Program-made: the position numbers and the translations under genes
Part shown: positions 1-58,755 of the stretch, piece by piece
How positions within the stretch are numbered: position 1 is the first letter of the stretch
Layout: every line of letters begins with the position of its first letter
Assembly: GCA_019429125.1 (NCBI GenBank)
Contig: JAHYJO010000007.1
Span: 1-58,755, forward strand
Direction of reading: 5' to 3'
DNA from: Nanobdellati archaeon
GTDB taxonomy: Archaea > EX4484-52 > GLR71
Length of the DNA stretch: 58,755 nucleotides
The notes under the pieces: model-generated
Told to the model about the DNA's origin: nothing
Seen by the model: the letters and a program-made list of their open reading frames with translations, nothing else
The model's database searches: none

Positions 1-126
1 ATCAGGAAAAGAAAATTATGAGATAATGGCATCATTGATGGCAACATGGCAACTAAATGATTTGGATTTAAAAGCAGAACTTAAACAGATGCTGATAAAG
101 AATCTATGTTTTTGCTAAACAAATAC
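1..126 (+). mobile_element. 3' end of an IS66-family insertion sequence (transposase C-terminus plus right TIR)
   Basis: The + frame at 2-118 reads SGKENYEIMASLMATWQLNDLDLKAELKQMLIKNLCFC*, resembling archaeal IS66 transposase C-termini. It ends in GCTAAACAAATAC (114-126), the exact reverse complement of GTATTTGTTTAGC at 1398-1410. Confidence 0.7.
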
Positions 127-296
127 AGCAAATTTAATTCTTTTTCTATTAGTTCTATATTTTTTTTTACTTTATTAAAATCAACATAATAATCCCATGT
201 AAATATGGAATTAGTAAGAGTACTTATAAAATAATTAAATATCTTTTCTGAATCATCTTCAAGACCTAAAGTCTTATATGTTTGTAAATATTTCAT
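127..296 (-). pseudogene. DpnII/MboI-like type II restriction endonuclease, N-terminal fragment disrupted by IS
   Basis: The sequence FISTLTNSIFTWDYYVDFNKVKKNIELIEKELNLL is typical of DpnII-family N-termini. It lies directly downstream of a Dam-type MTase, and homology breaks exactly at the IS TIR (126). Confidence 0.75.
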
Positions 297-299
297 AAA

Positions 300-1154
300 T
301 TACACCTTATAGTTTCTTATAACTAACTCGTTAATATTACCTCTTTTAGTAGCATTACAATTAATCATTCTTTTTGCAGAAACATGAACTTTATCATATT
401 TATCATATAATCCTCTTATGAATTCGGTATCATTATTGCTTTCCATAACTTTACATCCTTTTTTATCTAATTTTTGGAAAACGTCACATAATTGTTTTTG
501 TTCAGGGTCTAAAAAATTACCTTTTGAATAGGTTGTAAAGCTTGTACCTTTTTTTAATGGGTCATAAGGTGGGTCAAAATAAATAAAATCATCTTTTTTT
601 GCTAATTTTATAATTTTTTCAAAAGACATTACTTTAATTTGTACTGTTTGAAGTATTTTTGAAACTTTTCTTAATTTATCTTCTTGTATAATATCTGGAT
701 TTTTATAAGCACCAATAGGAACATTAAATTTTCCTTTAGAATTTACACGATATAAACCATTAAAACAAGTTTTATTTAAAAAAATAAATCTTGCTGCTTG
801 TTCAAGTGAGGGTAATAAGGTAGGGTCTACACTTCTAATTTCATAATAATATTTTTTAGAATCAGCTTTGTAATATTCTTTGTGTTGTTTTAATTCAATA
901 ATTAAACGTTCAACATCTGTTTTAACAATAATATATGCATTAATTAGTTCTTTATTAATATCTGAGAGTAATATTTCTTTTGGTTTGTATTTTTCTATAA
1001 TGTAAAAGAAAACAGCACCACTCCCTAAAAATGGCTCAAAATATCGTTCTATTTTTTTAGGGAATAAAGGAATAAATTGTTCTATTAATTGCGTCTTACC
1101 GCCTGCCCATTTTATGAATTTTGGTATTTCTATTTTATCAGTGGGTTTTACCAT
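300..1154 (-). CDS. dam: Dam/DpnM-family N6-adenine DNA methyltransferase (probably GATC)
   Basis: Motifs KWAGGK, EPFLGSGAV, FLNKTCFNGLYRVN, DPPY and NELVIRNY. Confidence 0.93.
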   Translation of the reverse strand: MVKPTDKIEIPKFIKWAGGKTQLIEQFIPLFPKKIERYFEPFLGSGAVFFYIIEKYKPKEILLSDINKELINAYIIVKTDVERLIIELKQHKEYYKADSKKYYYEIRSVDPTLLPSLEQAARFIFLNKTCFNGLYRVNSKGKFNVPIGAYKNPDIIQEDKLRKVSKILQTVQIKVMSFEKIIKLAKKDDFIYFDPPYDPLKKGTSFTTYSKGNFLDPEQKQLCDVFQKLDKKGCKVMESNNDTEFIRGLYDKYDKVHVSAKRMINCNATKRGNINELVIRNYKV

Positions 1155-1268
1155 ATATAGTATTTGAAATGAGGGTTTATATAGATGCGTTATTTCAACT
1201 TATTAACTATAAACACACACTTCAATCGATCTATTGATTTAAATTATATTTATACTTTTTGTATATCT

Positions 1269-1397
1269 GGCACTGTTCATTTTTTGAGTGATTTCAAACA
1301 AAATGTAGTTAATTAAATACTTTCATTTCTTTTGTAATTCGACGTGAAATGTGTATATTAAATGGATATCTGTAGGAGTTTATAAACAAACAATATC
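1269..1397 (+). mobile_element. MITE family A, truncated copy (GGCACTGT end)
   Basis: Alignable by eye along its length with the reverse complement of 29232-29399. Shared blocks include caaacaaaatgtagttaattaaatac and ggagtttataaacaaacaatat. It is cut at 1398 by another element. Confidence 0.75.
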
Positions 1398-1656
1398 GTA
1401 TTTGTTTAGCTAATTTTTGTCTTGCTTAATTTTGATTTTTTAAGAGATAACTACTATTTTTTGAAATAATTATATTTACACTTTTTTAAGTTGGGTGCAA
1501 GCTATCGATTTTATAAAAATAAGATTAAATAATTTTTAAGATTTTTTAACAACACATTTTTAAGCGTTAGCTATTGATTTTGTAACAATTATAACTTATT
1601 GAGAATCACACCATAACGGCTGAAGCATATTGATTATTTTTTTGCTAAACAAGTAC
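1398..1656. mobile_element. Non-autonomous element with IS66-type TIRs
   Basis: GTATTTGTTTAGC (1398-1410) and GCTAAACAAGTAC (1644-1656) are inverted repeats matching at 12/13. They match the IS end at 114-126, and no ORF lies inside. Confidence 0.7.
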
Positions 1657-1853
1657 AAAAAATCAGATTTAAATTACTATTTCTTACCGGCATAACGGCA
1701 TGGTACGCTCCCACAAGACTATTTAAAGGGAGTGAGTAAGTTATCTTTACCCTTCTAATCCAGGGGAATAATTACAGGTGAACTTCAAAGGCTTGAGGAT
1801 TATACCTTAGATGCTTAAGAAGGCACCAAATTATGTTTAAAAGGTGATATGAT

Positions 1854-1982
1854 ATGAATAGTGAAACAATGTCTATAATACGGAACAGGTACGGGAATAA
1901 CTTCGATAAGGGCTGGAATGGTATGTCAGCACATCGAAGGCATAAATTTGAAAACAGGGCAAAAGATATATGGTGCTTTTAA
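1854..1982 (+). CDS. Small hypothetical protein, 42 aa (MNSETMSIIRNRYGNNFDKGWNGMSAHRRHKFENRAKDIWCF)
   Basis: SD AAGGTGAT upstream. First of three tandem ORFs; below the ORF-track cutoff. Confidence 0.55.
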   Translation: MNSETMSIIRNRYGNNFDKGWNGMSAHRRHKFENRAKDIWCF

Positions 1983-1998
1983 GAAGGAGATGATTACT

Positions 1999-2253
1999 AT
2001 GTCAAAGACTACAGTTAAGATGTACATGATAAAACAAGAATTGAGACGGGCTGGGCTACCTACAAGAGGTGTTCTTGCGCAGGAATTCCAAAATATGAAT
2101 TTCGAGCAGGAAAAGAAATGGCATCAAATCAAGACTAAGGCACATAACAGGACAGAGGAGCTTGCTAAAACTTTTCCTTTTGCGTTCGGAGAATATAAAA
2201 AGACACAGTATGATGCTGAATTCTTAAACAGATTTTTTCAGGAGAGGAGGTGA
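1999..2253 (+). CDS. Hypothetical basic protein, 84 aa
   Basis: SD AAGGAGATGAT before ATG 1999, which is preferred to the 1918 start in the track. Confidence 0.65.
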   Translation: MSKTTVKMYMIKQELRRAGLPTRGVLAQEFQNMNFEQEKKWHQIKTKAHNRTEELAKTFPFAFGEYKKTQYDAEFLNRFFQERR

Positions 2254-2259
2254 GAGATT

Positions 2260-2367
2260 ATGAATAGGTATAATGGTGATCTTGTAACTAAATGGACTGA
2301 CCTTCTTAAACAGAAACATAAACAACAGCAGATTGCACACGCAATGGCTCTCGCATGGATTGATTAG
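2260..2367 (+). CDS. Small hypothetical protein, 35 aa (MNRYNGDLVTKWTDLLKQKHKQQQIAHAMALAWID)
   Basis: Strong SD GGAGGTGA overlapping the previous stop codon. Confidence 0.55.
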   Translation: MNRYNGDLVTKWTDLLKQKHKQQQIAHAMALAWID

Positions 2368-2402
2368 ATCTTTACAACCCCCCTATAATCCCTATTTAAT
2401 AT

Positions 2403-2427
2403 GCCGGTGGATATCTTATCTGCCGGC
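2403..2427. terminator. GC-rich hairpin between convergent genes
   Basis: GCCGGTGGATA-tct-TATCTGCCGGC, followed by a T-rich tract. Confidence 0.6.
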
Positions 2428-2446
2428 TGTTATTTCTTTAAGAACA

Positions 2447-2638
2447 TTACCTAACATAAGTTGAAGCTGTCTCCTTACGACCGCATTTCTCGCATTCGTA
2501 GTCTATCTTGAAACGTATCTCATCGATTGTGTTTGCAGTCACGACTATATCTTTCTTTAATTCGGATGAGGTATCATTCCAGGAATGACCACACCTGCAC
2601 TTTATGAAAATATTTGCTTCATCTGACATTAAAATCAC
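2447..2638 (-). CDS. Small zinc-ribbon protein
   Basis: CRCGHSW ... CEKCG motifs. SD GGTGAT suggests a start at the downstream ATG (MSDEAN). Confidence 0.65.
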   Translation of the reverse strand: MILMSDEANIFIKCRCGHSWNDTSSELKKDIVVTANTIDEIRFKIDYECEKCGRKETASTYVR

Positions 2639-2773
2639 CTATGATATTTAAAATTATCTCTTAAACTATATAAGAGTTAAATGATGAACATCGCGAGGTG
2701 AGCTGAATTCATGATGACTGATGGGCGAACTGATAACTCAACTAATATATATTTAAGACTATAAACAATTTCT

Positions 2774-3397
2774 ATGGATAAGACCATTACAGAAAATGAG
2801 GCAATTGAACTTCTAAAACAACAGTTTGAAACATTTCGACCAGACTGGAAAAATGAAATTGTGAAACATTCTATTATAGTCAGGGATTTGTCGTTATTTC
2901 TTGCAGAGAGGATTAAAGGTAAAGTTGATGTTGATTTTCTTAAGGGTGCATGCCTGCTACACGATATTGGATATGCTACGGCAAAAGAAAAGGTACGCCA
3001 CGGTATCATCGGTGCTGAATTCTTGCAGTATTGCGGACTTGAAAGATACGCCAAAGCTTGCGAAAGGCATATAGGTATTGGGATAACTAAAGATGTGGCT
3101 AAAAAGCTTGGACTCGGAGATAAGAATCTTGTACCTAAGACTATTGAAGAGAAAATATTGTGCTACTGCGACAATCTTGATTTCTTTGACAAGGAAACAA
3201 AGATGCACACAATCAAAAGTCCAGAGGATGTCGCTTGCAGGTTAGGGAAAGAATTGGGGCTTACATATAAGAGTAAGACTGAAAAGTTCAACAGGACGAT
3301 TGAAGACAAAGTTAGTAAAGAGGGAATGTGTGAATTTGTCAGGTTTATAAAAGATTACAATACAAAATTAAGAATTGGGCTGGAACTCAAGCTTTAG
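2774..3397 (+). CDS. HD-domain (HDIG) metal-dependent phosphohydrolase
   Basis: Motifs HS, LLHDIG, HGIIGAEFL, ERHIG and EEKILCYCD. Confidence 0.88.
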   Translation: MDKTITENEAIELLKQQFETFRPDWKNEIVKHSIIVRDLSLFLAERIKGKVDVDFLKGACLLHDIGYATAKEKVRHGIIGAEFLQYCGLERYAKACERHIGIGITKDVAKKLGLGDKNLVPKTIEEKILCYCDNLDFFDKETKMHTIKSPEDVACRLGKELGLTYKSKTEKFNRTIEDKVSKEGMCEFVRFIKDYNTKLRIGLELKL

Positions 3398-4078
3398 AAT
3401 TCTGTCTTTAAACTTCTTTGATATAAGGGTCCAGCCTTTTGGAATCTGCATAATCTTGAAATACATCTTTTTCTTGCCTATTGCTTTCAATTCAATCGAT
3501 GAGGATAGCATGTTTACTATTATGTTTTTATCTGATTCTATATCTGGAAGTTCTATGTCAATCACAATTTTGTCAGAGAGTCGTTTTATGTCTGTCTTTG
3601 GTTCTTCAGTTACGGAGGGTATCTTTTTATTTAGTAATTGTTCTTCTGGAAGATTAGGTATTGTAGATTTTATAATTGCATCATTTATATTCACGCCTTT
3701 TAGCCCTAAGTTTTTCTTGAACTCTTCCGCCAACTTTGTCTTGTCAATATCGCCGAAAGTCTTTATGTCTATTTTAGGTTTTTGTCCTGTGCCACTACTT
3801 ATTGATACGCTGAAACCGTTCCGGATTATCTTTGGATTTTTTTCAGACCTTAGGTTGAAAACTTCAAAATCTTTTTCAAGACCATGCAGATCACGTTCCA
3901 TAAACTTGTTTATCTCATCAAACTGTCTCTTGAAAGAATCTACTAGGTTGTCTAAAGGTAAAACTGAGGAAGGTCTTTTGAATTTTATAGGTTTTATTAC
4001 AGATGACCCACAGGATGGACAAAAATCCCAATGATCCTCAACCATTTTTCCGCATTTGTGGCAATACATAGCAACCAT
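3368..4078 (-). CDS. Zinc-ribbon plus Hsp20/alpha-crystallin-like protein
   Basis: N-terminal YCHKCG...FCPSCG and C-terminal EEPKTD...IELPDI...SIELKA. Start moved to ATG 4078 to avoid a long overlap. Confidence 0.75.
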   Translation of the reverse strand: MVAMYCHKCGKMVEDHWDFCPSCGSSVIKPIKFKRPSSVLPLDNLVDSFKRQFDEINKFMERDLHGLEKDFEVFNLRSEKNPKIIRNGFSVSISSGTGQKPKIDIKTFGDIDKTKLAEEFKKNLGLKGVNINDAIIKSTIPNLPEEQLLNKKIPSVTEEPKTDIKRLSDKIVIDIELPDIESDKNIIVNMLSSSIELKAIGKKKMYFKIMQIPKGWTLISKKFKDRILKLEFQPNS

Positions 4079-4103
4079 ACATATTATATTGGACAGATAA
4101 ATA

Positions 4104-4748
4104 TTAATATCTTTTGAATACTTCAACATAATTGTTCCCATGAGACTTAAATGCTGAGAATACAGCCAAATCTGCTTTTTTGCAAAGATATTCAAGTTCG
4201 CTGTCGTCAAAAAGATGATAGAAACGGTCGTATTTGCCGTCCCATTTAAGGATTACGTCACCATCTTTGGTTTTTAGGTCTTTGAATTTGGGTTGGTCGC
4301 GAGCCCAGGCACTTATCAGTGCCCTTCCATCTGGCTTGAGAATATTTTTTATTTCAATAAGGCTTTTTAGGCGCTCTTTCTTTGTCGGAAGATGATGTAT
4401 CGTTGCGATAAACATAACACAATCAAATGATTCGGACTTTAAAGGCAGAGAAATCGCATCGCACTGGATTAATGAAATATCTTGTTTTGTTGCTTTTGCT
4501 TTTGATTTTATTATATTTAACTGACCTTTCGATATGTCTGAAGCTAAAACCTTGAATCCTTTTTGGCAGGCATACAAAGAATTCCGCCCATTGCCACAAC
4601 CTATATCAAGAAAGATAGATGATTCTTTGGCTGCATTTATGAAAGTTTTACATTCCTCCCACATATAACCGCGTGTTGCATCAAAATGTTTGGATATCTT
4701 ATCATAGGTTGCTTTGATATTTGATTTTGTTGAACTATCCACTACCAT
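4104..4748 (-). CDS. Class I SAM-dependent methyltransferase, Trm9/ALKBH8-like
   Basis: Motifs YDKISKHFDATR, LDIGCGNGRN, IATIHHL and RFYHLF. Confidence 0.8.
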   Translation of the reverse strand: MVVDSSTKSNIKATYDKISKHFDATRGYMWEECKTFINAAKESSIFLDIGCGNGRNSLYACQKGFKVLASDISKGQLNIIKSKAKATKQDISLIQCDAISLPLKSESFDCVMFIATIHHLPTKKERLKSLIEIKNILKPDGRALISAWARDQPKFKDLKTKDGDVILKWDGKYDRFYHLFDDSELEYLCKKADLAVFSAFKSHGNNYVEVFKRY

Positions 4749-4912
4749 ATAATCACGTCTGCCTCACATTATTACTTTTTTTAGTTTATATAAATTGTCA
4801 GTCTTGATAAAGGGGTATTAAGCATAAAGTTTAAAAAGCTTTGTTATAAATTTAAGTTAATCTCTTTCTTACGAGACACAAAGAACAAAAACAATAAGAT
4901 GCTGTTGATTTA

Positions 4913-5467
4913 ATGGGAATATGTGATATTTGCGGAAAAACACGGGACACAAGACTGTCAAATCTTGAAGGTGCTAATGTAGATGCATGTTTTTTCTGTG
5001 TACCCGGGAAAAAAGAAAAAACTAGATTTTCTGGTGGCTTCCCAGGTGGTAAAAAAAATACTGCTAGACCTGATGTTAAAAAAAGAATAGAACTCCCTAA
5101 AGTTAATTTTGAATTTGTTGACGATTACGGAGACATTATTAAAGTTGCACGTGAAAAAGCAGACATTACACAAAAAGATTTCGGTGCACAGTTAAATGAG
5201 CACAGTTCAGTCATACAAAAGATTGAGCATGGTGGATTAAAACCACGTTTAGGTCTTGCAAAAAAGATTGAAAAAAAGCTTAAAATCCGTATAATCAAAA
5301 AAATTGAACAACTTGACAAAGATGGCAATGTTGTCAATAATAAGAAACCAGAGGAATCTGAAAAGAAGTATGGTGACAAGAGCGAGGTCAGACGAGAAAG
5401 GTCTAAGCCAAGAGAAGCACTTACATACACACTTGCAGATGCTATAAAAGTTCGAAAAAAGAAGTAA
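4913..5467 (+). CDS. mbf1: Archaeal multiprotein bridging factor aMBF1 (Zn ribbon plus HTH)
   Basis: CDICG/CFFC; VDDYGDIIKVARE; KIEHGGLKP; C-terminal TLADAIKVRKK. Confidence 0.85.
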   Translation: MGICDICGKTRDTRLSNLEGANVDACFFCVPGKKEKTRFSGGFPGGKKNTARPDVKKRIELPKVNFEFVDDYGDIIKVAREKADITQKDFGAQLNEHSSVIQKIEHGGLKPRLGLAKKIEKKLKIRIIKKIEQLDKDGNVVNNKKPEESEKKYGDKSEVRRERSKPREALTYTLADAIKVRKKK

Positions 5468-5536
5468 TTTTTTATTCTTATTTTTTTCTTTAAAAAATCC
5501 AACCTGTTTTAAATATATTTATGCACAAAATTATAA

Positions 5537-7330
5537 GTGATAGTTATGTATCTATATGAGGCTTGCGAAAAAGAGATTAATTTTATGCTTGAAAGTTGCG
5601 GAATTAAAGATGCAAAGATAGAGATGCCTCCGAAAAATATTGATGCTGATTTCTCATATCCTTGTTTTTCACTGTCTAAGACTCTGAACAAAAAACCAGA
5701 CTTGATTGCTAAAGAGTTTAAAGACAAAATTGACAAGAAAATTACAAGTAAAAGTCTTGTCAAAAGATGCGAGGTTTTAGGACCATATCTTAATTTCTAT
5801 ATAGATGGTGCAAAGATTGCTGAGGCTGTCATATCAGACATATATAAACTTAAAGGACAGTACGGCACAACTGATGAAGGGAAGAAAAAAAAGATTATTC
5901 TCGAATATATCTCTGCAAATCCCATACACCCATTGCATATCGGTTCGGCAAGAAATGCAATATTGGGCAAATCATTGACTAACACTTATACGTTTATTAA
6001 TTATAATGTCAAGTCACATTATTACATGAATGATATCGGGTTGCAGGTTGCAAAGGTTGCTTTTGGTTACAGTAAACTTAAGGATAAAAAGGTCACTGAA
6101 AGACCTGACGTCTGGATAGGTAAAATATATGCGATAACTTCTGCTATTATTGATGACGACGCTGAAATTAAAAAGGAACTTGAAAATAAATGGCCAGTTA
6201 TGTATGGTAAGATTAATGAGGCGATTGGTTCTGAAAAAGATATTATTGAGCAGGTAAAGGCCATGCTTCAAAAAATTGAGGCAGGAGACAAGAAGACTGC
6301 GGACTTATTCAAAGTAGTTGGCAACCTCTGCACTGAAGGATTTAAGGAAACATTTTCTAGGATGAATATTAAATTTGATTCTTATGATTATGAGTCTATG
6401 TTTATCATAAATGGTGATGTCTACAAAGTTATTGATGCACTCAAAAAGAAAAAAGTACTTAAGAAAACTGATCAGGGCACTTGGATTATTGATCTTGAAG
6501 AATATAACATGCCATCCACGGTCCTTGTCAGGTCTGATGAGACTACACTTTACCTTACACGTGACATTGCATATTCTATCTGGAAATTTGAGAAGCAAAA
6601 GGCTGACAAAGCGATAAATATTATTGCATCAGAGCAGGAACTGCCACAGATGCAATTGAAGATGGCGCTTAAGATACTTGACAAACCTTATGCTGAAAAT
6701 CTGTACCACCTGTCATATGGTCTTGTTAACCTGCCTGGCGTTAAGATGTCTGGGCGACGAGGACGATACATCACTTTTGATTATGTTTTAGATGAAGCTA
6801 TCAAAAAGGCGTATGAAGTTGTTAATGAGAAAAATGGTGACCTATCTTTAAAAGAAAAAAAGACAATATCTGAGATGGTGGGTAAAGGCGCAGTCATATA
6901 TTCCATACTTAAAGTTGAGGCACGAAAAAGTGTCACTTTTGACATGAATGACGCTCTTGATTTTAATGGTAATTCTGCGCCATACATACAATACACTCAT
7001 GCGCGTGCAAAAAGTATTGTCAATAAAGTCGGAAAAGTTAAAAGTTATGATACTAGTCTTCTTGTGGCAGATAGTGAGCAGAGGATACTTAAACGGCTTG
7101 CTGGGTTTCCTTCAATTGTCAAGTCATGTAGCAAGAATGTGTCACCGCACATTATATGCAATTATCTTTTTGAGCTGGCACAGGATTTCAATAATTTCTA
7201 TAATTTAACACCTGTCATCAAAGCAGATGATGATGTTAGGAATGCACGACTTGTGCTTGTAGACTTAACTGCGCAAGTAATTAAAAACGGTCTTTTGCTT
7301 CTTGAGATTGAAGCACCGGACAAGATGTAG
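5537..7330 (+). CDS. argS: Arginine--tRNA ligase
   Basis: SANPIHPLHIGSARN (HIGH motif), KMSGRRG, PYIQYTHAR and C-terminal PDKM. Confidence 0.96.
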   Translation: MIVMYLYEACEKEINFMLESCGIKDAKIEMPPKNIDADFSYPCFSLSKTLNKKPDLIAKEFKDKIDKKITSKSLVKRCEVLGPYLNFYIDGAKIAEAVISDIYKLKGQYGTTDEGKKKKIILEYISANPIHPLHIGSARNAILGKSLTNTYTFINYNVKSHYYMNDIGLQVAKVAFGYSKLKDKKVTERPDVWIGKIYAITSAIIDDDAEIKKELENKWPVMYGKINEAIGSEKDIIEQVKAMLQKIEAGDKKTADLFKVVGNLCTEGFKETFSRMNIKFDSYDYESMFIINGDVYKVIDALKKKKVLKKTDQGTWIIDLEEYNMPSTVLVRSDETTLYLTRDIAYSIWKFEKQKADKAINIIASEQELPQMQLKMALKILDKPYAENLYHLSYGLVNLPGVKMSGRRGRYITFDYVLDEAIKKAYEVVNEKNGDLSLKEKKTISEMVGKGAVIYSILKVEARKSVTFDMNDALDFNGNSAPYIQYTHARAKSIVNKVGKVKSYDTSLLVADSEQRILKRLAGFPSIVKSCSKNVSPHIICNYLFELAQDFNNFYNLTPVIKADDDVRNARLVLVDLTAQVIKNGLLLLEIEAPDKM

Positions 7331-7336
7331 ATTAAT

Positions 7337-7867
7337 ATGATAACAGTACTTCGGATTGGGCACAGGCTTGGACGAGATTCAAGGATTACTACGCATTGCG
7401 GTCTTGTATCTCGGGCATTTGGCGCCGGCAAGATTATACTTTCAGGTGACTATGATAAGAAGATTGTGGACAGCCTTTGTGGTGTGCGCGAACAGTGGGG
7501 TGGTGACTTTGAGGTTGAATATGATAAGCAGTTTATGAAAATCATAAAAAATTTCAAGAAAGACGGTGGTATTGTTGTCCATCTTACCATGTACGGCATG
7601 AATCTTCCAGATAAGATTGAGGAAATCAGAAAAGATGGTAAGGACAAAGATGTGCTTGTCATTGTCGGGTCACAGAAAGTTCCAGGCGAGGTGTATCACA
7701 TTTCGGATTATAATGTTGCGGTCGGCAATACGCCACATTCAGAGATATCTGCGCTTGCTATATTTTTGGACAGGTTTTACAAGGGGAAACAGATTGAAAA
7801 GACGATGAAAAAAGGTAAGATTTCTATCATCCCGCAGGAAAAAGGTAAGAAGACTGTTGAAGGGTGA
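7337..7867 (+). CDS. trm56: tRNA (cytidine(56)-2'-O)-methyltransferase
   Basis: VLRIGHR..RD.RITTH, VHLTMYG, GSQKVP and GNTPHSEI. Confidence 0.95.
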   Translation: MITVLRIGHRLGRDSRITTHCGLVSRAFGAGKIILSGDYDKKIVDSLCGVREQWGGDFEVEYDKQFMKIIKNFKKDGGIVVHLTMYGMNLPDKIEEIRKDGKDKDVLVIVGSQKVPGEVYHISDYNVAVGNTPHSEISALAIFLDRFYKGKQIEKTMKKGKISIIPQEKGKKTVEG

Positions 7868-7894
7868 AGAATAGTGAAAACCAATAATCTATAA

Positions 7895-8508
7895 TTAAAA
7901 ATCCCACAGACCTATTCTTACCCAAGCGACAGAAGTACTTCTACAAGTACCAGTAGGATCTGTTGTACATCCGGAATTCCAACATTTTTTAGCAACAACC
8001 ACATCTCCTGGATTCAGATATTGATTTACCCTAAAACCTGTAATATTAAGTCGTATGTCATTAACATAATATTCCATATGATCTGTGCAATAACGCATTC
8101 CAAAAGGACCTTCAACAGTACCCATATAACCACCATTTGGACCAACAGTATGAGAACCAATAATAATACTATTAGACCTACCATCCGCCCACTCAAATCT
8201 TTTTGAAACCCAAACTGCAGTTCCTGTAATACCACCACCAGCATTATCTGCACTAGTCAGTACAGTTCCATCAGGAAATACTATTCCATTATCAGAACCA
8301 GTTATTGAGATGTTTCCAGAATTTATGATTTTGTTTGTATTCATGTCACAAGGTCAGAATCAATATAAAGCTCGGATAGCGGATGACCTACAAGAGGCAT
8401 GGTGGTTGTGGCGAATATGTTACTTATTGCTAAAATCATGAAAGGAAGCGCTACAATTATTCCTGCCATCAAGAAATGTTTCTTTTCAAAGGTGATTGTG
8501 ACTGCCAT
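7895..8508 (-). pseudogene. Split membrane-anchored fibre-like protein (EKKHF family): 8341-8508 anchor ORF plus 7895-8344 C-terminal ORF
   Basis: The upstream ORF is MAVTITFEKKHFLMAGIIVALPFMILAISNIFATTTMPLVGHPLSELYIDSDLVT*. Removing a duplicated TG joins it in frame to MNTNKII...GIVFPDGTVLTSA... Confidence 0.65.
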
Positions 8509-8572
8509 AGTATAATATTATTTTTAGTAGTATATAAATTAAATTAGTCATAGACCATATTTACTCTTATTA

Positions 8573-9067
8573 CCTAACTTTGACATTTATGACTTTTTTG
8601 TTTTTTTTTGCGTTTTTTTAATACCTACATTTGACAGATATTAGTATGTTAATTGATTGCGTTTTTTATCTTTTTTCACCTATTTTTTAATACCCTATTT
8701 GACAGTTTGTATTCAGAAATCAAAATATAGTATTATGGTTTGATCTATATTGAAATTCAGATTTAATCTAGAATAAAAATTAAGAAAATTCACCAAAATT
8801 AGCCAAATAAATTTGACAGTTAGGCTAAAATTTACAAAAATCATGAAACAAATAGACATTTAACCTTATTTTTCTCCAGAAATTAACTTATTTTTAGTCA
8901 AAAATCAAGAAATTTTTAAGTCTTTTGTGGATTTCAAGCTTTTTTATTGCGGTCAATACAATAAAAAATCAAGAAATTACATGAAAAAATGAAGTAAATG
9001 TACTAAAAATAGTCAACTGTCAAATAGATATTCTGAATGAAATAGTTAACAAACTGTCAAACTTGGG
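8573..9067. mobile_element. MITE family B (IS1634-like ends) with 6-bp target-site duplication
   Basis: TIRs CCTAACTTTGACA / TGTCAAACTTGGG. TTATTA is duplicated at 8567-8572 and 9068-9073, and internal TTTGACAG motifs are present. The family assignment is tentative. Confidence 0.75.
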
Positions 9068-9070
9068 TTA

Positions 9071-9997
9071 TTATCTTGAAAGCAGAACTACTCGGCTTGG
9101 AACTGACTCATTTGTGAGTTCATAGGACAACTCGCCCTTTAGCTTTTCTGAGAAATCGCGCACTTCTGAATGTAGTGGCATGGCATCTCGAGACAACCGG
9201 TATTTTGAGTAGCCGATGTTCATGTAAGCCTTGACTTCTACGAAATCTGGATTAATCATCTCAATTATCTTTGCATACTCTTTTATGTGGGACATGTTCA
9301 TGCCTTTGATAAGAGTCAATCTTACCGCTTTTCGTGAGGTGAATGATGACATCAAGTCCACAGTCTTTGTGAAACGTTCCCAGTAATCTTTGAATATGGG
9401 CGCGTCTATCTTTTTGTACATCTCTTTTGTGGGAGCGTCAACTGACAGATATAATTGGTATGGTTTCTCTATGTTTTCCAGACGGTCGGGGAACTGGCCG
9501 TTTGTGACTAGAAATGTGGTCATATTCTTTCTGTTGCACAGGTCTATGAAATCACTTATCAAGGGATAAGCTGTCGGTTCACCAGTCAATGATATTGCAA
9601 TTTGGTTGGGATTTTGTGCCTCTTTCCATTTTTTCTGGTCGGTGCCGTCAAAACCTTTGAAACCGGTAAGAAGATTTCTCTGTGCAACTATTGAGGCTTC
9701 AAGAATTATCTCCGGCGTGTCGACTGGACCTGTCAATTCTGGACCTTGAGTCTTCTCTATTGCGCGCCAACAGAATATGCACCTGTTTGGGCACCATGAA
9801 ACAGCAGGTGTCATCTGAAGACATCTGTGGCATTTGATGCCGTAAAATTTTTCCTTGTAGCAGACACCTTCACCCCTCAAGCTTTTCTTTGTCCAAGTGC
9901 AAAGTTTCACTGCTGAATGGTTGCCAGCGATCCGGTACTGCTGTTTCTCAAGGATAGCTTTTACATTTTCAAGAAGCATAGGTATCACTTTATCCAT
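9071..9997 (-). CDS. taw1: 4-demethylwyosine synthase (radical SAM)
   Basis: HSAVKLC.WTK, CYKEKFYGI, CPNRCIFCWR, ISLTGEPT and SRVVLL. Confidence 0.95.
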   Translation of the reverse strand: MDKVIPMLLENVKAILEKQQYRIAGNHSAVKLCTWTKKSLRGEGVCYKEKFYGIKCHRCLQMTPAVSWCPNRCIFCWRAIEKTQGPELTGPVDTPEIILEASIVAQRNLLTGFKGFDGTDQKKWKEAQNPNQIAISLTGEPTAYPLISDFIDLCNRKNMTTFLVTNGQFPDRLENIEKPYQLYLSVDAPTKEMYKKIDAPIFKDYWERFTKTVDLMSSFTSRKAVRLTLIKGMNMSHIKEYAKIIEMINPDFVEVKAYMNIGYSKYRLSRDAMPLHSEVRDFSEKLKGELSYELTNESVPSRVVLLSR

Positions 9998-10003
9998 TTT
10001 GTT

Positions 10004-10915
10004 CTATTTTATTTCAAACTCTAAAGAATCGTAAGCCAGAATCGTGTTCTTAAATACTTTTTGAGCCTCATCAAGAAGCATTTGGGGTGATGTGTTTTCT
10101 TTTTTATCCTGGTATCTTCGGCTTATATGAGTTAAGACAAGAAGTTTGACATTCGCCTTTTTTGCGACTGTTGCTGCTTCCTCAGCTGTTGAATGGCCAA
10201 TCTTATCTACACCATCTTTGTCTGAGCCAAATGTTGAGTCGTGTATCAGAAGATCTGCATGTTTTGCATGTTTTATTGTATTTACATCATATTTTGTGTC
10301 CCCTGTATATACTATTTTTCTTCCAGGAATGTGTTCAATCACATCTTCAGGTTTTATTGTTTTTCCTTTGAATTCAATTGTCTTTCCAGCTTTTAGTTTT
10401 CCTATGTAAGGACCGGTTGACAGACCTAACTTTTCGGCTTTTTCCATGTTTGCGCGAATTCTTGGGTCTTCTTCAAGAACGTATCCTAAGGCGGGTATCT
10501 TGTGTGTTACTTTAAATGCTGTTACTTTATAGCCCTCGCCTTCTACTGTGAAACCGTCATTCATCTCAGTTATATTAATCTTAAAGTTCCTGCCAAAATA
10601 CCCGATTGTCAGAAGCTGTTCTAAAAATTCAGTTGTCCTTTTCGGTCCGTAGACGTTTAAGGGTTCTGTTCGCCCTTCAAGAGACATTGTCTGGATAAGA
10701 CCTAATATGCCACCGAAATGGTCTGCGTGCCAATGGGTTATGAATATGCGGTCTATCTTCATGAATTTAAGGCCTTGAACCATTAACTGGCGCTGAGTAC
10801 CTTCACCGCAATCAAATAGTATGCGCTCACCCTTAAACATGACAAATATTGATGGCAGGTTGCGCTCTCTTGTCGGAACACTTGCTGTTGTTCCCAGGAA
10901 TTTGACTTTAATCAT
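10004..10915 (-). CDS. rnz: Ribonuclease Z
   Basis: LGT...PT.ERN, DCGEGTQRQ, THWHADH, YTGDT and LTHISRRY. Confidence 0.96.
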   Translation of the reverse strand: MIKVKFLGTTASVPTRERNLPSIFVMFKGERILFDCGEGTQRQLMVQGLKFMKIDRIFITHWHADHFGGILGLIQTMSLEGRTEPLNVYGPKRTTEFLEQLLTIGYFGRNFKINITEMNDGFTVEGEGYKVTAFKVTHKIPALGYVLEEDPRIRANMEKAEKLGLSTGPYIGKLKAGKTIEFKGKTIKPEDVIEHIPGRKIVYTGDTKYDVNTIKHAKHADLLIHDSTFGSDKDGVDKIGHSTAEEAATVAKKANVKLLVLTHISRRYQDKKENTSPQMLLDEAQKVFKNTILAYDSLEFEIK

Positions 10916-11003
10916 AGTTTCAGTTTGGGAATTAAGCTTTTTAAAGATTTAAAGTTAATACATATTTATTAATACTACCTAATTGTAACAAACTAGTGAT
11001 ATT

Positions 11004-11462
11004 ATGAGACTTGAAGACCAAATGGCAATTGAACAACCTTATTTTGTAATCAGTGAATTAATAGAATATTACGATGAAAAAAAAGGATGTTTAGGCAAGA
11101 TATATTTTGAAGACAGACTGCTCTTCCATATAAGCGATAAAGAAGATGTTACTGCAAAAGATTTCAAACCAACATCAAAGAAATATTTTATAGGAGTCTT
11201 AAGACGTGAAAAAATGGATAAAACACGTAGTATCATAGAAGAATCTGTATACCTTAGCAAACCATATTATGATTTATGTCAAATCAAAGATTCACCAGAA
11301 GACAATGCACTCATTGAACTTATCAAAGATAATTTTAGTAATCTTCCACTTAATCAATATAAAATTATAAAAGATGACATTAAGCTTGAAAATTGGTGGA
11401 ACTATCTAAATAAGATAAAAAGAACAAGTAAATCTCAAAAAAATAATGGTGTCCTCAGATAA
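11004..11462 (+). CDS. Hypothetical protein (orphan)
   Basis: 152-aa ORF with GTGAT SD; no motif recognised. Confidence 0.6.
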   Translation: MRLEDQMAIEQPYFVISELIEYYDEKKGCLGKIYFEDRLLFHISDKEDVTAKDFKPTSKKYFIGVLRREKMDKTRSIIEESVYLSKPYYDLCQIKDSPEDNALIELIKDNFSNLPLNQYKIIKDDIKLENWWNYLNKIKRTSKSQKNNGVLR

Positions 11463-11585
11463 AATAAAATGTGAATAATACTTATTATTTTCTTCAAGTA
11501 ATAAGACTTATTCTGTTTTCAGATAATAAGCCCAATTAGGACTGCGTCGTATAGATAAATTAAGTCATAAGATAAATTACATCAT

Positions 11586-12155
11586 TTACGGCCTTATTCT
11601 TGTAATCACATAATAAGTTACGTCTGCTTCTTCGTCAACTACTGCAAGGAGCGCTTTCGCCCTTATGTTCTGACTCAACCTGACGTATCTTGACCATTCT
11701 TGATATGAGTGCGCGTAATTCTCAGGAACTGCATGAACATTGTATTTTGTGTGTTCCTTAAGTTCTTTTGATCCACCCTTATATGGATTTACGCCACGGT
11801 TGTAGACTCGGAAATGGGTTCCGAACTTGAAACCAGATTTGACTATAAAGCCACGGTTCCTTAAATCTCGGTATACTGTATATTTCTGTGAGAATTCAGG
11901 GTCTAATGTAGAACATAAACTGTAGAAAGTCTTGACTGTCATTGGTTTCTTTTTATCAAGAACTTTTATATGACCACGCTCTAAAAGAATCATGCCCTCT
12001 TCAAGACTTAACTGAAGATATGAAATCTTCTCCTCTTCGATGTATTTTCCGAAAAATTTCTCGTCAAATATCTTTTTCTGCTCTTCTATGTCCCATACTG
12101 CAAGTTTGTTGTTTAATAGTTCTGCAGTGGCCATAACATCGCTGTTATTGTCCAT
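11586..12155 (-). CDS. endA: tRNA-intron endonuclease
   Basis: LSLEE, VYRDLRNRG, KSGFKFGTHFRVY and VRLSQNIRAK. Confidence 0.93.
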   Translation of the reverse strand: MDNNSDVMATAELLNNKLAVWDIEEQKKIFDEKFFGKYIEEEKISYLQLSLEEGMILLERGHIKVLDKKKPMTVKTFYSLCSTLDPEFSQKYTVYRDLRNRGFIVKSGFKFGTHFRVYNRGVNPYKGGSKELKEHTKYNVHAVPENYAHSYQEWSRYVRLSQNIRAKALLAVVDEEADVTYYVITRIRP

Positions 12156-12179
12156 CTCTGCTTACCTCCATGTTTTAAG

Positions 12180-12253
12180 TGGGAAGGATGTGATTTGAAC
12201 ACACGACAACTAGATCTTCAGTCTAGCGCTCTCCCAGGCTGAGCTACCTTCCC
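12180..12253 (-). tRNA. tRNA-Phe(GAA)
   Basis: Reverse complement GGGAAGGTAGCTCAGCCTGGGAGAGCGCTAGACTGAAGATCTAGTTGTCGTGTGTTCAAATCACATCCTTCCCA forms a cloverleaf with anticodon GAA. Confidence 0.95.
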
Positions 12254-12270
12254 ATGATAAATATAAAGAG

Positions 12271-12343
12271 CGCCCCGGGCAGGACTCGAACCTACGACCT
12301 TGTGATTAACAGTCACACGCTCTACCTACTAAGCTACCGAGGC
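12271..12343 (-). tRNA. tRNA-Asn(GTT)
   Basis: Reverse complement GCCTCGGTAGCTTAGTAGGTAGAGCGTGTGACTGTTAATCACAAGGTCGTAGGTTCGAGTCCTGCCCGGGGCG has anticodon GTT. Confidence 0.95.
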
Positions 12344-12436
12344 AAATTGATGTTACTTTAAGTAATAGTTAAAGTTATATCAAAAATTTTAAAAAGGTAT
12401 TGTATCATTTTCAATATCTATACCCTAGAAAATGTT

Positions 12437-13012
12437 TCAGATTGAAAATAGACGATATTTAGTCAAGGATTCAAGAACGGGGACTATCTCTTTTGGAAGT
12501 TTAGAAAAATATAAACCATAATTTCTTTTATTACTTATTATCTTATCCATAACATTATTATCAAATATGATTATTCCAATATCACCTATATCTTTTCTGT
12601 TTTTTATCTCGAAAAGTTTTGGAAATATCATATGATAACCTTTTATGTTCTTTCTTTTTTGATTATATAAGATTGTATTCTCTGATTCGTCTATGATTCT
12701 TTCAATAGCTGTTATGTTATGTTTTTTCTCTAAGAGGTCATGTAAATCTTTTAGTGTGTTATCTTTATCGAAGGTACATATATAATTTATATTATTATGC
12801 CTATGATGTATGTTGAATGACGAAATATAAGACAGGTTGCCCAAAGGTACAAATGATATCATATCTTTGAATGACTCTTTTGTATCTGGATCAGCATATA
12901 ATGCAACATATATATCTGACAACATAGAAAATATTGATTCCATCATAGTGGACAGAGAATGATTCTTGCCATCTCTTATTAAAACCAAATCTTTAGCATA
13001 AATTTCTGACAT
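12437..13012 (-). CDS. Hypothetical protein (orphan)
   Basis: 191-aa AT-rich ORF with GTGAT SD. Confidence 0.6.
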   Translation of the reverse strand: MSEIYAKDLVLIRDGKNHSLSTMMESIFSMLSDIYVALYADPDTKESFKDMISFVPLGNLSYISSFNIHHRHNNINYICTFDKDNTLKDLHDLLEKKHNITAIERIIDESENTILYNQKRKNIKGYHMIFPKLFEIKNRKDIGDIGIIIFDNNVMDKIISNKRNYGLYFSKLPKEIVPVLESLTKYRLFSI

Positions 13013-13155
13013 AATATCACATAAATCTTAATTTTTATTTTAACAGATACAATAAATAGAACTATATAGCATAAATAGATTTATTTTTTTGTGAATGCTG
13101 ATTAAGATAAATATAGAAATCATAACAATATTTTTATCAAAATCAAACCTTAAAA

Positions 13156-14253
13156 TCAATCTAAGAACTCTTTTCTTGCAATCTTTCCAGGCAGGTACTC
13201 TTTTGCGACAAACTCAAGACTCTTTGAAGCCAGTGCTTGCTGTTCTATCCTTGTACCTTTGTTGAGCATGCTTTTTAGTTCTTTTCGCCAGTGCAACTTT
13301 TGGAACCATTCGTAGTTTAAAAGCTGGTTGACACGTTTCTTGTCGACATCTTTTAATTGTTCTGTTACTTTCTCTAGGCCGAAAGTGTCAATGTCGGCCA
13401 TTGTCATGCCAATGAATCTGCATTCGGGTGTTGCAAGGCGTTTTGATTCGTGTGCCAAGTTCATGGAACCCGTCTTTACAACTGAATAAATGTAGTAACC
13501 CCAGGGGTCACCGTCTGTGAATACGTATACAGGAAGTTTTAGGCGCTCGTTTAAAAGCTTTATCAGACGCCTTGCACCTCTTGCAGCCTGACCACCAAGA
13601 CCTATTAAGATTGCGTTGTTTTCAATATGATATTTTTCTTCTACAAGACGGTCAACCATAGCTTTTGTCTCAACCACCAAGACATATTTAGCTTTACATT
13701 CTATGAATTTGTAGTCGTCAACAATTGAGGGTATGGCAAGACCTGATTTTCCTAATTTTGAACAGTCAATCCTGTCGCCTGTGTCCTCAATCACAATTTG
13801 TCCAAAAAGTATTCCGCTGCTGTCTGCTTTTAGGTGAAGCTCTTCCCTCAATGAATCTGTCATTGTTTCAAGGTCTTCAATCAACGGGTCGGATTCTTCC
13901 TGACCTTCAAAAGTGTTCTCTTTTGTGCCAGGGATGTTGTGCTTGAGCTCATAATAAAGTTCTCTTATGCTTGCAGTCTTTCCTTTATCTATAAGTTCTT
14001 TGCATTTGGATGCAATAATCATGGTCTGCATGAATTTTCTTGTGTGGGCAAAATTGAGGAAATTTCTTTCAGACATACTATTTCCTAGATACAGGAGACC
14101 TTTGTCTTTATCATAATGGACATTTGAGGATGCACGGACAGGAAGAGCTACCGATGGCGCATTACCTGCAAATATATCTGCGACTACTTTTTTGCCTAGG
14201 TTCTTTATCTTTTCTGCAACTATCGGGTCACTTTCAAATTTCATAATAATCAC
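13156..14253 (-). CDS. top6A: DNA topoisomerase VI subunit A (likely start ATG 14244)
   Basis: RELYY (catalytic Tyr), VLVVET, GQAARGARR, TDGDPWG and EQQAL. Confidence 0.96.
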   Translation of the reverse strand: MIIMKFESDPIVAEKIKNLGKKVVADIFAGNAPSVALPVRASSNVHYDKDKGLLYLGNSMSERNFLNFAHTRKFMQTMIIASKCKELIDKGKTASIRELYYELKHNIPGTKENTFEGQEESDPLIEDLETMTDSLREELHLKADSSGILFGQIVIEDTGDRIDCSKLGKSGLAIPSIVDDYKFIECKAKYVLVVETKAMVDRLVEEKYHIENNAILIGLGGQAARGARRLIKLLNERLKLPVYVFTDGDPWGYYIYSVVKTGSMNLAHESKRLATPECRFIGMTMADIDTFGLEKVTEQLKDVDKKRVNQLLNYEWFQKLHWRKELKSMLNKGTRIEQQALASKSLEFVAKEYLPGKIARKEFLD

Positions 14254-16179
14254 CTATTCAGATGTTTCATCGGTCTCTGTCGCGTTTTTGGTTCTGTCAC
14301 TGTTGAATATGTCCAATCGCGATTGAGGGTTATCTTTTGCTGTACTTAACTGTTTTTTGTCTGATTTTGTGACAGTTGTATCATTAACACTTTTTATATT
14401 GAAAATATTAGATATTGGTTTGGTATGTATGTCAGTATTGTTATCATTGTCAACATTGTTATCATTGTCACTATTGTTATCATTGTCACTATTGTTATCA
14501 TTGTCAACATTGTTATCATTGTCAACATTGTTATCATTGTCACTATTGTTATCATTGTCACTATTGTTATCATGATTATTACTGAGATTATAATTATCAT
14601 TATTATTGGTCTGTATTTCCATACCTTTACCGTGTAAGACAATTGATGTGTCACCTATTTTATCGGCAACCACTTGTTTTAGGCTGGTCTGTATCTTTTG
14701 GGCATCAATGCCTGTCAGGTCGGAAAGCGCTATGCAAAGTTCGCCTGCATAGATGTCAAACGCGCGCAGACGCTCTTCTGCCTCTTTGCTTTTGTGTTTT
14801 TTTGAAATATAAATACTTAGCTTCCTTGCGGCACCTTGCAAGGCTAAAGTCACTTCTTTTAATATCTCAGGATATGCTGCTATCGCTTCTTTTCCCTCAG
14901 ATGTATATGGTACCCAGACGGATGCCATGTGGACTGTCACTGCAACAGGACCTAAAGGTATGGAACCAGTGCTCTGTTTAAGACCATATCGTTTCCAGCC
15001 CAGCTTTATGACTGATTTTGCAATTACACAAGATGACTGCTGGTAAAGTAAAGGCACCTTGTTCGCAAAACGCATTATTGATATTGGACCCTCTGCTGAA
15101 AGGTCTCCACCGTACCCGATACCTACCTCAATCTGGAACGGATAACCTTTATAGACTGTAGGCGGTCGGCTCATGACTGCAATGAACTCTGGGTTCATCT
15201 CTTTTTTCAGACCTTTCTTTATTGCATCTTCACCGACCGGTGAAAGGCAGTCTGTCGGTGGTTTTGCTATCTTTGCAGTATTTAATGCATCTAGAAGTTT
15301 TTCTATGTCATCTCTTGAAAGCCGTTTAGGATTTGTCTTAGGATTAATCTTTGCACGGTTGCATATGTCGACTGCATTGCCCCGTCCTACCCTTGACAAT
15401 TCCGTTGTGAAAAAGGCTGTCAGGTTCTTTGATTCTGTCTGTTTCATAAGACGCATTAGGATGCCAAGCTCAAGACCGTGCGGATGTGGCTGTATTGACT
15501 CTGCGGCTTTTGGAAGTATGTCTACTGCTCGCGGATATTCTAACTGTTTACCTTCGGGATTTATGTAGACTATATTTGCAAAAGGGTTCATTATGGCTGT
15601 CTCCATAAGGTATCCCTCAACGGATTGCTTGCCTCTTATGTATTTCCCTTTTAGGTATAGCTCAATCCGTGTGCCGTGACCGTCACCATCAACTGTCATT
15701 TCTGATATTATGTCTGGCTCGTTTTTCTTTATGTTTATATTGAGCTCGTAGATGTGTGTGTTGCCATCACCTATCTTTGAATATATCTTTGTCGGCTTTC
15801 CGGTAGTAAGCTGAGAATAAAGAACTGATGCTGAAATGCCTATACCTTGCTGACCTCGAGATTGTTTTAGGTTGAATTTTGAACCGTAAAGAAGTTTTGC
15901 GAATATGTTTGGTATGTTTTGCTTTACAATACCTGGACCGTTGTCTTCAATTATGAGTTTGAAATGAGTAGGGTCTAATTGATTGAGCTCAATGTATATG
16001 GTTGGGAGTATGCGCGCATCTTCGCAGGCATCAAGTGAATTATCAACTGCTTCCCTTACACAGGTCAACAGTGATTTCTGGTCATTCTCAAAACCTAATA
16101 AGTGTTTGTTCCTCTCAAAAAATTCTGCAACTGATATCGACTTGTGATCCTTTGCATTTTCTTCTGCTATTGTTGCCAT
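14254..16179 (-). CDS. top6B: DNA topoisomerase VI subunit B with Asn/Asp-rich C-terminal extension
   Basis: GHKL motifs EAVDNSLDA, EDNGPGI and SRGQQGIGIS; RFANKVPL. Confidence 0.96.
   Translation of the reverse strand: MATIAEENAKDHKSISVAEFFERNKHLLGFENDQKSLLTCVREAVDNSLDACEDARILPTIYIELNQLDPTHFKLIIEDNGPGIVKQNIPNIFAKLLYGSKFNLKQSRGQQGIGISASVLYSQLTTGKPTKIYSKIGDGNTHIYELNINIKKNEPDIISEMTVDGDGHGTRIELYLKGKYIRGKQSVEGYLMETAIMNPFANIVYINPEGKQLEYPRAVDILPKAAESIQPHPHGLELGILMRLMKQTESKNLTAFFTTELSRVGRGNAVDICNRAKINPKTNPKRLSRDDIEKLLDALNTAKIAKPPTDCLSPVGEDAIKKGLKKEMNPEFIAVMSRPPTVYKGYPFQIEVGIGYGGDLSAEGPISIMRFANKVPLLYQQSSCVIAKSVIKLGWKRYGLKQSTGSIPLGPVAVTVHMASVWVPYTSEGKEAIAAYPEILKEVTLALQGAARKLSIYISKKHKSKEAEERLRAFDIYAGELCIALSDLTGIDAQKIQTSLKQVVADKIGDTSIVLHGKGMEIQTNNNDNYNLSNNHDNNSDNDNNSDNDNNVDNDNNVDNDNNSDNDNNSDNDNNVDNDNNTDIHTKPISNIFNIKSVNDTTVTKSDKKQLSTAKDNPQSRLDIFNSDRTKNATETDETSE
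14431..14574. repeat. 8 x 18-bp coding tandem repeat (GTCAMYATTGTTATCATT) encoding NDNN(S/V)D
   Basis: Counted directly in the sequence. Confidence 0.92.
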
Positions 16180-16181
16180 CT

Positions 16182-16221
16182 ATATTTACCTATCATATTT
16201 ACCTATCAATATTTACCTGTC
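16182..16221. repeat. 3 x 13-bp ATATTTACCT(A/G)TC spanning the dim2 stop and top6B ribosome-binding region
   Basis: Copies at 16182, 16195 and 16209. Confidence 0.7.
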
Positions 16222-16737
16222 TATAAATTTATTGTCCAGAACTGTGAAAACTGTTTTGAAATCATTTCCCTGAAGTATCAACTCAACTGCTACCTTGGCA
16301 TTTTCTACATTCTCATACTTGCCCAGGATTGCAATCTTATGACCGTGGACTGCAATGTCAGTATCTGTCTTTTTCTCTATGATTTTTTTTATTTTGCCAC
16401 CAGTTCCAATAAGCCGTGACTTGTATCTGTTTATCGCATTCTTGTTCTTGCCTAAAACATCAGACAGGTTTATGACCTCAAGATTATATGCATCATCACA
16501 CAGGCTTAAGACTATGTCAAGTGAAAGTCCGCGAGCTATGCCTTCAACTGCCTTTTTTAATTTGTAAACATTTAATCCTTCTTCGCTTGAAATCTCGATT
16601 GTGCCATCCTCATTGATAACTAGTTTTGCACCGAAAGATTTCTGAAGCTCTTTTTTTACTTTTCCGCCTTCTCCTATGACCAGACCAATCCTTGACTCTG
16701 GAATTTTTATCATTTCTTGTATCATTTTGACCATCAT
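16213..16737 (-). CDS. KH-domain RNA-processing protein (Dim2/Pno1)
   Basis: Two KH GxxG loops (IGEGG, LIGTGG) and position upstream of top6B. Confidence 0.9.
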   Translation of the reverse strand: MMVKMIQEMIKIPESRIGLVIGEGGKVKKELQKSFGAKLVINEDGTIEISSEEGLNVYKLKKAVEGIARGLSLDIVLSLCDDAYNLEVINLSDVLGKNKNAINRYKSRLIGTGGKIKKIIEKKTDTDIAVHGHKIAILGKYENVENAKVAVELILQGNDFKTVFTVLDNKFIDR

Positions 16738-16810
16738 TTGAAAATATGAAATCTTATATATCTAGAATTTATGGTAAAAGGTTTTAAATGTGTTTGCTTG
16801 TTGACAGACA

Positions 16811-17944
16811 ATGCTTAAAAAGTTGCGGGGCAAAAAAGGGGGTATGCAAACTGATGATATTAATTCTGCAATAACATTCCTTAAAGGGCTTAAAGGCAAG
16901 AAAGTAACTGTAGTATCACATGATGACTCAGATGGTTCGTGTTCGGCAGCGCTAATTATACGGTTGCTTAGAAAGATTGAAAGTCGTATTAATGTCTCTT
17001 ATTTCAGTACACGAGGGAGTCCTAGCATATCAGAGGGACTTATGAGAGATATAATTTCAAAAAAACCTGATGTTGTTATCACCTGTGACTTTGCAAGTGA
17101 TATTGACAAGGCTGCGCAAAGGCTTGCTCTTGAAGGTGTCCGATGCCTTATGATTGATCATCATGTTGTCTCAGATTACAAATTTCCAGATGACACCATA
17201 TATATTAATCCGCAACTTTTAGGAAAGACTATGCCTTGTGCCGCATTTATCTATGATCTTTGTAACAAGATTTTAGAATTTAAAGATAATCTGTGGATTG
17301 CAGGTGTCGGCACTATTGAAGATTTCGGTGCTTCTGACAGGAAAGATATTATTGAGGCGTGCATGAAACAGTATCCTGAGCTTTTTGAGAAAAAGGACAT
17401 GGACAATTCTAAATTGTTCAATACAACTTTCGGGCTTGTAGGTAAGATACTGAGCTCGGCACCTACTTGGGATTCGCATAAGGGCGCTGAACTTGTAACT
17501 AAAGTACTTCTGGAAGTCAATTCACCACGTGATTTTTTAGGGCTTGAGAATAATAATGTGCGCATGATGTTTGAAAAGTATCAGATTATTGAAAAAGAAA
17601 TCAGGAATGCTGTTAGGATATTTGAAGAAGAAAGTGTGGTTTGGGGGTCACTTAGATATTATATTATGGCTTCTGAATATCCTATTAAATCAAAAGTATC
17701 TACAATTGTTTCTGCTAACAATGAACATTATAATGAGGTCATTGCAGTAATTGAACAAAATACTAAAACTTATTCTTTATCTCTTCGAAACCAGTCCGGG
17801 TACTTTGACCTTAATTGTATTATCCATGAATGTTTAGAAGGGCTGGAAGGTGTCGGTGGGGGACATAAGAAAGCCTCAGGCGCTGTTGTTGCCAAAAAAG
17901 ATTTTGATGTGTTTATGGAAAGATTGAAGGAAAGGGTAAAGTAG
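16811..17944 (+). CDS. DHH/DHHA1 (RecJ-like) phosphoesterase
   Basis: HDDSDG, IDHH, SLSLR and GGGHKKASG. Confidence 0.88.
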   Translation: MLKKLRGKKGGMQTDDINSAITFLKGLKGKKVTVVSHDDSDGSCSAALIIRLLRKIESRINVSYFSTRGSPSISEGLMRDIISKKPDVVITCDFASDIDKAAQRLALEGVRCLMIDHHVVSDYKFPDDTIYINPQLLGKTMPCAAFIYDLCNKILEFKDNLWIAGVGTIEDFGASDRKDIIEACMKQYPELFEKKDMDNSKLFNTTFGLVGKILSSAPTWDSHKGAELVTKVLLEVNSPRDFLGLENNNVRMMFEKYQIIEKEIRNAVRIFEEESVVWGSLRYYIMASEYPIKSKVSTIVSANNEHYNEVIAVIEQNTKTYSLSLRNQSGYFDLNCIIHECLEGLEGVGGGHKKASGAVVAKKDFDVFMERLKERVK

Positions 17945-17981
17945 TGAGTATATTTATATCTTTTAAAAGTCAATATAATGT

Positions 17982-18599
17982 ATGTATCTTGAATTCCAAA
18001 ATAATCAGATATCTCTTAAAAAAGAATTATCCAATTTAGATACATTTGTAGTTTCTTTTTCAAAAATACTTGATAATAATAACATAAATCATGTGTTTGT
18101 ATCAGGTTATATAGCAATTGTTTTCGGTAGAAGTCGAAACACAGAAGATATTGATGTACTTATAGAACAGATGGAATTTGAACAATTTAAAATACTATGG
18201 AAACACCTGAGATATAAATATAATTGCATCAACACAGATGATGCAAAAGATGCGTATGAGATTCTTGTTGAAAAAGGGGGTGTGAGGTTTTATGAAGGTA
18301 AAAATTTCATACCAAATATGGAGATGAAATTTTCATTAGATAATGTTGAAAAATATTCTCTTAAAAACAAGATAATATTGAAATTTAATACAAATACAAT
18401 ACCTATATCACCAATAGAACTTCAGATTGTATATAAATTATATCTTAGTTCTGAAAAAGATATAGAAGATGCAAGATTTATATTTAAACTTTTTTTAAAA
18501 TGGATTGATAAGACAAAAATTGACGATTTTTCAAAAGATTTTAATGTAACGGATAAATTATATCTATTGGGTAATTATTATGATAAAAATAGACCTTAA
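17982..18599 (+). CDS. Nucleotidyltransferase-fold protein, possible toxin
   Basis: VSGYIAIVFGRSRNTEDIDV and C-terminal YKLYLSSEKDIEDA. Confidence 0.7.
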   Translation: MYLEFQNNQISLKKELSNLDTFVVSFSKILDNNNINHVFVSGYIAIVFGRSRNTEDIDVLIEQMEFEQFKILWKHLRYKYNCINTDDAKDAYEILVEKGGVRFYEGKNFIPNMEMKFSLDNVEKYSLKNKIILKFNTNTIPISPIELQIVYKLYLSSEKDIEDARFIFKLFLKWIDKTKIDDFSKDFNVTDKLYLLGNYYDKNRP

Positions 18600-18732
18600 A
18601 GAACTTGAAAAGAAAAAAGAACGAAATTTCAAGGAAAGGCTTGAGTTTATTGATAAATATGTAGAATGGCTTGAAAAAACAGATAATAAAACATGGTCAA
18701 AAATACATAAAAATTTTATTGAAAATAAATAG
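18580..18732 (+). CDS. Small helical protein, 50 aa, overlapping the nucleotidyltransferase gene
   Basis: MIKIDLKELEKKKERNFKERLEFIDKYVEWLEKTDNKTWSKIHKNFIENK*. It overlaps the upstream gene by 20 bp. Confidence 0.65.
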   Translation: MIKIDLKELEKKKERNFKERLEFIDKYVEWLEKTDNKTWSKIHKNFIENK

Positions 18733-18741
18733 ATAACATAC

Positions 18742-19455
18742 TTATTTCTCAAATTCTTTCAGCACCTTTTCAGGGTCTAAGTTTAAGTCAAACTTGTTGA
18801 AGAATTGTACTATATTTTCAACATCACGTCTCTGGAACTGTTTGGCCATGGGATGATTCAACAATACTGACTGACCTACGTCTATTATTACTGGTTTGCC
18901 CTCGCGTATAATGATATTGAACTCGCTTAAGTCGGCATGGACAAGACCTGCATCAAAATAAAACTTTTTCATCTCAGATAAGACCATATCAAACATCTCT
19001 TTAGGATTGTCTAATTTTGTCTTTGCAAGATGTTTGGCAGGAAGACCATTGTCAGTTACAAGTTCCATAATTAGAATGTTTCCCATAAAAGCTATTGGGT
19101 TCGGGCTTGAAACACCACTGGTATGCACTTTCTTTAAGTTACGGTATTCTTTTGCGCACCAGGCATACACAAGCTTTTTCTTGTTGTTTCCTATACTGAA
19201 GAATCTCCTATCACCTTTTATGTAATCTTGCATCTTCTGGAAACTTGAGGTCTCAATCATGTATATCTTTACTGCTATTGGAGTGTCATCATCGGCGAGC
19301 GCATTGAATACTTGGCCTTCTTTTCCGGATTTGATTATGCCTGACAATACTGCTATATGTTTTTTTGCCTTTAATTTTTCAAGAGTCCGAACTGTGAGTG
19401 CATCAAATACATCTTCGAAAATCTTTCTGTCTTTATTAATCTTCTGCTTCGCCAT
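18742..19455 (-). CDS. rio1: RIO1-family serine kinase
   Basis: SGKEGQVF, AVKIY, KEYRNL, LVHADLSEFNI and IIDVGQSV. Confidence 0.95.
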   Translation of the reverse strand: MAKQKINKDRKIFEDVFDALTVRTLEKLKAKKHIAVLSGIIKSGKEGQVFNALADDDTPIAVKIYMIETSSFQKMQDYIKGDRRFFSIGNNKKKLVYAWCAKEYRNLKKVHTSGVSSPNPIAFMGNILIMELVTDNGLPAKHLAKTKLDNPKEMFDMVLSEMKKFYFDAGLVHADLSEFNIIIREGKPVIIDVGQSVLLNHPMAKQFQRRDVENIVQFFNKFDLNLDPEKVLKEFEK

Positions 19456-19498
19456 ATATAGATTATGGTGATGAAGTTATTTAAAAAAGATGCAGACA

Positions 19499-19948
19499 TT
19501 ATTTTTTGAGTTCCTCGTATATAGCTTCTGGGGATATGTCACTTTTTTTGCAGCCCATTTCATGCAGATGATTAACAAGTTCGTCTTTTGAGATACACTT
19601 TAGTTTGTGAGAATACAAGTACTGGAGGAGAAAATAAATAGTCTTGTAATCATAATTCAATTCAGAGTCCATACATTCAATCAAATGATTCCACATTTTT
19701 CTTTGTCCCATTAGAACTATAAACTGTTTGTCTCTTTTAGGGTCTGGATTGTCTAAAGGGTTAAAGGAATAAGAACTGTCGATACCTAATGAGAAGAAAT
19801 CTCTGAATGGCTTAGATGATACTTTTAAATAGATATATCTAGGCTGTTCACTAATATCAGTGTCATATGTTCCTTGGAGCTCTATCCTTATCTGACCGAT
19901 TGGTGAATACTTCATATTTTTTATTTCATCACCATAATTGATTTTCAT
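19499..19948 (-). CDS. Hypothetical protein (orphan)
   Basis: 149-aa ORF; no motif recognised. Confidence 0.6.
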   Translation of the reverse strand: MKINYGDEIKNMKYSPIGQIRIELQGTYDTDISEQPRYIYLKVSSKPFRDFFSLGIDSSYSFNPLDNPDPKRDKQFIVLMGQRKMWNHLIECMDSELNYDYKTIYFLLQYLYSHKLKCISKDELVNHLHEMGCKKSDISPEAIYEELKK

Positions 19949-20070
19949 AAAATAAATATAGGTTCTAAATTATAAAAATATTGCTGAATTATTTAATAAA
20001 ATAAAATCAATAAAAATTAGATAGAGTCAAAACAATGAAAAATAAAAGATAATAAAATCACTAATACACT

Positions 20071-20280
20071 AAATCATATATGTCTAAATCATATATAGCT
20101 AAAACATATATAGCTAAAACATATATGGTTAAAACATATATAGCTAAAACATATATGGTTAAAACATATATGGATAAATCATATATGGATAAATCATATA
20201 TGGATAAATCATATATGGATAAATCATATATGGATAAATCATATATGGATAAATCATATATGGATAAATCATATATATAC
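20071..20280. repeat. 14 x 15-bp tandem array (consensus AAA(T/A)CATATATGGAT)
   Basis: Contiguous units with no spacers; variants are clustered along the array. Confidence 0.93.
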
Positions 20281-20305
20281 AATTGGATAAAATCACGAAA
20301 TCAAA

Positions 20306-20656
20306 TCAAGATTCCAGTTCTTTAAGATAACCTTTGGTCTGCATCAATGCTGCTTGGTGTCTTGTAAAAGTATAGATTACATCTCCTTTCTCGTCACTTT
20401 CAACTTCCCATGGTCTAACAATACAGAAAGTTCCTTCATATGCAGATACTGATCTTCGTAATTTACCTGGCACTCGGCAAACCCTTATTTTTTTGTCTGA
20501 ACATATAACTCTTGTCTTTCCAAAACCTAGTCTCTGGTCAACAACACCTAAAAGTTCACCATTTCTTGGCAGTCTAAGTCTTATAGGTTGAGTAGGATCA
20601 AATTCTGGTTTTTTCCCTTTAGAGGTTGGTTTTTTCTTTTTGAAGTTTGTTGTTAT
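20306..20656 (-). CDS. eif1a: Translation initiation factor aIF-1A (non-canonical ATA start; missed by the ORF track)
   Basis: IRLRLPRNGELLGVVDQRLGFGKTRVICSDKKIRVCRVPGKLRR...IVRPWE...KGDVIYTFT...KGYL. It lies upstream of rio1, as in the conserved archaeal cluster. Confidence 0.9.
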   Translation of the reverse strand: MTTNFKKKKPTSKGKKPEFDPTQPIRLRLPRNGELLGVVDQRLGFGKTRVICSDKKIRVCRVPGKLRRSVSAYEGTFCIVRPWEVESDEKGDVIYTFTRHQAALMQTKGYLKELES

Positions 20657-20680
20657 AATATCATCTCCAATTAATTATAT

Positions 20681-21382
20681 TTAGTTACATCTTAATAAAT
20701 ATGTTGTTCTTGTTAATTCTTTACCGTCTTTGATGCTGTAATGTGACGAAGTCTCTTTGTGATCTTTAATATCAAACTTAAAGATTATTTCGCGAGATAG
20801 TTTTTTTGCAAATTTTGTTGAACTCATGATTATGTCTATCCGTCCCGATTTTTTCTCGATGTTGGTTATAAATATTGAACTGTTCTCTTTTTCGGTTTCA
20901 GCTATTCGTTTTTCTATGTAAGCCTCGACTTCAAGCACAGTATCATTGTTGCCTCTGAGCTGGATTGTTGATTCGAAGTAACCACCTGATTTTCTTGAAC
21001 AGATTGGACAGCATTGAGGTATTATTATTGCAGTTACATCTGTTTCTGATTCTTTATCACCATGATTGTATACTGTTACTTTAACAGGTATTGATATCTT
21101 GCGCTCTAAAGAATAACCCGATGGCACTTCTATCTCTACTTTCTGTTTTTTTGATAATTTTGAAGATCTAAGTATTGCAGAATGCAAGACATCGTTAAGG
21201 GTTGGATATTTTATCCATGTATTTTTTATCATTACACTTCTGCACTCACAGAGCATTATCTTTAGGGATACAGGTATTTTCGAGGTTGGCTTAACTGTCT
21301 CTTTACCTGCGCAAGTAGGACATACTTTACCAAATAAAGTTTCGGTCTCAGAACCGCAGTTAGGACAAAATTTTCTCATCAT
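20681..21382 (-). CDS. Nmd3-family protein
   Basis: FCPNCG, CPTC and CPICSRKSGGYFESTIQLR. Confidence 0.88.
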   Translation of the reverse strand: MMRKFCPNCGSETETLFGKVCPTCAGKETVKPTSKIPVSLKIMLCECRSVMIKNTWIKYPTLNDVLHSAILRSSKLSKKQKVEIEVPSGYSLERKISIPVKVTVYNHGDKESETDVTAIIIPQCCPICSRKSGGYFESTIQLRGNNDTVLEVEAYIEKRIAETEKENSSIFITNIEKKSGRIDIIMSSTKFAKKLSREIIFKFDIKDHKETSSHYSIKDGKELTRTTYLLRCN

Positions 21383-21440
21383 AGATATAAATAGTACTAT
21401 TACTTTTTTAAATAGATTATTTTTTAAGAGGTAGAATTAA

Positions 21441-21734
21441 CTATACTTTGAAAATCATTATATAAGGCGTTTTTGATATAAATTGTATATGTTCTTTGGT
21501 TATGATATTTTTCTTTTCAAGTCCTGATATTATGTTATCGCCTATAATCATGGCTGATGTGCATGTTGAAATGGCGGAGATTATGGTAGTCATATCTGCT
21601 TTGTCACCATCAAAAAAATAATTTGATATGTCAAGGACTTTGTCATGTTCCTCAAAACGTTTTCCCAAAATGTCAGAATCACATACAGCAACGATAGTTC
21701 CTGAGTCGCTATTGTGTGTTTTTAACATAAACAT
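21441..21734 (-). CDS. DUF424-family protein
   Basis: IVAVCDSDILGKRF...FFDG; usual neighbour of aIF-2beta. Confidence 0.85.
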   Translation of the reverse strand: MFMLKTHNSDSGTIVAVCDSDILGKRFEEHDKVLDISNYFFDGDKADMTTIISAISTCTSAMIIGDNIISGLEKKNIITKEHIQFISKTPYIMIFKV

Positions 21735-21782
21735 TTTCTGAAAAACTCCATCTTATAATATTTAATCATGTTGATTTTATAT

Positions 21783-22196
21783 TTATAATTTTGATATTGG
21801 TCTTTGTGCACCACATGCTTCACATTTTAGGAATTCCAGTCTTGCAGATTTAATTACATGGGTGTCAGGTTTTCCGCATTCCTTACATAATACGAAAAGG
21901 TTTACATATTTCTTGAACTTGTCGTTTATTGCAATTGAACCAAACTTACCTATGAACTCGGCTTTTGTGCCTGACAATTCACCAAAAGTGGCAAGTTCTT
22001 TTGACATGTATTTAAGAAGTTCTTTTTCATCACGACGTATGTGTTTTGATGATGCTGTAAAATTTACGATTTCAGTACGGCTACCGATTACTATTGTTTT
22101 TAATACAGGCATCTCAAATCTTTCTGCTCCATCTGATATCTCAGGGAGCTGTTCATATGCACTATCTAACATCTTTTCGTAATCTTTGGCAACCAT
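21783..22196 (-). CDS. Translation initiation factor aIF-2 beta subunit
   Basis: YEKMLDSAY, RFEMP, KELATFG, CKECGKPDT and CEACGA. Confidence 0.94.
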   Translation of the reverse strand: MVAKDYEKMLDSAYEQLPEISDGAERFEMPVLKTIVIGSRTEIVNFTASSKHIRRDEKELLKYMSKELATFGELSGTKAEFIGKFGSIAINDKFKKYVNLFVLCKECGKPDTHVIKSARLEFLKCEACGAQRPISKL

Positions 22197-22268
22197 GTAA
22201 ATCATCCTATTATTTAAGAACATTGAGAACATATCTTTTTATTTCTTTGTTAGAGATTACCTGCAAAA

Positions 22269-22943
22269 TTATGTGAATATTTGCTGGAGCTCTGATAGGT
22301 CATCAATTATATGATTACAATATTGAACAATATCTATTCCTTTGTTGTAGGTAGTTCTTAACAGTATAAAACTCATGCCAGCATCCTTTGCTGCAAGAAA
22401 GTCATTTAAACTGTCACACACCACTATACATTTATTTGGGATTGTACCTATTGCATCTGAGGCTTTCATAAAGGTTTCAGGATTGGGTTTTGGACTTGAG
22501 ATGTCATCAGATGTTATTATTGCGTCAAGGAGGTCTTGTATTCCTTTAGGAACCACATTGTCTGTACCTGTTCTTGACGCACCTGTGAAAATTGCGATAT
22601 TGTAACCTTTTTTCTTTAGTTTTGAGATTCAAGCGGTTGAATCTTTTGGGAAGCAGTCTTTCTTGTTTTTTAGGATTTCTGAAAACTTTTTGTTGAACTC
22701 GTCTTTTAGGTACTCTTTTTTTGAAGGGTCATACGCTCCTTCTTTTTTCAGGAAATGTGTATATATTACTTCGGCGGGTTTGCCTCTAAAGCGCATGATA
22801 TCTTTGGGGGTTAGATTTATTGAGACACCAAATAATTATAATATGTTATTTATTACTTTTATGTATGTTGATATCGAATCTAATAAGGTCCCATCAAGAT
22901 CAAATATTATAATCTTTATGTTTTTTTTATTGAAAAGTTGCAT
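22269..22943 (-). pseudogene. HAD-family phosphatase pseudogene
   Basis: MQLFNKKNIKIIIFDLDGTLLDS...; two in-frame stops (TAA, TGA) precede the KPNPE and VVCDS motifs. Confidence 0.82.
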
Positions 22944-23019
22944 GTATTGATTTGTGCTATGTGGATTTAAATAAGTGTATAAAACCTATGAGAGTAGAAT
23001 AAATATGAAAATTAAAAAA

Positions 23020-23577
23020 TCAATCTTTTAGGACTTCATACAGTTCCTTATTAAGGACTATCTTGTTTATCTTTCCTAGTCGCACCTTATGGATTATTTT
23101 CTTTTGTTCAAGATTTAATAAAATCCTGTGTGTCTTTAACTTGTTCAGGTTCGGCAGGTGGGACAATTCATATTGTGGGACTTTGCCATTGTTCTCAAGG
23201 AGTGTCTCAATCACATTCTTTTCAGGACCTGTCAAAAAATTAAGGATTATTTTTGAATTAATTTTTAATGTGTGCTCTTGTCGCACCACTTTATCTGACA
23301 TTATATAATATACTAAAGTGCCTATCAAAAGACCGATAAAACCCATAAATGGCAAAAGGTAATAACTGCGGAATACTGGTTGTTTCAATCGTTGTGCGAT
23401 GATTGATTGTTTGATTTCGTCTATTGTCATGTTATCTATCTGATTAGGATCTAATCGTGATTGCTCCCGTAGGTCATGCTGGAAATTGAAATAGATGCTG
23501 ACTGACATCATCAATAATGCAAATGAGACAATTATCCCAATACCTATGATTAATTTTGGGTTATCCGTTCTGACCAT
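23020..23577 (-). CDS. Membrane-anchored winged-helix transcriptional regulator
   Basis: Two TM helices plus C-terminal LTGPEKNVIETL..NNG..Q.EL...KTHRIL.NLEQK.II.K...GK.N. Confidence 0.75.
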   Translation of the reverse strand: MVRTDNPKLIIGIGIIVSFALLMMSVSIYFNFQHDLREQSRLDPNQIDNMTIDEIKQSIIAQRLKQPVFRSYYLLPFMGFIGLLIGTLVYYIMSDKVVRQEHTLKINSKIILNFLTGPEKNVIETLLENNGKVPQYELSHLPNLNKLKTHRILLNLEQKKIIHKVRLGKINKIVLNKELYEVLKD

Positions 23578-23639
23578 AGAGTATGTAAGTATTGCTAGAT
23601 ATATAAATAGTATGCGTATTTTTTCTTATTTTTTCAATA

Positions 23640-23657
23640 GTTTCATAATAATGAAAC
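23640..23657. promoter_or_regulatory. Palindrome GTTTCAT-aata-ATGAAAC, candidate operator
   Basis: Lies in the divergent intergenic region. TAGTTTCA half-sites recur at about 23679 and 23701. Confidence 0.55.
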
Positions 23658-23756
23658 ACAATTTCAACTATAGATTGATAGTTTCAGAAAGTATTATGTA
23701 TAGTTTCAACCATAGGACGTGTATAGGTCAAAACAAAAGTTTACCTAGTAGGAACA

Positions 23757-24242
23757 ATGGAGGTAATTAAAATGAATAAAGTAGCAAAAATAATTTTGTT
23801 TGCACTTATAGTTGTTGGACTAATCGTTTCAACAGGTGTAGCGAGCCCTTACAAAGGAGACTATTCAGTACAAGATCCAAACTATAGTGAGGACAGACAT
23901 GAATTGATGCAGGATGCATTTGATACATTAAACTATGATGCATGGTACCAATTGATGACTGCTGACGGAAGGACTCCGCGAGTTGCAGAAGTTGTGACTG
24001 AAAGCAATTTTGAATTGTTTGTACAAGCACATGAAGCAGCTGAGAACGGAAATATGAAACTTGTAGCTGAACTAAGGGCAGAACTTGGACTAAATAATGG
24101 CATATGTCTGCGAGATGGAAATGACCATAGTAAAGGGTTTGGACAAGGAAATGGACAAAAGATGTCACAGAATAATTTCATAGACAATGACAACGATGGA
24201 AACTGCGATAACTTAGGAACAAACTCTAGAAGGGGAAGGTAA
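23757..24242 (+). CDS. Secreted protein with C-terminal DxDxDG-type motif (likely start 23772)
   Basis: Signal peptide, Gly-rich tail and FIDNDNDGNCD. Confidence 0.72.
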   Translation: MEVIKMNKVAKIILFALIVVGLIVSTGVASPYKGDYSVQDPNYSEDRHELMQDAFDTLNYDAWYQLMTADGRTPRVAEVVTESNFELFVQAHEAAENGNMKLVAELRAELGLNNGICLRDGNDHSKGFGQGNGQKMSQNNFIDNDNDGNCDNLGTNSRRGR

Positions 24243-24264
24243 TTACCTTTCCTTCTTATTTTTT
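24228..24264 (+). terminator. Hairpin plus T-tract
   Basis: AGAAGGGGAAGGT-aatt-ACCTTTCCTTCT followed by TATTTTTT. Confidence 0.6.
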
Positions 24265-24281
24265 AAAGCGAGGTACGCGGA

Positions 24282-24485
24282 ATGTTTTATAGATATGGAA
24301 TGAGCTATATGATTGGGTCACAGGTATTGTTTTTTGTAATCACAATAGCCTTAATTATATGGATATTAAAAGACTCAAAGCAAGACAAAAGTGATACTGT
24401 AAAAGATATACTTGACAGACGCTTGGCATCTGGAGACATTGATAAGAAAGAATATACACAATTATTGGAGACTATTAAATTATAG
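24282..24485 (+). CDS. SHOCT-domain membrane protein
   Basis: TM helix plus ILDRRLASGDIDKKEY. Confidence 0.8.
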   Translation: MFYRYGMSYMIGSQVLFFVITIALIIWILKDSKQDKSDTVKDILDRRLASGDIDKKEYTQLLETIKL

Positions 24486-25346
24486 AATCTTTATCTTTCC
24501 AGCTCTTGGCTCGTAGCAGGTGCCCTCACTCAACAGCTCATTTATCACAGCTTCTGAATCTTTTGAGGAACCATTAACTGAATCTATGACATCGTCAATT
24601 GCTGCGCCATCGCCCTCGTCAAGTGTTTCTATAATATCTAGCATGCATACCCGTAATGATTTTTCTTTCTTTTCAGGAATTTTTTTGGACTCAAGTTCTG
24701 GAATGTCTGTTGTTTTTTTAGCTGGAGATTTTTTAGAGACTATCGTTTTTTCGATATGCGTAGATAATATCTCTTTGACGTTCTCAGATTTGGGCACATT
24801 TACGTTGGTTTTTATCATGATTTTTTGATTTATATCATCATCTTCAACTGAGGATACTACTTGATTAGACTCAGAATTTAAAGATTTTTTTATTAGGGTT
24901 ATCTCTTTCTGAACTGTATCTTTGTCAAGGATGCCTTCTTCTTTTTTAAAACTTAATATCTCAAGACTGCGGAGGGTCTTTATATCAGGATTGTCTATTA
25001 TGCGCAAGACTTCAGGGACAAGATAGACCTCGCCGTTCCACTCACGTACCAAGGCAATTATATCTACTAAATCCTCATTTTTTGTGTCAAGTACCATCTT
25101 TATGTTCTGCCAGGCTTTTACCCGTATTGTACCGGTATCGTCGTCAAGAGTTATTGACGCATAGTTTCCGTCGGCAGATGCATACATGAATGTTACGCGC
25201 GCAAGAAGTCGCACCCTATAAACTTTTATTTTTCCGCCAAGGTCAAGATAATTAGTTAACTTGCCAGTATCGTCTTTGATGTAGGTATTTTCAGTCAAGT
25301 CTGAAATATTTAGTTTGTATGCGGCTTGCGTTTTTAAATTGACCAT
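24480..25346 (-). CDS. RPA2-like OB-fold/wHTH single-stranded DNA-binding subunit
   Basis: RVRL...LDDDTGTIRVKAW and C-terminal EGTCYEPRAG; downstream of mcm. Confidence 0.85.
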   Translation of the reverse strand: MVNLKTQAAYKLNISDLTENTYIKDDTGKLTNYLDLGGKIKVYRVRLLARVTFMYASADGNYASITLDDDTGTIRVKAWQNIKMVLDTKNEDLVDIIALVREWNGEVYLVPEVLRIIDNPDIKTLRSLEILSFKKEEGILDKDTVQKEITLIKKSLNSESNQVVSSVEDDDINQKIMIKTNVNVPKSENVKEILSTHIEKTIVSKKSPAKKTTDIPELESKKIPEKKEKSLRVCMLDIIETLDEGDGAAIDDVIDSVNGSSKDSEAVINELLSEGTCYEPRAGKIKIL

Positions 25347-25349
25347 AAT

Positions 25350-27371
25350 CTATACCTTCTTTATATAACCGTGTTTTGGTTCGAAAAGTTCACCATCGCG
25401 CTTAAGAGACTCTATCACTTCTTCAACTTTTGCAGAATCCATACCTTCTTCCTCTGCGCGAGTTATAAGATCTTCACGGTTGACTATCTTATCGGGACTT
25501 TCTTCCTGCATAATTTTTATCAATCTCAATACTTCCATTATCTTGTTTCTCTTGCTTGAGCCTACGCCGGAACTTAACCTGTCAATATCAATCTGGCCTG
25601 TCTCAGGGTCAATGCCTACCTGCTTAAGGCAGAATGTCAGAAGCTCAATTGCACGGTCAGCATCTTCTTTTTTGACAGTGTCTGAAAGACGTATCTTTGC
25701 ACTTGCCTCAGCAATCCTAACAAGAGCTTCAAGCTGCCTTGCAGTCAATGGAATTGGTGCTTTCTCATCATCAGGGTTCTGGTTTCTTATGTTCACATAA
25801 AACTCTTTTATTGCATCCATTGCAGGTTTTGTCAATTTAGGTGCACAGTTTGACCTTGCATAAGCAATGTATTTCCTTAACATTTCTGCATTAATCGGAG
25901 TGTCTTCTGTTTCGGGGTTCTCATGAAGTGTCAATATGTGCTGAGCTAGATGTGTATCTTTTTCCCTGTTTGGCACATCCCTAATCGGGAAGATGAAATC
26001 AAAACGACTTATCAGTGTGTCGGGCAGATTTATCTGGTCAGGAATTGATGTGTAAGGATCAAAACGGCCGTATTTTGGATTTGCAGCTGCAAGGATTATG
26101 GTTCTTGCACTTAAAGTTGCCTGGATGCTTGCCTTACTGACTGTAACCGTCTGTTGCTCCATGACCTCATGCATCGCACTTCGATCTGTGGCATCCATCT
26201 TGTCCATCTCATCAATTGCGCACATGCCGCCGTTTGCAAGGACCAGTGCACCTGCCTCAAGTGCCCAAGTTCCTGTGAATTCGTCTTTTACAGCGGCAGC
26301 TGTCAGACCTGCACCAGATGATGATTTCCCTACGACATATCTGCCTTTTGGAGCTAGCATGGAAACATATTTTAACATCTGTGACTTTGCTGCACCAGGG
26401 TCACCAATTAAAAGTATGTGGATGTCGCCTCTCGTCTTCATGCCATCAGCCCTTATCTTCTGGACACCACTGAATAGCTGGATAGCTATTGCAAGTTTGA
26501 TATTTTCATAACCGAAAATAGATGGAGCTATGGACTTTGTTAGCATCTCGTAGACATCTTTGTTGCTTGCAATCTCTTTTATCTTTTTTTCGTCGTCTTC
26601 ACTGATTTCTATGTCTTCAAACTCTTTCTCTATCGGCTCAAGGTAATTGCAGTCTATGTATATGTCTCGTCTTTTCGTTTCCTTGCCACGATCGACCTTT
26701 ATCGGCATGTCATTTAAGATGCCAGTCACACAGACCTTGTTTCCTGGAACCACCTTTCTCTGGAATGTGGGATCTACAAGATCGCTTTTTAAGTATACCC
26801 CGAGCTTTCTTGCCTGCTGGCCACCATCAAGAGATTCAGGGCTTTCTTCCACAACTATGCGCTGAACATCTATCATCTTGCGGTTTATTAACTGGAACCC
26901 GCGCTTGTTGCCACACTCGCACATGTAAGGTTTTTCAAGAGTCTCCTCGTCCTGGAGCATTGCTATCTTCTCACCGCAGGACTGGCATTCCCAGGTTGCG
27001 AATGTTATCTCCGGACGAACTTCACTTGCTTGCTTTATAAGACCTTCAATACCTATGAATTTTGAAAGGTGATAACTTCTTAGGTTCTTTATAGGTATCT
27101 TTTCAGTATTGGGGACATTCATTATCCTTAGGGGCACTTTCTTGTCCAGTTCTTCAGAACCGAGATCTATGTTTGACATGGCCTCTTCTGCTGCCTGAAG
27201 ACATTCTTCTGGATGCTCAAGAAAATGATCGAAGAGTTCAGGATCAAAACGTTCAAGTGTTTCGTAAGGTATTATGAGGGGTTGGGACTCTTGGACAGCT
27301 TTCAAAAGTTGTTTGTAACAGATATCTGTCAGAAATATTTCAAATTTTTTCAATACATCAGAGTAATCCAT
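25350..27371 (-). CDS. mcm: Replicative helicase MCM (no intein)
   Basis: GDPGAAKS, IDEMDKM, AAANPKYGRF, SRFD and ARQLEAL. Confidence 0.97.
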   Translation of the reverse strand: MDYSDVLKKFEIFLTDICYKQLLKAVQESQPLIIPYETLERFDPELFDHFLEHPEECLQAAEEAMSNIDLGSEELDKKVPLRIMNVPNTEKIPIKNLRSYHLSKFIGIEGLIKQASEVRPEITFATWECQSCGEKIAMLQDEETLEKPYMCECGNKRGFQLINRKMIDVQRIVVEESPESLDGGQQARKLGVYLKSDLVDPTFQRKVVPGNKVCVTGILNDMPIKVDRGKETKRRDIYIDCNYLEPIEKEFEDIEISEDDEKKIKEIASNKDVYEMLTKSIAPSIFGYENIKLAIAIQLFSGVQKIRADGMKTRGDIHILLIGDPGAAKSQMLKYVSMLAPKGRYVVGKSSSGAGLTAAAVKDEFTGTWALEAGALVLANGGMCAIDEMDKMDATDRSAMHEVMEQQTVTVSKASIQATLSARTIILAAANPKYGRFDPYTSIPDQINLPDTLISRFDFIFPIRDVPNREKDTHLAQHILTLHENPETEDTPINAEMLRKYIAYARSNCAPKLTKPAMDAIKEFYVNIRNQNPDDEKAPIPLTARQLEALVRIAEASAKIRLSDTVKKEDADRAIELLTFCLKQVGIDPETGQIDIDRLSSGVGSSKRNKIMEVLRLIKIMQEESPDKIVNREDLITRAEEEGMDSAKVEEVIESLKRDGELFEPKHGYIKKV

Positions 27372-27477
27372 AGGAATTAATAATTATGTCGATTAATTTA
27401 ATAAGTCTTGTTAATGTCTAAGGTAGTAAAAATAAAGAAAAGATGAAACATGTTAAATTATTCAACCAGTTTGGCAT

Positions 27478-28083
27478 CTAAAATTTAACATCAAGTGATT
27501 CATCTTCAATTACTTCAATAGGATTTAGGTCAATGTCTATACCTGTTAAATTTTCTCTTAGCTTGATTACGCTTTCCTCAATCATCTCGTGGCTTTTTGC
27601 ACCTGTGCAAATGACTTTTCCTGACTTGAAAAGAAGGAAGACCACTTTAGGTAAATCTAGACGATATACAAGACCTGGGAACTGTTCAGGTTCATATTCT
27701 GTGCCTTCAAGATCAAATGCTATCTTATTTAAGTTCAGCTCGGTCGAGAAAAATGTTGATGCGACCATGTTCTGGATAGTTAAGTCGTTTACTGCGGTCA
27801 CTTCAGGGTCAATTGCTTGTATGTCTTTCAAGAGGTTTGCAACAGCTTCATGAGCTTGCTCAACTGATTTTGTTCCTGTACAGACAATCTTTCCAGAATT
27901 AAATATTAGTGCTGCTGCTTTTGGATTCTCTAACCGATATACAAGACCTGGAAACTGTTCCGGTTCGTACTCAGTCCGTTTAAGACCGACAGAAAGACGA
28001 GTCAATGGGACTTTTTTATCAAATGCACCAGATGCAACAACATTGTGAACTTTTATGTTTTTAGGCATATTATATTCCTCCAA
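27478..28083 (-). CDS. tbp: TATA-box binding protein (likely start ATG 28068)
   Basis: Two repeats of NVVAS/NMVAS ... YEPEQFPGLVYR ... F.SGK..CTG. Confidence 0.97.
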   Translation of the reverse strand: MEEYNMPKNIKVHNVVASGAFDKKVPLTRLSVGLKRTEYEPEQFPGLVYRLENPKAAALIFNSGKIVCTGTKSVEQAHEAVANLLKDIQAIDPEVTAVNDLTIQNMVASTFFSTELNLNKIAFDLEGTEYEPEQFPGLVYRLDLPKVVFLLFKSGKVICTGAKSHEMIEESVIKLRENLTGIDIDLNPIEVIEDESLDVKF

Positions 28084-28348
28084 AGAGCAGATTCAATCCC
28101 CCGAAAAAATCTGCAGTTTTACCTCAAAAAATCCAATGCTGTAGTATGTAAGTATATAAAGGTTTTTTATTTTAATTGTACGGAAATGTTTATAAACTTA
28201 TGGTGCCTAAGGATTGCATACACGTTAGTGATAAAATATATAATTTTATGATCTTTTCAGGAGTTATGACATTGATAATTATATAGAATTTAAAATAAAT
28301 TGATGCAAAGTATAAAACATATAAGAGTCAATTATTGCAAGTGATTAC

Positions 28349-28885
28349 ATGGCAAATATAGAAGTTGAATCCCGGGCATTTCTTTCTGAAGATGAGTATG
28401 CGCGCCTTATTAATTTTATGGAATCGAATGCAGAACGCGTAAAAGATGACGAACAATCGACATTTTATTTGTCTGGTGAAAATGATGTGCGCCTGCAAAA
28501 AAATAGTTCCGGCGCAAAGATTATACTCAAAGGCGGAAAGATACATGATGATTACAGAGAAGAAATTGAAGTAAAATTTCGGAAAGAAGATTTTGATAAT
28601 ATGGTGTCTATTTTATGTGCTGCAGAATTAGAAATTGAAATTAAGTGGTTTCGGAAGCGAAAAGAGTTTATATGGAAAAATACGAAGGTTTGCATTGACA
28701 GGACTAAAGGATATGGAGATATCATAGAGATTGAGATATTGTGCGGTGAAGATGAGGTGGAAGATGCGCGAAAAAAGATTTCTGAGGTTATGAGCGAGTT
28801 GGAAGTTGCGCAGACACCAAGGTATGTATTTGAGGAAAGATTCAATTATTATAAGAACAATTGGAGACGACTTGTTGGAGATTGA
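28349..28885 (+). CDS. CYTH-domain protein
   Basis: IEVES, REEIEV, RKR and GDIIEIE. Confidence 0.85.
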   Translation: MANIEVESRAFLSEDEYARLINFMESNAERVKDDEQSTFYLSGENDVRLQKNSSGAKIILKGGKIHDDYREEIEVKFRKEDFDNMVSILCAAELEIEIKWFRKRKEFIWKNTKVCIDRTKGYGDIIEIEILCGEDEVEDARKKISEVMSELEVAQTPRYVFEERFNYYKNNWRRLVGD

Positions 28886-29060
28886 AGGATAACTACTCAG
28901 ATATATACATAGATTTATATAGTTTAAATACTATATATTATAGTCTCTATTTTTAGTTGTTTTATTTTAAGAGTATGCGTTGTGCTTTTTCTTTTGTAGA
29001 TAAGTTCACCCTAAACAGGCTTAAATGCGCACAACAACAAAATCCTGGAGAGAGATTGAT

Positions 29061-29204
29061 ATGAATGAAAAACAAATACACTTTATGAAAAATATGGCAA
29101 TGCAAAGTGGTAATGCACGGGAGCTCATGAGGCTTTCAAAGATAATGAGGCTTCACGGGTTTGGTAATATAGAGTCTGATGTGGATAAAATCACATCATT
29201 TTAG
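29061..29204 (+). CDS. Small hypothetical protein, 47 aa
   Basis: SD GGAGAG precedes MNEKQIHFMKNMAMQSGNARELMRLSKIMRLHGFGNIESDVDKITSF*. Confidence 0.5.
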   Translation: MNEKQIHFMKNMAMQSGNARELMRLSKIMRLHGFGNIESDVDKITSF

Positions 29205-29231
29205 TTCTTTTTAATTGGAACTTATATTTAA

Positions 29232-29399
29232 GGCACTGTCCAAAAAGTGAGGGATTTTGAATATTTTTTAAATATTGTTTGTTTATAAACTCCTGCAGAA
29301 ATCCATTCAATATAGACATTTCACGCCGAATTAAAAAAGAAATGAAGGTATTTAATTAACTACATTTTGTTTGAAAACACTCCAAAAATTAACTGTGCC
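29232..29399 (-). mobile_element. MITE family A, complete copy (GGCACWGT termini)
   Basis: Ends are GGCACTGT and ACTGTGCC; homologous in inverse orientation to 1269-1397. Confidence 0.75.
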
Positions 29400-29444
29400 T
29401 ACCTTAATATAGATATATATAGCAGAAAGTCACAAATAAACAAT

Positions 29445-30028
29445 ATGAGAATAAATCTCAATATTGAAAAGAAACATTTTATTGTAATTTCTGTTTTTCT
29501 AGGACTATTGTCCTTTCACTTGCGACAGATATGATAATTGCTGCAGTAGTGCCTGTTGTTGGGGGTGCTTGGCATCTGTTGTCCGGGATATCAGGAGATG
29601 GAGGTGTGACTTCAATCGATAATGGTAGCGGATATATTGGGGCTGATGTTATTGAAGGTGGTGGCTCAAGTGGAAGTCTTCCTACGGGCGCAATAGTCAT
29701 GTGGTCTGGAAGTCTTGCAACAATCCCTTCGGGCTGGACACTCTGTAATGGTGCTGGTGGGACACCTAATCTGACATCAAGGTTTGTTAGAGGAGTGGCT
29801 GACGGTGTTGAACCTGGTGCTACAGGTGGAGAAGATGAACATGTGTTGACTATTGCTGAGATGCCGAGTCATTCACACGGAACAAGCAATAATGCACTAT
29901 CTGGAAGTATCTCTGGACAAGGCGGGTTTAGTTCACAAATTATAGGATATACAGCATCAACAGGAGGTAGTCAACCTCACAACAACATGCCCGCGTATTA
30001 TGAGGTTGCATTCATCTGTAAGACATAA
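29445..30028 (+). pseudogene. Split membrane-anchored protein (EKKHF family) with phage tail-collar domain: 29445-29534 plus 29531-30028
   Basis: MRINLNIEKKHFIVISVFLG[frameshift]IVLSLATDMIIAAVVP..AWHLLSGI... continues into PTGAIVMWSG..IPSGWTLCNG..GTPNLTSRFVRG...LTIAEMPSHSH...PHNNMPAYY..AFICK (tail collar). Confidence 0.75.
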
Positions 30029-30041
30029 GAATTTAATTAGA

Positions 30042-31328
30042 TTAAATTTTTGATGCGAACTCGTTTACGTTTTCTATGACTTTCTTTTCATCAATTGTCT
30101 TTAGGGTTCTGTTTTCCATCAGGATTTTGCCGTTGACAATTGTTGTGTCTACACAGGCGCCAGTTGCGGAATATATAATGTTTGATACAGGATTGTGATT
30201 AGGCACCATTGTCGTGTCGTTTAGGTCTAGAAGGATTATGTCTGCCCGTTTTCCTACTTCAATCGAGCCTATTTTATCTTCAAGGCCTAGGACTTTTGCG
30301 CCACCGATTGTTGCAATGTCTAATACGGTTTGCGCAGATGCTGTTTCAGGGTCGTTATTTGCAAATTTGTGGAGGAGTGCGCACACTTTCATCTCGCCGA
30401 AAAGGTCAAGGGAATTGTTGCTTGCTGAACCGTCTGTGCCAAGACCTGTCGGGATTTTTGCATTTAAAAGTTTCTGAAGTGGCATTGCGCCACCTGTTGC
30501 AAGTTTCATGTTGGATGTCGGATTGTGGGATATTCTTGCGCCTGCGTGTTTTATTAAGGCAATTTCATCTTCTGATAGGTGGCAGGCGTGTGCTAGGATT
30601 ATATTTTTGTCCAGAAAACCAATTGAGTTTAGATATTCTATCGGGCGCATGCCTTTGTCCTTTATCGAGTCTTCTATCTCTTTTTTGGTCTCGGAGACAT
30701 GGATGTGTATCGGAAGATTTTTTTCTTTTGCAAGAAGCTTTGTCTTTTCGAGGAGGTCTCTTGAGCAGGTGTAGGGAGAATGAGGTCCGAGTATTGGTAG
30801 AATTAGACCGTTTTCTTCTGGTGTGAAATTTTTAAGAAATGAATTTGCAGCTTTAAGCTCACTTTCTGTCTTTTCTGGATTGTCAAGATCTATCATGCCA
30901 TAAGCTATAAAACCTCGTATTCCTGTTGATTTTGTGGCTTTGAGCACTGCTTCTGAAGACAAATACATATCATTGAAACAGGTTGTGCCAGTCTTTATCA
31001 TCTCAATTATTGCAAATAATGCGCCATATTTTACTGAGTCATTATCTAACTTTGCTTCGGCAGGCCATATCTTTTCCTGCAACCACCTGTCTAGTGGCAT
31101 GTCGTCACCATAGCCTTTGAAAAGAGACATAGCAAGATGGTTGTGTGTGTTTATTAGTCCAGGCATTGCAAGTTTGTCTTTACAATCTATCATTTTTCCT
31201 GTTGTGGATAGGTTTTTGCCGATTACTGTTATTATTCCGTCTTTGATGAGGATATCTATGTCTTTTAAAATATTTCGTTTATTGTCTTGTGTTAAGACTT
31301 GTGTGCAGTCTTTGAGAAGCAGTTCCAT
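30042..31328 (-). CDS. mtaD: Methylthioadenosine/SAH/5'-deoxyadenosine deaminase (amidohydrolase)
   Basis: PGLINTHNH, GPHSPYTC, HIHVSET, HNPTSNMKL and GTDGSASNN. Confidence 0.87.
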   Translation of the reverse strand: MELLLKDCTQVLTQDNKRNILKDIDILIKDGIITVIGKNLSTTGKMIDCKDKLAMPGLINTHNHLAMSLFKGYGDDMPLDRWLQEKIWPAEAKLDNDSVKYGALFAIIEMIKTGTTCFNDMYLSSEAVLKATKSTGIRGFIAYGMIDLDNPEKTESELKAANSFLKNFTPEENGLILPILGPHSPYTCSRDLLEKTKLLAKEKNLPIHIHVSETKKEIEDSIKDKGMRPIEYLNSIGFLDKNIILAHACHLSEDEIALIKHAGARISHNPTSNMKLATGGAMPLQKLLNAKIPTGLGTDGSASNNSLDLFGEMKVCALLHKFANNDPETASAQTVLDIATIGGAKVLGLEDKIGSIEVGKRADIILLDLNDTTMVPNHNPVSNIIYSATGACVDTTIVNGKILMENRTLKTIDEKKVIENVNEFASKI

Positions 31329-31410
31329 GATTTGATTTTTAGGGGAAAGATTTATTTATGTTTGGGTGTGTCAGGTGACTTGAATTGTTGATTATAAGAG
31401 TTATCTGTTT

Positions 31411-31734
31411 CTAAAATAACACTAACAAGAGCGAGTATGTAGCCTTGAAAAATATCATTACCATTATGAAAAATGGTACTGCTATTGGGTTGCCGTAAAA
31501 TATCATAAATAACAGAAAAAATGAGACAAGATCAACGTAACCCATCCAGTTAAGATAATTACCACAACTTATGCTACCTATGACAGACCATGCGCCTTTT
31601 CCAAACATGACAAGAACCAATAAAAGAAGAATTATGTTTTCCTCAAGCGCAAATCGTGAAGAGAATAATATGAAAAGTCCTGCAAAAAAATCTATCATAC
31701 CTAAAATTTTCCAAAACATAATAACTATATACAA
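31411..31734 (-). CDS. Small multi-pass membrane protein
   Basis: Strongly hydrophobic 107-aa ORF. Confidence 0.65.
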   Translation of the reverse strand: MYIVIMFWKILGMIDFFAGLFILFSSRFALEENIILLLLVLVMFGKGAWSVIGSISCGNYLNWMGYVDLVSFFLLFMIFYGNPIAVPFFIMVMIFFKATYSLLLVLF

Positions 31735-31772
31735 ATCATACTTTTAAAAAAGTAATTGTTCATTTATACCTT

Positions 31773-33038
31773 ATGAACATATTTATCGAGACTTATGGAT
31801 GCTCTGCAAACCAGTCTAATTCTGAGATTATGGGAGGGCTACTGTCTGAGTGTGGGCATCACCTGACACCTGAAGAAGATGCAGATATGATTATCATTAA
31901 CACATGCACAGTCAAGGTGCAGACTGAAAGAAAAATTCTTAGCAGGCTTGAAAGATTAATATACAGCCCAAAAAAGATTCTTGTCACCGGATGCATGAGC
32001 GAAGTGCAGAAAGATCAGATTGAGAAAGCTAACCCATATGCATCAGTTATCGGACTGAATGAGATTGGAAAACTAAAAGATATAATCAAAGACATTGAAA
32101 ATGATGAAAAGGTTGTCCTATTTGACAGTAAAACAATAGATTTTGTAGATATGCCGAAGACACGGATTAACCCTGTGATAAATATAACGCAGATTGCAAC
32201 TGGATGCTTGGGGGATTGTTCATATTGTATTGTAAGGAGTGCTAAAGGCGCACTCAGGTCATTTCCTATGTCAAAGATTGTGGAAGATGTTGAAAAATCC
32301 ATAAAGGATGGTTGCAAGGAAATCTGGTTAACAGCGCAAGATACGGGATGTTACGGGTTTGATACAGGCGCTAAACTTCCGGCATTACTCAGGAAAATCA
32401 CTGCAATTGATGGCGATTTTAGGATACGAATAGGTATGATGAACCCAGACCATGTACGGTCAATACAGGATGACCTTATGCTTGCATTCAATAACAAGAA
32501 GATATACAAGTTTGTGCACCTACCAGTGCAATCTGGTTCTGATGAGGTTCTAAAAAGGATGGATAGGCGCTATACTATCTCTGAGGCTGGCGAAATTATT
32601 GATAAGTTTAGGAAAAATCTTGGTGAATTCACTTTATCAACTGACATCATTGTCGGTTTTCCTGGCGAGACAGAAGATGATTTTCAAAAGTCGCTTGATT
32701 TTGTGAACACATATAAGCCTGACATTGTAAATATATCAAGGTACGGTATAAGACCTATGACGCGCGCTGCAAAGATGGAACAGGTTGAAGGAAACGATGT
32801 CAAGAGACGATCTAAACTTATGACTGATGTGGTTGACGAGGCTTGTGTTTATAGGAATGAGAAATGGGTTGGTTGGAAAGGTAAGGTGCTTCTTTCTGAG
32901 ATGGGTTCAAAAGGTGGTGTTATCGGACGAAACCAGGCATATAAACCTGTTCTTGTTGAAGATGGCAAGCTTGGCAAATTTGTTGAAGTTGAAATTATTG
33001 AGGCACGGATGGGATATTTAGTAGGGAAGTTGATATAA
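31773..33038 (+). CDS. mtaB: tRNA t6A37 methylthiotransferase (archaeal MtaB/CDKAL1-like)
   Basis: ETYGCSAN, NTCTVK, GCLGDCSYC, RIGMMNP, HLPVQSGS and a TRAM domain. Confidence 0.92.
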   Translation: MNIFIETYGCSANQSNSEIMGGLLSECGHHLTPEEDADMIIINTCTVKVQTERKILSRLERLIYSPKKILVTGCMSEVQKDQIEKANPYASVIGLNEIGKLKDIIKDIENDEKVVLFDSKTIDFVDMPKTRINPVINITQIATGCLGDCSYCIVRSAKGALRSFPMSKIVEDVEKSIKDGCKEIWLTAQDTGCYGFDTGAKLPALLRKITAIDGDFRIRIGMMNPDHVRSIQDDLMLAFNNKKIYKFVHLPVQSGSDEVLKRMDRRYTISEAGEIIDKFRKNLGEFTLSTDIIVGFPGETEDDFQKSLDFVNTYKPDIVNISRYGIRPMTRAAKMEQVEGNDVKRRSKLMTDVVDEACVYRNEKWVGWKGKVLLSEMGSKGGVIGRNQAYKPVLVEDGKLGKFVEVEIIEARMGYLVGKLI

Positions 33039-33039
33039 T

Positions 33040-33192
33040 ATGGGAATTGTTAATTTTTTAGTATACTGCAAGACCGAATGCAAAAAAGAGTTTATTAAAT
33101 GGGTTGTAAAGACACCTAAGAAAATAATATTATCTCAGATTGTAATGTTTGTGGCTAGTACACTTATTTGGTATTTCTTGTTCTTTAAATAG
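33040..33192 (+). CDS. Small membrane protein, 50 aa
   Basis: Starts 1 nt after the mtaB stop. MGIVNFLVYCKTECKKEFIKWVVKTPKKIILSQIVMFVASTLIWYFLFFK* has a C-terminal TM helix. Confidence 0.5.
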   Translation: MGIVNFLVYCKTECKKEFIKWVVKTPKKIILSQIVMFVASTLIWYFLFFK

Positions 33193-33204
33193 AACTTTAA
33201 AAGT

Positions 33205-33858
33205 TTATTTTAACGATATACATTTCAATAATTGTCTAGAAAAATGATTAGCAAGAGAGGGTTCGTCTGTTTCGGGTTTGCCATCATAGAATGATGCTGC
33301 GAAGTCATCCGGTCTTAGTTTAAGGAACCTTTCAATCTGATCAGAATTGTAATTAGTTATAAGATTATTAATTGTGCTTGCAGAATCTTTTGAATTAACA
33401 ACATTGTTTTTTGAAATCTTTTTGTAAATAGCTTGAGAAACATTCTTCAAAGGAGTAAAACCTTTCATTTGTTCAGACATATAACTTTGAGTATTAGAGA
33501 TACATTCTTTAGGAGATAACACATAAAACTTAGCAATACTATTGTCTTGCTCAAAAAATGGAGCAGGTATTGTCTCATAATAAGGATTGAGAGTCCATAA
33601 TTCATTGTAAAGAATATCTTTTTCATCTTTGATGTTTCCAGGTGCACTGCGCACAACTATAAGCATATCGTTTTCTTTCAAATAATTCACTAATTCCCTT
33701 ATCTTACTATCAGCAGTACCAATATTGTGAAAGTTACTAAAACGTGCAGTACCACCACTGTTGATTGTTATATTTGAGTCTTTTAACTGCATATACATTT
33801 TATCTGCTCGTTCTTCAACAGACATATCTGAAAGATGAATATTAATATGATTATCCAT
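33205..33858 (-). CDS. Hypothetical protein (orphan)
   Basis: 217-aa ORF; no motif recognised. Confidence 0.6.
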   Translation of the reverse strand: MDNHINIHLSDMSVEERADKMYMQLKDSNITINSGGTARFSNFHNIGTADSKIRELVNYLKENDMLIVVRSAPGNIKDEKDILYNELWTLNPYYETIPAPFFEQDNSIAKFYVLSPKECISNTQSYMSEQMKGFTPLKNVSQAIYKKISKNNVVNSKDSASTINNLITNYNSDQIERFLKLRPDDFAASFYDGKPETDEPSLANHFSRQLLKCISLK

Positions 33859-33905
33859 ACTAGAACCACTTAATAGTAACTTAGGAACGTTTAACTTTAA
33901 ATACC

Positions 33906-34880
33906 TTATATTACTTCAAAAACATAGATCCACTTGCTCATTGATTTGTGAATGTATATCTCGAAGCGGTTTTTTAGTTTTAGAGTCGCTGGTATTTTCA
34001 GGTCAGAAAAGTTGGATGCAACACTCACAAAACCACCGGTTTTTATTAATGATGGCGCATATTCTAAGAATTGTTCGGCAATGTTTCTGACATTATCATC
34101 TTTTGTATTTTTTCCGTATGGAAAATCTGTCACTATAGCATCAAAGTTCTCGCCGAAGATGTTTCTTGTGTCAAAGGCATCGCCTTTTATTATTTTGCTG
34201 TTTGGAATCTTGTAGGATTTTAGATTTGTCTTTGTACCCTCAACCATCACTTCATCCATGTCGATGCCTGCGATTCGGCATCGCATCAATCCTGCCTCAA
34301 TCAATATGCCGCCTGTGCCAACAAATGGATCAAGGACATGGTCGCCTGCTTTTACTTGGGCAAGGTTCACCATGACACGGGCAATCTTGGGGTCAAGAGA
34401 TACTGGTCTGTGGAACGGGCGCAATGAGGCTTTTCGTTTTGAAAATTCTTGTGACTGGAGAAATATCAGTTCGCCCATGAAGCCTTTTTCATCAGTCTTG
34501 TAGATGCGTATCAGGTGTTCTGGATCGTTTAGGTCAATTATTGCACCATTTGTATGAAAAAGGTGGCCTATTTGCCTCTCAAGTAGGGTTCCATTGATAT
34601 CAACGTTTAGATTAGTCTTTATAACTCTCACATTTATAGTGGTATTTATATATGAAGTGAAGTCAAACGATTTAATGTCATCAAGATTAGATAGATATCT
34701 GCTTACCTCTGTGACAAAAGCGCAATCTGAAAAGCTTATTTTTTTATCCGTATTAATCACCAATAGGCGGGGGTAATCGTGTATTATCTCTACTTTAGAT
34801 TTTTGAGTTACCATTACGCTTTTTAGCTCTTCGCGTGCAAGGGACACATTTTCTCCAGAAAGATAAATTATATACATCAT
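33906..34880 (-). CDS. trm11: tRNA (guanine(10)-N2)-methyltransferase, Trm11/TrmG10
   Basis: LSGEN..LA.EE, RPFHRPVSLDPKIAR.MVNL, LDPFVGTGGILIEAG and TDFPYG. Confidence 0.9.
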   Translation of the reverse strand: MMYIIYLSGENVSLAREELKSVMVTQKSKVEIIHDYPRLLVINTDKKISFSDCAFVTEVSRYLSNLDDIKSFDFTSYINTTINVRVIKTNLNVDINGTLLERQIGHLFHTNGAIIDLNDPEHLIRIYKTDEKGFMGELIFLQSQEFSKRKASLRPFHRPVSLDPKIARVMVNLAQVKAGDHVLDPFVGTGGILIEAGLMRCRIAGIDMDEVMVEGTKTNLKSYKIPNSKIIKGDAFDTRNIFGENFDAIVTDFPYGKNTKDDNVRNIAEQFLEYAPSLIKTGGFVSVASNFSDLKIPATLKLKNRFEIYIHKSMSKWIYVFEVI

Positions 34881-35340
34881 ATTAAATCAATGGTTTTTTT
34901 AAATTATATAAATATTATGTGTTTTAATATATAAACTTATAATTTTATGGAGAGTTGTTTGTATGGTAACATATTAGTATAATACGAGGGCTCTATAGAA
35001 AGATATAATTATAGTTATATTAATTTATAATACCATACTTCTATCTCGAGATAATTATATTTAATTATAATACTATATTTATATATATTCATATATACAT
35101 ATATATATATATATCCGGATTTACAGATAACTATACTTTTATAAAATTATAATTTGATATAGATATAATTTTATAGAAATATAATTAAATAATTAGATTA
35201 TAGTACAATATTATTATTATATATCACTATAAAACTATATACTTAAGTCTCCCAAAAATTGGAGGATGAAAAAATAATGCGTGAAATAACCACGGGGGGG
35301 TGTCACCAAGAGATATATAACAAGAAAACAAAATAGATAT

Positions 35341-36012
35341 ATGAAATATTTTTTAATCAGATTGTCAGCATTTATTAGTTTAATTATTATTGTATCGCCT
35401 GCGAGCGCATGGTGGAATGACACACATGGCGCACTTGCTGAAAAGGTGTGCAAGGATTTTAACTGCACATGCACAGATGATATTATAGACTGGTCAAACA
35501 TACCCGATGAGTTATTCAAAGATACCTCAAATCACCATGACTATGACACAAACATTGAGTGCCCAGAAAGCTCGGAGTGGACGTGTCCTGTTAAAAATGA
35601 TTTCAAGGCAAGCAGAAAAATTCAAGAATTTCTTGATTCTGCAAAACAAAAAGAAGGTTGTTCAGCCTGGAAAGATATAGCAATTGCATCACATTATTTC
35701 TTTGACACTAAAGTATTCTGGCACAATGTGCAAGATGAAGACTATTTTGAATGCCACAAGGAGTTTGAACAGCAAGTCAATGACTTAATCTCAGATAAAA
35801 ATATGGATTGGAAGGTGTGTACGTGCGGTATCTGCGTCAGTTATGGAGAATTAGAACCGTGGGTCATCGAATTTGAAGATAAGATAGATTTTATCGATAA
35901 AGTCTATGAAACACCACTCATTGTCGAAAAAGAGAATAATATAACGTTTATTGAAAATATTATAGAACATCTTAAATACATTTTTCATACAATATTAAAA
36001 ATAATATTATAA
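35341..36012 (+). CDS. Secreted zinc-dependent phospholipase C / S1-P1 nuclease-like protein
   Basis: Signal peptide ending ASA-W, then W...TH, PD, HH, SHYFFD, WH and H.EFE Zn-ligand pattern; Cys-rich. Confidence 0.72.
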   Translation: MKYFLIRLSAFISLIIIVSPASAWWNDTHGALAEKVCKDFNCTCTDDIIDWSNIPDELFKDTSNHHDYDTNIECPESSEWTCPVKNDFKASRKIQEFLDSAKQKEGCSAWKDIAIASHYFFDTKVFWHNVQDEDYFECHKEFEQQVNDLISDKNMDWKVCTCGICVSYGELEPWVIEFEDKIDFIDKVYETPLIVEKENNITFIENIIEHLKYIFHTILKIIL

Positions 36013-36309
36013 CTGCTTAAATATGTCTTGTAGTTTCTCATCAATCTCAGCCTTATTAATGTTCATACCCACATTAAGAGACTCTTTTACAAGGCGCAAT
36101 AGATGTATCATATCTGTGAATTTTTTATCAAAAGAGGCCATATTCTGATTCATGTCTTCAAAGCGAGCAATATAACTATCATATTTGTCCTCTTTTGTTT
36201 TTTGAATCTGGTCATGCTCTATATCCAGCTGAAGCTTATGATTCATCAATTCAACTATAACTTTGTTTTTTGATATGAGCAAATGCAGGTCAGACATGAT
36301 TTTACCCAT
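36007..36309 (-). CDS. Hypothetical coiled-coil protein, possibly extending upstream to ATA at about 36360
   Basis: ORF downstream of porB; the frame is open back to a GGTGAT SD. Confidence 0.6.
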   Translation of the reverse strand: MGKIMSDLHLLISKNKVIVELMNHKLQLDIEHDQIQKTKEDKYDSYIARFEDMNQNMASFDKKFTDMIHLLRLVKESLNVGMNINKAEIDEKLQDIFKQL

Positions 36310-36372
36310 ATCTGGGGTTTCGGTTGCATCTGAACTATTGTCTTTTAGGACTACTATTATAAATCACCATAT

Positions 36373-37509
36373 TTAAATATTAAATTCTTTCTTGAATATA
36401 GCATCAATATTTTTTTGGTATTCTTCAATATCTTCGTCAGAAAGGTGTTTGAACCTTTTCTGGGCTTTCATGTATTTTGAGATAGGTATCCCTTTAGGTA
36501 TGCGAGATAATGTTTTCTTGCCGTCCTCAATCTCAAAAAGTGCCCACATCTTGCTTTCTACTGCATCTTTTGCAATCTCTATAGTCTTCATTGAATCAAA
36601 ATACCAGCCGACAGGGCAGGGACTGTGGATATGGATATATTTAGCGCCTTTTATAGACAATGCTTTTTTTATCTTTTTTTCAAGATCTAGAGGGTAGCCG
36701 ATTGATGCTGTCGCAACATAAGGTATGTGATGAGCTGCCGCAATTGTAGGTGCATCTTTTTTCCATTGTTCTTTTCCCTTGCTCGCTATCCCTGCTGGAG
36801 TTGTCGTCGTTGAAGCTAGATGCGGTGTTGATCCCGATCTCTGGATACCTGTGTTCATGTAGGCCTCATTATCGTAACAGATTACTAGAATGTTATGGTT
36901 TCGCTCTAGTGCACCTGAAAATGACCTGAAACCGATGTCCAACATACCACCATCACCACCTATTGCGACAACAGTTACGTCTTCTTTACCTTGTGAATCC
37001 AGAGCTTCTCTCACTCCTGAAGCCACAGATGCTACATTTTCAAAATTTACGTGTATCCATGGCACTTTCCAAGAGGTTAAAGGATATTGGGATGTTGTGA
37101 CTTCAAGACACCCTGTCGCATTACAGATGACTACATTTTCACCCAAAGCTTTGAGTACCTGCCTTGCTGCAATTGATGCACCGCACCCCGCACAGGTCTT
37201 GTGACCGGGAGCCAGAAGATCATCTTTATACCTATCTTTCATAATATTACCTTTTTTTACATCAATTTGATTCTGTATGAGGTCTATAATTTCTTTTTTG
37301 TCTTTTGCTTTGGATATTTGTGACGCAAGAGTCTTTTTTGAGAGGACATTACTTATCCATTTTGAGATATCGCCTCTCTCCATGTAAGGCTTGATTGTTT
37401 TTTCATCAGTTGATTTTAATTTTTTGAGTAAAGATGCGAGTGTGTTGCAGCTTGTGTTGTCTGCAAAATAAAATTCAGTCCCTTGTGCACATGCCATAAC
37501 AAATCCCAC
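36373..37509 (-). CDS. porB: Pyruvate/2-oxoacid:ferredoxin oxidoreductase beta subunit with an extra N-terminal DUF5752-like domain
   Basis: GHKTCAGCG, ATGCLEV, GGDGG, YDNEAYMNTG.QRS and SPCPVGW. Confidence 0.92.
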   Translation of the reverse strand: MGFVMACAQGTEFYFADNTSCNTLASLLKKLKSTDEKTIKPYMERGDISKWISNVLSKKTLASQISKAKDKKEIIDLIQNQIDVKKGNIMKDRYKDDLLAPGHKTCAGCGASIAARQVLKALGENVVICNATGCLEVTTSQYPLTSWKVPWIHVNFENVASVASGVREALDSQGKEDVTVVAIGGDGGMLDIGFRSFSGALERNHNILVICYDNEAYMNTGIQRSGSTPHLASTTTTPAGIASKGKEQWKKDAPTIAAAHHIPYVATASIGYPLDLEKKIKKALSIKGAKYIHIHSPCPVGWYFDSMKTIEIAKDAVESKMWALFEIEDGKKTLSRIPKGIPISKYMKAQKRFKHLSDEDIEEYQKNIDAIFKKEFNI

Positions 37510-38667
37510 CTAAGGTTCACCCATCAGCCAGCCGATTTCACCATCTTTCTGTTTTTTACTTTTGTCGACGACTTTGATTACATCATTTACTGTGACTTCG
37601 GTTCCGCCAATACCTGCCACATATCCAATCACTTTAGGTCTGTCTTTTTCGGCATATAGTGCACTTCTGACCTCGTCAAATATTGCACCATTTGAGGTGC
37701 CCAGAGATATATTTTTTTCAAGGACAATTACAGTCTCTATCCCTTTGAGCGCTTTTATTATTTCAACTTTAGGGAATGGTCGGAAGGATATTAACCTTAA
37801 AAGACCAAAATCGCCTTTTCGGTCCGATGCTTCCTTGACAGTTCCACCAAGTGAGCCAATTGTAATTATTGCAATCTTTTTCCCTTTTAAGTTATAGGAT
37901 TCAGTTAGGCCATCACCCATCTGTCTGCCGAACTGTTTCTTGAAGTCACTTGAAACTTTTTTTATTGTGTCTTTTGAAGCATCAATTGTGTCTGAAAGAT
38001 CTTTTCTTAGTTCGGCGTAAGGACGAGGGAATGCGAAAGGTCCCTGAGTCATTGGTCTTTCAGGGTCAAGATAGGCGTGAGTAGGATTGTATTTTGGTAG
38101 GAATTTATCTACACCTTTCTGGTCAGGCATATCTACTGGCTCAATTGTGTGAGATAAGAAAAAACCATCTAGGCATACCATTATAGGTAGAAGTACTTTT
38201 TTGTCTTCGGCAATCTTGAATGCTTGAATTGTAAGGTCAACTGCTTCCTGATTTGTCTCGGCATATAGTTGTATCCAGCCGGCATCTCTTTGAGATATTG
38301 AGTCTTGCTGGTCGTTCCAGATGTTTATCGGTGCGGCGAGTGAACGATTAACAATGTTCATGACTACAGGTAGTCGCATGCCAGCTGTTGCAAAAAGTAC
38401 TTCATGCATCAGTGCTAAACCTTGAGAACAGCTTGCAGTGTATGCTCTTGAACCTGCTGCACTTGCTCCTGTTGCGGCCGATATTGCTGAAAATTCTGAT
38501 TCCACCTCAATGTGTTTGGATTTCAGTGTGCCGTCGGCGTTCATGTTGGCTAGTTCTTGGACAATATGAGTCTGTGGAGTTATCGGATATGCAGCGACAA
38601 CGTCTGGTCTACATGCCCTTACTGCTTCAGCCACTGCTCTGCTTCCTTCTAAAACTGTCAATACCAT
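37510..38667 (-). CDS. porA: Pyruvate:ferredoxin oxidoreductase alpha subunit
   Basis: AAYPITPQT, VESEFSA, SQGLALMHE and FRPFP. Confidence 0.94.
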   Translation of the reverse strand: MVLTVLEGSRAVAEAVRACRPDVVAAYPITPQTHIVQELANMNADGTLKSKHIEVESEFSAISAATGASAAGSRAYTASCSQGLALMHEVLFATAGMRLPVVMNIVNRSLAAPINIWNDQQDSISQRDAGWIQLYAETNQEAVDLTIQAFKIAEDKKVLLPIMVCLDGFFLSHTIEPVDMPDQKGVDKFLPKYNPTHAYLDPERPMTQGPFAFPRPYAELRKDLSDTIDASKDTIKKVSSDFKKQFGRQMGDGLTESYNLKGKKIAIITIGSLGGTVKEASDRKGDFGLLRLISFRPFPKVEIIKALKGIETVIVLEKNISLGTSNGAIFDEVRSALYAEKDRPKVIGYVAGIGGTEVTVNDVIKVVDKSKKQKDGEIGWLMGEP

Positions 38668-38671
38668 AATA

Positions 38672-38938
38672 TCACTTATTTTCCATTTTTGATGTTATTG
38701 CCTTGAACGGGCATTCATTTTCGCAAATAAGGCAACCCTTACAGTAATCGTAATCTATCTCAGCCTTTTTTGTTTTAGGGTTCACTTTTATGCAACCGTC
38801 AGGACAGAAAGATTCACATATTTTGCAACCTGTACATTTATCAGTAACGTCTGGTATAAATGTGCGCCATGCACCTGTCTTGACTTGGGTTGTCGTGCCC
38901 ACATCTTTAATTATTCCTGCTATATTTACCATAATCAT
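38672..38938 (-). CDS. porD: Pyruvate:ferredoxin oxidoreductase delta subunit (2x[4Fe-4S])
   Basis: KTGAWR, CTGCKICESFCPD and DYDYCKGCLICENECP. Confidence 0.94.
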   Translation of the reverse strand: MIMVNIAGIIKDVGTTTQVKTGAWRTFIPDVTDKCTGCKICESFCPDGCIKVNPKTKKAEIDYDYCKGCLICENECPFKAITSKMENK

Positions 38939-39474
38939 TCACTGCACTCATCATATGCTCGCTTTATCGCTTCAATGTTTTGCTTTGCAATATTTTCGGA
39001 GAAACGCTCAATTATTGTCTTGTTTAGGGAATCTAATGAGACCTCGCCTGTCGCCTTGACAAATGCGCCAAGGATAGGTGTGTTTACAAGGTTTTTGCCG
39101 AATATGTCAAGAGCTATTTTTGAAGCATCCACGTGATATACTTTTGCTTTAGTCTTGAGCTTTATCGTTTCGGCACTGTTTATTATTATTATACTGTCTT
39201 TATTTACGCCTTTTAGGACATCGACCGCATCAACCAGGCTCTTGTCTAGAATTAGGACATAATCTGGTTCTGATACCTGCTGGCGCACCCTTATAAAGTT
39301 CTTGTCTATCCTGCAGTATGCCTCAACTGGGCTTCCTCTTCTTGCCACGCCGAAAAATGGAAATGCTTGCGTTTGCTTGCCATCTTTAAAAGCTGCAATC
39401 GCTAGGACTTGCGCAGATGTGACTGCACCCATACCACCTCTGCCGTGGACTCTTATCTCTTTCATCAATATCAC
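38935..39474 (-). CDS. porG: Pyruvate:ferredoxin oxidoreductase gamma subunit
   Basis: EIRVHGRGGMGAVT, FPFFGVARRGSPV and NTPILGA. Confidence 0.93.
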   Translation of the reverse strand: MILMKEIRVHGRGGMGAVTSAQVLAIAAFKDGKQTQAFPFFGVARRGSPVEAYCRIDKNFIRVRQQVSEPDYVLILDKSLVDAVDVLKGVNKDSIIIINSAETIKLKTKAKVYHVDASKIALDIFGKNLVNTPILGAFVKATGEVSLDSLNKTIIERFSENIAKQNIEAIKRAYDECSE

Positions 39475-39630
39475 GAGTAATGATTATTTGTTAGGTGAAG
39501 TATTTATCTGTTTGGTGTATCATTAAGGTTAATATATTGCCTAATATATAGGTAGTAATATATAGTTTAGTGTTGATGTTTAGTGTTTGAGCGCGTAATA
39601 TTTATAATCTTCGTGTGAAAATTATATCTT

Positions 39631-40659
39631 ATGGGAGTCAAGATATCAAAGGTAATTCCTAAGACCGAAATTAGGATGGAAGACCTTTCGGGAAAAGTGC
39701 TCGCTGTTGACGGATTCAATATCCTTTACCAGTTCCTTACAACTATCAAGGACCGTGAGACAGGGGAACCTTTCACCAACAGTAAAGGTAATGTGACCTC
39801 GCACCTGTCCGGGCTTTTCTATCGTTCTATTAATATGCTCCATGCAGGGATTAAGTTAGTATTTGTTTTTGACGGCGAAAGACCTGAGCTTAAGCTGGCG
39901 ACGGTTAATCATCGCGCTGAAAAGAAAAAAGAGGCTAAGGTTAAACTTGAGGAGGCACTCGCTGCAGGTGACAGGGATGCAGTTATGAGGCATTCTGGCG
40001 CAACAATGAGATTAACTGATAATATGCTTGACGGAGCAAAAAGGTTGCTTGACGTTATGGGGATTCCGTGGATTCAAGCACCTGCTGAAGGTGAGGCACA
40101 GGCTGCGCACATGGCTGCCAAAGGTGATGCATATGCTGTAATGAGTCAGGATGCTGATACTTTACTTTTCGGGACACCGCGACTTGTGCAGAATCTATCT
40201 GTCACAGGTAGGCGAAAGATGCCAGGGCGAAACATGTGGATTGATGTGGCACCGCAGATGATTGAGCTTAATAAAGTGCTTACTGAACTTGATATCACGC
40301 GCGAGCAGCTGATTATTATGGGCATGCTTATTGGCACGGATTATAATCCGCAAGGGATACGAGGTCTTGGCCCTGCAAAAGCATTAAAAATTGTCAAAGA
40401 GGAAAAGACACTTGAGGCAGTTCTTAAAAAGGTTGAATGGACTTTTGAATGTGATCCTTATGTCGTTTTTAAGTTATTTACCAATCCGGCCATAACTGAT
40501 GACTATAAGATTGAGTTTGGTCAGCCCGACCCTGAAAAGATACGTGCACTTTTAATTGATGAATTTGAATTCTCGCCAGAACGGATTGCAAATAGTCTTA
40601 AAAAGTTGGATGAGATTAAAAATAAAAATCAGCAGAAAAGTTTGTTTTCATGGAAATGA
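39631..40659 (+). CDS. fen: Flap endonuclease 1
   Basis: MGV, LYQFL, TSHLSGLFYR, APAEGEAQAA, GTDYN and PIP box QKSLFSW. Confidence 0.97.
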   Translation: MGVKISKVIPKTEIRMEDLSGKVLAVDGFNILYQFLTTIKDRETGEPFTNSKGNVTSHLSGLFYRSINMLHAGIKLVFVFDGERPELKLATVNHRAEKKKEAKVKLEEALAAGDRDAVMRHSGATMRLTDNMLDGAKRLLDVMGIPWIQAPAEGEAQAAHMAAKGDAYAVMSQDADTLLFGTPRLVQNLSVTGRRKMPGRNMWIDVAPQMIELNKVLTELDITREQLIIMGMLIGTDYNPQGIRGLGPAKALKIVKEEKTLEAVLKKVEWTFECDPYVVFKLFTNPAITDDYKIEFGQPDPEKIRALLIDEFEFSPERIANSLKKLDEIKNKNQQKSLFSWK

Positions 40660-40745
40660 TGGGAGTTAGGCACTAACCAGTTTTTTGATATAGAAATATT
40701 TATATAATTGTCAAACAAATCAAGCTTAGATTAATTTGTGATTAT

Positions 40746-41822
40746 ATGAGTTTGTTTACAGACCATAAAGATTTCTATAATCAAGTGTTGTCTCTTGGAG
40801 ATGGAAAAGAAAGATTCATAGGACTTGTCTCTAAAATATATAGTCATCTTGAAGATGAACAAATATTTGAACTTTATAGCATTGCAAAACAGAATATATA
40901 TGATAATTTAGATGATATCGGTGAAAATGAAATATTTTCGTCTATTGTACTTAATGTTTCTAAATTACTTCTCAATAAAAAGCTAGAAAGTTATGATAAG
41001 GCTCTTTCGGAATTGATTACTGATGAAATCATTGATAACTATATTATTGAAATACAGTTATCAAATCGTGAAAAACGACTCAGAGACAAGTTATATACAA
41101 TTAAGAAAACAAAAGGCATAGATAGTGAAACAATATATCAACAAGAGCTATATAATAAGGCACTTGAACGGTTCATCCCACGAATCAGTAGTATTGGGAC
41201 ACCTTATAATGTAAATGACCTTGAAAAATCAGTCCTTAAATATTTCCGTGAAAGCACACCAGTAAAACAGGCAATGTTCCATACAATAATTCCTGCAGAT
41301 AAAAAAAACAATATTAGTCTGCTTGCGGAACATTATAGGCATCATGAAACTGAAAAAAATAGCAAACTTTTGCTAAAAATAAAAGAAGGTTTTTTGAGGT
41401 ATTTATCAGAGAGCCCCCTAAAATATAAACAGATTAACAGTCTTGCTGAAAAAGTTGAAAAAACATTACAATTTCAAGAAGCACAAGAACAGATACAGGA
41501 CGATGATTGGGATCTTACTGAGAAAGTTATTGATTTTATATACCCAACAACTATTGATTCAAATCCGCAAGACTTTTTCAATAGTCCGGATGTCCGAAAA
41601 TATCTTACACCCACACGATTTAAGACAGGTAAACTTTATGTGCACGCACTTAAAGAAAGTGAAGAAATACGACTTATGGCTGAATATCTGATTGAAAATA
41701 TATCTAAAGGTAGGATTAAGATTACACAAGAACATGAACTTGACAAACAGGTGCAGATACTCATGCCAAAAAAGAGTGCAGACAAGGTTTCTGCAGCGCT
41801 TTCTGTCGCATTAACTGAATAA
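40746..41822 (+). CDS. Hypothetical helical protein (orphan)
   Basis: 358-aa ORF with GTGAT SD. Confidence 0.65.
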   Translation: MSLFTDHKDFYNQVLSLGDGKERFIGLVSKIYSHLEDEQIFELYSIAKQNIYDNLDDIGENEIFSSIVLNVSKLLLNKKLESYDKALSELITDEIIDNYIIEIQLSNREKRLRDKLYTIKKTKGIDSETIYQQELYNKALERFIPRISSIGTPYNVNDLEKSVLKYFRESTPVKQAMFHTIIPADKKNNISLLAEHYRHHETEKNSKLLLKIKEGFLRYLSESPLKYKQINSLAEKVEKTLQFQEAQEQIQDDDWDLTEKVIDFIYPTTIDSNPQDFFNSPDVRKYLTPTRFKTGKLYVHALKESEEIRLMAEYLIENISKGRIKITQEHELDKQVQILMPKKSADKVSAALSVALTE

Positions 41823-41825
41823 AAA

Positions 41826-42452
41826 TCAGACCAAGGGTACAAACTTACAGAGCCCGCAATTCTCTTTCTCAATCCATTTTCCGCGCTTTGTGCCTTTGAC
41901 AAGCTCTTGCATAATTATTGAACCTATAGGTATGACAATAATACCACCATCTTTAAGCTGATCTTCAAGAGCTTTAGGTATCTCTTCTTTTGCTGCGCAG
42001 GTGACTATGATTCTGTCATATGGTGCGTTTGGTTCATAACCTTTTTTGCCATCACCATGAATACATCCCACATTGAAATAATCTTCAAGACTATTTTTTG
42101 CGCTATCTTGGAGCTCTTCAATAAATTCAATTGTTGTAACTGAACCTTTAGGACCTACAAGCTCTGCCAGGAGTGCAGTGTTCCAGCCAGAACCCGTGCC
42201 AATCTCTAAGATGTTCTGGCCTTCCCTTAGATCAAGAAGCTCAAGCATTATGGCTACCATGTGCGGGGCTGACGTGGTCTGGCCGAAGCCCAATGGTATA
42301 GGTTCATCCATTGTTGATAATTGTTTAAGCTCAGCCGGAAGAAAATCCCACCTTGAGACTGCATACAAGGCGGAAGTTATGTTATCTGATTTTAGATAAC
42401 CTGCTTTTTTTAAATCTGATATTAATATTGAGTATGCTTCTTTTAAATTCAT
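41826..42452 (-). CDS. pcm: Protein-L-isoaspartate O-methyltransferase
   Basis: GQTTSAPHMVA, LEIGTGSGW, APYDRIIVT and FVPL. Confidence 0.94.
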   Translation of the reverse strand: MNLKEAYSILISDLKKAGYLKSDNITSALYAVSRWDFLPAELKQLSTMDEPIPLGFGQTTSAPHMVAIMLELLDLREGQNILEIGTGSGWNTALLAELVGPKGSVTTIEFIEELQDSAKNSLEDYFNVGCIHGDGKKGYEPNAPYDRIIVTCAAKEEIPKALEDQLKDGGIIVIPIGSIIMQELVKGTKRGKWIEKENCGLCKFVPLV

Positions 42453-42569
42453 AAAAATTATTAGTATATTATATTTATATCTTTTTGTTTTTGAGAAGGA
42501 GGGGGTTAAAAAAGTTAGGCACTATATAACTGCATATAACTATATATATTTAAAATACTAATTAAGTTT

Positions 42570-43217
42570 ATGAGTTTTAAATCTAAAATCAAGAATATAG
42601 TTAAGAATTGTACAGATAGTGTCAAGGAGGACAAATATCTAAAAATTGCATTAATCATATTACTATTTGCATTCTTTTTAGGGTATTCCATACGCGTTTT
42701 TGATTTCACAAAAAGTCCTATCATGGGTGAGATTGGTGTGATATACCCAATACACCAGGAAGCGTTCCCGTATTATATGGGCGGTGTCTCTCTGGAAAGT
42801 CGTAGTATGGATAGTTCTATAAGTTATGATAGGATTTCTGAGTCACCCATCGATATTCTTTATGTCATGAGAAACAATGTGATATCGGCCGTGTTGCTTG
42901 TGAGTACTGGTGTCCTTTTAGGTATACCTACTGTTGTTTTTACATTCCTTGTCGGACTTTCAGCAGGAGCATCAATTGCTGAAGTGTTAGAATTTGCAGG
43001 GCTCATTGTCGCAGCAAAGACTATATTTCTCCTTACAACTTACATGATTGCTGTAGTACTTGCTGCATCAATCGGAATTGAGATGGGTTCTGCAATAATA
43101 CGATATCTAAAGACTAACATATTTGAGATTGACAAAAAAATATATGATAAGGCAATTGTAGTAATCATAATTGTTGTGATAAATATTATACTGCAATATG
43201 TGCTGTTGGTGATGTGA
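42570..43217 (+). CDS. Membrane protein, SpoIIM-like
   Basis: NN motif followed by G..LGIP and several TM helices. Confidence 0.55.
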   Translation: MSFKSKIKNIVKNCTDSVKEDKYLKIALIILLFAFFLGYSIRVFDFTKSPIMGEIGVIYPIHQEAFPYYMGGVSLESRSMDSSISYDRISESPIDILYVMRNNVISAVLLVSTGVLLGIPTVVFTFLVGLSAGASIAEVLEFAGLIVAAKTIFLLTTYMIAVVLAASIGIEMGSAIIRYLKTNIFEIDKKIYDKAIVVIIIVVINIILQYVLLVM

Positions 43218-43218
43218 T

Positions 43219-43938
43219 ATGAATTGTTATAAGATTGTTACTTCAATTATTTTGTTTTTAGTTATAGTATCACCTGTATATGCACAGGTTGTTATGGATG
43301 AGGATATGGCCATACCTATTAGTATGGATGATGAGAATGCACAAATCAATGCAGATATCAGTTTCAAGGTTGAGATTGATGAAACAAATATGGAGACAAG
43401 CGAATATTCTATCAATATCTTAAATTCTGGAAATTATAGTGTTAAGGGATATGTTGAGATATACATGGTATTTATACCAAAGAGGATAAAAGTGATTGTA
43501 GATGGTGAGGAAGCAGACATTATAACACAGGAAAAATCATACACAAATTCACGATATCGTGTCAATATCGATATGGATGCAGATAGTAACCGCACAATTG
43601 ATGTAACGTATCAGATTCTGAAGACACCACGGCAATGGAATGTTGGACTATGGGCATTGCAATACAATTATAACTCACCTATCAATCTACAATTCTCAAG
43701 CAAGAAAGAGGATTATGTTAGAACTAATTTCAATTATGAAGGCAAAATTGATTTAGGATATGAGCCATCTAAATTAAACTGTAATAATTGTATACAGGAT
43801 GGAAATACTATAACTGTTAATGATAGTGACTATTTCTATGTCAACTGGGAAAAGAAAAGAGTGCCATATCGCGCAGGAGTCCTGTATATATTTATGATTA
43901 TAGGAATTGTGTATTATCTTGTCAAGATGCGAAAGTAA
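43219..43938 (+). CDS. Secreted, C-terminally membrane-anchored surface protein
   Basis: Signal peptide, beta-rich body, C-terminal TM and basic tail. Confidence 0.7.
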   Translation: MNCYKIVTSIILFLVIVSPVYAQVVMDEDMAIPISMDDENAQINADISFKVEIDETNMETSEYSINILNSGNYSVKGYVEIYMVFIPKRIKVIVDGEEADIITQEKSYTNSRYRVNIDMDADSNRTIDVTYQILKTPRQWNVGLWALQYNYNSPINLQFSSKKEDYVRTNFNYEGKIDLGYEPSKLNCNNCIQDGNTITVNDSDYFYVNWEKKRVPYRAGVLYIFMIIGIVYYLVKMRK

Positions 43939-43947
43939 GATTGAAAA

Positions 43948-44691
43948 TCATAATAAATTAAAATCATATTTCTTGTTAAATCTTGATGTAACTTCTTCTT
44001 TTTTCTTTGGGAACAACTTGGAAAGAAAATCATGCACTCTTAATATTTCGTCATACATGTCTTTGGGATTATCAGATGTATAGGAATTTCCAAAATCAAC
44101 CAACATACATTCATGTTTTAAAGAATTAAAGAATACATGCTTGTCAAATTTATCATTGTAAACAACATCACTATTATGAATGTCAGCCATCAATATTGCA
44201 AAATCATCAATAAATAAATTATAATGTTTTTTAATTGTTGGGAATTGAAGATAAATAGGATTCCAACCATCTGCCTGAGATAGAAAATCTTCAACGATAT
44301 ATTCTGTATAATTATTAAATGGAGAGGTTAATACATCATTAAAAACAGGACCAGCCCCACAAGTACCCATATTATAACATATTTTTTGTTCGTCATCTTT
44401 CTGTTTCAGCTTAATGATTTTATGTAAGGAGGGATTATCTTTAATATACAAAAAGACTAAATCATAACCTTTTTTTCGTAATTTGTGATATGATTTGTCA
44501 GATAGTTCTTCTGAGAACTTTAAACGACCATAATGTTCACCATAATCTCTTAATTCTTTTGGATTACGAAAAATATATATCTTACCATCAGGACCAAGGT
44601 TGGATTCAATAAAACCAGTTATAGTGCCAGATTCTTTAAAATATATAGTATCTAATGGAACCCATTGGTTTAGTAATGTAGACATCAACAT
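43948..44691 (-). CDS. Divergent protein-kinase-like orphan
   Basis: IHNSDVVYND....H and LVDFGNS resemble a kinase catalytic loop and DFG; the segment YIVEDF resembles the hinge. Confidence 0.6.
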   Translation of the reverse strand: MLMSTLLNQWVPLDTIYFKESGTITGFIESNLGPDGKIYIFRNPKELRDYGEHYGRLKFSEELSDKSYHKLRKKGYDLVFLYIKDNPSLHKIIKLKQKDDEQKICYNMGTCGAGPVFNDVLTSPFNNYTEYIVEDFLSQADGWNPIYLQFPTIKKHYNLFIDDFAILMADIHNSDVVYNDKFDKHVFFNSLKHECMLVDFGNSYTSDNPKDMYDEILRVHDFLSKLFPKKKEEVTSRFNKKYDFNLL

Positions 44692-44781
44692 CCTAAGATA
44701 GATTAATTATTTAAAGATAACATTAGATTTTAATAAAATTGACAATAAACCATATAATAATGTAGAGATAGGTAAATAATC

Positions 44782-45201
44782 ATGATAAAAGAAACTTTCT
44801 TTGTTTACGGGCACGAGAATGTCAGGTCGACACATAAGTCCACTCTTGAGTTTACAAAAGATACTGAACTCAGTCTGAAAGGAGATTGCATATTAGGAGT
44901 CAGGTCTGAATATGGGTGCGCGGATTTTTCTTTGGAGTTTAAAAAGGCTATCCAGAATGAGAATGCTAAAGTCACAATCGAGATTGAGGCAGAGGGTGTA
45001 GTTGACAAGGTTTCTGGTTTTGGACATCCAGATATCACACTTACTGATAAAAATGAGATAGTGATACGGAAAAGCGGTTTTGTCTGTAGGCGGACTTTGT
45101 GCGTCAATTCAGACAAGGCAGCAAAAGATGTTGATGTGCGCATAGTCAGATACCTTAAGACACTAGATGCAAAAGCGAAGGTTAATGTGATTATAACTTG
45201 A
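44782..45201 (+). CDS. DUF371-family protein
   Basis: GHENVRSTHKSTLEFTKD, GDCILGV, IVIRKS and DKAAKD. Confidence 0.9.
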   Translation: MIKETFFVYGHENVRSTHKSTLEFTKDTELSLKGDCILGVRSEYGCADFSLEFKKAIQNENAKVTIEIEAEGVVDKVSGFGHPDITLTDKNEIVIRKSGFVCRRTLCVNSDKAAKDVDVRIVRYLKTLDAKAKVNVIIT

Positions 45202-45242
45202 TAGAGGCAAACAGATATTAATGTTTATGTATAAGTTCATAT

Positions 45243-46085
45243 ATGAGCACCTATGATGACATCAAAGACCTTAAGATACAGGGCGCAAGCGAAATCGCTA
45301 AAGTTGCCATTATAGACCTTAATTCTTATGGGAATCATATTACAGAGGTTACTGATAAAAATGAGTTTATTTCTAAAATTGAGATACATGCCGACAAGCT
45401 AAAAAGCGCAAGACCGACTGAACCTATGCTCCAGAACTGCCTTAACACAATCATTCGGAGTCTTAAAGAGACTAAGTCTACAGATATTATCAGGATACAG
45501 AAAGAACTGTATATGCATTCCAAATCGGAGATATTGAAGATAAAAGATAATATGCAAAAGATTGTAGGATATGGTATATCTGCAATACCACAGCATTCAA
45601 TCATACTGACACACTGCCACAGCCATAATGTTGCAAACATAATAACTAAAGCTGACCCAATCAAAGTATTTGCAACTGAGACAAGACCACGATTCCAGGG
45701 CAGGCTTACTGCAAAAGAGATAGCATCAAAGGGAATTGATACAGAACTTATCCTTGATGATGAGGTTGTTGATATAATTGATCAGGTTGATATTGTAATC
45801 ATTGGCGCTGATGCAATCACAAAAGAGGGTGTGGTCAACAAGGTAGGGTCACGGATGGTTGCTGAGATTGCTTATGATCACAAGAAACCAGTCTATGTCG
45901 CTGCATCAACACTTAAGATAATAGATAAAATTGATATTGAGGTCAGAGATTCAGATGAAATCTGGGAAGATGCACCAAAAAAAGTCAAGATACATAATTA
46001 TGCATTTGATACCGTACCATACAAACATATTAAAAAAATCATAACTGAAAATGGTCTTGTAAATCCTAAAAATATAAAATTTTAA
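45243..46085 (+). CDS. eIF2B-like / ribose-1,5-bisphosphate isomerase family protein
   Basis: IQGA, ARPTEP, LTHCHS, ETRPRFQG, GADAI..G.VNKVG and NYAFD. Confidence 0.87.
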   Translation: MSTYDDIKDLKIQGASEIAKVAIIDLNSYGNHITEVTDKNEFISKIEIHADKLKSARPTEPMLQNCLNTIIRSLKETKSTDIIRIQKELYMHSKSEILKIKDNMQKIVGYGISAIPQHSIILTHCHSHNVANIITKADPIKVFATETRPRFQGRLTAKEIASKGIDTELILDDEVVDIIDQVDIVIIGADAITKEGVVNKVGSRMVAEIAYDHKKPVYVAASTLKIIDKIDIEVRDSDEIWEDAPKKVKIHNYAFDTVPYKHIKKIITENGLVNPKNIKF

Positions 46086-46097
46086 CATGAAAAATTC

Positions 46098-47453
46098 TTG
46101 ATTAATATGAAATATGATGCTGTTGTTGTGGGTGCGGGAATAAGCGGACTATTGTCTGCTCTCTGCCTATCTAAAGAAGGTAAGAGAGTTCTTGTTCTTG
46201 AAAAAAGTACTTTTGTAGGTGGCAATGCTAGAAGCTATGATGTTGACGGATACACGGTCGATACTGGACCACATGCAATTACATGTATACCGAACGGACC
46301 GCTTGCAAGGCTACTCCTAAAATATAACGGTGGACTACCCGAACTTGTGCCACATGGACATTATTATTTCAGAACGGGAAAAGGTCTGCATAAAGTACCA
46401 TCTGCAATCAAGGACTGGGCGGGATTCAAAGCAATATGTAACAAGGACAAGATTGTGTTCTCAAGGCTTATACTGGCTGAGATGATAAGAGAATCTGTAT
46501 CAATTGATAAATCTGAAAGGTCAGTGTATGATGCGGTCAAAGATTATAATGTGTCAGATAATGCATTTAGGTTGATAGATACACTGTGCTATTTCATGAG
46601 CGGTAAATCGATGAAAGAGACGCCAGCAAAAAGGATGTTTTCAGGGTTTGGCCTTGAAGGCATGAAAAAGATGAATATAATTGACACATTATACGGACTT
46701 AAAAGATTTTTCATATCACACAGCAACTCTAAAAATCAATGGTACCCTGTCGGTGGGCTTGGAGCGATAATTAAGTCTATAACTGATGCATTTTCTGAAG
46801 AGTTGGTGACTGTAAATACTGGTACTTCTGTTGATAAGATTATTATTGAAGATGGAAAGGTGGTCGGTGTGGAATCCTCTGGAGAAGTCTATAATTCAGA
46901 CATTGTCGTATATACAGGATTCATAAAAGACTTGGATAAGGTCGTGACTGAAAAATTGCCGGAATATTTTTCACGAAATCTTAAAAAAATCAAGCAGGCA
47001 AAAAGCTATACATTATGGCTGGGCATAAAGGGCAAGATACTAAGTATGGACTATAAAGGCTCTGAAATTTGGTATGAAACAGGTGAACCATTCTGGGCTA
47101 TGTCTACATCAAACCTTGACGCAACGCTTGCACCTAAAGGACACCAGCTCATATGTTTCAGTTTCATCGTCAAAGATAGTGTCGAAAATACACGAAAATA
47201 TGGATGGAACACCATATTATCCGTATATCCTGATATTGAAAAACATATCGTGATGAAACATGAGCAAGTAACCATTCCTGAAAAGGCAGCAATCACTACT
47301 GATTCATTTTTCCCTGGTCCTGTATCACCATTTTCAGGACTTTATCTTTGCGGGACGGATGTAGATCCACGTAGTATGGGGTTGACACGTGCTGCACACT
47401 CAGTTGAAGATATGCTTGCTGTAATGAAAAAAGAAGGGATATTAAAAGATTGA
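46098..47453 (+). CDS. FAD-dependent oxidoreductase (phytoene desaturase-like)
   Basis: VVGAGISGL, GG.ARS, DTGPH, YPVGG and GLYLCG. Confidence 0.83.
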   Translation: MINMKYDAVVVGAGISGLLSALCLSKEGKRVLVLEKSTFVGGNARSYDVDGYTVDTGPHAITCIPNGPLARLLLKYNGGLPELVPHGHYYFRTGKGLHKVPSAIKDWAGFKAICNKDKIVFSRLILAEMIRESVSIDKSERSVYDAVKDYNVSDNAFRLIDTLCYFMSGKSMKETPAKRMFSGFGLEGMKKMNIIDTLYGLKRFFISHSNSKNQWYPVGGLGAIIKSITDAFSEELVTVNTGTSVDKIIIEDGKVVGVESSGEVYNSDIVVYTGFIKDLDKVVTEKLPEYFSRNLKKIKQAKSYTLWLGIKGKILSMDYKGSEIWYETGEPFWAMSTSNLDATLAPKGHQLICFSFIVKDSVENTRKYGWNTILSVYPDIEKHIVMKHEQVTIPEKAAITTDSFFPGPVSPFSGLYLCGTDVDPRSMGLTRAAHSVEDMLAVMKKEGILKD

Positions 47454-47468
47454 GAGAGTCTGCTAATT

Positions 47469-48335
47469 ATGAATACTAATTTTAAACCAAATAATTATTT
47501 GGATTCTGTAGGTCAAAATGAAAAGACATCTTTTCAATCATTCACATTTTCATGGTTAATCTTTAATATGTTGAAAATTTGTGGAATTGATTTTTCTAAA
47601 ACATCTGTTAATACTGCTGATAAAAATACAAAAAGTAGTGATGCAGTATGTGCTTCCAAAGAGACAACAGATTTTGAAGTTTCAAAAACAGAAACTACAA
47701 TTGAGGCTGTTAAATTTGTTAAAAAAAGAAAAACTAAAAAGCACCCTAAAGATTATTATTACCCGCCATTTGGAAAAGATAAGATTGCTGTTATTGATAA
47801 TTTTATCAGAAGTAATAAGATTCTTATGTATATTTTGACTGCTATATTTTTTAGGATTATGGTTTTACCGCATACACCATTTATTAAAACGGCAACTATA
47901 ATGATTGCGTTTATTGTGATAGGGTCAATGTCGCGCATTTGGTTGAAATATATACCGCTTCATTCTTTTGGTTTTGAACTCATACTACTTTTTACAATTG
48001 TTTCTGGCAAATTATTTGGTCCAGGGGCAGGACTTATTGTTGGAGTCATATCTATGGTTTTAAGTGCAGCTATTACTGATGAGGAACCTATGAAACTATG
48101 GCCTGCATTTGTCGCAATTGCAATTGTTGGTAATCTTTCTGGAGTTCTTACAATTGCGAGCATTTCAGTTTTAGGTGTTACGCTTACAGTTTTATATGAT
48201 GTGATTATATCTGTGATTTATTATTTTTTGGGTTCAAGTGGCGCAAAAATAATTCTTTTTGATATAACTCATATCACTTGGAATTATTATATGTTTTATA
48301 ATATTGCACCTTGGCTGGTTCTTTTAGTTGTTTGA
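47469..48335 (+). CDS. Membrane protein, ECF S-component-like C-terminus
   Basis: GFELILLFTIVSG..FGPGAGLIVG and about 6 TM helices. Confidence 0.6.
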   Translation: MNTNFKPNNYLDSVGQNEKTSFQSFTFSWLIFNMLKICGIDFSKTSVNTADKNTKSSDAVCASKETTDFEVSKTETTIEAVKFVKKRKTKKHPKDYYYPPFGKDKIAVIDNFIRSNKILMYILTAIFFRIMVLPHTPFIKTATIMIAFIVIGSMSRIWLKYIPLHSFGFELILLFTIVSGKLFGPGAGLIVGVISMVLSAAITDEEPMKLWPAFVAIAIVGNLSGVLTIASISVLGVTLTVLYDVIISVIYYFLGSSGAKIILFDITHITWNYYMFYNIAPWLVLLVV

Positions 48336-48360
48336 GAAAACGCTTTAGTTGAAAGTGTTT

Positions 48361-48630
48361 TTATAAATCCCAAAGAATTAAGAAGACAATAAGACCTATA
48401 ATAATATACAATTTTCCAAGAATTCGTTCTTTTCTCATGTATTTTTTACAGTCTGTGATTTTGAAGCCATATTCGTATCCTAAGTCCAGTTTTTTTATGA
48501 GGCGGTTGTAATTGGTGAAGCCTTTCTTGTACATATCCAATGACTTTCCAGGATATAATGTCCATAATGTGCCAAACATAATGAAGAATATTGACAGGAC
48601 CTTTAGCATGAGCAGAATAATAGGGGACAT
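48361..48630 (-). CDS. Small membrane protein
   Basis: Two terminal TM helices. Confidence 0.6.
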   Translation of the reverse strand: MSPIILLMLKVLSIFFIMFGTLWTLYPGKSLDMYKKGFTNYNRLIKKLDLGYEYGFKITDCKKYMRKERILGKLYIIIGLIVFLILWDL

Positions 48631-48792
48631 AGATATCTAATTGTTATTTGTTGGAGGGTGCTTAAATAAGTTATTGTTTAAGTTAGGCACTAGTAGCTAT
48701 TAATATTCATGAAGAACTGAAAATGTGATGAGGGGGTGTGACAATTTTAATCCAGATAATATATTAGCACAATCCAATCAAAAAATAGCTAA

Positions 48793-49137
48793 TCAGACCA
48801 AAGCAATACCTAACATAAAAATTGCAATGAAGATAAGCATTGCTCCTACTACAAACTGCAATATCCAGGCAAGAAATGCATTCAGCCATGACAGCTCGAA
48901 AAATTTCTTGTAGATAAATAAAAGCAATATGAAACCTAGCAAAGGAATTGATAACAAGCCACTTATAATTGCAACTATAAAGTTCAATAAAATCACTTTT
49001 AATATTGTAACTTCGCCGCCCAGAAACTTAACTGCAAAGTAAAGCGGCAATGATGCTAATACTAGAATTAATACATACCAAACAATCCCTAGACTTCCGA
49101 TAATACTTAAACCTAAGATTCCTGCTAAGATACTCAT
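48793..49137 (-). CDS. Small multi-pass membrane protein
   Basis: Hydrophobic; LYFAVKFLGG and F.LSW..AFLAW. Confidence 0.7.
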   Translation of the reverse strand: MSILAGILGLSIIGSLGIVWYVLILVLASLPLYFAVKFLGGEVTILKVILLNFIVAIISGLLSIPLLGFILLLFIYKKFFELSWLNAFLAWILQFVVGAMLIFIAIFMLGIALV

Positions 49138-49202
49138 AGTTATTATTTGTGGTCTGATTTATTTAAACATTACTTATTATTCATCAAAAATGAATGAATC
49201 AT

Positions 49203-49404
49203 ATATAGTCAAAGCGACAAATAATTAGAAAGTTTATGTGTAAAAAACCCATTTACCCATAATTTACTTAAACTACTCAATAACTCTGTTTTTTTAGAGA
49301 ATGAATACAGTTGTAATAATTCTTGTCTTGTTTTTTTCCAACAAAATTCTACTGGATTTTTATCAGGTGCTGCTGTTGAAAAATATTCATATTCTAACCA
49401 ATCC
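49203..49404 (-). mobile_element. IS630-family transposase 3' remnant
   Basis: APDKNPVEFCWKKT resembles the SPxLNPIE motif of IS630. Confidence 0.7.
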
Positions 49405-49701
49405 TTATTTGCATCATATTCTAGAAAAGACCGAATTGAAAAAATTGTATATATCACGCAAAAAGATAAAGAAATAATAGCTTTACCAAAATTAAGTTTT
49501 AATTTATCAACTACACAACGTTCTTTATTAAATTATTTAGAAAAAAATGAAATTTCAAACTATACTAAACTGGCAGAAATTATTGGAATCTCGAGAGCAA
49601 TGTTATATAATAATATTAAAGACCTTGTTAATACTGGATTAATTTCAGAAACTGAAAATGGGATTAAATTGACAGAGATAGGCATTATTGCAATTATGTA
49701 A
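49405..49701 (+). pseudogene. 5'-truncated CARF-HTH (Csa3-like) regulator
   Basis: LFASYSRKDRIEKIVYITQKDKEIIALPKLSFNLSTTQRSLL...LAEIIGISRAMLYNNIKDLVNTGLI...IKLTEIGIIAIM*. There is no start codon, and the fragment abuts the IS630 remnant. Confidence 0.65.
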
Positions 49702-49780
49702 AGTTTATTATAACATACCACTAAAATAATCTGTAACTTAATTCTAAAAATAGAAACAATTACAATCTAATATTAAATTT

Positions 49781-49947
49781 AAGTTTGACAATTTAAGTGC
49801 TATTTCAGTCTTAAAAACCTATTTGACAGAAGTCCATTTTTTCAATAATTTCTTTATTTTTAATTAAACATAGTTCATTTATAGATGAAAATAAGAACAT
49901 GTCTATTTTTTCATGATTTTTGTAAATGTTAGCCAAACTATTAAATA
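49781..49947. mobile_element. Degenerate partial copy of MITE family B
   Basis: Blocks aagtttgaca, ctatttca, ctatttgacag and tcatgatttttgtaaat match the reverse complement of 8811-9065. Confidence 0.65.
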
Positions 49948-49987
49948 GAGTATAGAAAACTAAATGAAAAACGTACGAAATTTATAG

Positions 49988-51179
49988 AGAGTTTGGATTA
50001 ACCCCTTTAAAAAGTTCTTTTAGAAAAACAATATAAACATACGTTACTATATATATTATATGGTGACTGATATGGGTTTTAATCAATTTATCTTGAAAAA
50101 AACTATAAAAAAGTAAAGGGTCTTGGTGACCGTTTAGAGCTTATGAAAGACAAATTCGATTGGGAACCTTTCAGACCAATTATTGCTAAAGTCTTCTATG
50201 ATAATAAAGAAACAGGTGGAAGACCACATATTGAGGAAGTAATAATAATAAAGACTATGCTTCTTCAGTCATGGTATGGTCTTTCAGATCCAGAACTGGA
50301 ATTTATGATACATGATCGTCTTTCTTTCAGAAATTTTTTGGACTTTCCAAAAAATATTCCTGATTTTTCTACAATTTGGAAAATACGAGAACGATTAAAA
50401 AACACAGACATGGAAACTGAAATTTGGACAGAAGTACAAAGACAACTTGATGCAAAAGGTTATACTATCAAAAATGGTTCAATTCAGGATGCTGCATTTA
50501 TTGAGTCTGATTTGGGTAAGAAAAGACACTACAAAGAGAAAAAAGCAAAAAAGAAAGATGAATGTATTGAATATACAAAAAAACAAATTAGTCATATTGA
50601 TAAGGATGCTACATTTTCTGTAAAGAATAATCAAATCCATCATAGATATAAAACACATATAAAAATCGATAAGGATAGGCATTTTATACGAAAGTATAAA
50701 ATTACAACTGCATCTGTACATGATAGTAATATTGATTTGGCAACTACCGATGATGTAGTATATCGAGATCGAGGATATACTGGCAAAGAAACAATTGCAA
50801 AAGGTAATGCAACTATGAAAAGAGGTAATTTGACAGTTAGAGAAAAACGTAGAAATTATAAAATTTCAAAAAAAGAGCACCTGGAGAAAGACCGTTCTCT
50901 GTAATAAAAAGGGTGTTTAATGGCGAAAAAACTAGGGTTAAACGAATTGAATGAGTTTCAATAAAAGAAATGTTTAAATGTGTCGCATATAATCTCTATA
51001 ATTTAGTTACACAAGACAATAAGAACCTAGCGATAGCTATATAATTTGTAACAAAATATGAGGAGAAATAAGGAAAAATGACAAGATTTGATGTGAAAAT
51101 TAGGATAAACTATGTATAAATTTTATATTTATTCAAAAAATGAGACTTAATAAAAAAATAAGGAGTTATTCCGAGTCCT
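49988..51179 (+). mobile_element. IS5-family element with decayed transposase (main ORF 50143-50904)
   Basis: FDWEPFR, GGRP, LQSWYGLSDPELE..I.DRLSF, PDFSTIW, QDA, TTASVHDS and DRGY. Frameshifts occur at A-runs near 50095 and 50870, with an in-frame TGA near 50952. TIRs are imperfect. Confidence 0.85.
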
Positions 51180-51315
51180 ATATATTTCATAATAATCACA
51201 TAGACTCTGACATATATTATTAGTTATACATCTTTAATAATCTATGTTATTCGTAGATAGTATATGCAAGACATAAAAAGCTATTACCTAAAAAGAATAG
51301 AGGTAAGGTGTTATT

Positions 51316-53676
51316 TTGACTAAAAAAAATGTTGAACTTTTATCCCCCGCCGGGTCTTTTGAGGCACTTGTAGTAGCTGTCGCAAACGGTGCGGATGCGG
51401 TCTATATCGGAGGGAAAGAGTTCAATGCGCGAATTAATTCTGATAACTTTAATTTAAGTGATATGAAAAAGGCGATTAATTACTGCCATGTGCGAGGGGT
51501 TAAAGTCTATGTTGCTGTCAACACACTTGTAACTGATGATGAATTGACTTATGCACTTGAGTATGTGCGCAACCTATATAATTTAGGTGCTGATGCTGTC
51601 ATAATTCAGGACATGGGTCTTTTCGATTCTGTACGCAAGATATTTCCAGACCTTTCTTTACACGCAAGCACACAGATGACTGTGCATAACAGTGGTGGTG
51701 CTTGCTTGTTGAAGGATATGGGCGCTGAAAAGGTCATTGTAAGTCGTGAGATGGCGCTTTCTGATATCAAGACTATAATTGATGATGTTAAGGTACCAAT
51801 TGAAACTTTTTGTCACGGAGCAATTTGTATGTCTTATTCTGGGCAGTGTCTTATGAGTAGTTTCATGTTTGGTCGGAGCGGGAATCGTGGCGTGTGTGCG
51901 CAACCTTGCAGGCTCAAGTATTCGTTATCATTTGATGATGAACCAACTTACCTATTATCCCCGCATGATCTTTGTACTGTTGTGCGGGTTAAATCGCTCT
52001 GTGATGCTGGGATTTCAACACTAAAAATTGAGGGGCGGATGAGAAGTCCTGAATATGTAGCAGGTGTAACTTCGGCTTACAGAAAGGGTATTGATACTGG
52101 AAATATAACTGATGTCAGTAATTTATCAAAAGTATTCAATCGTGGGTTCACAGGGGGTTTCATACTGGGTGACTCGCATAATCTTATGAATCCTGTGCGC
52201 CAGAACAATCTTGGGCTTTATATTGGAAAAAGTATAGCATATGATGACAGGACACGGCTTATGCAGATTAAGCTCAATGAAGATTTGACTGTGGGTGACG
52301 GACTGCGGATTGATTCAGAAGACGGTGAGATTGGCGTTAAAGTCAAAAGCATAATTACTGGTAAATTTGATAGACCAAAAGATGCACATAAAGGTGACAC
52401 CATATCACTTAAAGTTGAAAGTGCTGTCTCTTGTGGGTCTCAGGTCTACAAGACATTTGACAAGAAGTTTGATATGTGGGCAAAAGATACATACTGTAAA
52501 GATAAAGAGATCCGAAAAGTTGGTGTTGATGTAAAGGTTGTGCTTAAAGAAGGTTTGCCATTGATGTTGACCCTGTCTGACGGAATAAATAGTGTGTCTG
52601 TAAAATCTAGTGTGATTGCTGAAAAAGCGATTAAGTTCCCTATGATAAATGAAACATTACTTGAACAAGTATCTAAATTAGGTAATACGCCATTTGAAAT
52701 TAAGGATATCTCTTTTGATATTGATTGTGGGCTTATTATTCCACTTAGCGAACTTGGTCGGGTGCGCAAAGATGCGGTTTCTATGCTTGAGGGGAAAAGG
52801 AAGGCTGTCGTTAGGGTGATGGATGAGAAGACGTTTAGGGATAATGTTCAAAAAACTATTGTTCCGATTCATAAATCAAAAGTTAAAAAAACTAAACTGT
52901 CTGTACATGTCAATGATATGAGTGGTGTTGAATCTGCGGTTTTGTCTTCAGCTGATGAGATTATTGTCGGGAACGGTTTTGACCCTAAAGGTAAAAATGA
53001 TGTTATTGCGATGTGTGCGCTTGTCAAAGAATCGGGTAAAGTTTTAGTGTTTGGGACTCCTACAATATTAACTGATGCTGAGGTTTCTGAGGTTTTGGAT
53101 ATTATTGGTGTGGTTAATCCCAATAAGGTGCTTTTATCTAATTTAGGATTACTTAAAAGTCTTTCTGGGACTGGCCGTGAGATATGTCTTGACTATCCAT
53201 TGAATGTTTATAATACACAGACTGCAAAGGCTTTGTCTTTAACTGATGTCAAAAGGATGTGTGTATCAGTTGAACTTCCACTTTCAAAGATTAAAAAGAT
53301 AAAAGCTAATGTTGATATGGAATGTATTGTTCATGGAAGGCTTCCGCTAATGACTACTGAGCATTGCATATTCAAGAGCAAGTGTTCAAGGCAATGTGAA
53401 AAAGATATTGCGCTTGTTGACCGTCTTAATATGAAATTTCCAATTAAGGGCGTATATGGGTGTAGGATGCAGGTTTTAAATTGTAAGACATTATCTTTAA
53501 TTAGGCAGATGAATGAGTTTGTAGGTTTTGCAGATTGTATTCGGTTGGATCTTAGGGCTGAGGAAACAGATGAGATTAAGATGATAATTGAGGCGTACAG
53601 GAATTCTCTTGACGGAAAGACGTTTGATACTATAATTCTTATTGGTAATGAGTTTACAAGAGGGTTGTATTTCTGA
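51316..53676 (+). CDS. Peptidase U32 family protein with DUF3656 (RlhA-like RNA hydroxylase)
   Basis: ELLSPAGS, GADAVYIG, HASTQM, HGAICMSYSGQC, RSGNRG.CAQPCR, KIEGRM and KLGNTPF. Confidence 0.88.
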   Translation: MTKKNVELLSPAGSFEALVVAVANGADAVYIGGKEFNARINSDNFNLSDMKKAINYCHVRGVKVYVAVNTLVTDDELTYALEYVRNLYNLGADAVIIQDMGLFDSVRKIFPDLSLHASTQMTVHNSGGACLLKDMGAEKVIVSREMALSDIKTIIDDVKVPIETFCHGAICMSYSGQCLMSSFMFGRSGNRGVCAQPCRLKYSLSFDDEPTYLLSPHDLCTVVRVKSLCDAGISTLKIEGRMRSPEYVAGVTSAYRKGIDTGNITDVSNLSKVFNRGFTGGFILGDSHNLMNPVRQNNLGLYIGKSIAYDDRTRLMQIKLNEDLTVGDGLRIDSEDGEIGVKVKSIITGKFDRPKDAHKGDTISLKVESAVSCGSQVYKTFDKKFDMWAKDTYCKDKEIRKVGVDVKVVLKEGLPLMLTLSDGINSVSVKSSVIAEKAIKFPMINETLLEQVSKLGNTPFEIKDISFDIDCGLIIPLSELGRVRKDAVSMLEGKRKAVVRVMDEKTFRDNVQKTIVPIHKSKVKKTKLSVHVNDMSGVESAVLSSADEIIVGNGFDPKGKNDVIAMCALVKESGKVLVFGTPTILTDAEVSEVLDIIGVVNPNKVLLSNLGLLKSLSGTGREICLDYPLNVYNTQTAKALSLTDVKRMCVSVELPLSKIKKIKANVDMECIVHGRLPLMTTEHCIFKSKCSRQCEKDIALVDRLNMKFPIKGVYGCRMQVLNCKTLSLIRQMNEFVGFADCIRLDLRAEETDEIKMIIEAYRNSLDGKTFDTIILIGNEFTRGLYF

Positions 53677-53769
53677 AAAATTAAATTGGATTTTATGGGT
53701 TAAAAGCAGGACCATGACCTGAGAGTACTTTGCATAAACCTTCTACTTTTTTTGTTTTAGAACGTGAAT

Positions 53770-54309
53770 CTAAAGTATAGGTATTATGTTCTGGTGACCT
53801 TGAATAAAATCTGCAATATTTTTAAATTCTAGTTTATTAAGCATCAAGTCTCCAACAATTGCAACAATACCGTCAAGAGTATTTACTAATACACTCTGAT
53901 CATGACTGGTTTCAGGACCAGGTGTTTGTATAATTTTTATATCTTTTGCAGAAAAGAACTTATAAGTATAAAACATATGAGGATGTTTACGATTATGATA
54001 TGAAGAATAAGAACCATATATTGTTGCGCCAGTGTCACTACCTAAATATCTTATAAGACCTGTATGATTGGGATGATTATGAGTGATTATAGCAGTATAT
54101 ATGTCCTGGTGTGTTATGTTATAAGGGCTATCCTTAAGCTAATTGTCAAGGTTTTCTGGAATATCTCATATACTTCCTGCATCAACAAGAAGATACTTTG
54201 TATTATTATCATCTTCATAGATAACTAATGTTACAGTTGCAGGAGCAATTACACTATCAGAACCATCTATTATTAGATTACATTTATGTAAAACATAGAC
54301 ATCTGCCAT
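53770..54309 (-). pseudogene. Metallo-beta-lactamase-fold hydrolase pseudogene
   Basis: TVTLV...LLVDAG, ITHNHPNHTG, TPGP and AIVGDL; in-frame TGA and TAG stops. Confidence 0.7.
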
Positions 54310-54658
54310 GTGAGGTATTAAATATGATGAATTTTAAAACGGTTTTGGGTGTTTAGAAAGTCATCATTTCTATTCTTGCAAAAAATAGAAACAAATGAAA
54401 AATCAAATAATATTATTTATTTTAGTATCATTTAAAATCAGTAAAGACGTTTAACATCATGTGCTGTAAGATATTCGTTAAAATCTGAGTCACTATGCTC
54501 GGAATTTAGATATCTCACCCATAATGGTAGCTCATGTGCAATTACAATATTTTCAAAAGAACAAGAAAACCATAATCATCTATAGGGACATTACACCATT
54601 CATTGTCCTTTAACATTTGTAGAATAGGATAGATTACATGATTATCTATATGATCTTT

Positions 54659-55030
54659 TCAAAAGAACCCCACTGCAGCAGTTATGTATGATTCCACTAT
54701 AAATTCCACACCTGAATGAGTATTTATTTTACCATCTACAATTTGTTCTTCAATATAGTTTAATAGATTAAAACGTTCCGATTCACTGAAAACATTGTTT
54801 GTTGTTTCTCTACCACTCTCATAATGTTTTAGGACGAAAGTAACATTAGAATTGCAAAAATATCCGTGAAATTTTACATCATTTGAGATTAATTGGACAC
54901 CTGTGTTAATTTGTGGTTTAAATGCATTTAATGAAACATTATTGCCTTTTGTGAGTAATTCAGATATAAAAGGCATATACAAAAGATGAATTTTAAAAAG
55001 GTTTTGTGTGTGTTTAAGGAGTATTTTCAA
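54659..55030 (-). CDS. Hypothetical protein (likely start ATG 54976)
   Basis: ORF only; no motif recognised. Confidence 0.5.
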   Translation of the reverse strand: MKILLKHTQNLFKIHLLYMPFISELLTKGNNVSLNAFKPQINTGVQLISNDVKFHGYFCNSNVTFVLKHYESGRETTNNVFSESERFNLLNYIEEQIVDGKINTHSGVEFIVESYITAAVGFF

Positions 55031-55214
55031 TTAGAACATTTATCTTTTTTCTTTCAAAAATATAAACAATACCGGCACTGAAAATAGCATTGCTACGCTA
55101 ATTACAAAAGTAGTATTGATTTAAAAATATTCTAATTAAATCAGTAAACATCCTAATTGTAATTGAATTATAGCAAACCAAGAAAGTAATTCCAGTTTTA
55201 CTCAATAAATCTCT

Positions 55215-55485
55215 GTATAGATTCTAGACTACAAATATTCATAATTTGTTCTTGCGACGTATTTTTTGTGAACCCACTTATAGATGTAGCTAACTGATGT
55301 GTGCTTGAAAAATGACGATTATTCAATAATTTTTGACTTATACAACCACCAATGTTCTTGCAGATTCATATCTGGTGAATCTGGAGGCATGAATTCAAGT
55401 TTAATATTAGGGTGCGGGATAATGAATTCCTTAACTTTTCTCGCTTTATGAACTTGAAGATTATCAAGATATAATATCACATTTG
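55215..55485 (-). mobile_element. IS630-family transposase 3' remnant
   Basis: NVILYLDNLQVHKARKVKEF...LEFMPPDSPDMNLQEHWW. Confidence 0.78.
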
Positions 55486-55586
55486 TGTGTGTTTAAGAAC
55501 ATAATATGTATTTTGAGGGTTTAGGGTTATATGTTTGTTTGAGGGAGTATATCCTATTTAATATGCATAAGACTGAATATAATTAA

Positions 55587-56447
55587 TTATTTCAGCCTTT
55601 TTCCAATGTAATCAAAGTTTTCCTTTAAGAAGTTGGCGTTTGTTGTGTAACGCAAGATATGTTGCCTGCCTGAATGAGGAGTATTTATATCTGACCACTT
55701 AAGAGATTTTAAAAGCAGAGATGATGCAACTATAAGATCTGTCTCAGATGTATCTTTCTGTTCAACTATCAATTCCATGTAATATTTGCCATCATCTTTA
55801 AATTCAAAATAACCTAAAATCTGATTGCCACGATAGATTTCAAGTTTTAATCTCTTTTGATAATCAAAATCATCTTTATTTATATCAAAGAACTCTTCTG
55901 CATACTTATCTGCGTGCGCTAATACTTCTGAATATATATCTTTGCCGTTTTGATTTATATCCTTAAGGTATATTTCAATTAAAAGACTAAGTCTCTCTTT
56001 TTGTGAAAGCTTGTCAATATAATCTCTTTCAAATATTGAATTGATAGCATTGTCAAGGTACACTATCGGTGTCTTATCGAGGTATCCATAATCAAATGAT
56101 ACGTCTTTTTGCGTAGAATTTAATCTTGAAAGAAAATTATCAATAGCTGTATAATTTTTTAAATCCAAAGGTGATGCATAATCATTGAGGTCTATTCTTC
56201 TTGTTGGTATCTTTTTACCATTTCGGAATAGGTCACTTATATTGTTCAGACCATCATTTACACAATCAGCAAGACATGTTTTATTTGATAAGAATAAAGG
56301 AAGACCGTTATCTGCACGGACACTTTTTACTTTAGTTCCTTTTAATTTGCCATCAGTATCCAGTGCGTTAAATTTTTCGACATAATACCCTCTTAGAGCC
56401 GAAAATAAATCACTTATCATTAAATCATCTTTTGACATAAAACACAA
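55587..56447 (-). CDS. Hypothetical protein (orphan)
   Basis: 286-aa ORF; no motif recognised. Confidence 0.62.
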   Translation of the reverse strand: MCFMSKDDLMISDLFSALRGYYVEKFNALDTDGKLKGTKVKSVRADNGLPLFLSNKTCLADCVNDGLNNISDLFRNGKKIPTRRIDLNDYASPLDLKNYTAIDNFLSRLNSTQKDVSFDYGYLDKTPIVYLDNAINSIFERDYIDKLSQKERLSLLIEIYLKDINQNGKDIYSEVLAHADKYAEEFFDINKDDFDYQKRLKLEIYRGNQILGYFEFKDDGKYYMELIVEQKDTSETDLIVASSLLLKSLKWSDINTPHSGRQHILRYTTNANFLKENFDYIGKRLK

Positions 56448-56580
56448 CCATTTTAATCAAATACTACATTAAATATTGAATTGATTACTTTTATAAACAT
56501 TTACCCATCACGAGTCACAAACAAAAACAGATAAATACACAAGAACATAATTTATTATACTTATAACTGTAAGTGATATT

Positions 56581-57231
56581 ATGAAAATTATTATTGTCGG
56601 TGGCGGAAAAATTGGAGAACACCTTACTAGGGTACTCTCAAAGAAAAAACATAGCATAACACTCATTGAAAATGAGAAGGAACTGTCACAAGAATTGGCG
56701 TCAAACCTTGATGCGCTTGTCATAAATCAGGATGGCACGACGATGTCCATACTTAAAGAGGCAGGCATAAACAAATGCAATGTAGTTATAAGTGTCACAG
56801 GTGATGACAAGACAAATCTTATGGTATCAGAAATCGCAAAAAGTATAGGTGTGCCAAAGATAATTGCAAGAGTGAATAATCCAGGAGATGAGGAACTTTT
56901 TGTTAAGCTGGGCATATCCCTTGTTGTTCCTGTCACACAAAATACAATTAACACAATTGAGAATGCTCTCCTTGACGGTAATGTGCGCATACTTGCTAAA
57001 ATCGGTGACGGTAAAGCTACAATTGTTGAAGTTGTTGTTGAGGATGGGAGCGCAATAGCCAACCATAAAGGCAATATTCTTGAAGGTGGTATCATATCTG
57101 CCATATACAAGACTGGTACTGTAACAATACCTGACATCAAGACCAAGATTGAGGTTGGAGATGTTCTTATCATAGTTGCGCAAGATGCACACTTAAATAA
57201 GATAATTAAGATTGCTAAAGCAAAAAACTAA
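56581..57231 (+). CDS. trkA: Trk potassium uptake NAD-binding subunit
   Basis: IIVGGGKIG, DGT...LKEAG, TGDDKTNL, IIARVN and an RCK-C domain. Confidence 0.92.
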   Translation: MKIIIVGGGKIGEHLTRVLSKKKHSITLIENEKELSQELASNLDALVINQDGTTMSILKEAGINKCNVVISVTGDDKTNLMVSEIAKSIGVPKIIARVNNPGDEELFVKLGISLVVPVTQNTINTIENALLDGNVRILAKIGDGKATIVEVVVEDGSAIANHKGNILEGGIISAIYKTGTVTIPDIKTKIEVGDVLIIVAQDAHLNKIIKIAKAKN

Positions 57232-57249
57232 AAAATAAAAGTTGATGAT

Positions 57250-58626
57250 ATGAAAAATGTTATGTCCTATGTGGGTCTTTTGCTTGAGATATTCTCTATA
57301 TTTCTTATACTGCCTATAATTGTAGCATATATATATGGAGAATCCGCAACACCTTTTTTTGTGACGTTCACAATATCCATATTCTTAGGTATATTTCTTG
57401 AAAAATACTTCAATAGAGAAACACTTGACATATCAAGAGGGCTTGTCATAACAGCTCTGACATTCATCATGTTTTCAGTTCTTGGAGCCATACCATTTCT
57501 TCTGATGACTACAGGAGAACCACTGGGCGCTGTTGATGCACTCTTTGAAAGCGTTTCTGGGTTCACAACAACGGGTCTTACAGTGTTCTCAGATGTAGAA
57601 AGCATTCCTAAAAGCATACTGTTCTGGCGAAGTGAGATACAGTGGGTCGGTGGTATGGGTATAATTATCCTTTTCTTATCTATACTTAGCGGGCTTAAGA
57701 CGTCATCTATGGCACTTTACAGTGCGCAAGGATACAATGAGAGGATTGAGCCGACAATCAAAGAGACATCACAGAAGATGATCAAGATATATCTTACATA
57801 TTCATTGTTTGGGGTTTTTGCGCTTTACCTTACAGGACTCAACTTATTTGAAGCGATTGCAACTATGTTTAGTGCAATATCAACTGGTGGATTTACTGTA
57901 GTCAACCAGTTCTATACGGCTAACTGGACTCTTGCAATTGTATCTGTACTTATGATACTTGGGTCTATTAATTTCATAATACATGACAAGATATTTAAGA
58001 GAAAGTTTGATATGATAAAAGAAAATATTGAGATTAGGTCATTTTTTGCAACACTTATCTTATTCATTACAATTATATTAATTGTTACAAAATCTCTTAA
58101 ACTATCACTATTTCAGGCTATATCTGCACTCACTGCGACTGGTTTCAGTATAAGTGATGTTAGCGGGTTTGCGCCGGCAATCATATTTGTGACAATAATT
58201 GCTATGGTTGTCGGAAGCTCTTCTGGGTCTACCGCAGGAGGTATAAAACAGATGAGATTGATACTTGCAATCAAATCAATTTTCTGGGCCATAAAGAAGA
58301 CTACACTACCAAAAGATGCAGTCATACCTTTTAAACTGGGTGGCAAAAGCATTGAAGATGATGTCATCAAGATAACGCAGGTTTTTATATTCACATATGT
58401 TGCAATACTTATCATTGGTTCACTTTGTCTTATGGGGTACGGATATGCACCAATAGAATCACTGTTTCAGGCTGCTTCTGCCATGGGAACTGTTGGTATG
58501 TCAATGATTGATGTAGGGGCCGCTGTGGCAGGAGTCAAGATAATACTTATGGTCTGCATGTTTTTAGGTCGGCTTGAAATATTTCCGATACTTATCCTTA
58601 TCGAAAGGATTATGAATAAACGATGA
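57250..58626 (+). CDS. trkH: Trk potassium uptake membrane subunit
   Basis: FESVSGFTTTGLT, QWVGGMG, STGGF, GSTAGGIK and MFLGRLEI. Confidence 0.95.
   Translation: MKNVMSYVGLLLEIFSIFLILPIIVAYIYGESATPFFVTFTISIFLGIFLEKYFNRETLDISRGLVITALTFIMFSVLGAIPFLLMTTGEPLGAVDALFESVSGFTTTGLTVFSDVESIPKSILFWRSEIQWVGGMGIIILFLSILSGLKTSSMALYSAQGYNERIEPTIKETSQKMIKIYLTYSLFGVFALYLTGLNLFEAIATMFSAISTGGFTVVNQFYTANWTLAIVSVLMILGSINFIIHDKIFKRKFDMIKENIEIRSFFATLILFITIILIVTKSLKLSLFQAISALTATGFSISDVSGFAPAIIFVTIIAMVVGSSSGSTAGGIKQMRLILAIKSIFWAIKKTTLPKDAVIPFKLGGKSIEDDVIKITQVFIFTYVAILIIGSLCLMGYGYAPIESLFQAASAMGTVGMSMIDVGAAVAGVKIILMVCMFLGRLEIFPILILIERIMNKR

Positions 58627-58755
<129 letters not shown>

Follow-up and report, generated by a model that had tools for sequence, protein, structure and literature searches.

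Two loci of a lineage-restricted archaeal superfamily of predicted surface proteins that resemble miniature phage tail fibres

Two loci in a 58,755-nt stretch of archaeal DNA (the whole stretch is termed the window) raise the question of what kind of protein begins alike and ends differently, where it acts, and in what state its genes are. Both run from a shared leader (..EKKHF) through a hydrophobic helix, a His motif, and Gly-rich stalk repeats into unrelated C-termini. This layout, proposed by an earlier sequence-only reading, was confirmed by the open reading frames (ORFs) and by a profile-profile alignment of 12 type-A with 6 type-B N-termini (hhalign probability 96.4%, E 1.3e-9, 62 columns). 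Each locus, however, consists of two ORFs in different frames, joined by an ATGA stop/start overlap. There is one frame break per locus, and the proteins of that reading therefore exist only if the break is read through. The features are as follows.

8531..8538, minus strand: locus-1 TATA-box-like element TTTATATA, ~25-30 nt upstream of the ATG, read from the sequence
8341..8508, minus strand: locus-1 N-module ORF (type A), 55 aa, starting MAVTITFEKKHF; leader MAVTITFEKKH, hydrophobic helix F12-A33, then GHPLSEL motif
8347..8350, minus strand: locus-1 frame break, TG duplicated (+2 insertion), from DNA alignment with four intact relatives
7895..8344, minus strand: locus-1 stalk repeats (NTNKIINSGNISITGSDNGIVFPDGTVLTSA) and head, 149 aa, open up to the natural stop
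29413..29421, plus strand: locus-2 TATA-box-like element ATATATATA, ~25-30 nt upstream of the ATG
29445..29534, plus strand: locus-2 N-module start (type B), 29 aa, beginning MRINLNIEKKHF; leader MRINLNIEKKH and beginning of the helix, then an out-of-frame run to TGA
29506..29507, plus strand: locus-2 frame break, 1-nt deletion, from DNA alignment with four intact relatives
29531..30028, plus strand: locus-2 remaining helix, WHLLSGI, Gly-rich linker (IDNGSGYIGADVIEGGG), and tail-collar-type head, 165 aa

On sequence evidence, the two loci are a type-A and a type-B member of one lineage-restricted superfamily of small, putative archaeal surface proteins, without an earlier name and resembling phage tail fibres in miniature. 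The locus-1 N-module matches profile A1 with 104 bits (E 3.4e-30) and is 70% identical over 53 aa to a third, intact paralogue that this genome carries on a different contig (G000:C26:18655-19476). That of locus 2 matches profile A2 at positions 1-25 (E 2.3e-7). The type-B profile (A2) also picks up type-A genes, locus 1 included (E 2.1e-5), and, judged from these alignments, the two types of N-module are homologous. Members are mostly 160 to 250 aa long (maximum ~460 aa). Their leader of 11 to 13 residues alternates hydrophobic with polar residues and ends in K-K-H; then come a hydrophobic helix of ~21 residues with an invariant Pro-Phe, a G-H-x-x-S-E-L motif, a stalk that is short and phage-tail-fibre-like, and, at the C-terminus, an interchangeable head. 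Columns M1, T4, T6, F7, K9, K10, H11, F12, L13, G16, P22, F23, A33, G41, H42, E46, and L47 are invariant in 12 type-A sequences. The family is rare (44 of 1,835,955,588 representative proteins at E<=1e-3; 27 at <=1e-10). Within the window's phylum, A1 matched 7 of 42 genomes in 2 of 13 genera and A2 matched 12 genomes in 5 genera; A1 is patchy even within the genus (4 of 8 genomes, G000 counted), which may partly reflect genome incompleteness (68 to 92% complete).

The explanation that we favor, and hold to be moderately probable, is that the cell itself encodes trimeric, adhesin-like fibres that are anchored at the N-terminus and whose heads recombine. The positive leader would remain cytoplasmic while the helix inserts N-in/C-out via Sec, placing the GHxxSEL motif next to the membrane; three chains would intertwine via the stalk, and the trimer would display the head on the outside of the cell for binding to a polymer or to some ligand that another cell bears. 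Recombination within the conserved N-module would create new specificities, each chromosomal slot staying fixed while its head is replaced or duplicated. That the proteins are membrane-anchored, surface-exposed, and adhesive is a prediction. With one conserved, predicted membrane-inserting front end and tips of many kinds, they are candidates for cell recognition in a tiny symbiont-type archaeon.

The fibre-like character is borne out by the stalk repeats, by a chaperone domain in one member, by tail-fibre-type heads, and by a trimer model that stood up to its controls. Member P0014, alone among 32 scanned, carries the endosialidase/tail-spike intramolecular chaperone (Peptidase_S74, PF13884) after its N-module and stalk (57.6 bits against a cut-off of 22), and it matches PHROG tail-fibre families (best E 5.6e-29); domain scans of both window copies and of the intact paralogue returned no Peptidase_S74. 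Modeled as a trimer, the locus-1 stalk plus head gave a median ipSAE of 0.51 (runs 0.41, 0.57, and 0.51) against 0.00 for the best control, on a mark attained by 20 of 30 solved same-chain pairs and 1 of 23 solved single-chain proteins, in a job (5-row custom alignment, three copies) that lies beyond the calibration of the tool. The runs had at least 79% of contacts in common, with partner pLDDT of at least 77 and an interface formed chiefly by residues 4-47, i.e., the stalk. Tail-fibre-like stalks may pass such a test through their likeness to solved fibres, and it is the model that suggests a trimeric state.

The heads resemble viral proteins to different degrees. The second ORF of locus 2 reads AWHLLSGI, a Gly-rich stretch, and a tail-collar-like head with an HSH motif, which matches the PHROGs tail protein family phrog_5795 (E 1.7e-21) and the solved tail fibre PDB 9nxk (E 1.2e-6). 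Its Pfam Collar score (21.9 bits, E 1.7e-4) falls under the 24-bit cut-off, with the alignment limited to profile positions 1-21 of 57. This head aligns with phage tail-collar domains (Collar PF07484, Gp10_C PF21939; PDB 9nxk, 9qgo, and 6ov6, each entry holding three chains of the matched sequence) over a common block, P-x-G-x-I-x-M-W...IP-x-GW-x-LC-NG, plus an H-x-H motif; it differs in being fused to a predicted membrane-inserting N-module, in a chromosomal gene outside any virus. The corresponding ORF of locus 1 has GIVFPDGT followed by a Cys-containing beta domain, a head of ~110 aa that is all-beta, has 4 Cys, and terminates in GLWDF. Pfam and PHROG searches assigned it to no family, and its AF2 monomer model (all-beta, with a poor pLDDT of 55.7) had no significant match in a structure search. 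The intact paralogue shares its head chiefly with secreted proteins of bacteria. With regard to the reuse of viral receptor-binding domains, as the sequence-only reading had it, only some heads are recognizably viral.

The modular architecture also claimed there is apparent across the family, where 37 heads fall into 23 classes by BLASTP, so that one conserved N-module carries at least 23 kinds of head. Cys residues occur in 31 of the 37 (maximum 12 per head), as expected for extracellular domains. Between paralogues, DNA similarity extends from ~-30 to ~+250-280 nt relative to the ATG and then ends. Sister species that are ~80 to 87% identical in flanking genes bear different heads in the same chromosomal slot; N-modules are 77 to 87% identical at the nucleotide level, close to the flanking genes (79 to 87%), whereas heads are either 71 to 76.5% identical over the longest aligned stretch or unrelated. 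The single gene of G003 joins an N-module 94% identical to that of the upstream tandem copy in G007 to the head of the downstream one.

A comparable organization is found in bacteria. The superfamily of mosaic adhesive trimers (MAT) in Bdellovibrio bacteriovorus, an organism obliged to recognize other cells, shows "tip swapping" and comprises 13 S74 and 8 non-S74 members, as described in PMC10769870, where Peptidase_S74 is said to drive fibre trimerization. MAT fibres and the archaeal family are both cell-encoded, multi-copy, phage-tail-fibre-like trimers (predicted for the latter), with an invariant N-terminal part close to the producer surface and varied C-terminal tips, and both include S74 and non-S74 members, P0014 being the sole archaeal S74 protein among those scanned. 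They differ in that MAT proteins are bacterial and long (constructs up to residues 922-1,151; PMC10769870), against ~200 aa in the archaeal family, whose conserved part is the leader, hydrophobic helix, and His motif, with ~55 residues from helix to head; the likeness is drawn from descriptions. Among DPANN archaea, the SPEARE proteins of Nanohaloarchaeota are likewise candidate host-interaction surface proteins. Unlike these giant multi-domain proteins, members of the present family are tiny, resemble trimeric fibres, and occur in multiple copies whose heads are swapped.

How the fibre would be held depends on the hydrophobic segment. Leaders have a net charge of +1 to +3, and the best 19-residue Kyte-Doolittle window is 2.1 to 2.8 in all 20 members examined. 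The segment finishes with an invariant Ala33 that has I/V at -3, fitting a signal-peptidase site, and the distant relative P0044 has a classical signal peptide immediately before SHPLSQ, so that cleavage of the segment is possible. The same fibre with a cleaved Sec signal peptide is the most probable of the alternatives, though less likely than not. The mature fibre would then begin near ATTMPxVGH and be released or surface-held, with retention by the S-layer or another surface structure via the GHxxSEL end rather than by a membrane helix; L019 and L018, other fibre-like proteins of relatives, have this stalk and collar heads behind a signal peptide of the ordinary type. Against this, a core of ~21 residues with such hydropathy is long for a signal peptide, invariance of the leader and of Pro-Phe across two archaeal families is unusual for a disposable signal, and the AF2 model of the intact paralogue shows a single continuous helix (residues 6-34).

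The window itself encodes no intact family member. The N-module ORF of locus 1 ends in a TGA produced by the frameshift, with GACCTTGTGACATG in place of the GACCT--TGACATG of four relatives, and locus 2 reads GGACT-ATTG where four relatives have GGACT[C/G]ATTG. Apart from one lesion each, both genes are open up to the natural stop. Intact orthologues of 203 to 205 aa (locus 1; G006 and G033) and 195 to 199 aa (locus 2, syntenic; G003 and G007) occur in relatives. The window also contains an unrelated HAD gene that has decayed, with two different nonsense codons. Single lesions in otherwise open frames, at strain-variable loci able to mislead consensus calling, could be assembly or consensus artefacts of genes that are intact in the organism. 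We consider this rather unlikely: neither break lies in a homopolymer; of the 42 Pfam-matching ORFs in the window, proteins of 597 to 786 aa among them, all but the HAD fragment lack any sign of splitting; two random indels in 58.7 kb would both fall within these 1.2 kb with a chance of ~4e-4; and the nonsense codons of the HAD gene represent decay that assemblers do not create. This genome has three copies, two of which are most likely inactive through a single recent frameshift each; the sole intact member is the one on contig C26, outside the window.

Such losses could also mean that the fibres, while surface-exposed, serve conflict instead of host attachment, as decoys, virus-exploited receptors, or targeting modules of contact-dependent antagonism, the frameshifts then reflecting selection for fibre loss. 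Heads that turn over quickly and diverge faster than flanking genes would suit this role, as would the loss of two of three copies by single lesions with the remaining frames intact, and the match tables of the family searches list no internal stops in relatives' copies. We nonetheless judge it improbable, as no toxin, immunity, or defence gene adjoins any copy examined, the decayed HAD gene indicates that losses may be neutral decay, and adhesion leaves identical signatures.

Prepilins have a short charged leader ending in KK-x directly before ~20 hydrophobic residues. The leader of the family (xIxIxxEKKH + F/A) agrees with this layout, a likeness that it shares with archaeal type IV pilins (Pilin_N PF07790). 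As a class-III-like signal, it would be cut by an A24 peptidase at the cytoplasmic face, with the fibres either riding on archaeal type IV pili or assembling as their subunits do. The genome does encode two Peptidase_A24 homologues and canonical pilins, and several genomes in the two fibre-rich genera have additional A24 copies. This reading is very improbable, however: the -1 residue is His (or Tyr) rather than the Gly/Ala of the organism's own pilins (MERKG/VSPLIA), five sequences tested had no Pilin_N match at E<=1, and the extracellular part is a fibre stalk and head instead of a pilin globular domain. Moreover, G001, G002, G020, and G025 have two A24 copies and zero fibre matches, G033 has fibres and zero A24 matches, and a trimeric fibre would be hard to combine with helical pilus packing.

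The genomic setting supports a cell-encoded fibre. Locus 1 is flanked by aTrm56 and a TYW1-like gene, in a slot also occupied in G006, G007, G003, and G038 (another family), and locus 2 lies between CYTH and amidohydrolase genes, likewise in G003, G006, and G007. The TATA-box-like element at -25-30 suggests that locus 1 has its own promoter and a short or no leader, and an element of this kind stands at the same position relative to the ATG in 13 family genes compared. Family genes are single, with own promoters, among tRNA-modification, aminoacyl-tRNA synthetase, and metabolic genes; they are cell-encoded, in conserved housekeeping slots. A viral nature, whether as spikes or fibres of archaeal viruses that integrated or decayed or as genes recently inserted by viruses, is barely credible. 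The locus-2 and P0014 heads do match phage tail fibre families, the intact paralogue's head does resemble predicted tail-fibre-like proteins of cyanophages (Foldseek against BFVD, E 4.8e-6 to 1.3e-4, TMq 0.37-0.40), and family-bearing contigs of relatives are often short (2.8 to 10 kb), as expected for variable islands. However, the same slots recur from species to species and even in a second family of this order, N-modules have diverged as much as the housekeeping genes beside them, a scan of 2.9 million viral contigs found no N-module relative, and no virion family, with capsid, terminase, and integrase included, lies nearby (56 window ORFs against Pfam, 19 against PHROGs). The sequence-only reading, which had described a dispersed, cell-encoded family remote from virion genes, named as counter-evidence a lack of paralogues, a non-significant N-terminal alignment, or homologues confined to proviruses; instead, this genome has three loci, relatives have multiple copies, the alignment is significant, and homologues lie outside proviruses. 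That reading is borne out in part, and the host attachment that it raised would be one possible function. The sole mobile-element match in the window is a DUF772 transposase (50143-50904).

The sequence-only reading had described two genes with a common N terminus 21 kb apart, and its description of both loci proved correct, with the proviso that one frame break per locus must be read through to obtain a "protein." Their ORFs are as follows.

8341 to 8508, minus strand: locus 1 upstream ORF, 55 aa, MAVTITFEKKHFLMAGIIVALPFMILAISNIFATTTMPLVGHPLSELYIDSDLVT
7895 to 8344, minus strand: locus 1 downstream ORF in another frame, 149 aa, MNTNKIINSGNISITGSDNGIVFPDGT..., followed by a beta-rich segment that has four Cys and the end GLWDF
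29445 to 29534, plus strand: locus 2 first ORF, 29 aa, MRINLNIEKKHFIVISVFLG...
29531 to 30028, plus strand: locus 2 second ORF, 165 aa, ...AAVVPVVGGAWHLLSGISGDGG..., Gly-rich linker, and tail-collar-like head

A six-frame ORF scan of the whole genome (G000) uncovered a third, intact copy at positions 18655 to 19476 of contig C26 (274 aa, starting MAVTITFEKKHFLIAGLIIAIPFLLIAISNIFAATTMPAVGHSISELFVNDDFDLNGNKIIGSGNITITGSGNGIIFSDNTIQTSA), which shows the appearance of locus 1 before its break. Among 41 genomes (G000 plus 40 relatives), 8 were matched by this C26 paralog, several of them repeatedly, and always over residues 1 to ∼88 only, in ORFs of 170 to 245 aa. Locus 2 orthologs are intact in the related genomes G003, G006, and G007. 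We aligned the N-modules (leader, hydrophobic helix, and His motif) of 12 genes of the locus 1 type (type A; profile A1) and 6 of the locus 2 type (type B; profile A2). Profile-profile comparison with hhalign joined the two types over 62 columns (probability, 96.4%; E = 1.3e-9), aligning the EKKHF leader, the helix, and the H-P-[IL]-S motif, and A2 independently matched type A genes, window locus 1 included (E = 2.1e-5). The claim of a shared N terminus is thus statistically supported, and both comparisons rule out chance similarity of the two N termini. Both loci carry the features that define the superfamily, i.e., a leader ending in [EQ]-K-[KR]-H-[FA], a Pro-Phe helix, and G-H-x-x-S-E-L (type A) or W-H-P-L-S-G-I (type B). 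Locus 1 scored 104 bits against A1 (E = 3.4e-30), and locus 2 matched A2 with E values of 1.6e-27 (positions 17 to 79) and 2.3e-7 (positions 1 to 25).

Across 42 genomes, covered identically by the order and phylum searches, A1 matched 7 genomes in 2 of 13 genera. A2 matched 12 genomes in 5 of the 13 genera. In G011, G016, and G021, the A2 matches include longer and more distantly related members, whose leaders read, e.g., MQIVINIEKKHA, INISITISRRHFF, and INIDIKKSHA. Among 1.84 billion representative proteins, 44 matched A1 at E ≤ 1e-3 and 27 at E ≤ 1e-10. Members named in public records are each a "hypothetical protein" from metagenome-assembled genomes whose titles read Nanohaloarchaea or Aenigmarchaeota archaeon. 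The scanned members are covered by no family of Pfam, NCBIfam, or PHROGs, except for tail matches of the locus 2 head, of the S74 tail of the database member P0014, and of another database member, P0023 (weak tail-fiber rows; best E = 2.9e-6). NCBIfam gave no meaningful match for 7 members, a PDB profile search with the N-module returned nothing significant (best E = 0.05), and an ESM Atlas search with the C26 paralog gave no lead (best score, 0.77). No paper describing the family was found in the literature on DPANN tail fibers, adhesins, and surface proteins, as judged by title and abstract. The proteins belong to none of the families tested.

The leader carries a net charge of +1 to +3 and is followed by 21 to 23 strongly hydrophobic residues (best 19-residue Kyte-Doolittle window of 2.1 to 2.8 in 20/20 members). 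Invariant positions in type A are M1, T4, T6, F7, K9, K10, H11, F12, L13, G16, P22, F23, A33, G41, H42, E46, and L47. Synonymous differences between copies in the GAA-AAG-AAA-CAT-TTC codons indicate that the constraint acts on the protein. The leader was tested against three known archaeal signal classes, namely, Tat, class III/prepilin, and ordinary Sec. A Tat signal, to which the [KR][KR]-H-F-L motif (KKHFL/RRHFF) would correspond, was rejected: TatC (PF00902) was found in only 1 of the 42 genomes (G038) and not in G000 (93% complete), in a search that was positive in 11 of 14 reference genomes used as controls. The TatC match (G038:C137:5901-6584; E = 7.9e-47) lies in a genome with 4% estimated contamination, and the gene may be foreign to that organism. 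As to class III signals, His, not Gly or Ala, is invariant before the hydrophobic stretch, and none of five family sequences compared matched Pilin_N (PF07790) at E ≤ 1, the scan of G000 finding only two other genes. G000 does encode canonical type IV pilin-like proteins (C32:28105-28314 and C16:134148-134339; leader MERKG/VSPLIA...) and two Peptidase_A24 homologs (C15:25394-25711 and C25:24521-24868). Several genomes of two fiber-rich genera have 2 to 3 A24 copies, and A24 copy number bears no clear relation to the presence of the family. An ordinary Sec signal is possible, given the invariance of Ala33 and the classical signal peptide that immediately precedes the same HPLSQ motif in a distant relative. 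We favor a putative uncleaved N-in/C-out signal anchor, because the hydrophobic stretch is long and conserved.

The frame breaks were placed by aligning each locus with four in-frame relatives. In locus 1, a TG is duplicated (GACCTTGTGACATG versus GACCT--TGACATG; window positions 8347 to 8350), and in locus 2 one base is missing between 29506 and 29507 (GGACT-ATTG versus GGACT[C/G]ATTG), with no homopolymer at either break. Each window gene carries this single lesion, the remainder being open to the natural stop. Native Met codons (D-M-N and D-M-I) explain the ATGA overlaps between paired ORFs, since they provide both the downstream ATG and a TGA in the shifted frame. An alternative genetic code is unneeded, since the breaks are indels and a decayed HAD-type hydrolase gene in the window shows two different stop codons. 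A programmed frameshift as a conserved feature was likewise rejected, since every ortholog is in frame and the two breaks differ in kind and position. We read both breaks as probable real and recent inactivations in a gene-losing genome, for three reasons. First, an uninterrupted frame from leader to head, absent in both window copies, is present in the C26 paralog and all listed relatives, and none of the copies listed as A1, A2, or C26-paralog matches in relatives has an internal stop. Second, no window ORF with a Pfam match shows any sign of splitting, the HAD fragment excepted. Third, the HAD-type hydrolase gene (22269 to 22985, minus strand) is probably a decaying pseudogene, with two in-frame stops (TAA at 22836 to 22838 and TGA at 22629 to 22631) in an otherwise colinear sequence, so loss in G000 is not limited to fiber genes. 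The only sequencing run found, a DNA run with 6% of the sampled words, gave contigs of related organisms that are 80 to 95% alike and leave positions 8276 to 8458, the locus 1 break included, uncovered.

The window is a stretch of ordinary archaeal chromosome, with genes for ArgRS, aTrm56, a TYW1-like protein, RNase Z, the tRNA splicing endonuclease, Topo VI A/B, RIO1, NMD3, aIF2-beta, MCM, TBP, FEN1, and pyruvate:ferredoxin oxidoreductase. Scans of 56 ORFs against Pfam and 19 ORFs against PHROGs detected no capsid, terminase, or integrase family in the window. The locus 1 slot, flanked by aTrm56 and the TYW1-like gene, also holds family genes in G006, G007 (two tandem copies), G003, and G038, the last of which belongs to another family within the order. 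Locus 2 is flanked by CYTH and amidohydrolase genes, an arrangement shared with G003, G006, and G007 (in tandem duplicate in G007), and the C26 copy follows HIT and PUA genes and precedes class I LysRS, likewise in G006 and G007. Every copy has a TATA-like box ∼25 to 30 nt upstream of the ATG. Genes that would mark a provirus (for virion, replication, or integration functions) were found neither in the window nor among 30 neighbors at the loci of G000:C26, G033, G038, G006, and G007, which are housekeeping genes only. In viral contigs, the N-module gave 25 pattern matches, none of them a relative. The possibility that homologs reside only in proviruses, raised in the sequence-only reading as counting against it, therefore fails.

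DNA similarity between paralogs starts ∼30 nt before the ATG and stops 250 to 280 nt into the gene. Comparison with relatives gave the following values.

Nucleotide identity of the window to G003, G006, and G007
Flanking housekeeping genes: 79 to 87%
N-modules: 77 to 87%
Heads where homologous, longest aligned stretch: 71 to 76.5%

No two of the four species compared have the same head at the locus 1 slot. At the locus 2 slot, G007 has noncollar and collar genes in tandem, G006 has the noncollar gene only, and G003 and the window have the collar gene only. The G003 gene is 94% identical to the upstream G007 copy through promoter and N-module (524 nt), and its head is that of the downstream G007 copy (81%), a mosaic with the sequence pattern expected from recombination between tandem N-modules. 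To define heads, we took at least 50 residues after the N-module; starting from 43 nonredundant members, 8 with a shorter head were dropped, and the 37 heads clustered, both window heads included, fell into 23 classes (BLASTP, E ≤ 1e-4). Cysteine occurs in 31 of the 37 heads, with up to 12 per head.

Stalks carry motifs of the D-[LM]-N-x-N-K-I-x-N and N-G-I-x-F-x-D-G-x-x-Q-x-S-A types. The likeness of these motifs, including GIVFPDGT, to phage tail-fiber repeats (the GIxFxDGTxQ type, which we take to be Pfam Phage_fiber_2) is by eye only, and the locus 1 ORFs and the C26 paralog gave no Pfam match at E ≤ 1, apart from a chance PLDc match. P0014 ends in a Peptidase_S74 chaperone (PF13884; 57.6 bits versus a cutoff of 22) and has tail-fiber PHROG matches down to E = 5.6e-29; the S74 domain was seen in this member only and is absent from both window ORFs and the C26 paralog. 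The locus 2 ORF matched Collar (PF07484) at 21.9 bits (E = 1.7e-4; profile positions 1 to 21 of 57), below the 24-bit gathering cutoff, and its orthologs scored 19.2 to 23.0 bits. The locus 2 head further matched PHROGs 5795, 8469, and 1800 (E = 1.7e-21, 8e-19, and 2.7e-16; residues ∼43 to 164 of the 165-aa ORF) and tail fibers in the PDB (9nxk, E = 1.2e-6; also 6ov6 and 9qgo), each entry holding three chains of that sequence. Known relatives of the locus 1 head number four (P0002, P0027, and two G033 loci); this head has no PHROG or other family match, and a protein homology search with it returned the window's own protein alone. Its monomer model is all-beta and of low confidence (pLDDT, 55.7), and Foldseek found no PDB match for it at E ≤ 1e-3, the top entry being an Agrobacterium phage tail fiber (E = 4.2e-3; TMq, 0.37). 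Modeled as three copies, the locus 1 stalk and head gave a median ipSAE of 0.51 (0.41, 0.57, and 0.51) versus 0.00 for the best of three controls; the ipSAE mark was reached in calibration by 20/30 true homomeric pairs and 1/23 single chains, and this calibration holds only roughly here, since our model was of three chains and started from a 5-row alignment of our own. The runs had at least 79% of contacts in common (pLDDT ≥ 77), with an interface formed mainly by residues 4 to 47, i.e., the stalk. As a prediction and not a measurement, the model supports a homotrimer with chains intertwined through the stalk.

The C26 paralog model (pLDDT, 80.6) comprises a helix (residues 6 to 34), a low-confidence stalk, and a head of two jelly-roll sandwiches (residues 100 to 274). 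VIA-align related this head to peptidylglycine hydroxylating monooxygenase (165 residues aligned; Z = 8.5) and to nucleoplasmin cores (∼80 residues; Z of ∼9), values barely above the Z of 8 below which only a common arrangement may be meant. Foldseek against predicted viral structures retrieved cyanophage tail-fiber-like proteins for the C26 paralog (E = 4.8e-6 to 1.3e-4; TMq, 0.37 to 0.40). Sequence comparison placed the C26 head in 57 further proteins, most of them from metagenomes and Bacteroidota, where it follows an ordinary signal peptide, collagen repeats, or an H-type lectin domain. The heads are therefore drawn from a broad pool of surface and fiber modules that is viral only in part. 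Two fiber-like proteins of relatives with ordinary signal peptides, at L019:1219-2064 (G033:C87) and L018:4739-5710 (G006:C125), share the stalk motif NVSGN[IV]S[IV]TG.GNG[IV][IL]FPD, and the L019 collar head is 52% identical to the locus 2 head; this likeness indicates that the same heads are used on more than one kind of N terminus.

To our knowledge, partner recognition and attachment by small symbiont-type (DPANN) archaea are largely obscure, with few candidate recognition molecules. We rate the family as cellular, modular, phage-fiber-like adhesin candidates, which are unannotated and have an unexplained leader. The interpretation made from the sequence, a cell-encoded surface-fiber system possibly used for host attachment, was largely right as to architecture and genomic status; attachment is a putative function, and both window genes appear to be inactivated. 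As putative partner recognition molecules of DPANN-type archaea, the proteins would be concrete, small, and easily expressed candidates, with a constant module for anchoring, 23 or more alternative tips, and evidence of tip exchange between close species at the same chromosomal position. The conserved leader is of interest in itself because it lies outside the known archaeal signal classes tested here.

The nearest functional analog of the family is probably the MAT superfamily of the predator Bdellovibrio. It comprises 21 cell-encoded trimeric fibers with an invariant N-terminal domain and variable tips, in S74 and non-S74 forms, on the predator surface, one member binding prey glycans (PMC10769870). 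Their conserved, beta-rich N-terminal domain of ∼130 aa follows a signal peptide (PMC10769870). On that description, the two groups follow a common logic (an invariant N-terminal part, variable tips, and S74 and non-S74 forms), but the archaeal proteins are ∼5 times shorter and have the leader and helix module in place of the 130-aa domain, which cannot fit into the ∼55 residues from helix to head. The family may be seen as an archaeal miniature counterpart of these chimeric prey-recognition fibers, which suggests that cells living on other cells have, independently of one another, taken over viral receptor-binding architecture. A more far-reaching joint reading strikes us as improbable. The leader (an alternating, beta-strand-like xIxIxF followed by E-K-K-H) and the Pro-Phe helix would form an archaeal sorting or processing signal of a new kind, dedicated to placing trimeric virus-like recognition fibers on the DPANN-type cell surface, and fixed chromosomal slots with recombining heads would act as a cassette system setting the partner cells that can be attached. 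If so, the recent knockouts in this genome would record a change in partner range.

Some further features of the surroundings were observed. A DUF772/IS-type transposase gene (50143 to 50904, plus strand; PHROG transposase, E = 2.8e-40), the sole mobile-element gene seen in the window, adjoins a low-GC stretch (48001 to 50000; GC, 0.288), and a D12-class N6-adenine DNA methyltransferase gene (300 to 1154, minus strand) lies in the lowest-GC part of the window (1 to 2000; GC, 0.265). The AT-rich 560-bp spacer between locus 1 and the TYW1-like gene (8509 to 9070) contains degenerate direct repeats spaced 64 to 68 nt apart (e.g., 8835/8899/8963 and 8594/8662) with a recurring TTTGACAG motif. A CRISPR-like reading of these repeats was set aside, the copies being only 70 to 93% alike and irregularly spaced. 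Related-organism contigs in sequencing run X1 skip exactly one 64-nt spacer unit (8899 to 8964), and G006 has a 168-aa ORF without a Pfam match at the position corresponding to the spacer. On contig C26, the HIT-PUA-fiber cluster is preceded at ∼0.7 kb by two large minus-strand ORFs of 562 and 799 aa (L001:3832-5517 and 5474-7870), neither of which matched Pfam at E ≤ 1e-6; G006 and G007 have ORFs of similar size at the corresponding position.

Follow-up and report, generated by a model that had tools for sequence, protein, structure and literature searches.

The gene for translation initiation factor aIF-1A in the window (the whole stretch of DNA analysed here, 58,755 nt) carries no in-frame ATG, GTG or TTG at its 5' end. 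We put a probability of roughly 0.8 on the reading that its ancestral ATG was replaced by a near-cognate codon, and that near-cognate initiation anchored by the Shine-Dalgarno (SD) sequence extends across the genus. On this reading, the 30S subunit would be placed by the 8-of-9 SD GGAGATGAT, and the ordinary Met-initiator tRNA (CAU) would start at AUA (20656) despite a third-base mismatch. AUA, AUU and AUC would then be regular start codons in the genus, 3-5 nt past a strong SD. ATA, ATT or ATC (collectively, ATH) would start roughly one in five GGTGAT-led genes of the genome bin that carries the window (G000; 1.16 Mb, 32 contigs, 93% complete), with orthologues drifting between ATG and ATH. 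From the sequence we infer initiation at these ATH codons with insertion of Met, and a lower output from the weak codon. The features on which the analysis rests are collected in Table 1.

Table 1. Features of the aIF-1A start region and its neighbours, and the other candidate ATH-start genes of G000 with the starts of their orthologues
Feature	Position	Strand	Remarks
aIF-1A coding sequence	20306..20656	minus	116 codons from ATA, plus TGA stop 20308-20306
In-frame TAA closing the aIF-1A frame upstream	20675..20677	minus	read from the sequence
Shine-Dalgarno GGAGATGAT	20660..20668	minus	8/9 bases match GGAGGTGAT; -9.9 kcal/mol; invariant in 8/8 species
ATA, likeliest aIF-1A start codon	20654..20656	minus	3 nt past the SD; near-cognate for a CAU initiator tRNA
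In-frame ATT: spacer, or alternative/second start	20657..20659	minus	invariant in 8/8 species; 5 nt past the GGAG core
Out-of-frame ATG ATA TTA TAA	20653..20664	minus	ATG (20664-20662) inside the SD
GTG, earliest in-frame canonical codon	20471..20473	minus	rejected as aIF-1A start
NMD3-family gene, upstream of aIF-1A	20681..21382	minus	Pfam PF04981, E 1.3e-30
DUF424 gene, upstream of NMD3	21441..21734	minus	Pfam PF04242, E 8.1e-15
Candidate ATA-start gene (window 36357)	36007..36368	minus	GGTGAT (36368-36363)+5 nt+ATA (36357-36355); 116 codons; without Pfam family; orthologues ATA (G000), ATA (G003), ATC (G006), ATG (G007); sister genus G008 without match
Metallophosphoesterase, candidate ATA start	C30:628		Metallophos; Pfam profile position 1 = residue 1; K-I-A-I-F-S-D-T-H; ATA, ATC, ATA, ATA in the genus; G008 ATG
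HD hydrolase, candidate ATA start	C14:28389		HD + HD_assoc_2; ATA in 3 genomes, ATA ATG in G001; G008 ATG
Hexapeptide transferase, candidate ATT start	C23:8352		ATT in 5/5 genus copies; G008 weak match only, start not read
OB-fold protein, candidate ATT start	C13:44740		ATT in 4 genus genomes; G008 ATG
Candidate ATT-start gene	C16:94548		without Pfam family; ATT (G000), ATT (G003), ATG (G006); G008 ATG
Candidate ATT-start gene	C16:39012		signal-peptide-like N-terminus
Candidate ATT-start gene	C7:3081		N-terminal hydrophobic helix; GGGTGATC+taa+ATT

The aIF-1A gene and its start region

The encoded protein belongs to the aIF-1A family. Its S1-like OB fold scores above the curated cut-offs of Pfam PF01176 (eIF-1a; E 9.8e-11, residues 33-95, 41.6 bits against a cut-off of 30.2) and NCBIfam NF003084 (IF-1A subfamily; 99.8 bits, cut-off 91), and it shows full-length similarity to solved archaeal aIF1A, namely the M. 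jannaschii and Pyrococcus proteins (chains 1jt8, 4mno and 5jb3; E 5e-23 to 8e-23; residues 16/21 to 111/114). Its score falls under the cut-offs of the equivalog models TIGR00523 and NF003086. The gene is present once in G000 and is also the sole copy in each genome of the genus. Within the genus, pairwise pS ranges from 0.27 to 0.86 and dN/dS from 0.01 to 0.15, with synonymous sites near saturation between subclades; as judged from these alignments, the gene is intact and has been kept by purifying selection. It probably forms one operon with the NMD3-family gene; in all eight species, aIF-1A follows the conserved 3' end of the latter (...ttattaagRtgt).

On the minus strand, the frame reads TAA(20677-75) TTA ATT GGA GAT GAT ATT(20659-57) ATA(20656-54) ACA ACA and stays open to the TGA at 20308-20306. 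The original prediction held that ATG, GTG and TTG are missing from the TAA to the ATA, and this is what we find; indeed, all three are absent in frame as far as residue 62, the first canonical codon being the GTG at 20473. Initiation at this GTG is rejected, as the 55-aa product would lack residues 1-61 and more than half of the OB fold. Residues 1-61 are conserved in the genus and align to solved aIF1A.

The SD proposed 3 nt ahead of the ATA is present at 20668-20660 as GGAGATGAT, eight of whose nine bases match GGAGGTGAT, the complement of the 16S 3' end of G000 itself (...GGATCACCTCCT). The two sites that had been offered for comparison are also real and have 4 nt between SD and ATG (GGAGATGAT+4 nt+ATG at 1999; AGGTGAT+4 nt+ATG at 14244, minus strand); in all, GGAGATGAT leads to an ordinary ATG 4 nt on in two other G000 genes. 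The ATG inside the SD was said to be out of frame and to stop after three codons, as it does in the window (ATG ATA TTA TAA).

The spacing of ordinary genes bears on which of the two adjacent in-frame codons is likelier to initiate. Behind an SD of at least 7/9, canonical starts in G000 lie 3, 4, 5 and 6 nt past the GAT in 10, 7, 24 and 5 genes, respectively, and a spacing-0 canonical class accounts for 10 further genes. G000 also has a gene class of the form GGAG/GGTG-N-TGAT-ATG, where pairing is by GGAG or GGTG and N-TGAT serves as spacer. Because its 3-nt spacing fits the main canonical pattern, while ATT at 0 nt fits the smaller class only, ATA (20656) is favored as the probable start, leaving initiation at ATT (20659) as a tentative second choice. 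Both codons are near-cognate, and both may be used. The SD spacing is 3-5 nt in all eight other ATH-start candidates of G000. The ATT spacer of aIF-1A is fixed in 8/8 species, whereas the spacers of the other ATH genes vary. As a separate observation, an invariant ATT "spacer" has no explanation if ATA alone initiates, and spacing-0 ATG genes do exist.

Folding of the start region in the eight genus sequences revealed no stable or conserved RNA structure masking the start; in seven of the eight, the minimum free energy was no stabler than that of mononucleotide shuffles. Compensation of the weak codon by a stronger SD was considered and rejected: with the anti-SD of G000 applied to every genome, SD duplex energies in the genus (-9.9 to -10.1 kcal/mol) do not stand out from those of relatives with an ATG start (about -3 to -12.7).

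Distribution of the aIF-1A start codon among relatives

All genomes compared are metagenome bins, and the eight genomes of the genus, one per species, were separately assembled. Aligning the start regions of these relatives, as had been suggested, showed them to be without ATG, in agreement across the eight independent assemblies. A 14-nt block, GGAGATGATATTAT, is identical in all eight species, while the sequence flanking it differs among them. The next base is A in seven and T in one, so that the start region reads GGAGATGATATT+ATA in 7/8 species and GGAGATGATATT+ATT in 1/8. An in-frame stop lies 2-7 codons ahead of the GGA in all eight, and seven have no canonical start codon of any kind ahead of aIF-1A. 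In the remaining one (G004/L008) there is an in-frame GTG five codons upstream, but inside the NMD3 3' end.

This start block exceeds what chance would leave, since its 14 nt are frozen while codons of the coding sequence vary. The longest invariant run within the aIF-1A coding sequence of the eight species is 8 nt, and only 10 of the 71 codon columns with an invariant amino acid are also invariant in nucleotides (Gly 0/8, Asp 0/5, Ile 0/3). Together, these two figures indicate that the block is conserved as RNA (SD plus start) and not as a translated G-D-D-I-I. The absence of ATG from eight species is by itself weak evidence for selection, because it is compatible with neutrality: with G at 11% of four-fold sites, the probability that 4-8 neutral lineages would all be without G is 0.39-0.63.

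At the level of phylum, class and order, which comprise the same 42 genomes, 40 yielded an aIF-1A match, and their start regions were judged by eye with duplex energies as a guide. ATG is the start in 26 genomes of the rest of the phylum, and TTG in four (three of genus g12 and one of g4); one further start (G041) was left unclassified. In the eight genomes of this genus the start is ATA (seven) or ATT (one). The single genome of the sister genus (g2) reads TAA TTG GTG ATT TTA ATA TAT AAA AAA. Its GGTGAT+TTTA+ATA leads into I-Y-K-K, which lines up with M-Y-K-K (ATG TAT AAG AAA) of genus g8, and its start is probably ATA as well. The in-frame TTG and GTG of the sister genus fall inside the SD, and either is a less likely start; the TTG GTG ATT pattern likewise precedes a bona fide ATG at locus L095. 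In the third genus of the family, aIF-1A starts with ATG.

Wider scans gave canonical starts throughout. A metagenome scan returned 10 distant relatives (35-50% identity), all with a canonical start as judged by eye. A scan of genome contigs added 11 other DPANN loci, all canonical, to six of the genus relatives already described, for a total of 21/21 further DPANN loci with a canonical aIF-1A start. Given ATG in the rest of the phylum, the ATG-to-ATA change is, on the comparisons made here, derived and confined to one clade. Among the ATH cases described below, aIF-1A is by the same comparisons the oldest and most fixed, being found in 8/8 species and probably in the sister genus.

Candidate ATH starts elsewhere in the genome

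We screened G000 for further ATH starts behind SDs at 5' ORF boundaries, using a set of 1139 ORFs drawn from our own codon-usage filter, with no gene caller; the screen covers SD-led genes only, and the ATH share derives from G000 alone. Among 131 records with an SD of at least 7/9 at a spacing of 3-6, the start position holds ATG in 55, GTG in 3, TTG in 1, ATT in 6 and ATA in 5. Of the 596 occurrences of the exact motif GGTGAT, 42 coincide with the 5' boundary of an ORF, and these 42 are followed by ATG (26), GTG (2), TTG (2), ATT (5), ATA (3) or another codon (4). ATH thus makes up 8 of 12 non-canonical cases versus 17% expected (binomial P = 2e-4). One ATT among the 42 is ambiguous, having an ATG directly after it, and P is 8e-4 without this case. 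A cruder screen on an energy threshold alone found no ATH enrichment; most of its matches lie 1-3 codons before a real ATG.

With aIF-1A included, there are nine ATH-start candidates in G000. Orthologues were checked in the 10 genomes of the family for C16:94548, C7:3081 and window 36357, and in five chosen genomes for the metallophosphoesterase, hexapeptide transferase, HD hydrolase and OB-fold genes. For six unrelated genes, the position set by the SD holds ATH in the orthologues, or ATG in some and ATH in others. The interchange occurs within the genus for two genes and between the genus and its sister genus for three more; in the sister genus, all four other orthologues examined start with ATG. 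Distant homologues of C7:3081 (about 30% identity) have ATG ahead of the same hydrophobic helix. Lineage-wide AUH usage is therefore indicated on two counts, several unrelated SD-led ATH genes and ATG/ATH interchange between orthologues.

Within genes, ATA aligns with ATC or ATT Ile codons of orthologues, for example in K-I-A-I-F, and 40% of the ATN codons in long G000 ORFs are ATA. Internal ATA thus remains Ile, which points to near-cognate initiation and not to a change of code.

Alternative explanations, possible causes and consequences

The original prediction coupled the non-canonical start to an autoregulatory loop modeled on bacterial infC and eukaryotic eIF1. The start itself stands, while the loop finds no specific support, as 8 of the 42 GGTGAT boundaries carry ATA or ATT. 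In such a loop, abundant aIF-1A would tighten start-codon checking and AUA would be used less, in the manner of infC/IF3 and eIF1. Several points favor it: the non-AUG start of aIF-1A is the most conserved of all the cases (8/8 species and probably the sister genus), the 14 nt that run from its SD through the spacer into the start are fixed, in contrast to the variable spacers of other ATH genes, the only change seen at the start is ATA to ATT and never to ATG, and TTG starts the gene in four further genomes from two other genera. The factor also belongs to the start-selection complex, as described in a review (PMC7531240). On the other side, at least eight unrelated G000 genes share the codon class and their orthologues drift freely, aIF1, the recognised fidelity factor, starts with a plain ATG at all 29 readable of 30 loci, and the missing ATG is within neutral expectation (0.39-0.63). 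AUA may also not be weak, given that an AUA-started infA mRNA competed equally with its AUG version in an E. coli cell-free system described in PMC5499595. We therefore consider autoregulation unlikely. Since the same codon class starts at least eight unrelated genes, no special explanation is needed for aIF-1A, and a dedicated feedback loop is not needed to explain its codon. The case illustrates that feedback does not follow from a weak start on an initiation factor; the genome-wide background is what should be checked first.

The remaining alternatives are more remote. A sequencing or assembly error, or a decaying pseudogene, could be imagined in a 32-contig bin with several nonsense-interrupted genes, but the block is common to eight separately assembled species genomes, dN/dS is 0.01-0.15 and the gene is the sole aIF-1A copy in each genome, so that we give this reading almost no weight. 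Ribosomes might instead start at the out-of-frame ATG in the SD and then enter the aIF-1A frame, either through a -1 shift or by terminating and reinitiating at the overlapping AUAA. The TAA of ATG ATA TTA TAA does overlap the ATA by two bases, and the ATG is invariant, as it lies in the conserved block. However, this ATG is itself part of the SD and lacks a separate one, a slippery heptamer is missing, and in two other G000 genes GGAGATGAT is followed by an ordinary ATG 4 nt on. The three-codon ORF is present in only four of the eight species (L001-L004) and was accordingly judged not conserved; L005-L008 have a different base after ATTAT, which leaves the frame of the out-of-frame ATG open. 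Taken together, we regard this route as very improbable. Reassignment of ATA to Met, which would make the start cognate, would suit the fact that ATA, together with ATT, is the commonest ATH start in G000. It is contradicted by the abundance of ATA in long ORFs (40% of ATN codons) and its alignment with the Ile codons ATC and ATT, and by the use of ATT and ATC as starts as well, and it has next to no probability. SD-anchored near-cognate initiation remains the preferred reading.

What might have relaxed start selection in this lineage was sought in the initiation machinery. A change in the initiator tRNA (C25:17945-18021) was rejected as the cause: it has a CAU anticodon, A1:U72 and the standard GGGCUCAUAACCC stem-loop, its anticodon stem-loop is as in other families, and its D-stem differences are common to the sister genus. 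The GGGCUCAUAACCC stem-loop is identical in 23 of 26 aligned tRNA sequences, the three g12 genes having C33. Aragorn detected only 26 tRNAs (18 with -i). Changes in aIF1 were likewise set aside; besides its ATG start (29/29 readable loci of 30), it has two mild genus-specific substitutions, both in moderately conserved columns. According to PMC7897474, E. coli and H. volcanii initiate more often at non-AUG codons when KsgA/Dim1 is absent, but loss of KsgA/Dim1 is rejected here, as G000 encodes two family members (201 and 158 bits).

In aIF-1A itself, 8/8 genus species are changed at six columns (E40D, W71S, D76T/N, V78C, K96T and L105M), each with a conservation of 80% or more across the 41 other sequences compared. 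Residue 71 is W in 40 of the 41 others and S in the genus, a difference also visible against 1jt8 and 4mno. The sister genus has only the D76 column change in common and keeps the other five conserved residues. The Pfam score of aIF-1A is lowest in the genus, at 42-44 bits versus 50-75 in the rest of the phylum. The substitutions and the relaxed starts coincide in one lineage, which amounts to correlation only. If aIF-1A were the cause, the first step would have been its own ATG-to-ATA change, shared with the sister genus, whose four other orthologues keep ATG. The aIF-1A of the genus would then have lost the Trp at residue 71 (W to S) and a further five conserved residues. A change in the dose or shape of this A-site factor would have loosened third-base checking in the P site, and AT-biased mutation could then have spread AUA, AUU and AUC over about a fifth of strong-SD genes. 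We consider it doubtful that aIF-1A itself gave rise to the relaxed lineage in this way.

In infC- and eIF1-type cases the weak start stands out from the rest of the genome, which is what makes the loop specific. The aIF-1A gene resembles infC in encoding an initiation factor and in having an SD followed by a non-canonical AUH start that is conserved (8/8 species). Unlike infC, it encodes an IF1/eIF1A homologue and not an IF3/aIF1-type fidelity factor, and its codon class is not exceptional in G000, where at least nine candidate genes carry it and the specificity of the infC case is lacking. By comparison, infC is auto-regulated by IF3, and an AUU start is attributed to only two E. coli genes in PMC5499595. 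The autoregulation of eIF1 operates via a suboptimal start context (PMC6237735). The likeness to eIF1, in the logic of the original prediction, is that of an initiation factor with a suboptimal start of its own, but eIF1 keeps AUG and a scanning context, whereas aIF-1A is SD-anchored and without an in-frame AUG; the eIF1 homologue of G000, aIF1, starts with ATG.

There are other parallels, among them mitochondrial AUH/f5C34 and yeast Sui-. As in animal mitochondria and some Mollicutes, AUA, AUU and AUC would serve here as starts in many genes of an AT-rich, reduced genome. Unlike those systems, the genus belongs to the archaeal DPANN group and has eukaryote-type factors, internal ATA stays Ile, all G000 ATH cases lie behind a strong SD, and the phenomenon is seen in one genus only. 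Canonical SD-led initiation in archaea is exemplified by P. abyssi aEF1A, GGAGGUGAU+UUAA+AUG (PMC6237735). The aIF-1A gene has the same SD sequence and the 3-5 nt spacing, and departs from the canonical case in a P-site codon that is AUA/AUU and not AUG/GUG/UUG. The start codons listed for archaea in a review (PMC7531240) are AUG, GUG and UUG only, and neither a non-canonical start of aIF-1A nor AUH starts in an archaeal lineage came up in our full-text literature search.

These starts bear on both annotation and mechanism. Archaea share the start-selection core (aIF1, aIF1A, aIF2 and tRNAi) with eukaryotes. A natural lineage in which AUA, AUU and AUC are tolerated after an SD would offer a comparative handle on how the third base of the start codon is enforced. 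Gene callers restricted to ATG, GTG and TTG will miss aIF-1A or truncate it to the 55-aa stub from the GTG at 20473, and the same loss would affect the metallophosphoesterase, the HD hydrolase and other genes in these genomes. With such genes missed, DPANN archaea would look more reduced than they are.

Long "leader" ORFs were also considered as extra non-canonical starts. Of 23 compared with Pfam, 15 matched, and at least nine of these have a match that begins in mid-profile; they were rejected as gene fragments. The ORF at C22:6719-7336, which is truncated and unique to G000, was rejected too. G000 holds several nonsense-interrupted genes, and recoding of TGA or another stop was rejected, since the 21 in-frame-stop junctions divide among TAA (13), TGA (4) and TAG (4), indicating nonsense pseudogenes. 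Another long leader ORF in G000 lies at C23:6073-7458.

Candidate ATA and ATT starts in other genes

The window contains a further candidate ATA-start gene, which matched no Pfam family; in its orthologues the equivalent codon is ATA, ATC or ATG. Seven additional genes in the source genome may likewise begin with ATA or ATT, in each case preceded by a strong Shine-Dalgarno sequence. Four have recognizable products, while L115, L091 and L084 together comprise two predicted exported proteins and one of no assigned kind.

Coordinates of features in the window and in loci or contigs (C) of the source genome
Feature	Location	Strand	Detail
Candidate ATA-start gene	window 36007-36368	minus	116 codons; ATA 5 nt after GGTGAT
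Metallophosphoesterase, candidate ATA/ATT start	L111:1-1245 (C30)
Hexapeptide transferase, candidate ATA/ATT start	L112:1-582 (C23)
HD hydrolase, candidate ATA/ATT start	L113:1-1188 (C14)
OB-fold protein, candidate ATA/ATT start	L114:1-285 (C13)
Candidate ATA/ATT start	L115:1-900 (C16)
Candidate ATA/ATT start	L091:1-438 (C16)
Candidate ATA/ATT start	L084:1-1755 (C7)
KsgA/Dim1-family (RrnaAD) gene L141	C21:53171-53818	minus
KsgA/Dim1-family (RrnaAD) gene L142	C21:51430-52050	plus
aIF-1A codon 71	window 20444-20446
Tandem repeat, 15 bp	window 20070-20276		unit TAAATCATATATGGA; 13.8 copies; 94% matches
Gene with single in-frame stop	window 22269-22628	minus
Genes with single in-frame stops	L070, L077, L079 (C2, C12, C14)

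Initiator tRNA and KsgA/Dim1 genes

The initiator tRNA genes of g12, another genus of the phylum (L189, L190, L191), read GGGCCCATAACCC and have C33 in place of the U33 seen in the remaining 23 genes of the alignment. In g12, aIF-1A starts with TTG in all three genomes. The source genome encodes two KsgA/Dim1-family proteins (L141 and L142, scoring 201 and 158 bits) on opposite strands, with ~1 kb between them.

The aIF-1A protein and its surroundings

Codon 71 of aIF-1A encodes Ser throughout the genus and Trp in 40 of the 41 other compared sequences. Five more substitutions are found in the genus (E40D, D76T/N, V78C, K96T and L105M), which also has the lowest Pfam score for aIF-1A within the phylum. 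Past the aIF-1A stop, the tandem repeat begins after 30 nt. Immediately 5' of aIF-1A, genus g7 (L061, L065, L066, L067) has a tRNA-like 3' end (...GGTTCRAATCCGGGAGACTTCA), whereas the family of the source genome has the NMD3-family gene there.

Genes interrupted by in-frame stops

Several genes are broken by single in-frame stops, among them a HAD hydrolase by TGA after ...KDSTA, a 2-thiouracil desulfurase by TGA after MKLVNTCLAGINCK, and a C5 DNA methylase by TAA (GGFPC-TAA-PFS). These look like nonsense pseudogenes rather than cases of recoding. The 21 in-frame-stop junctions comprise 13 TAA, four TGA and four TAG.
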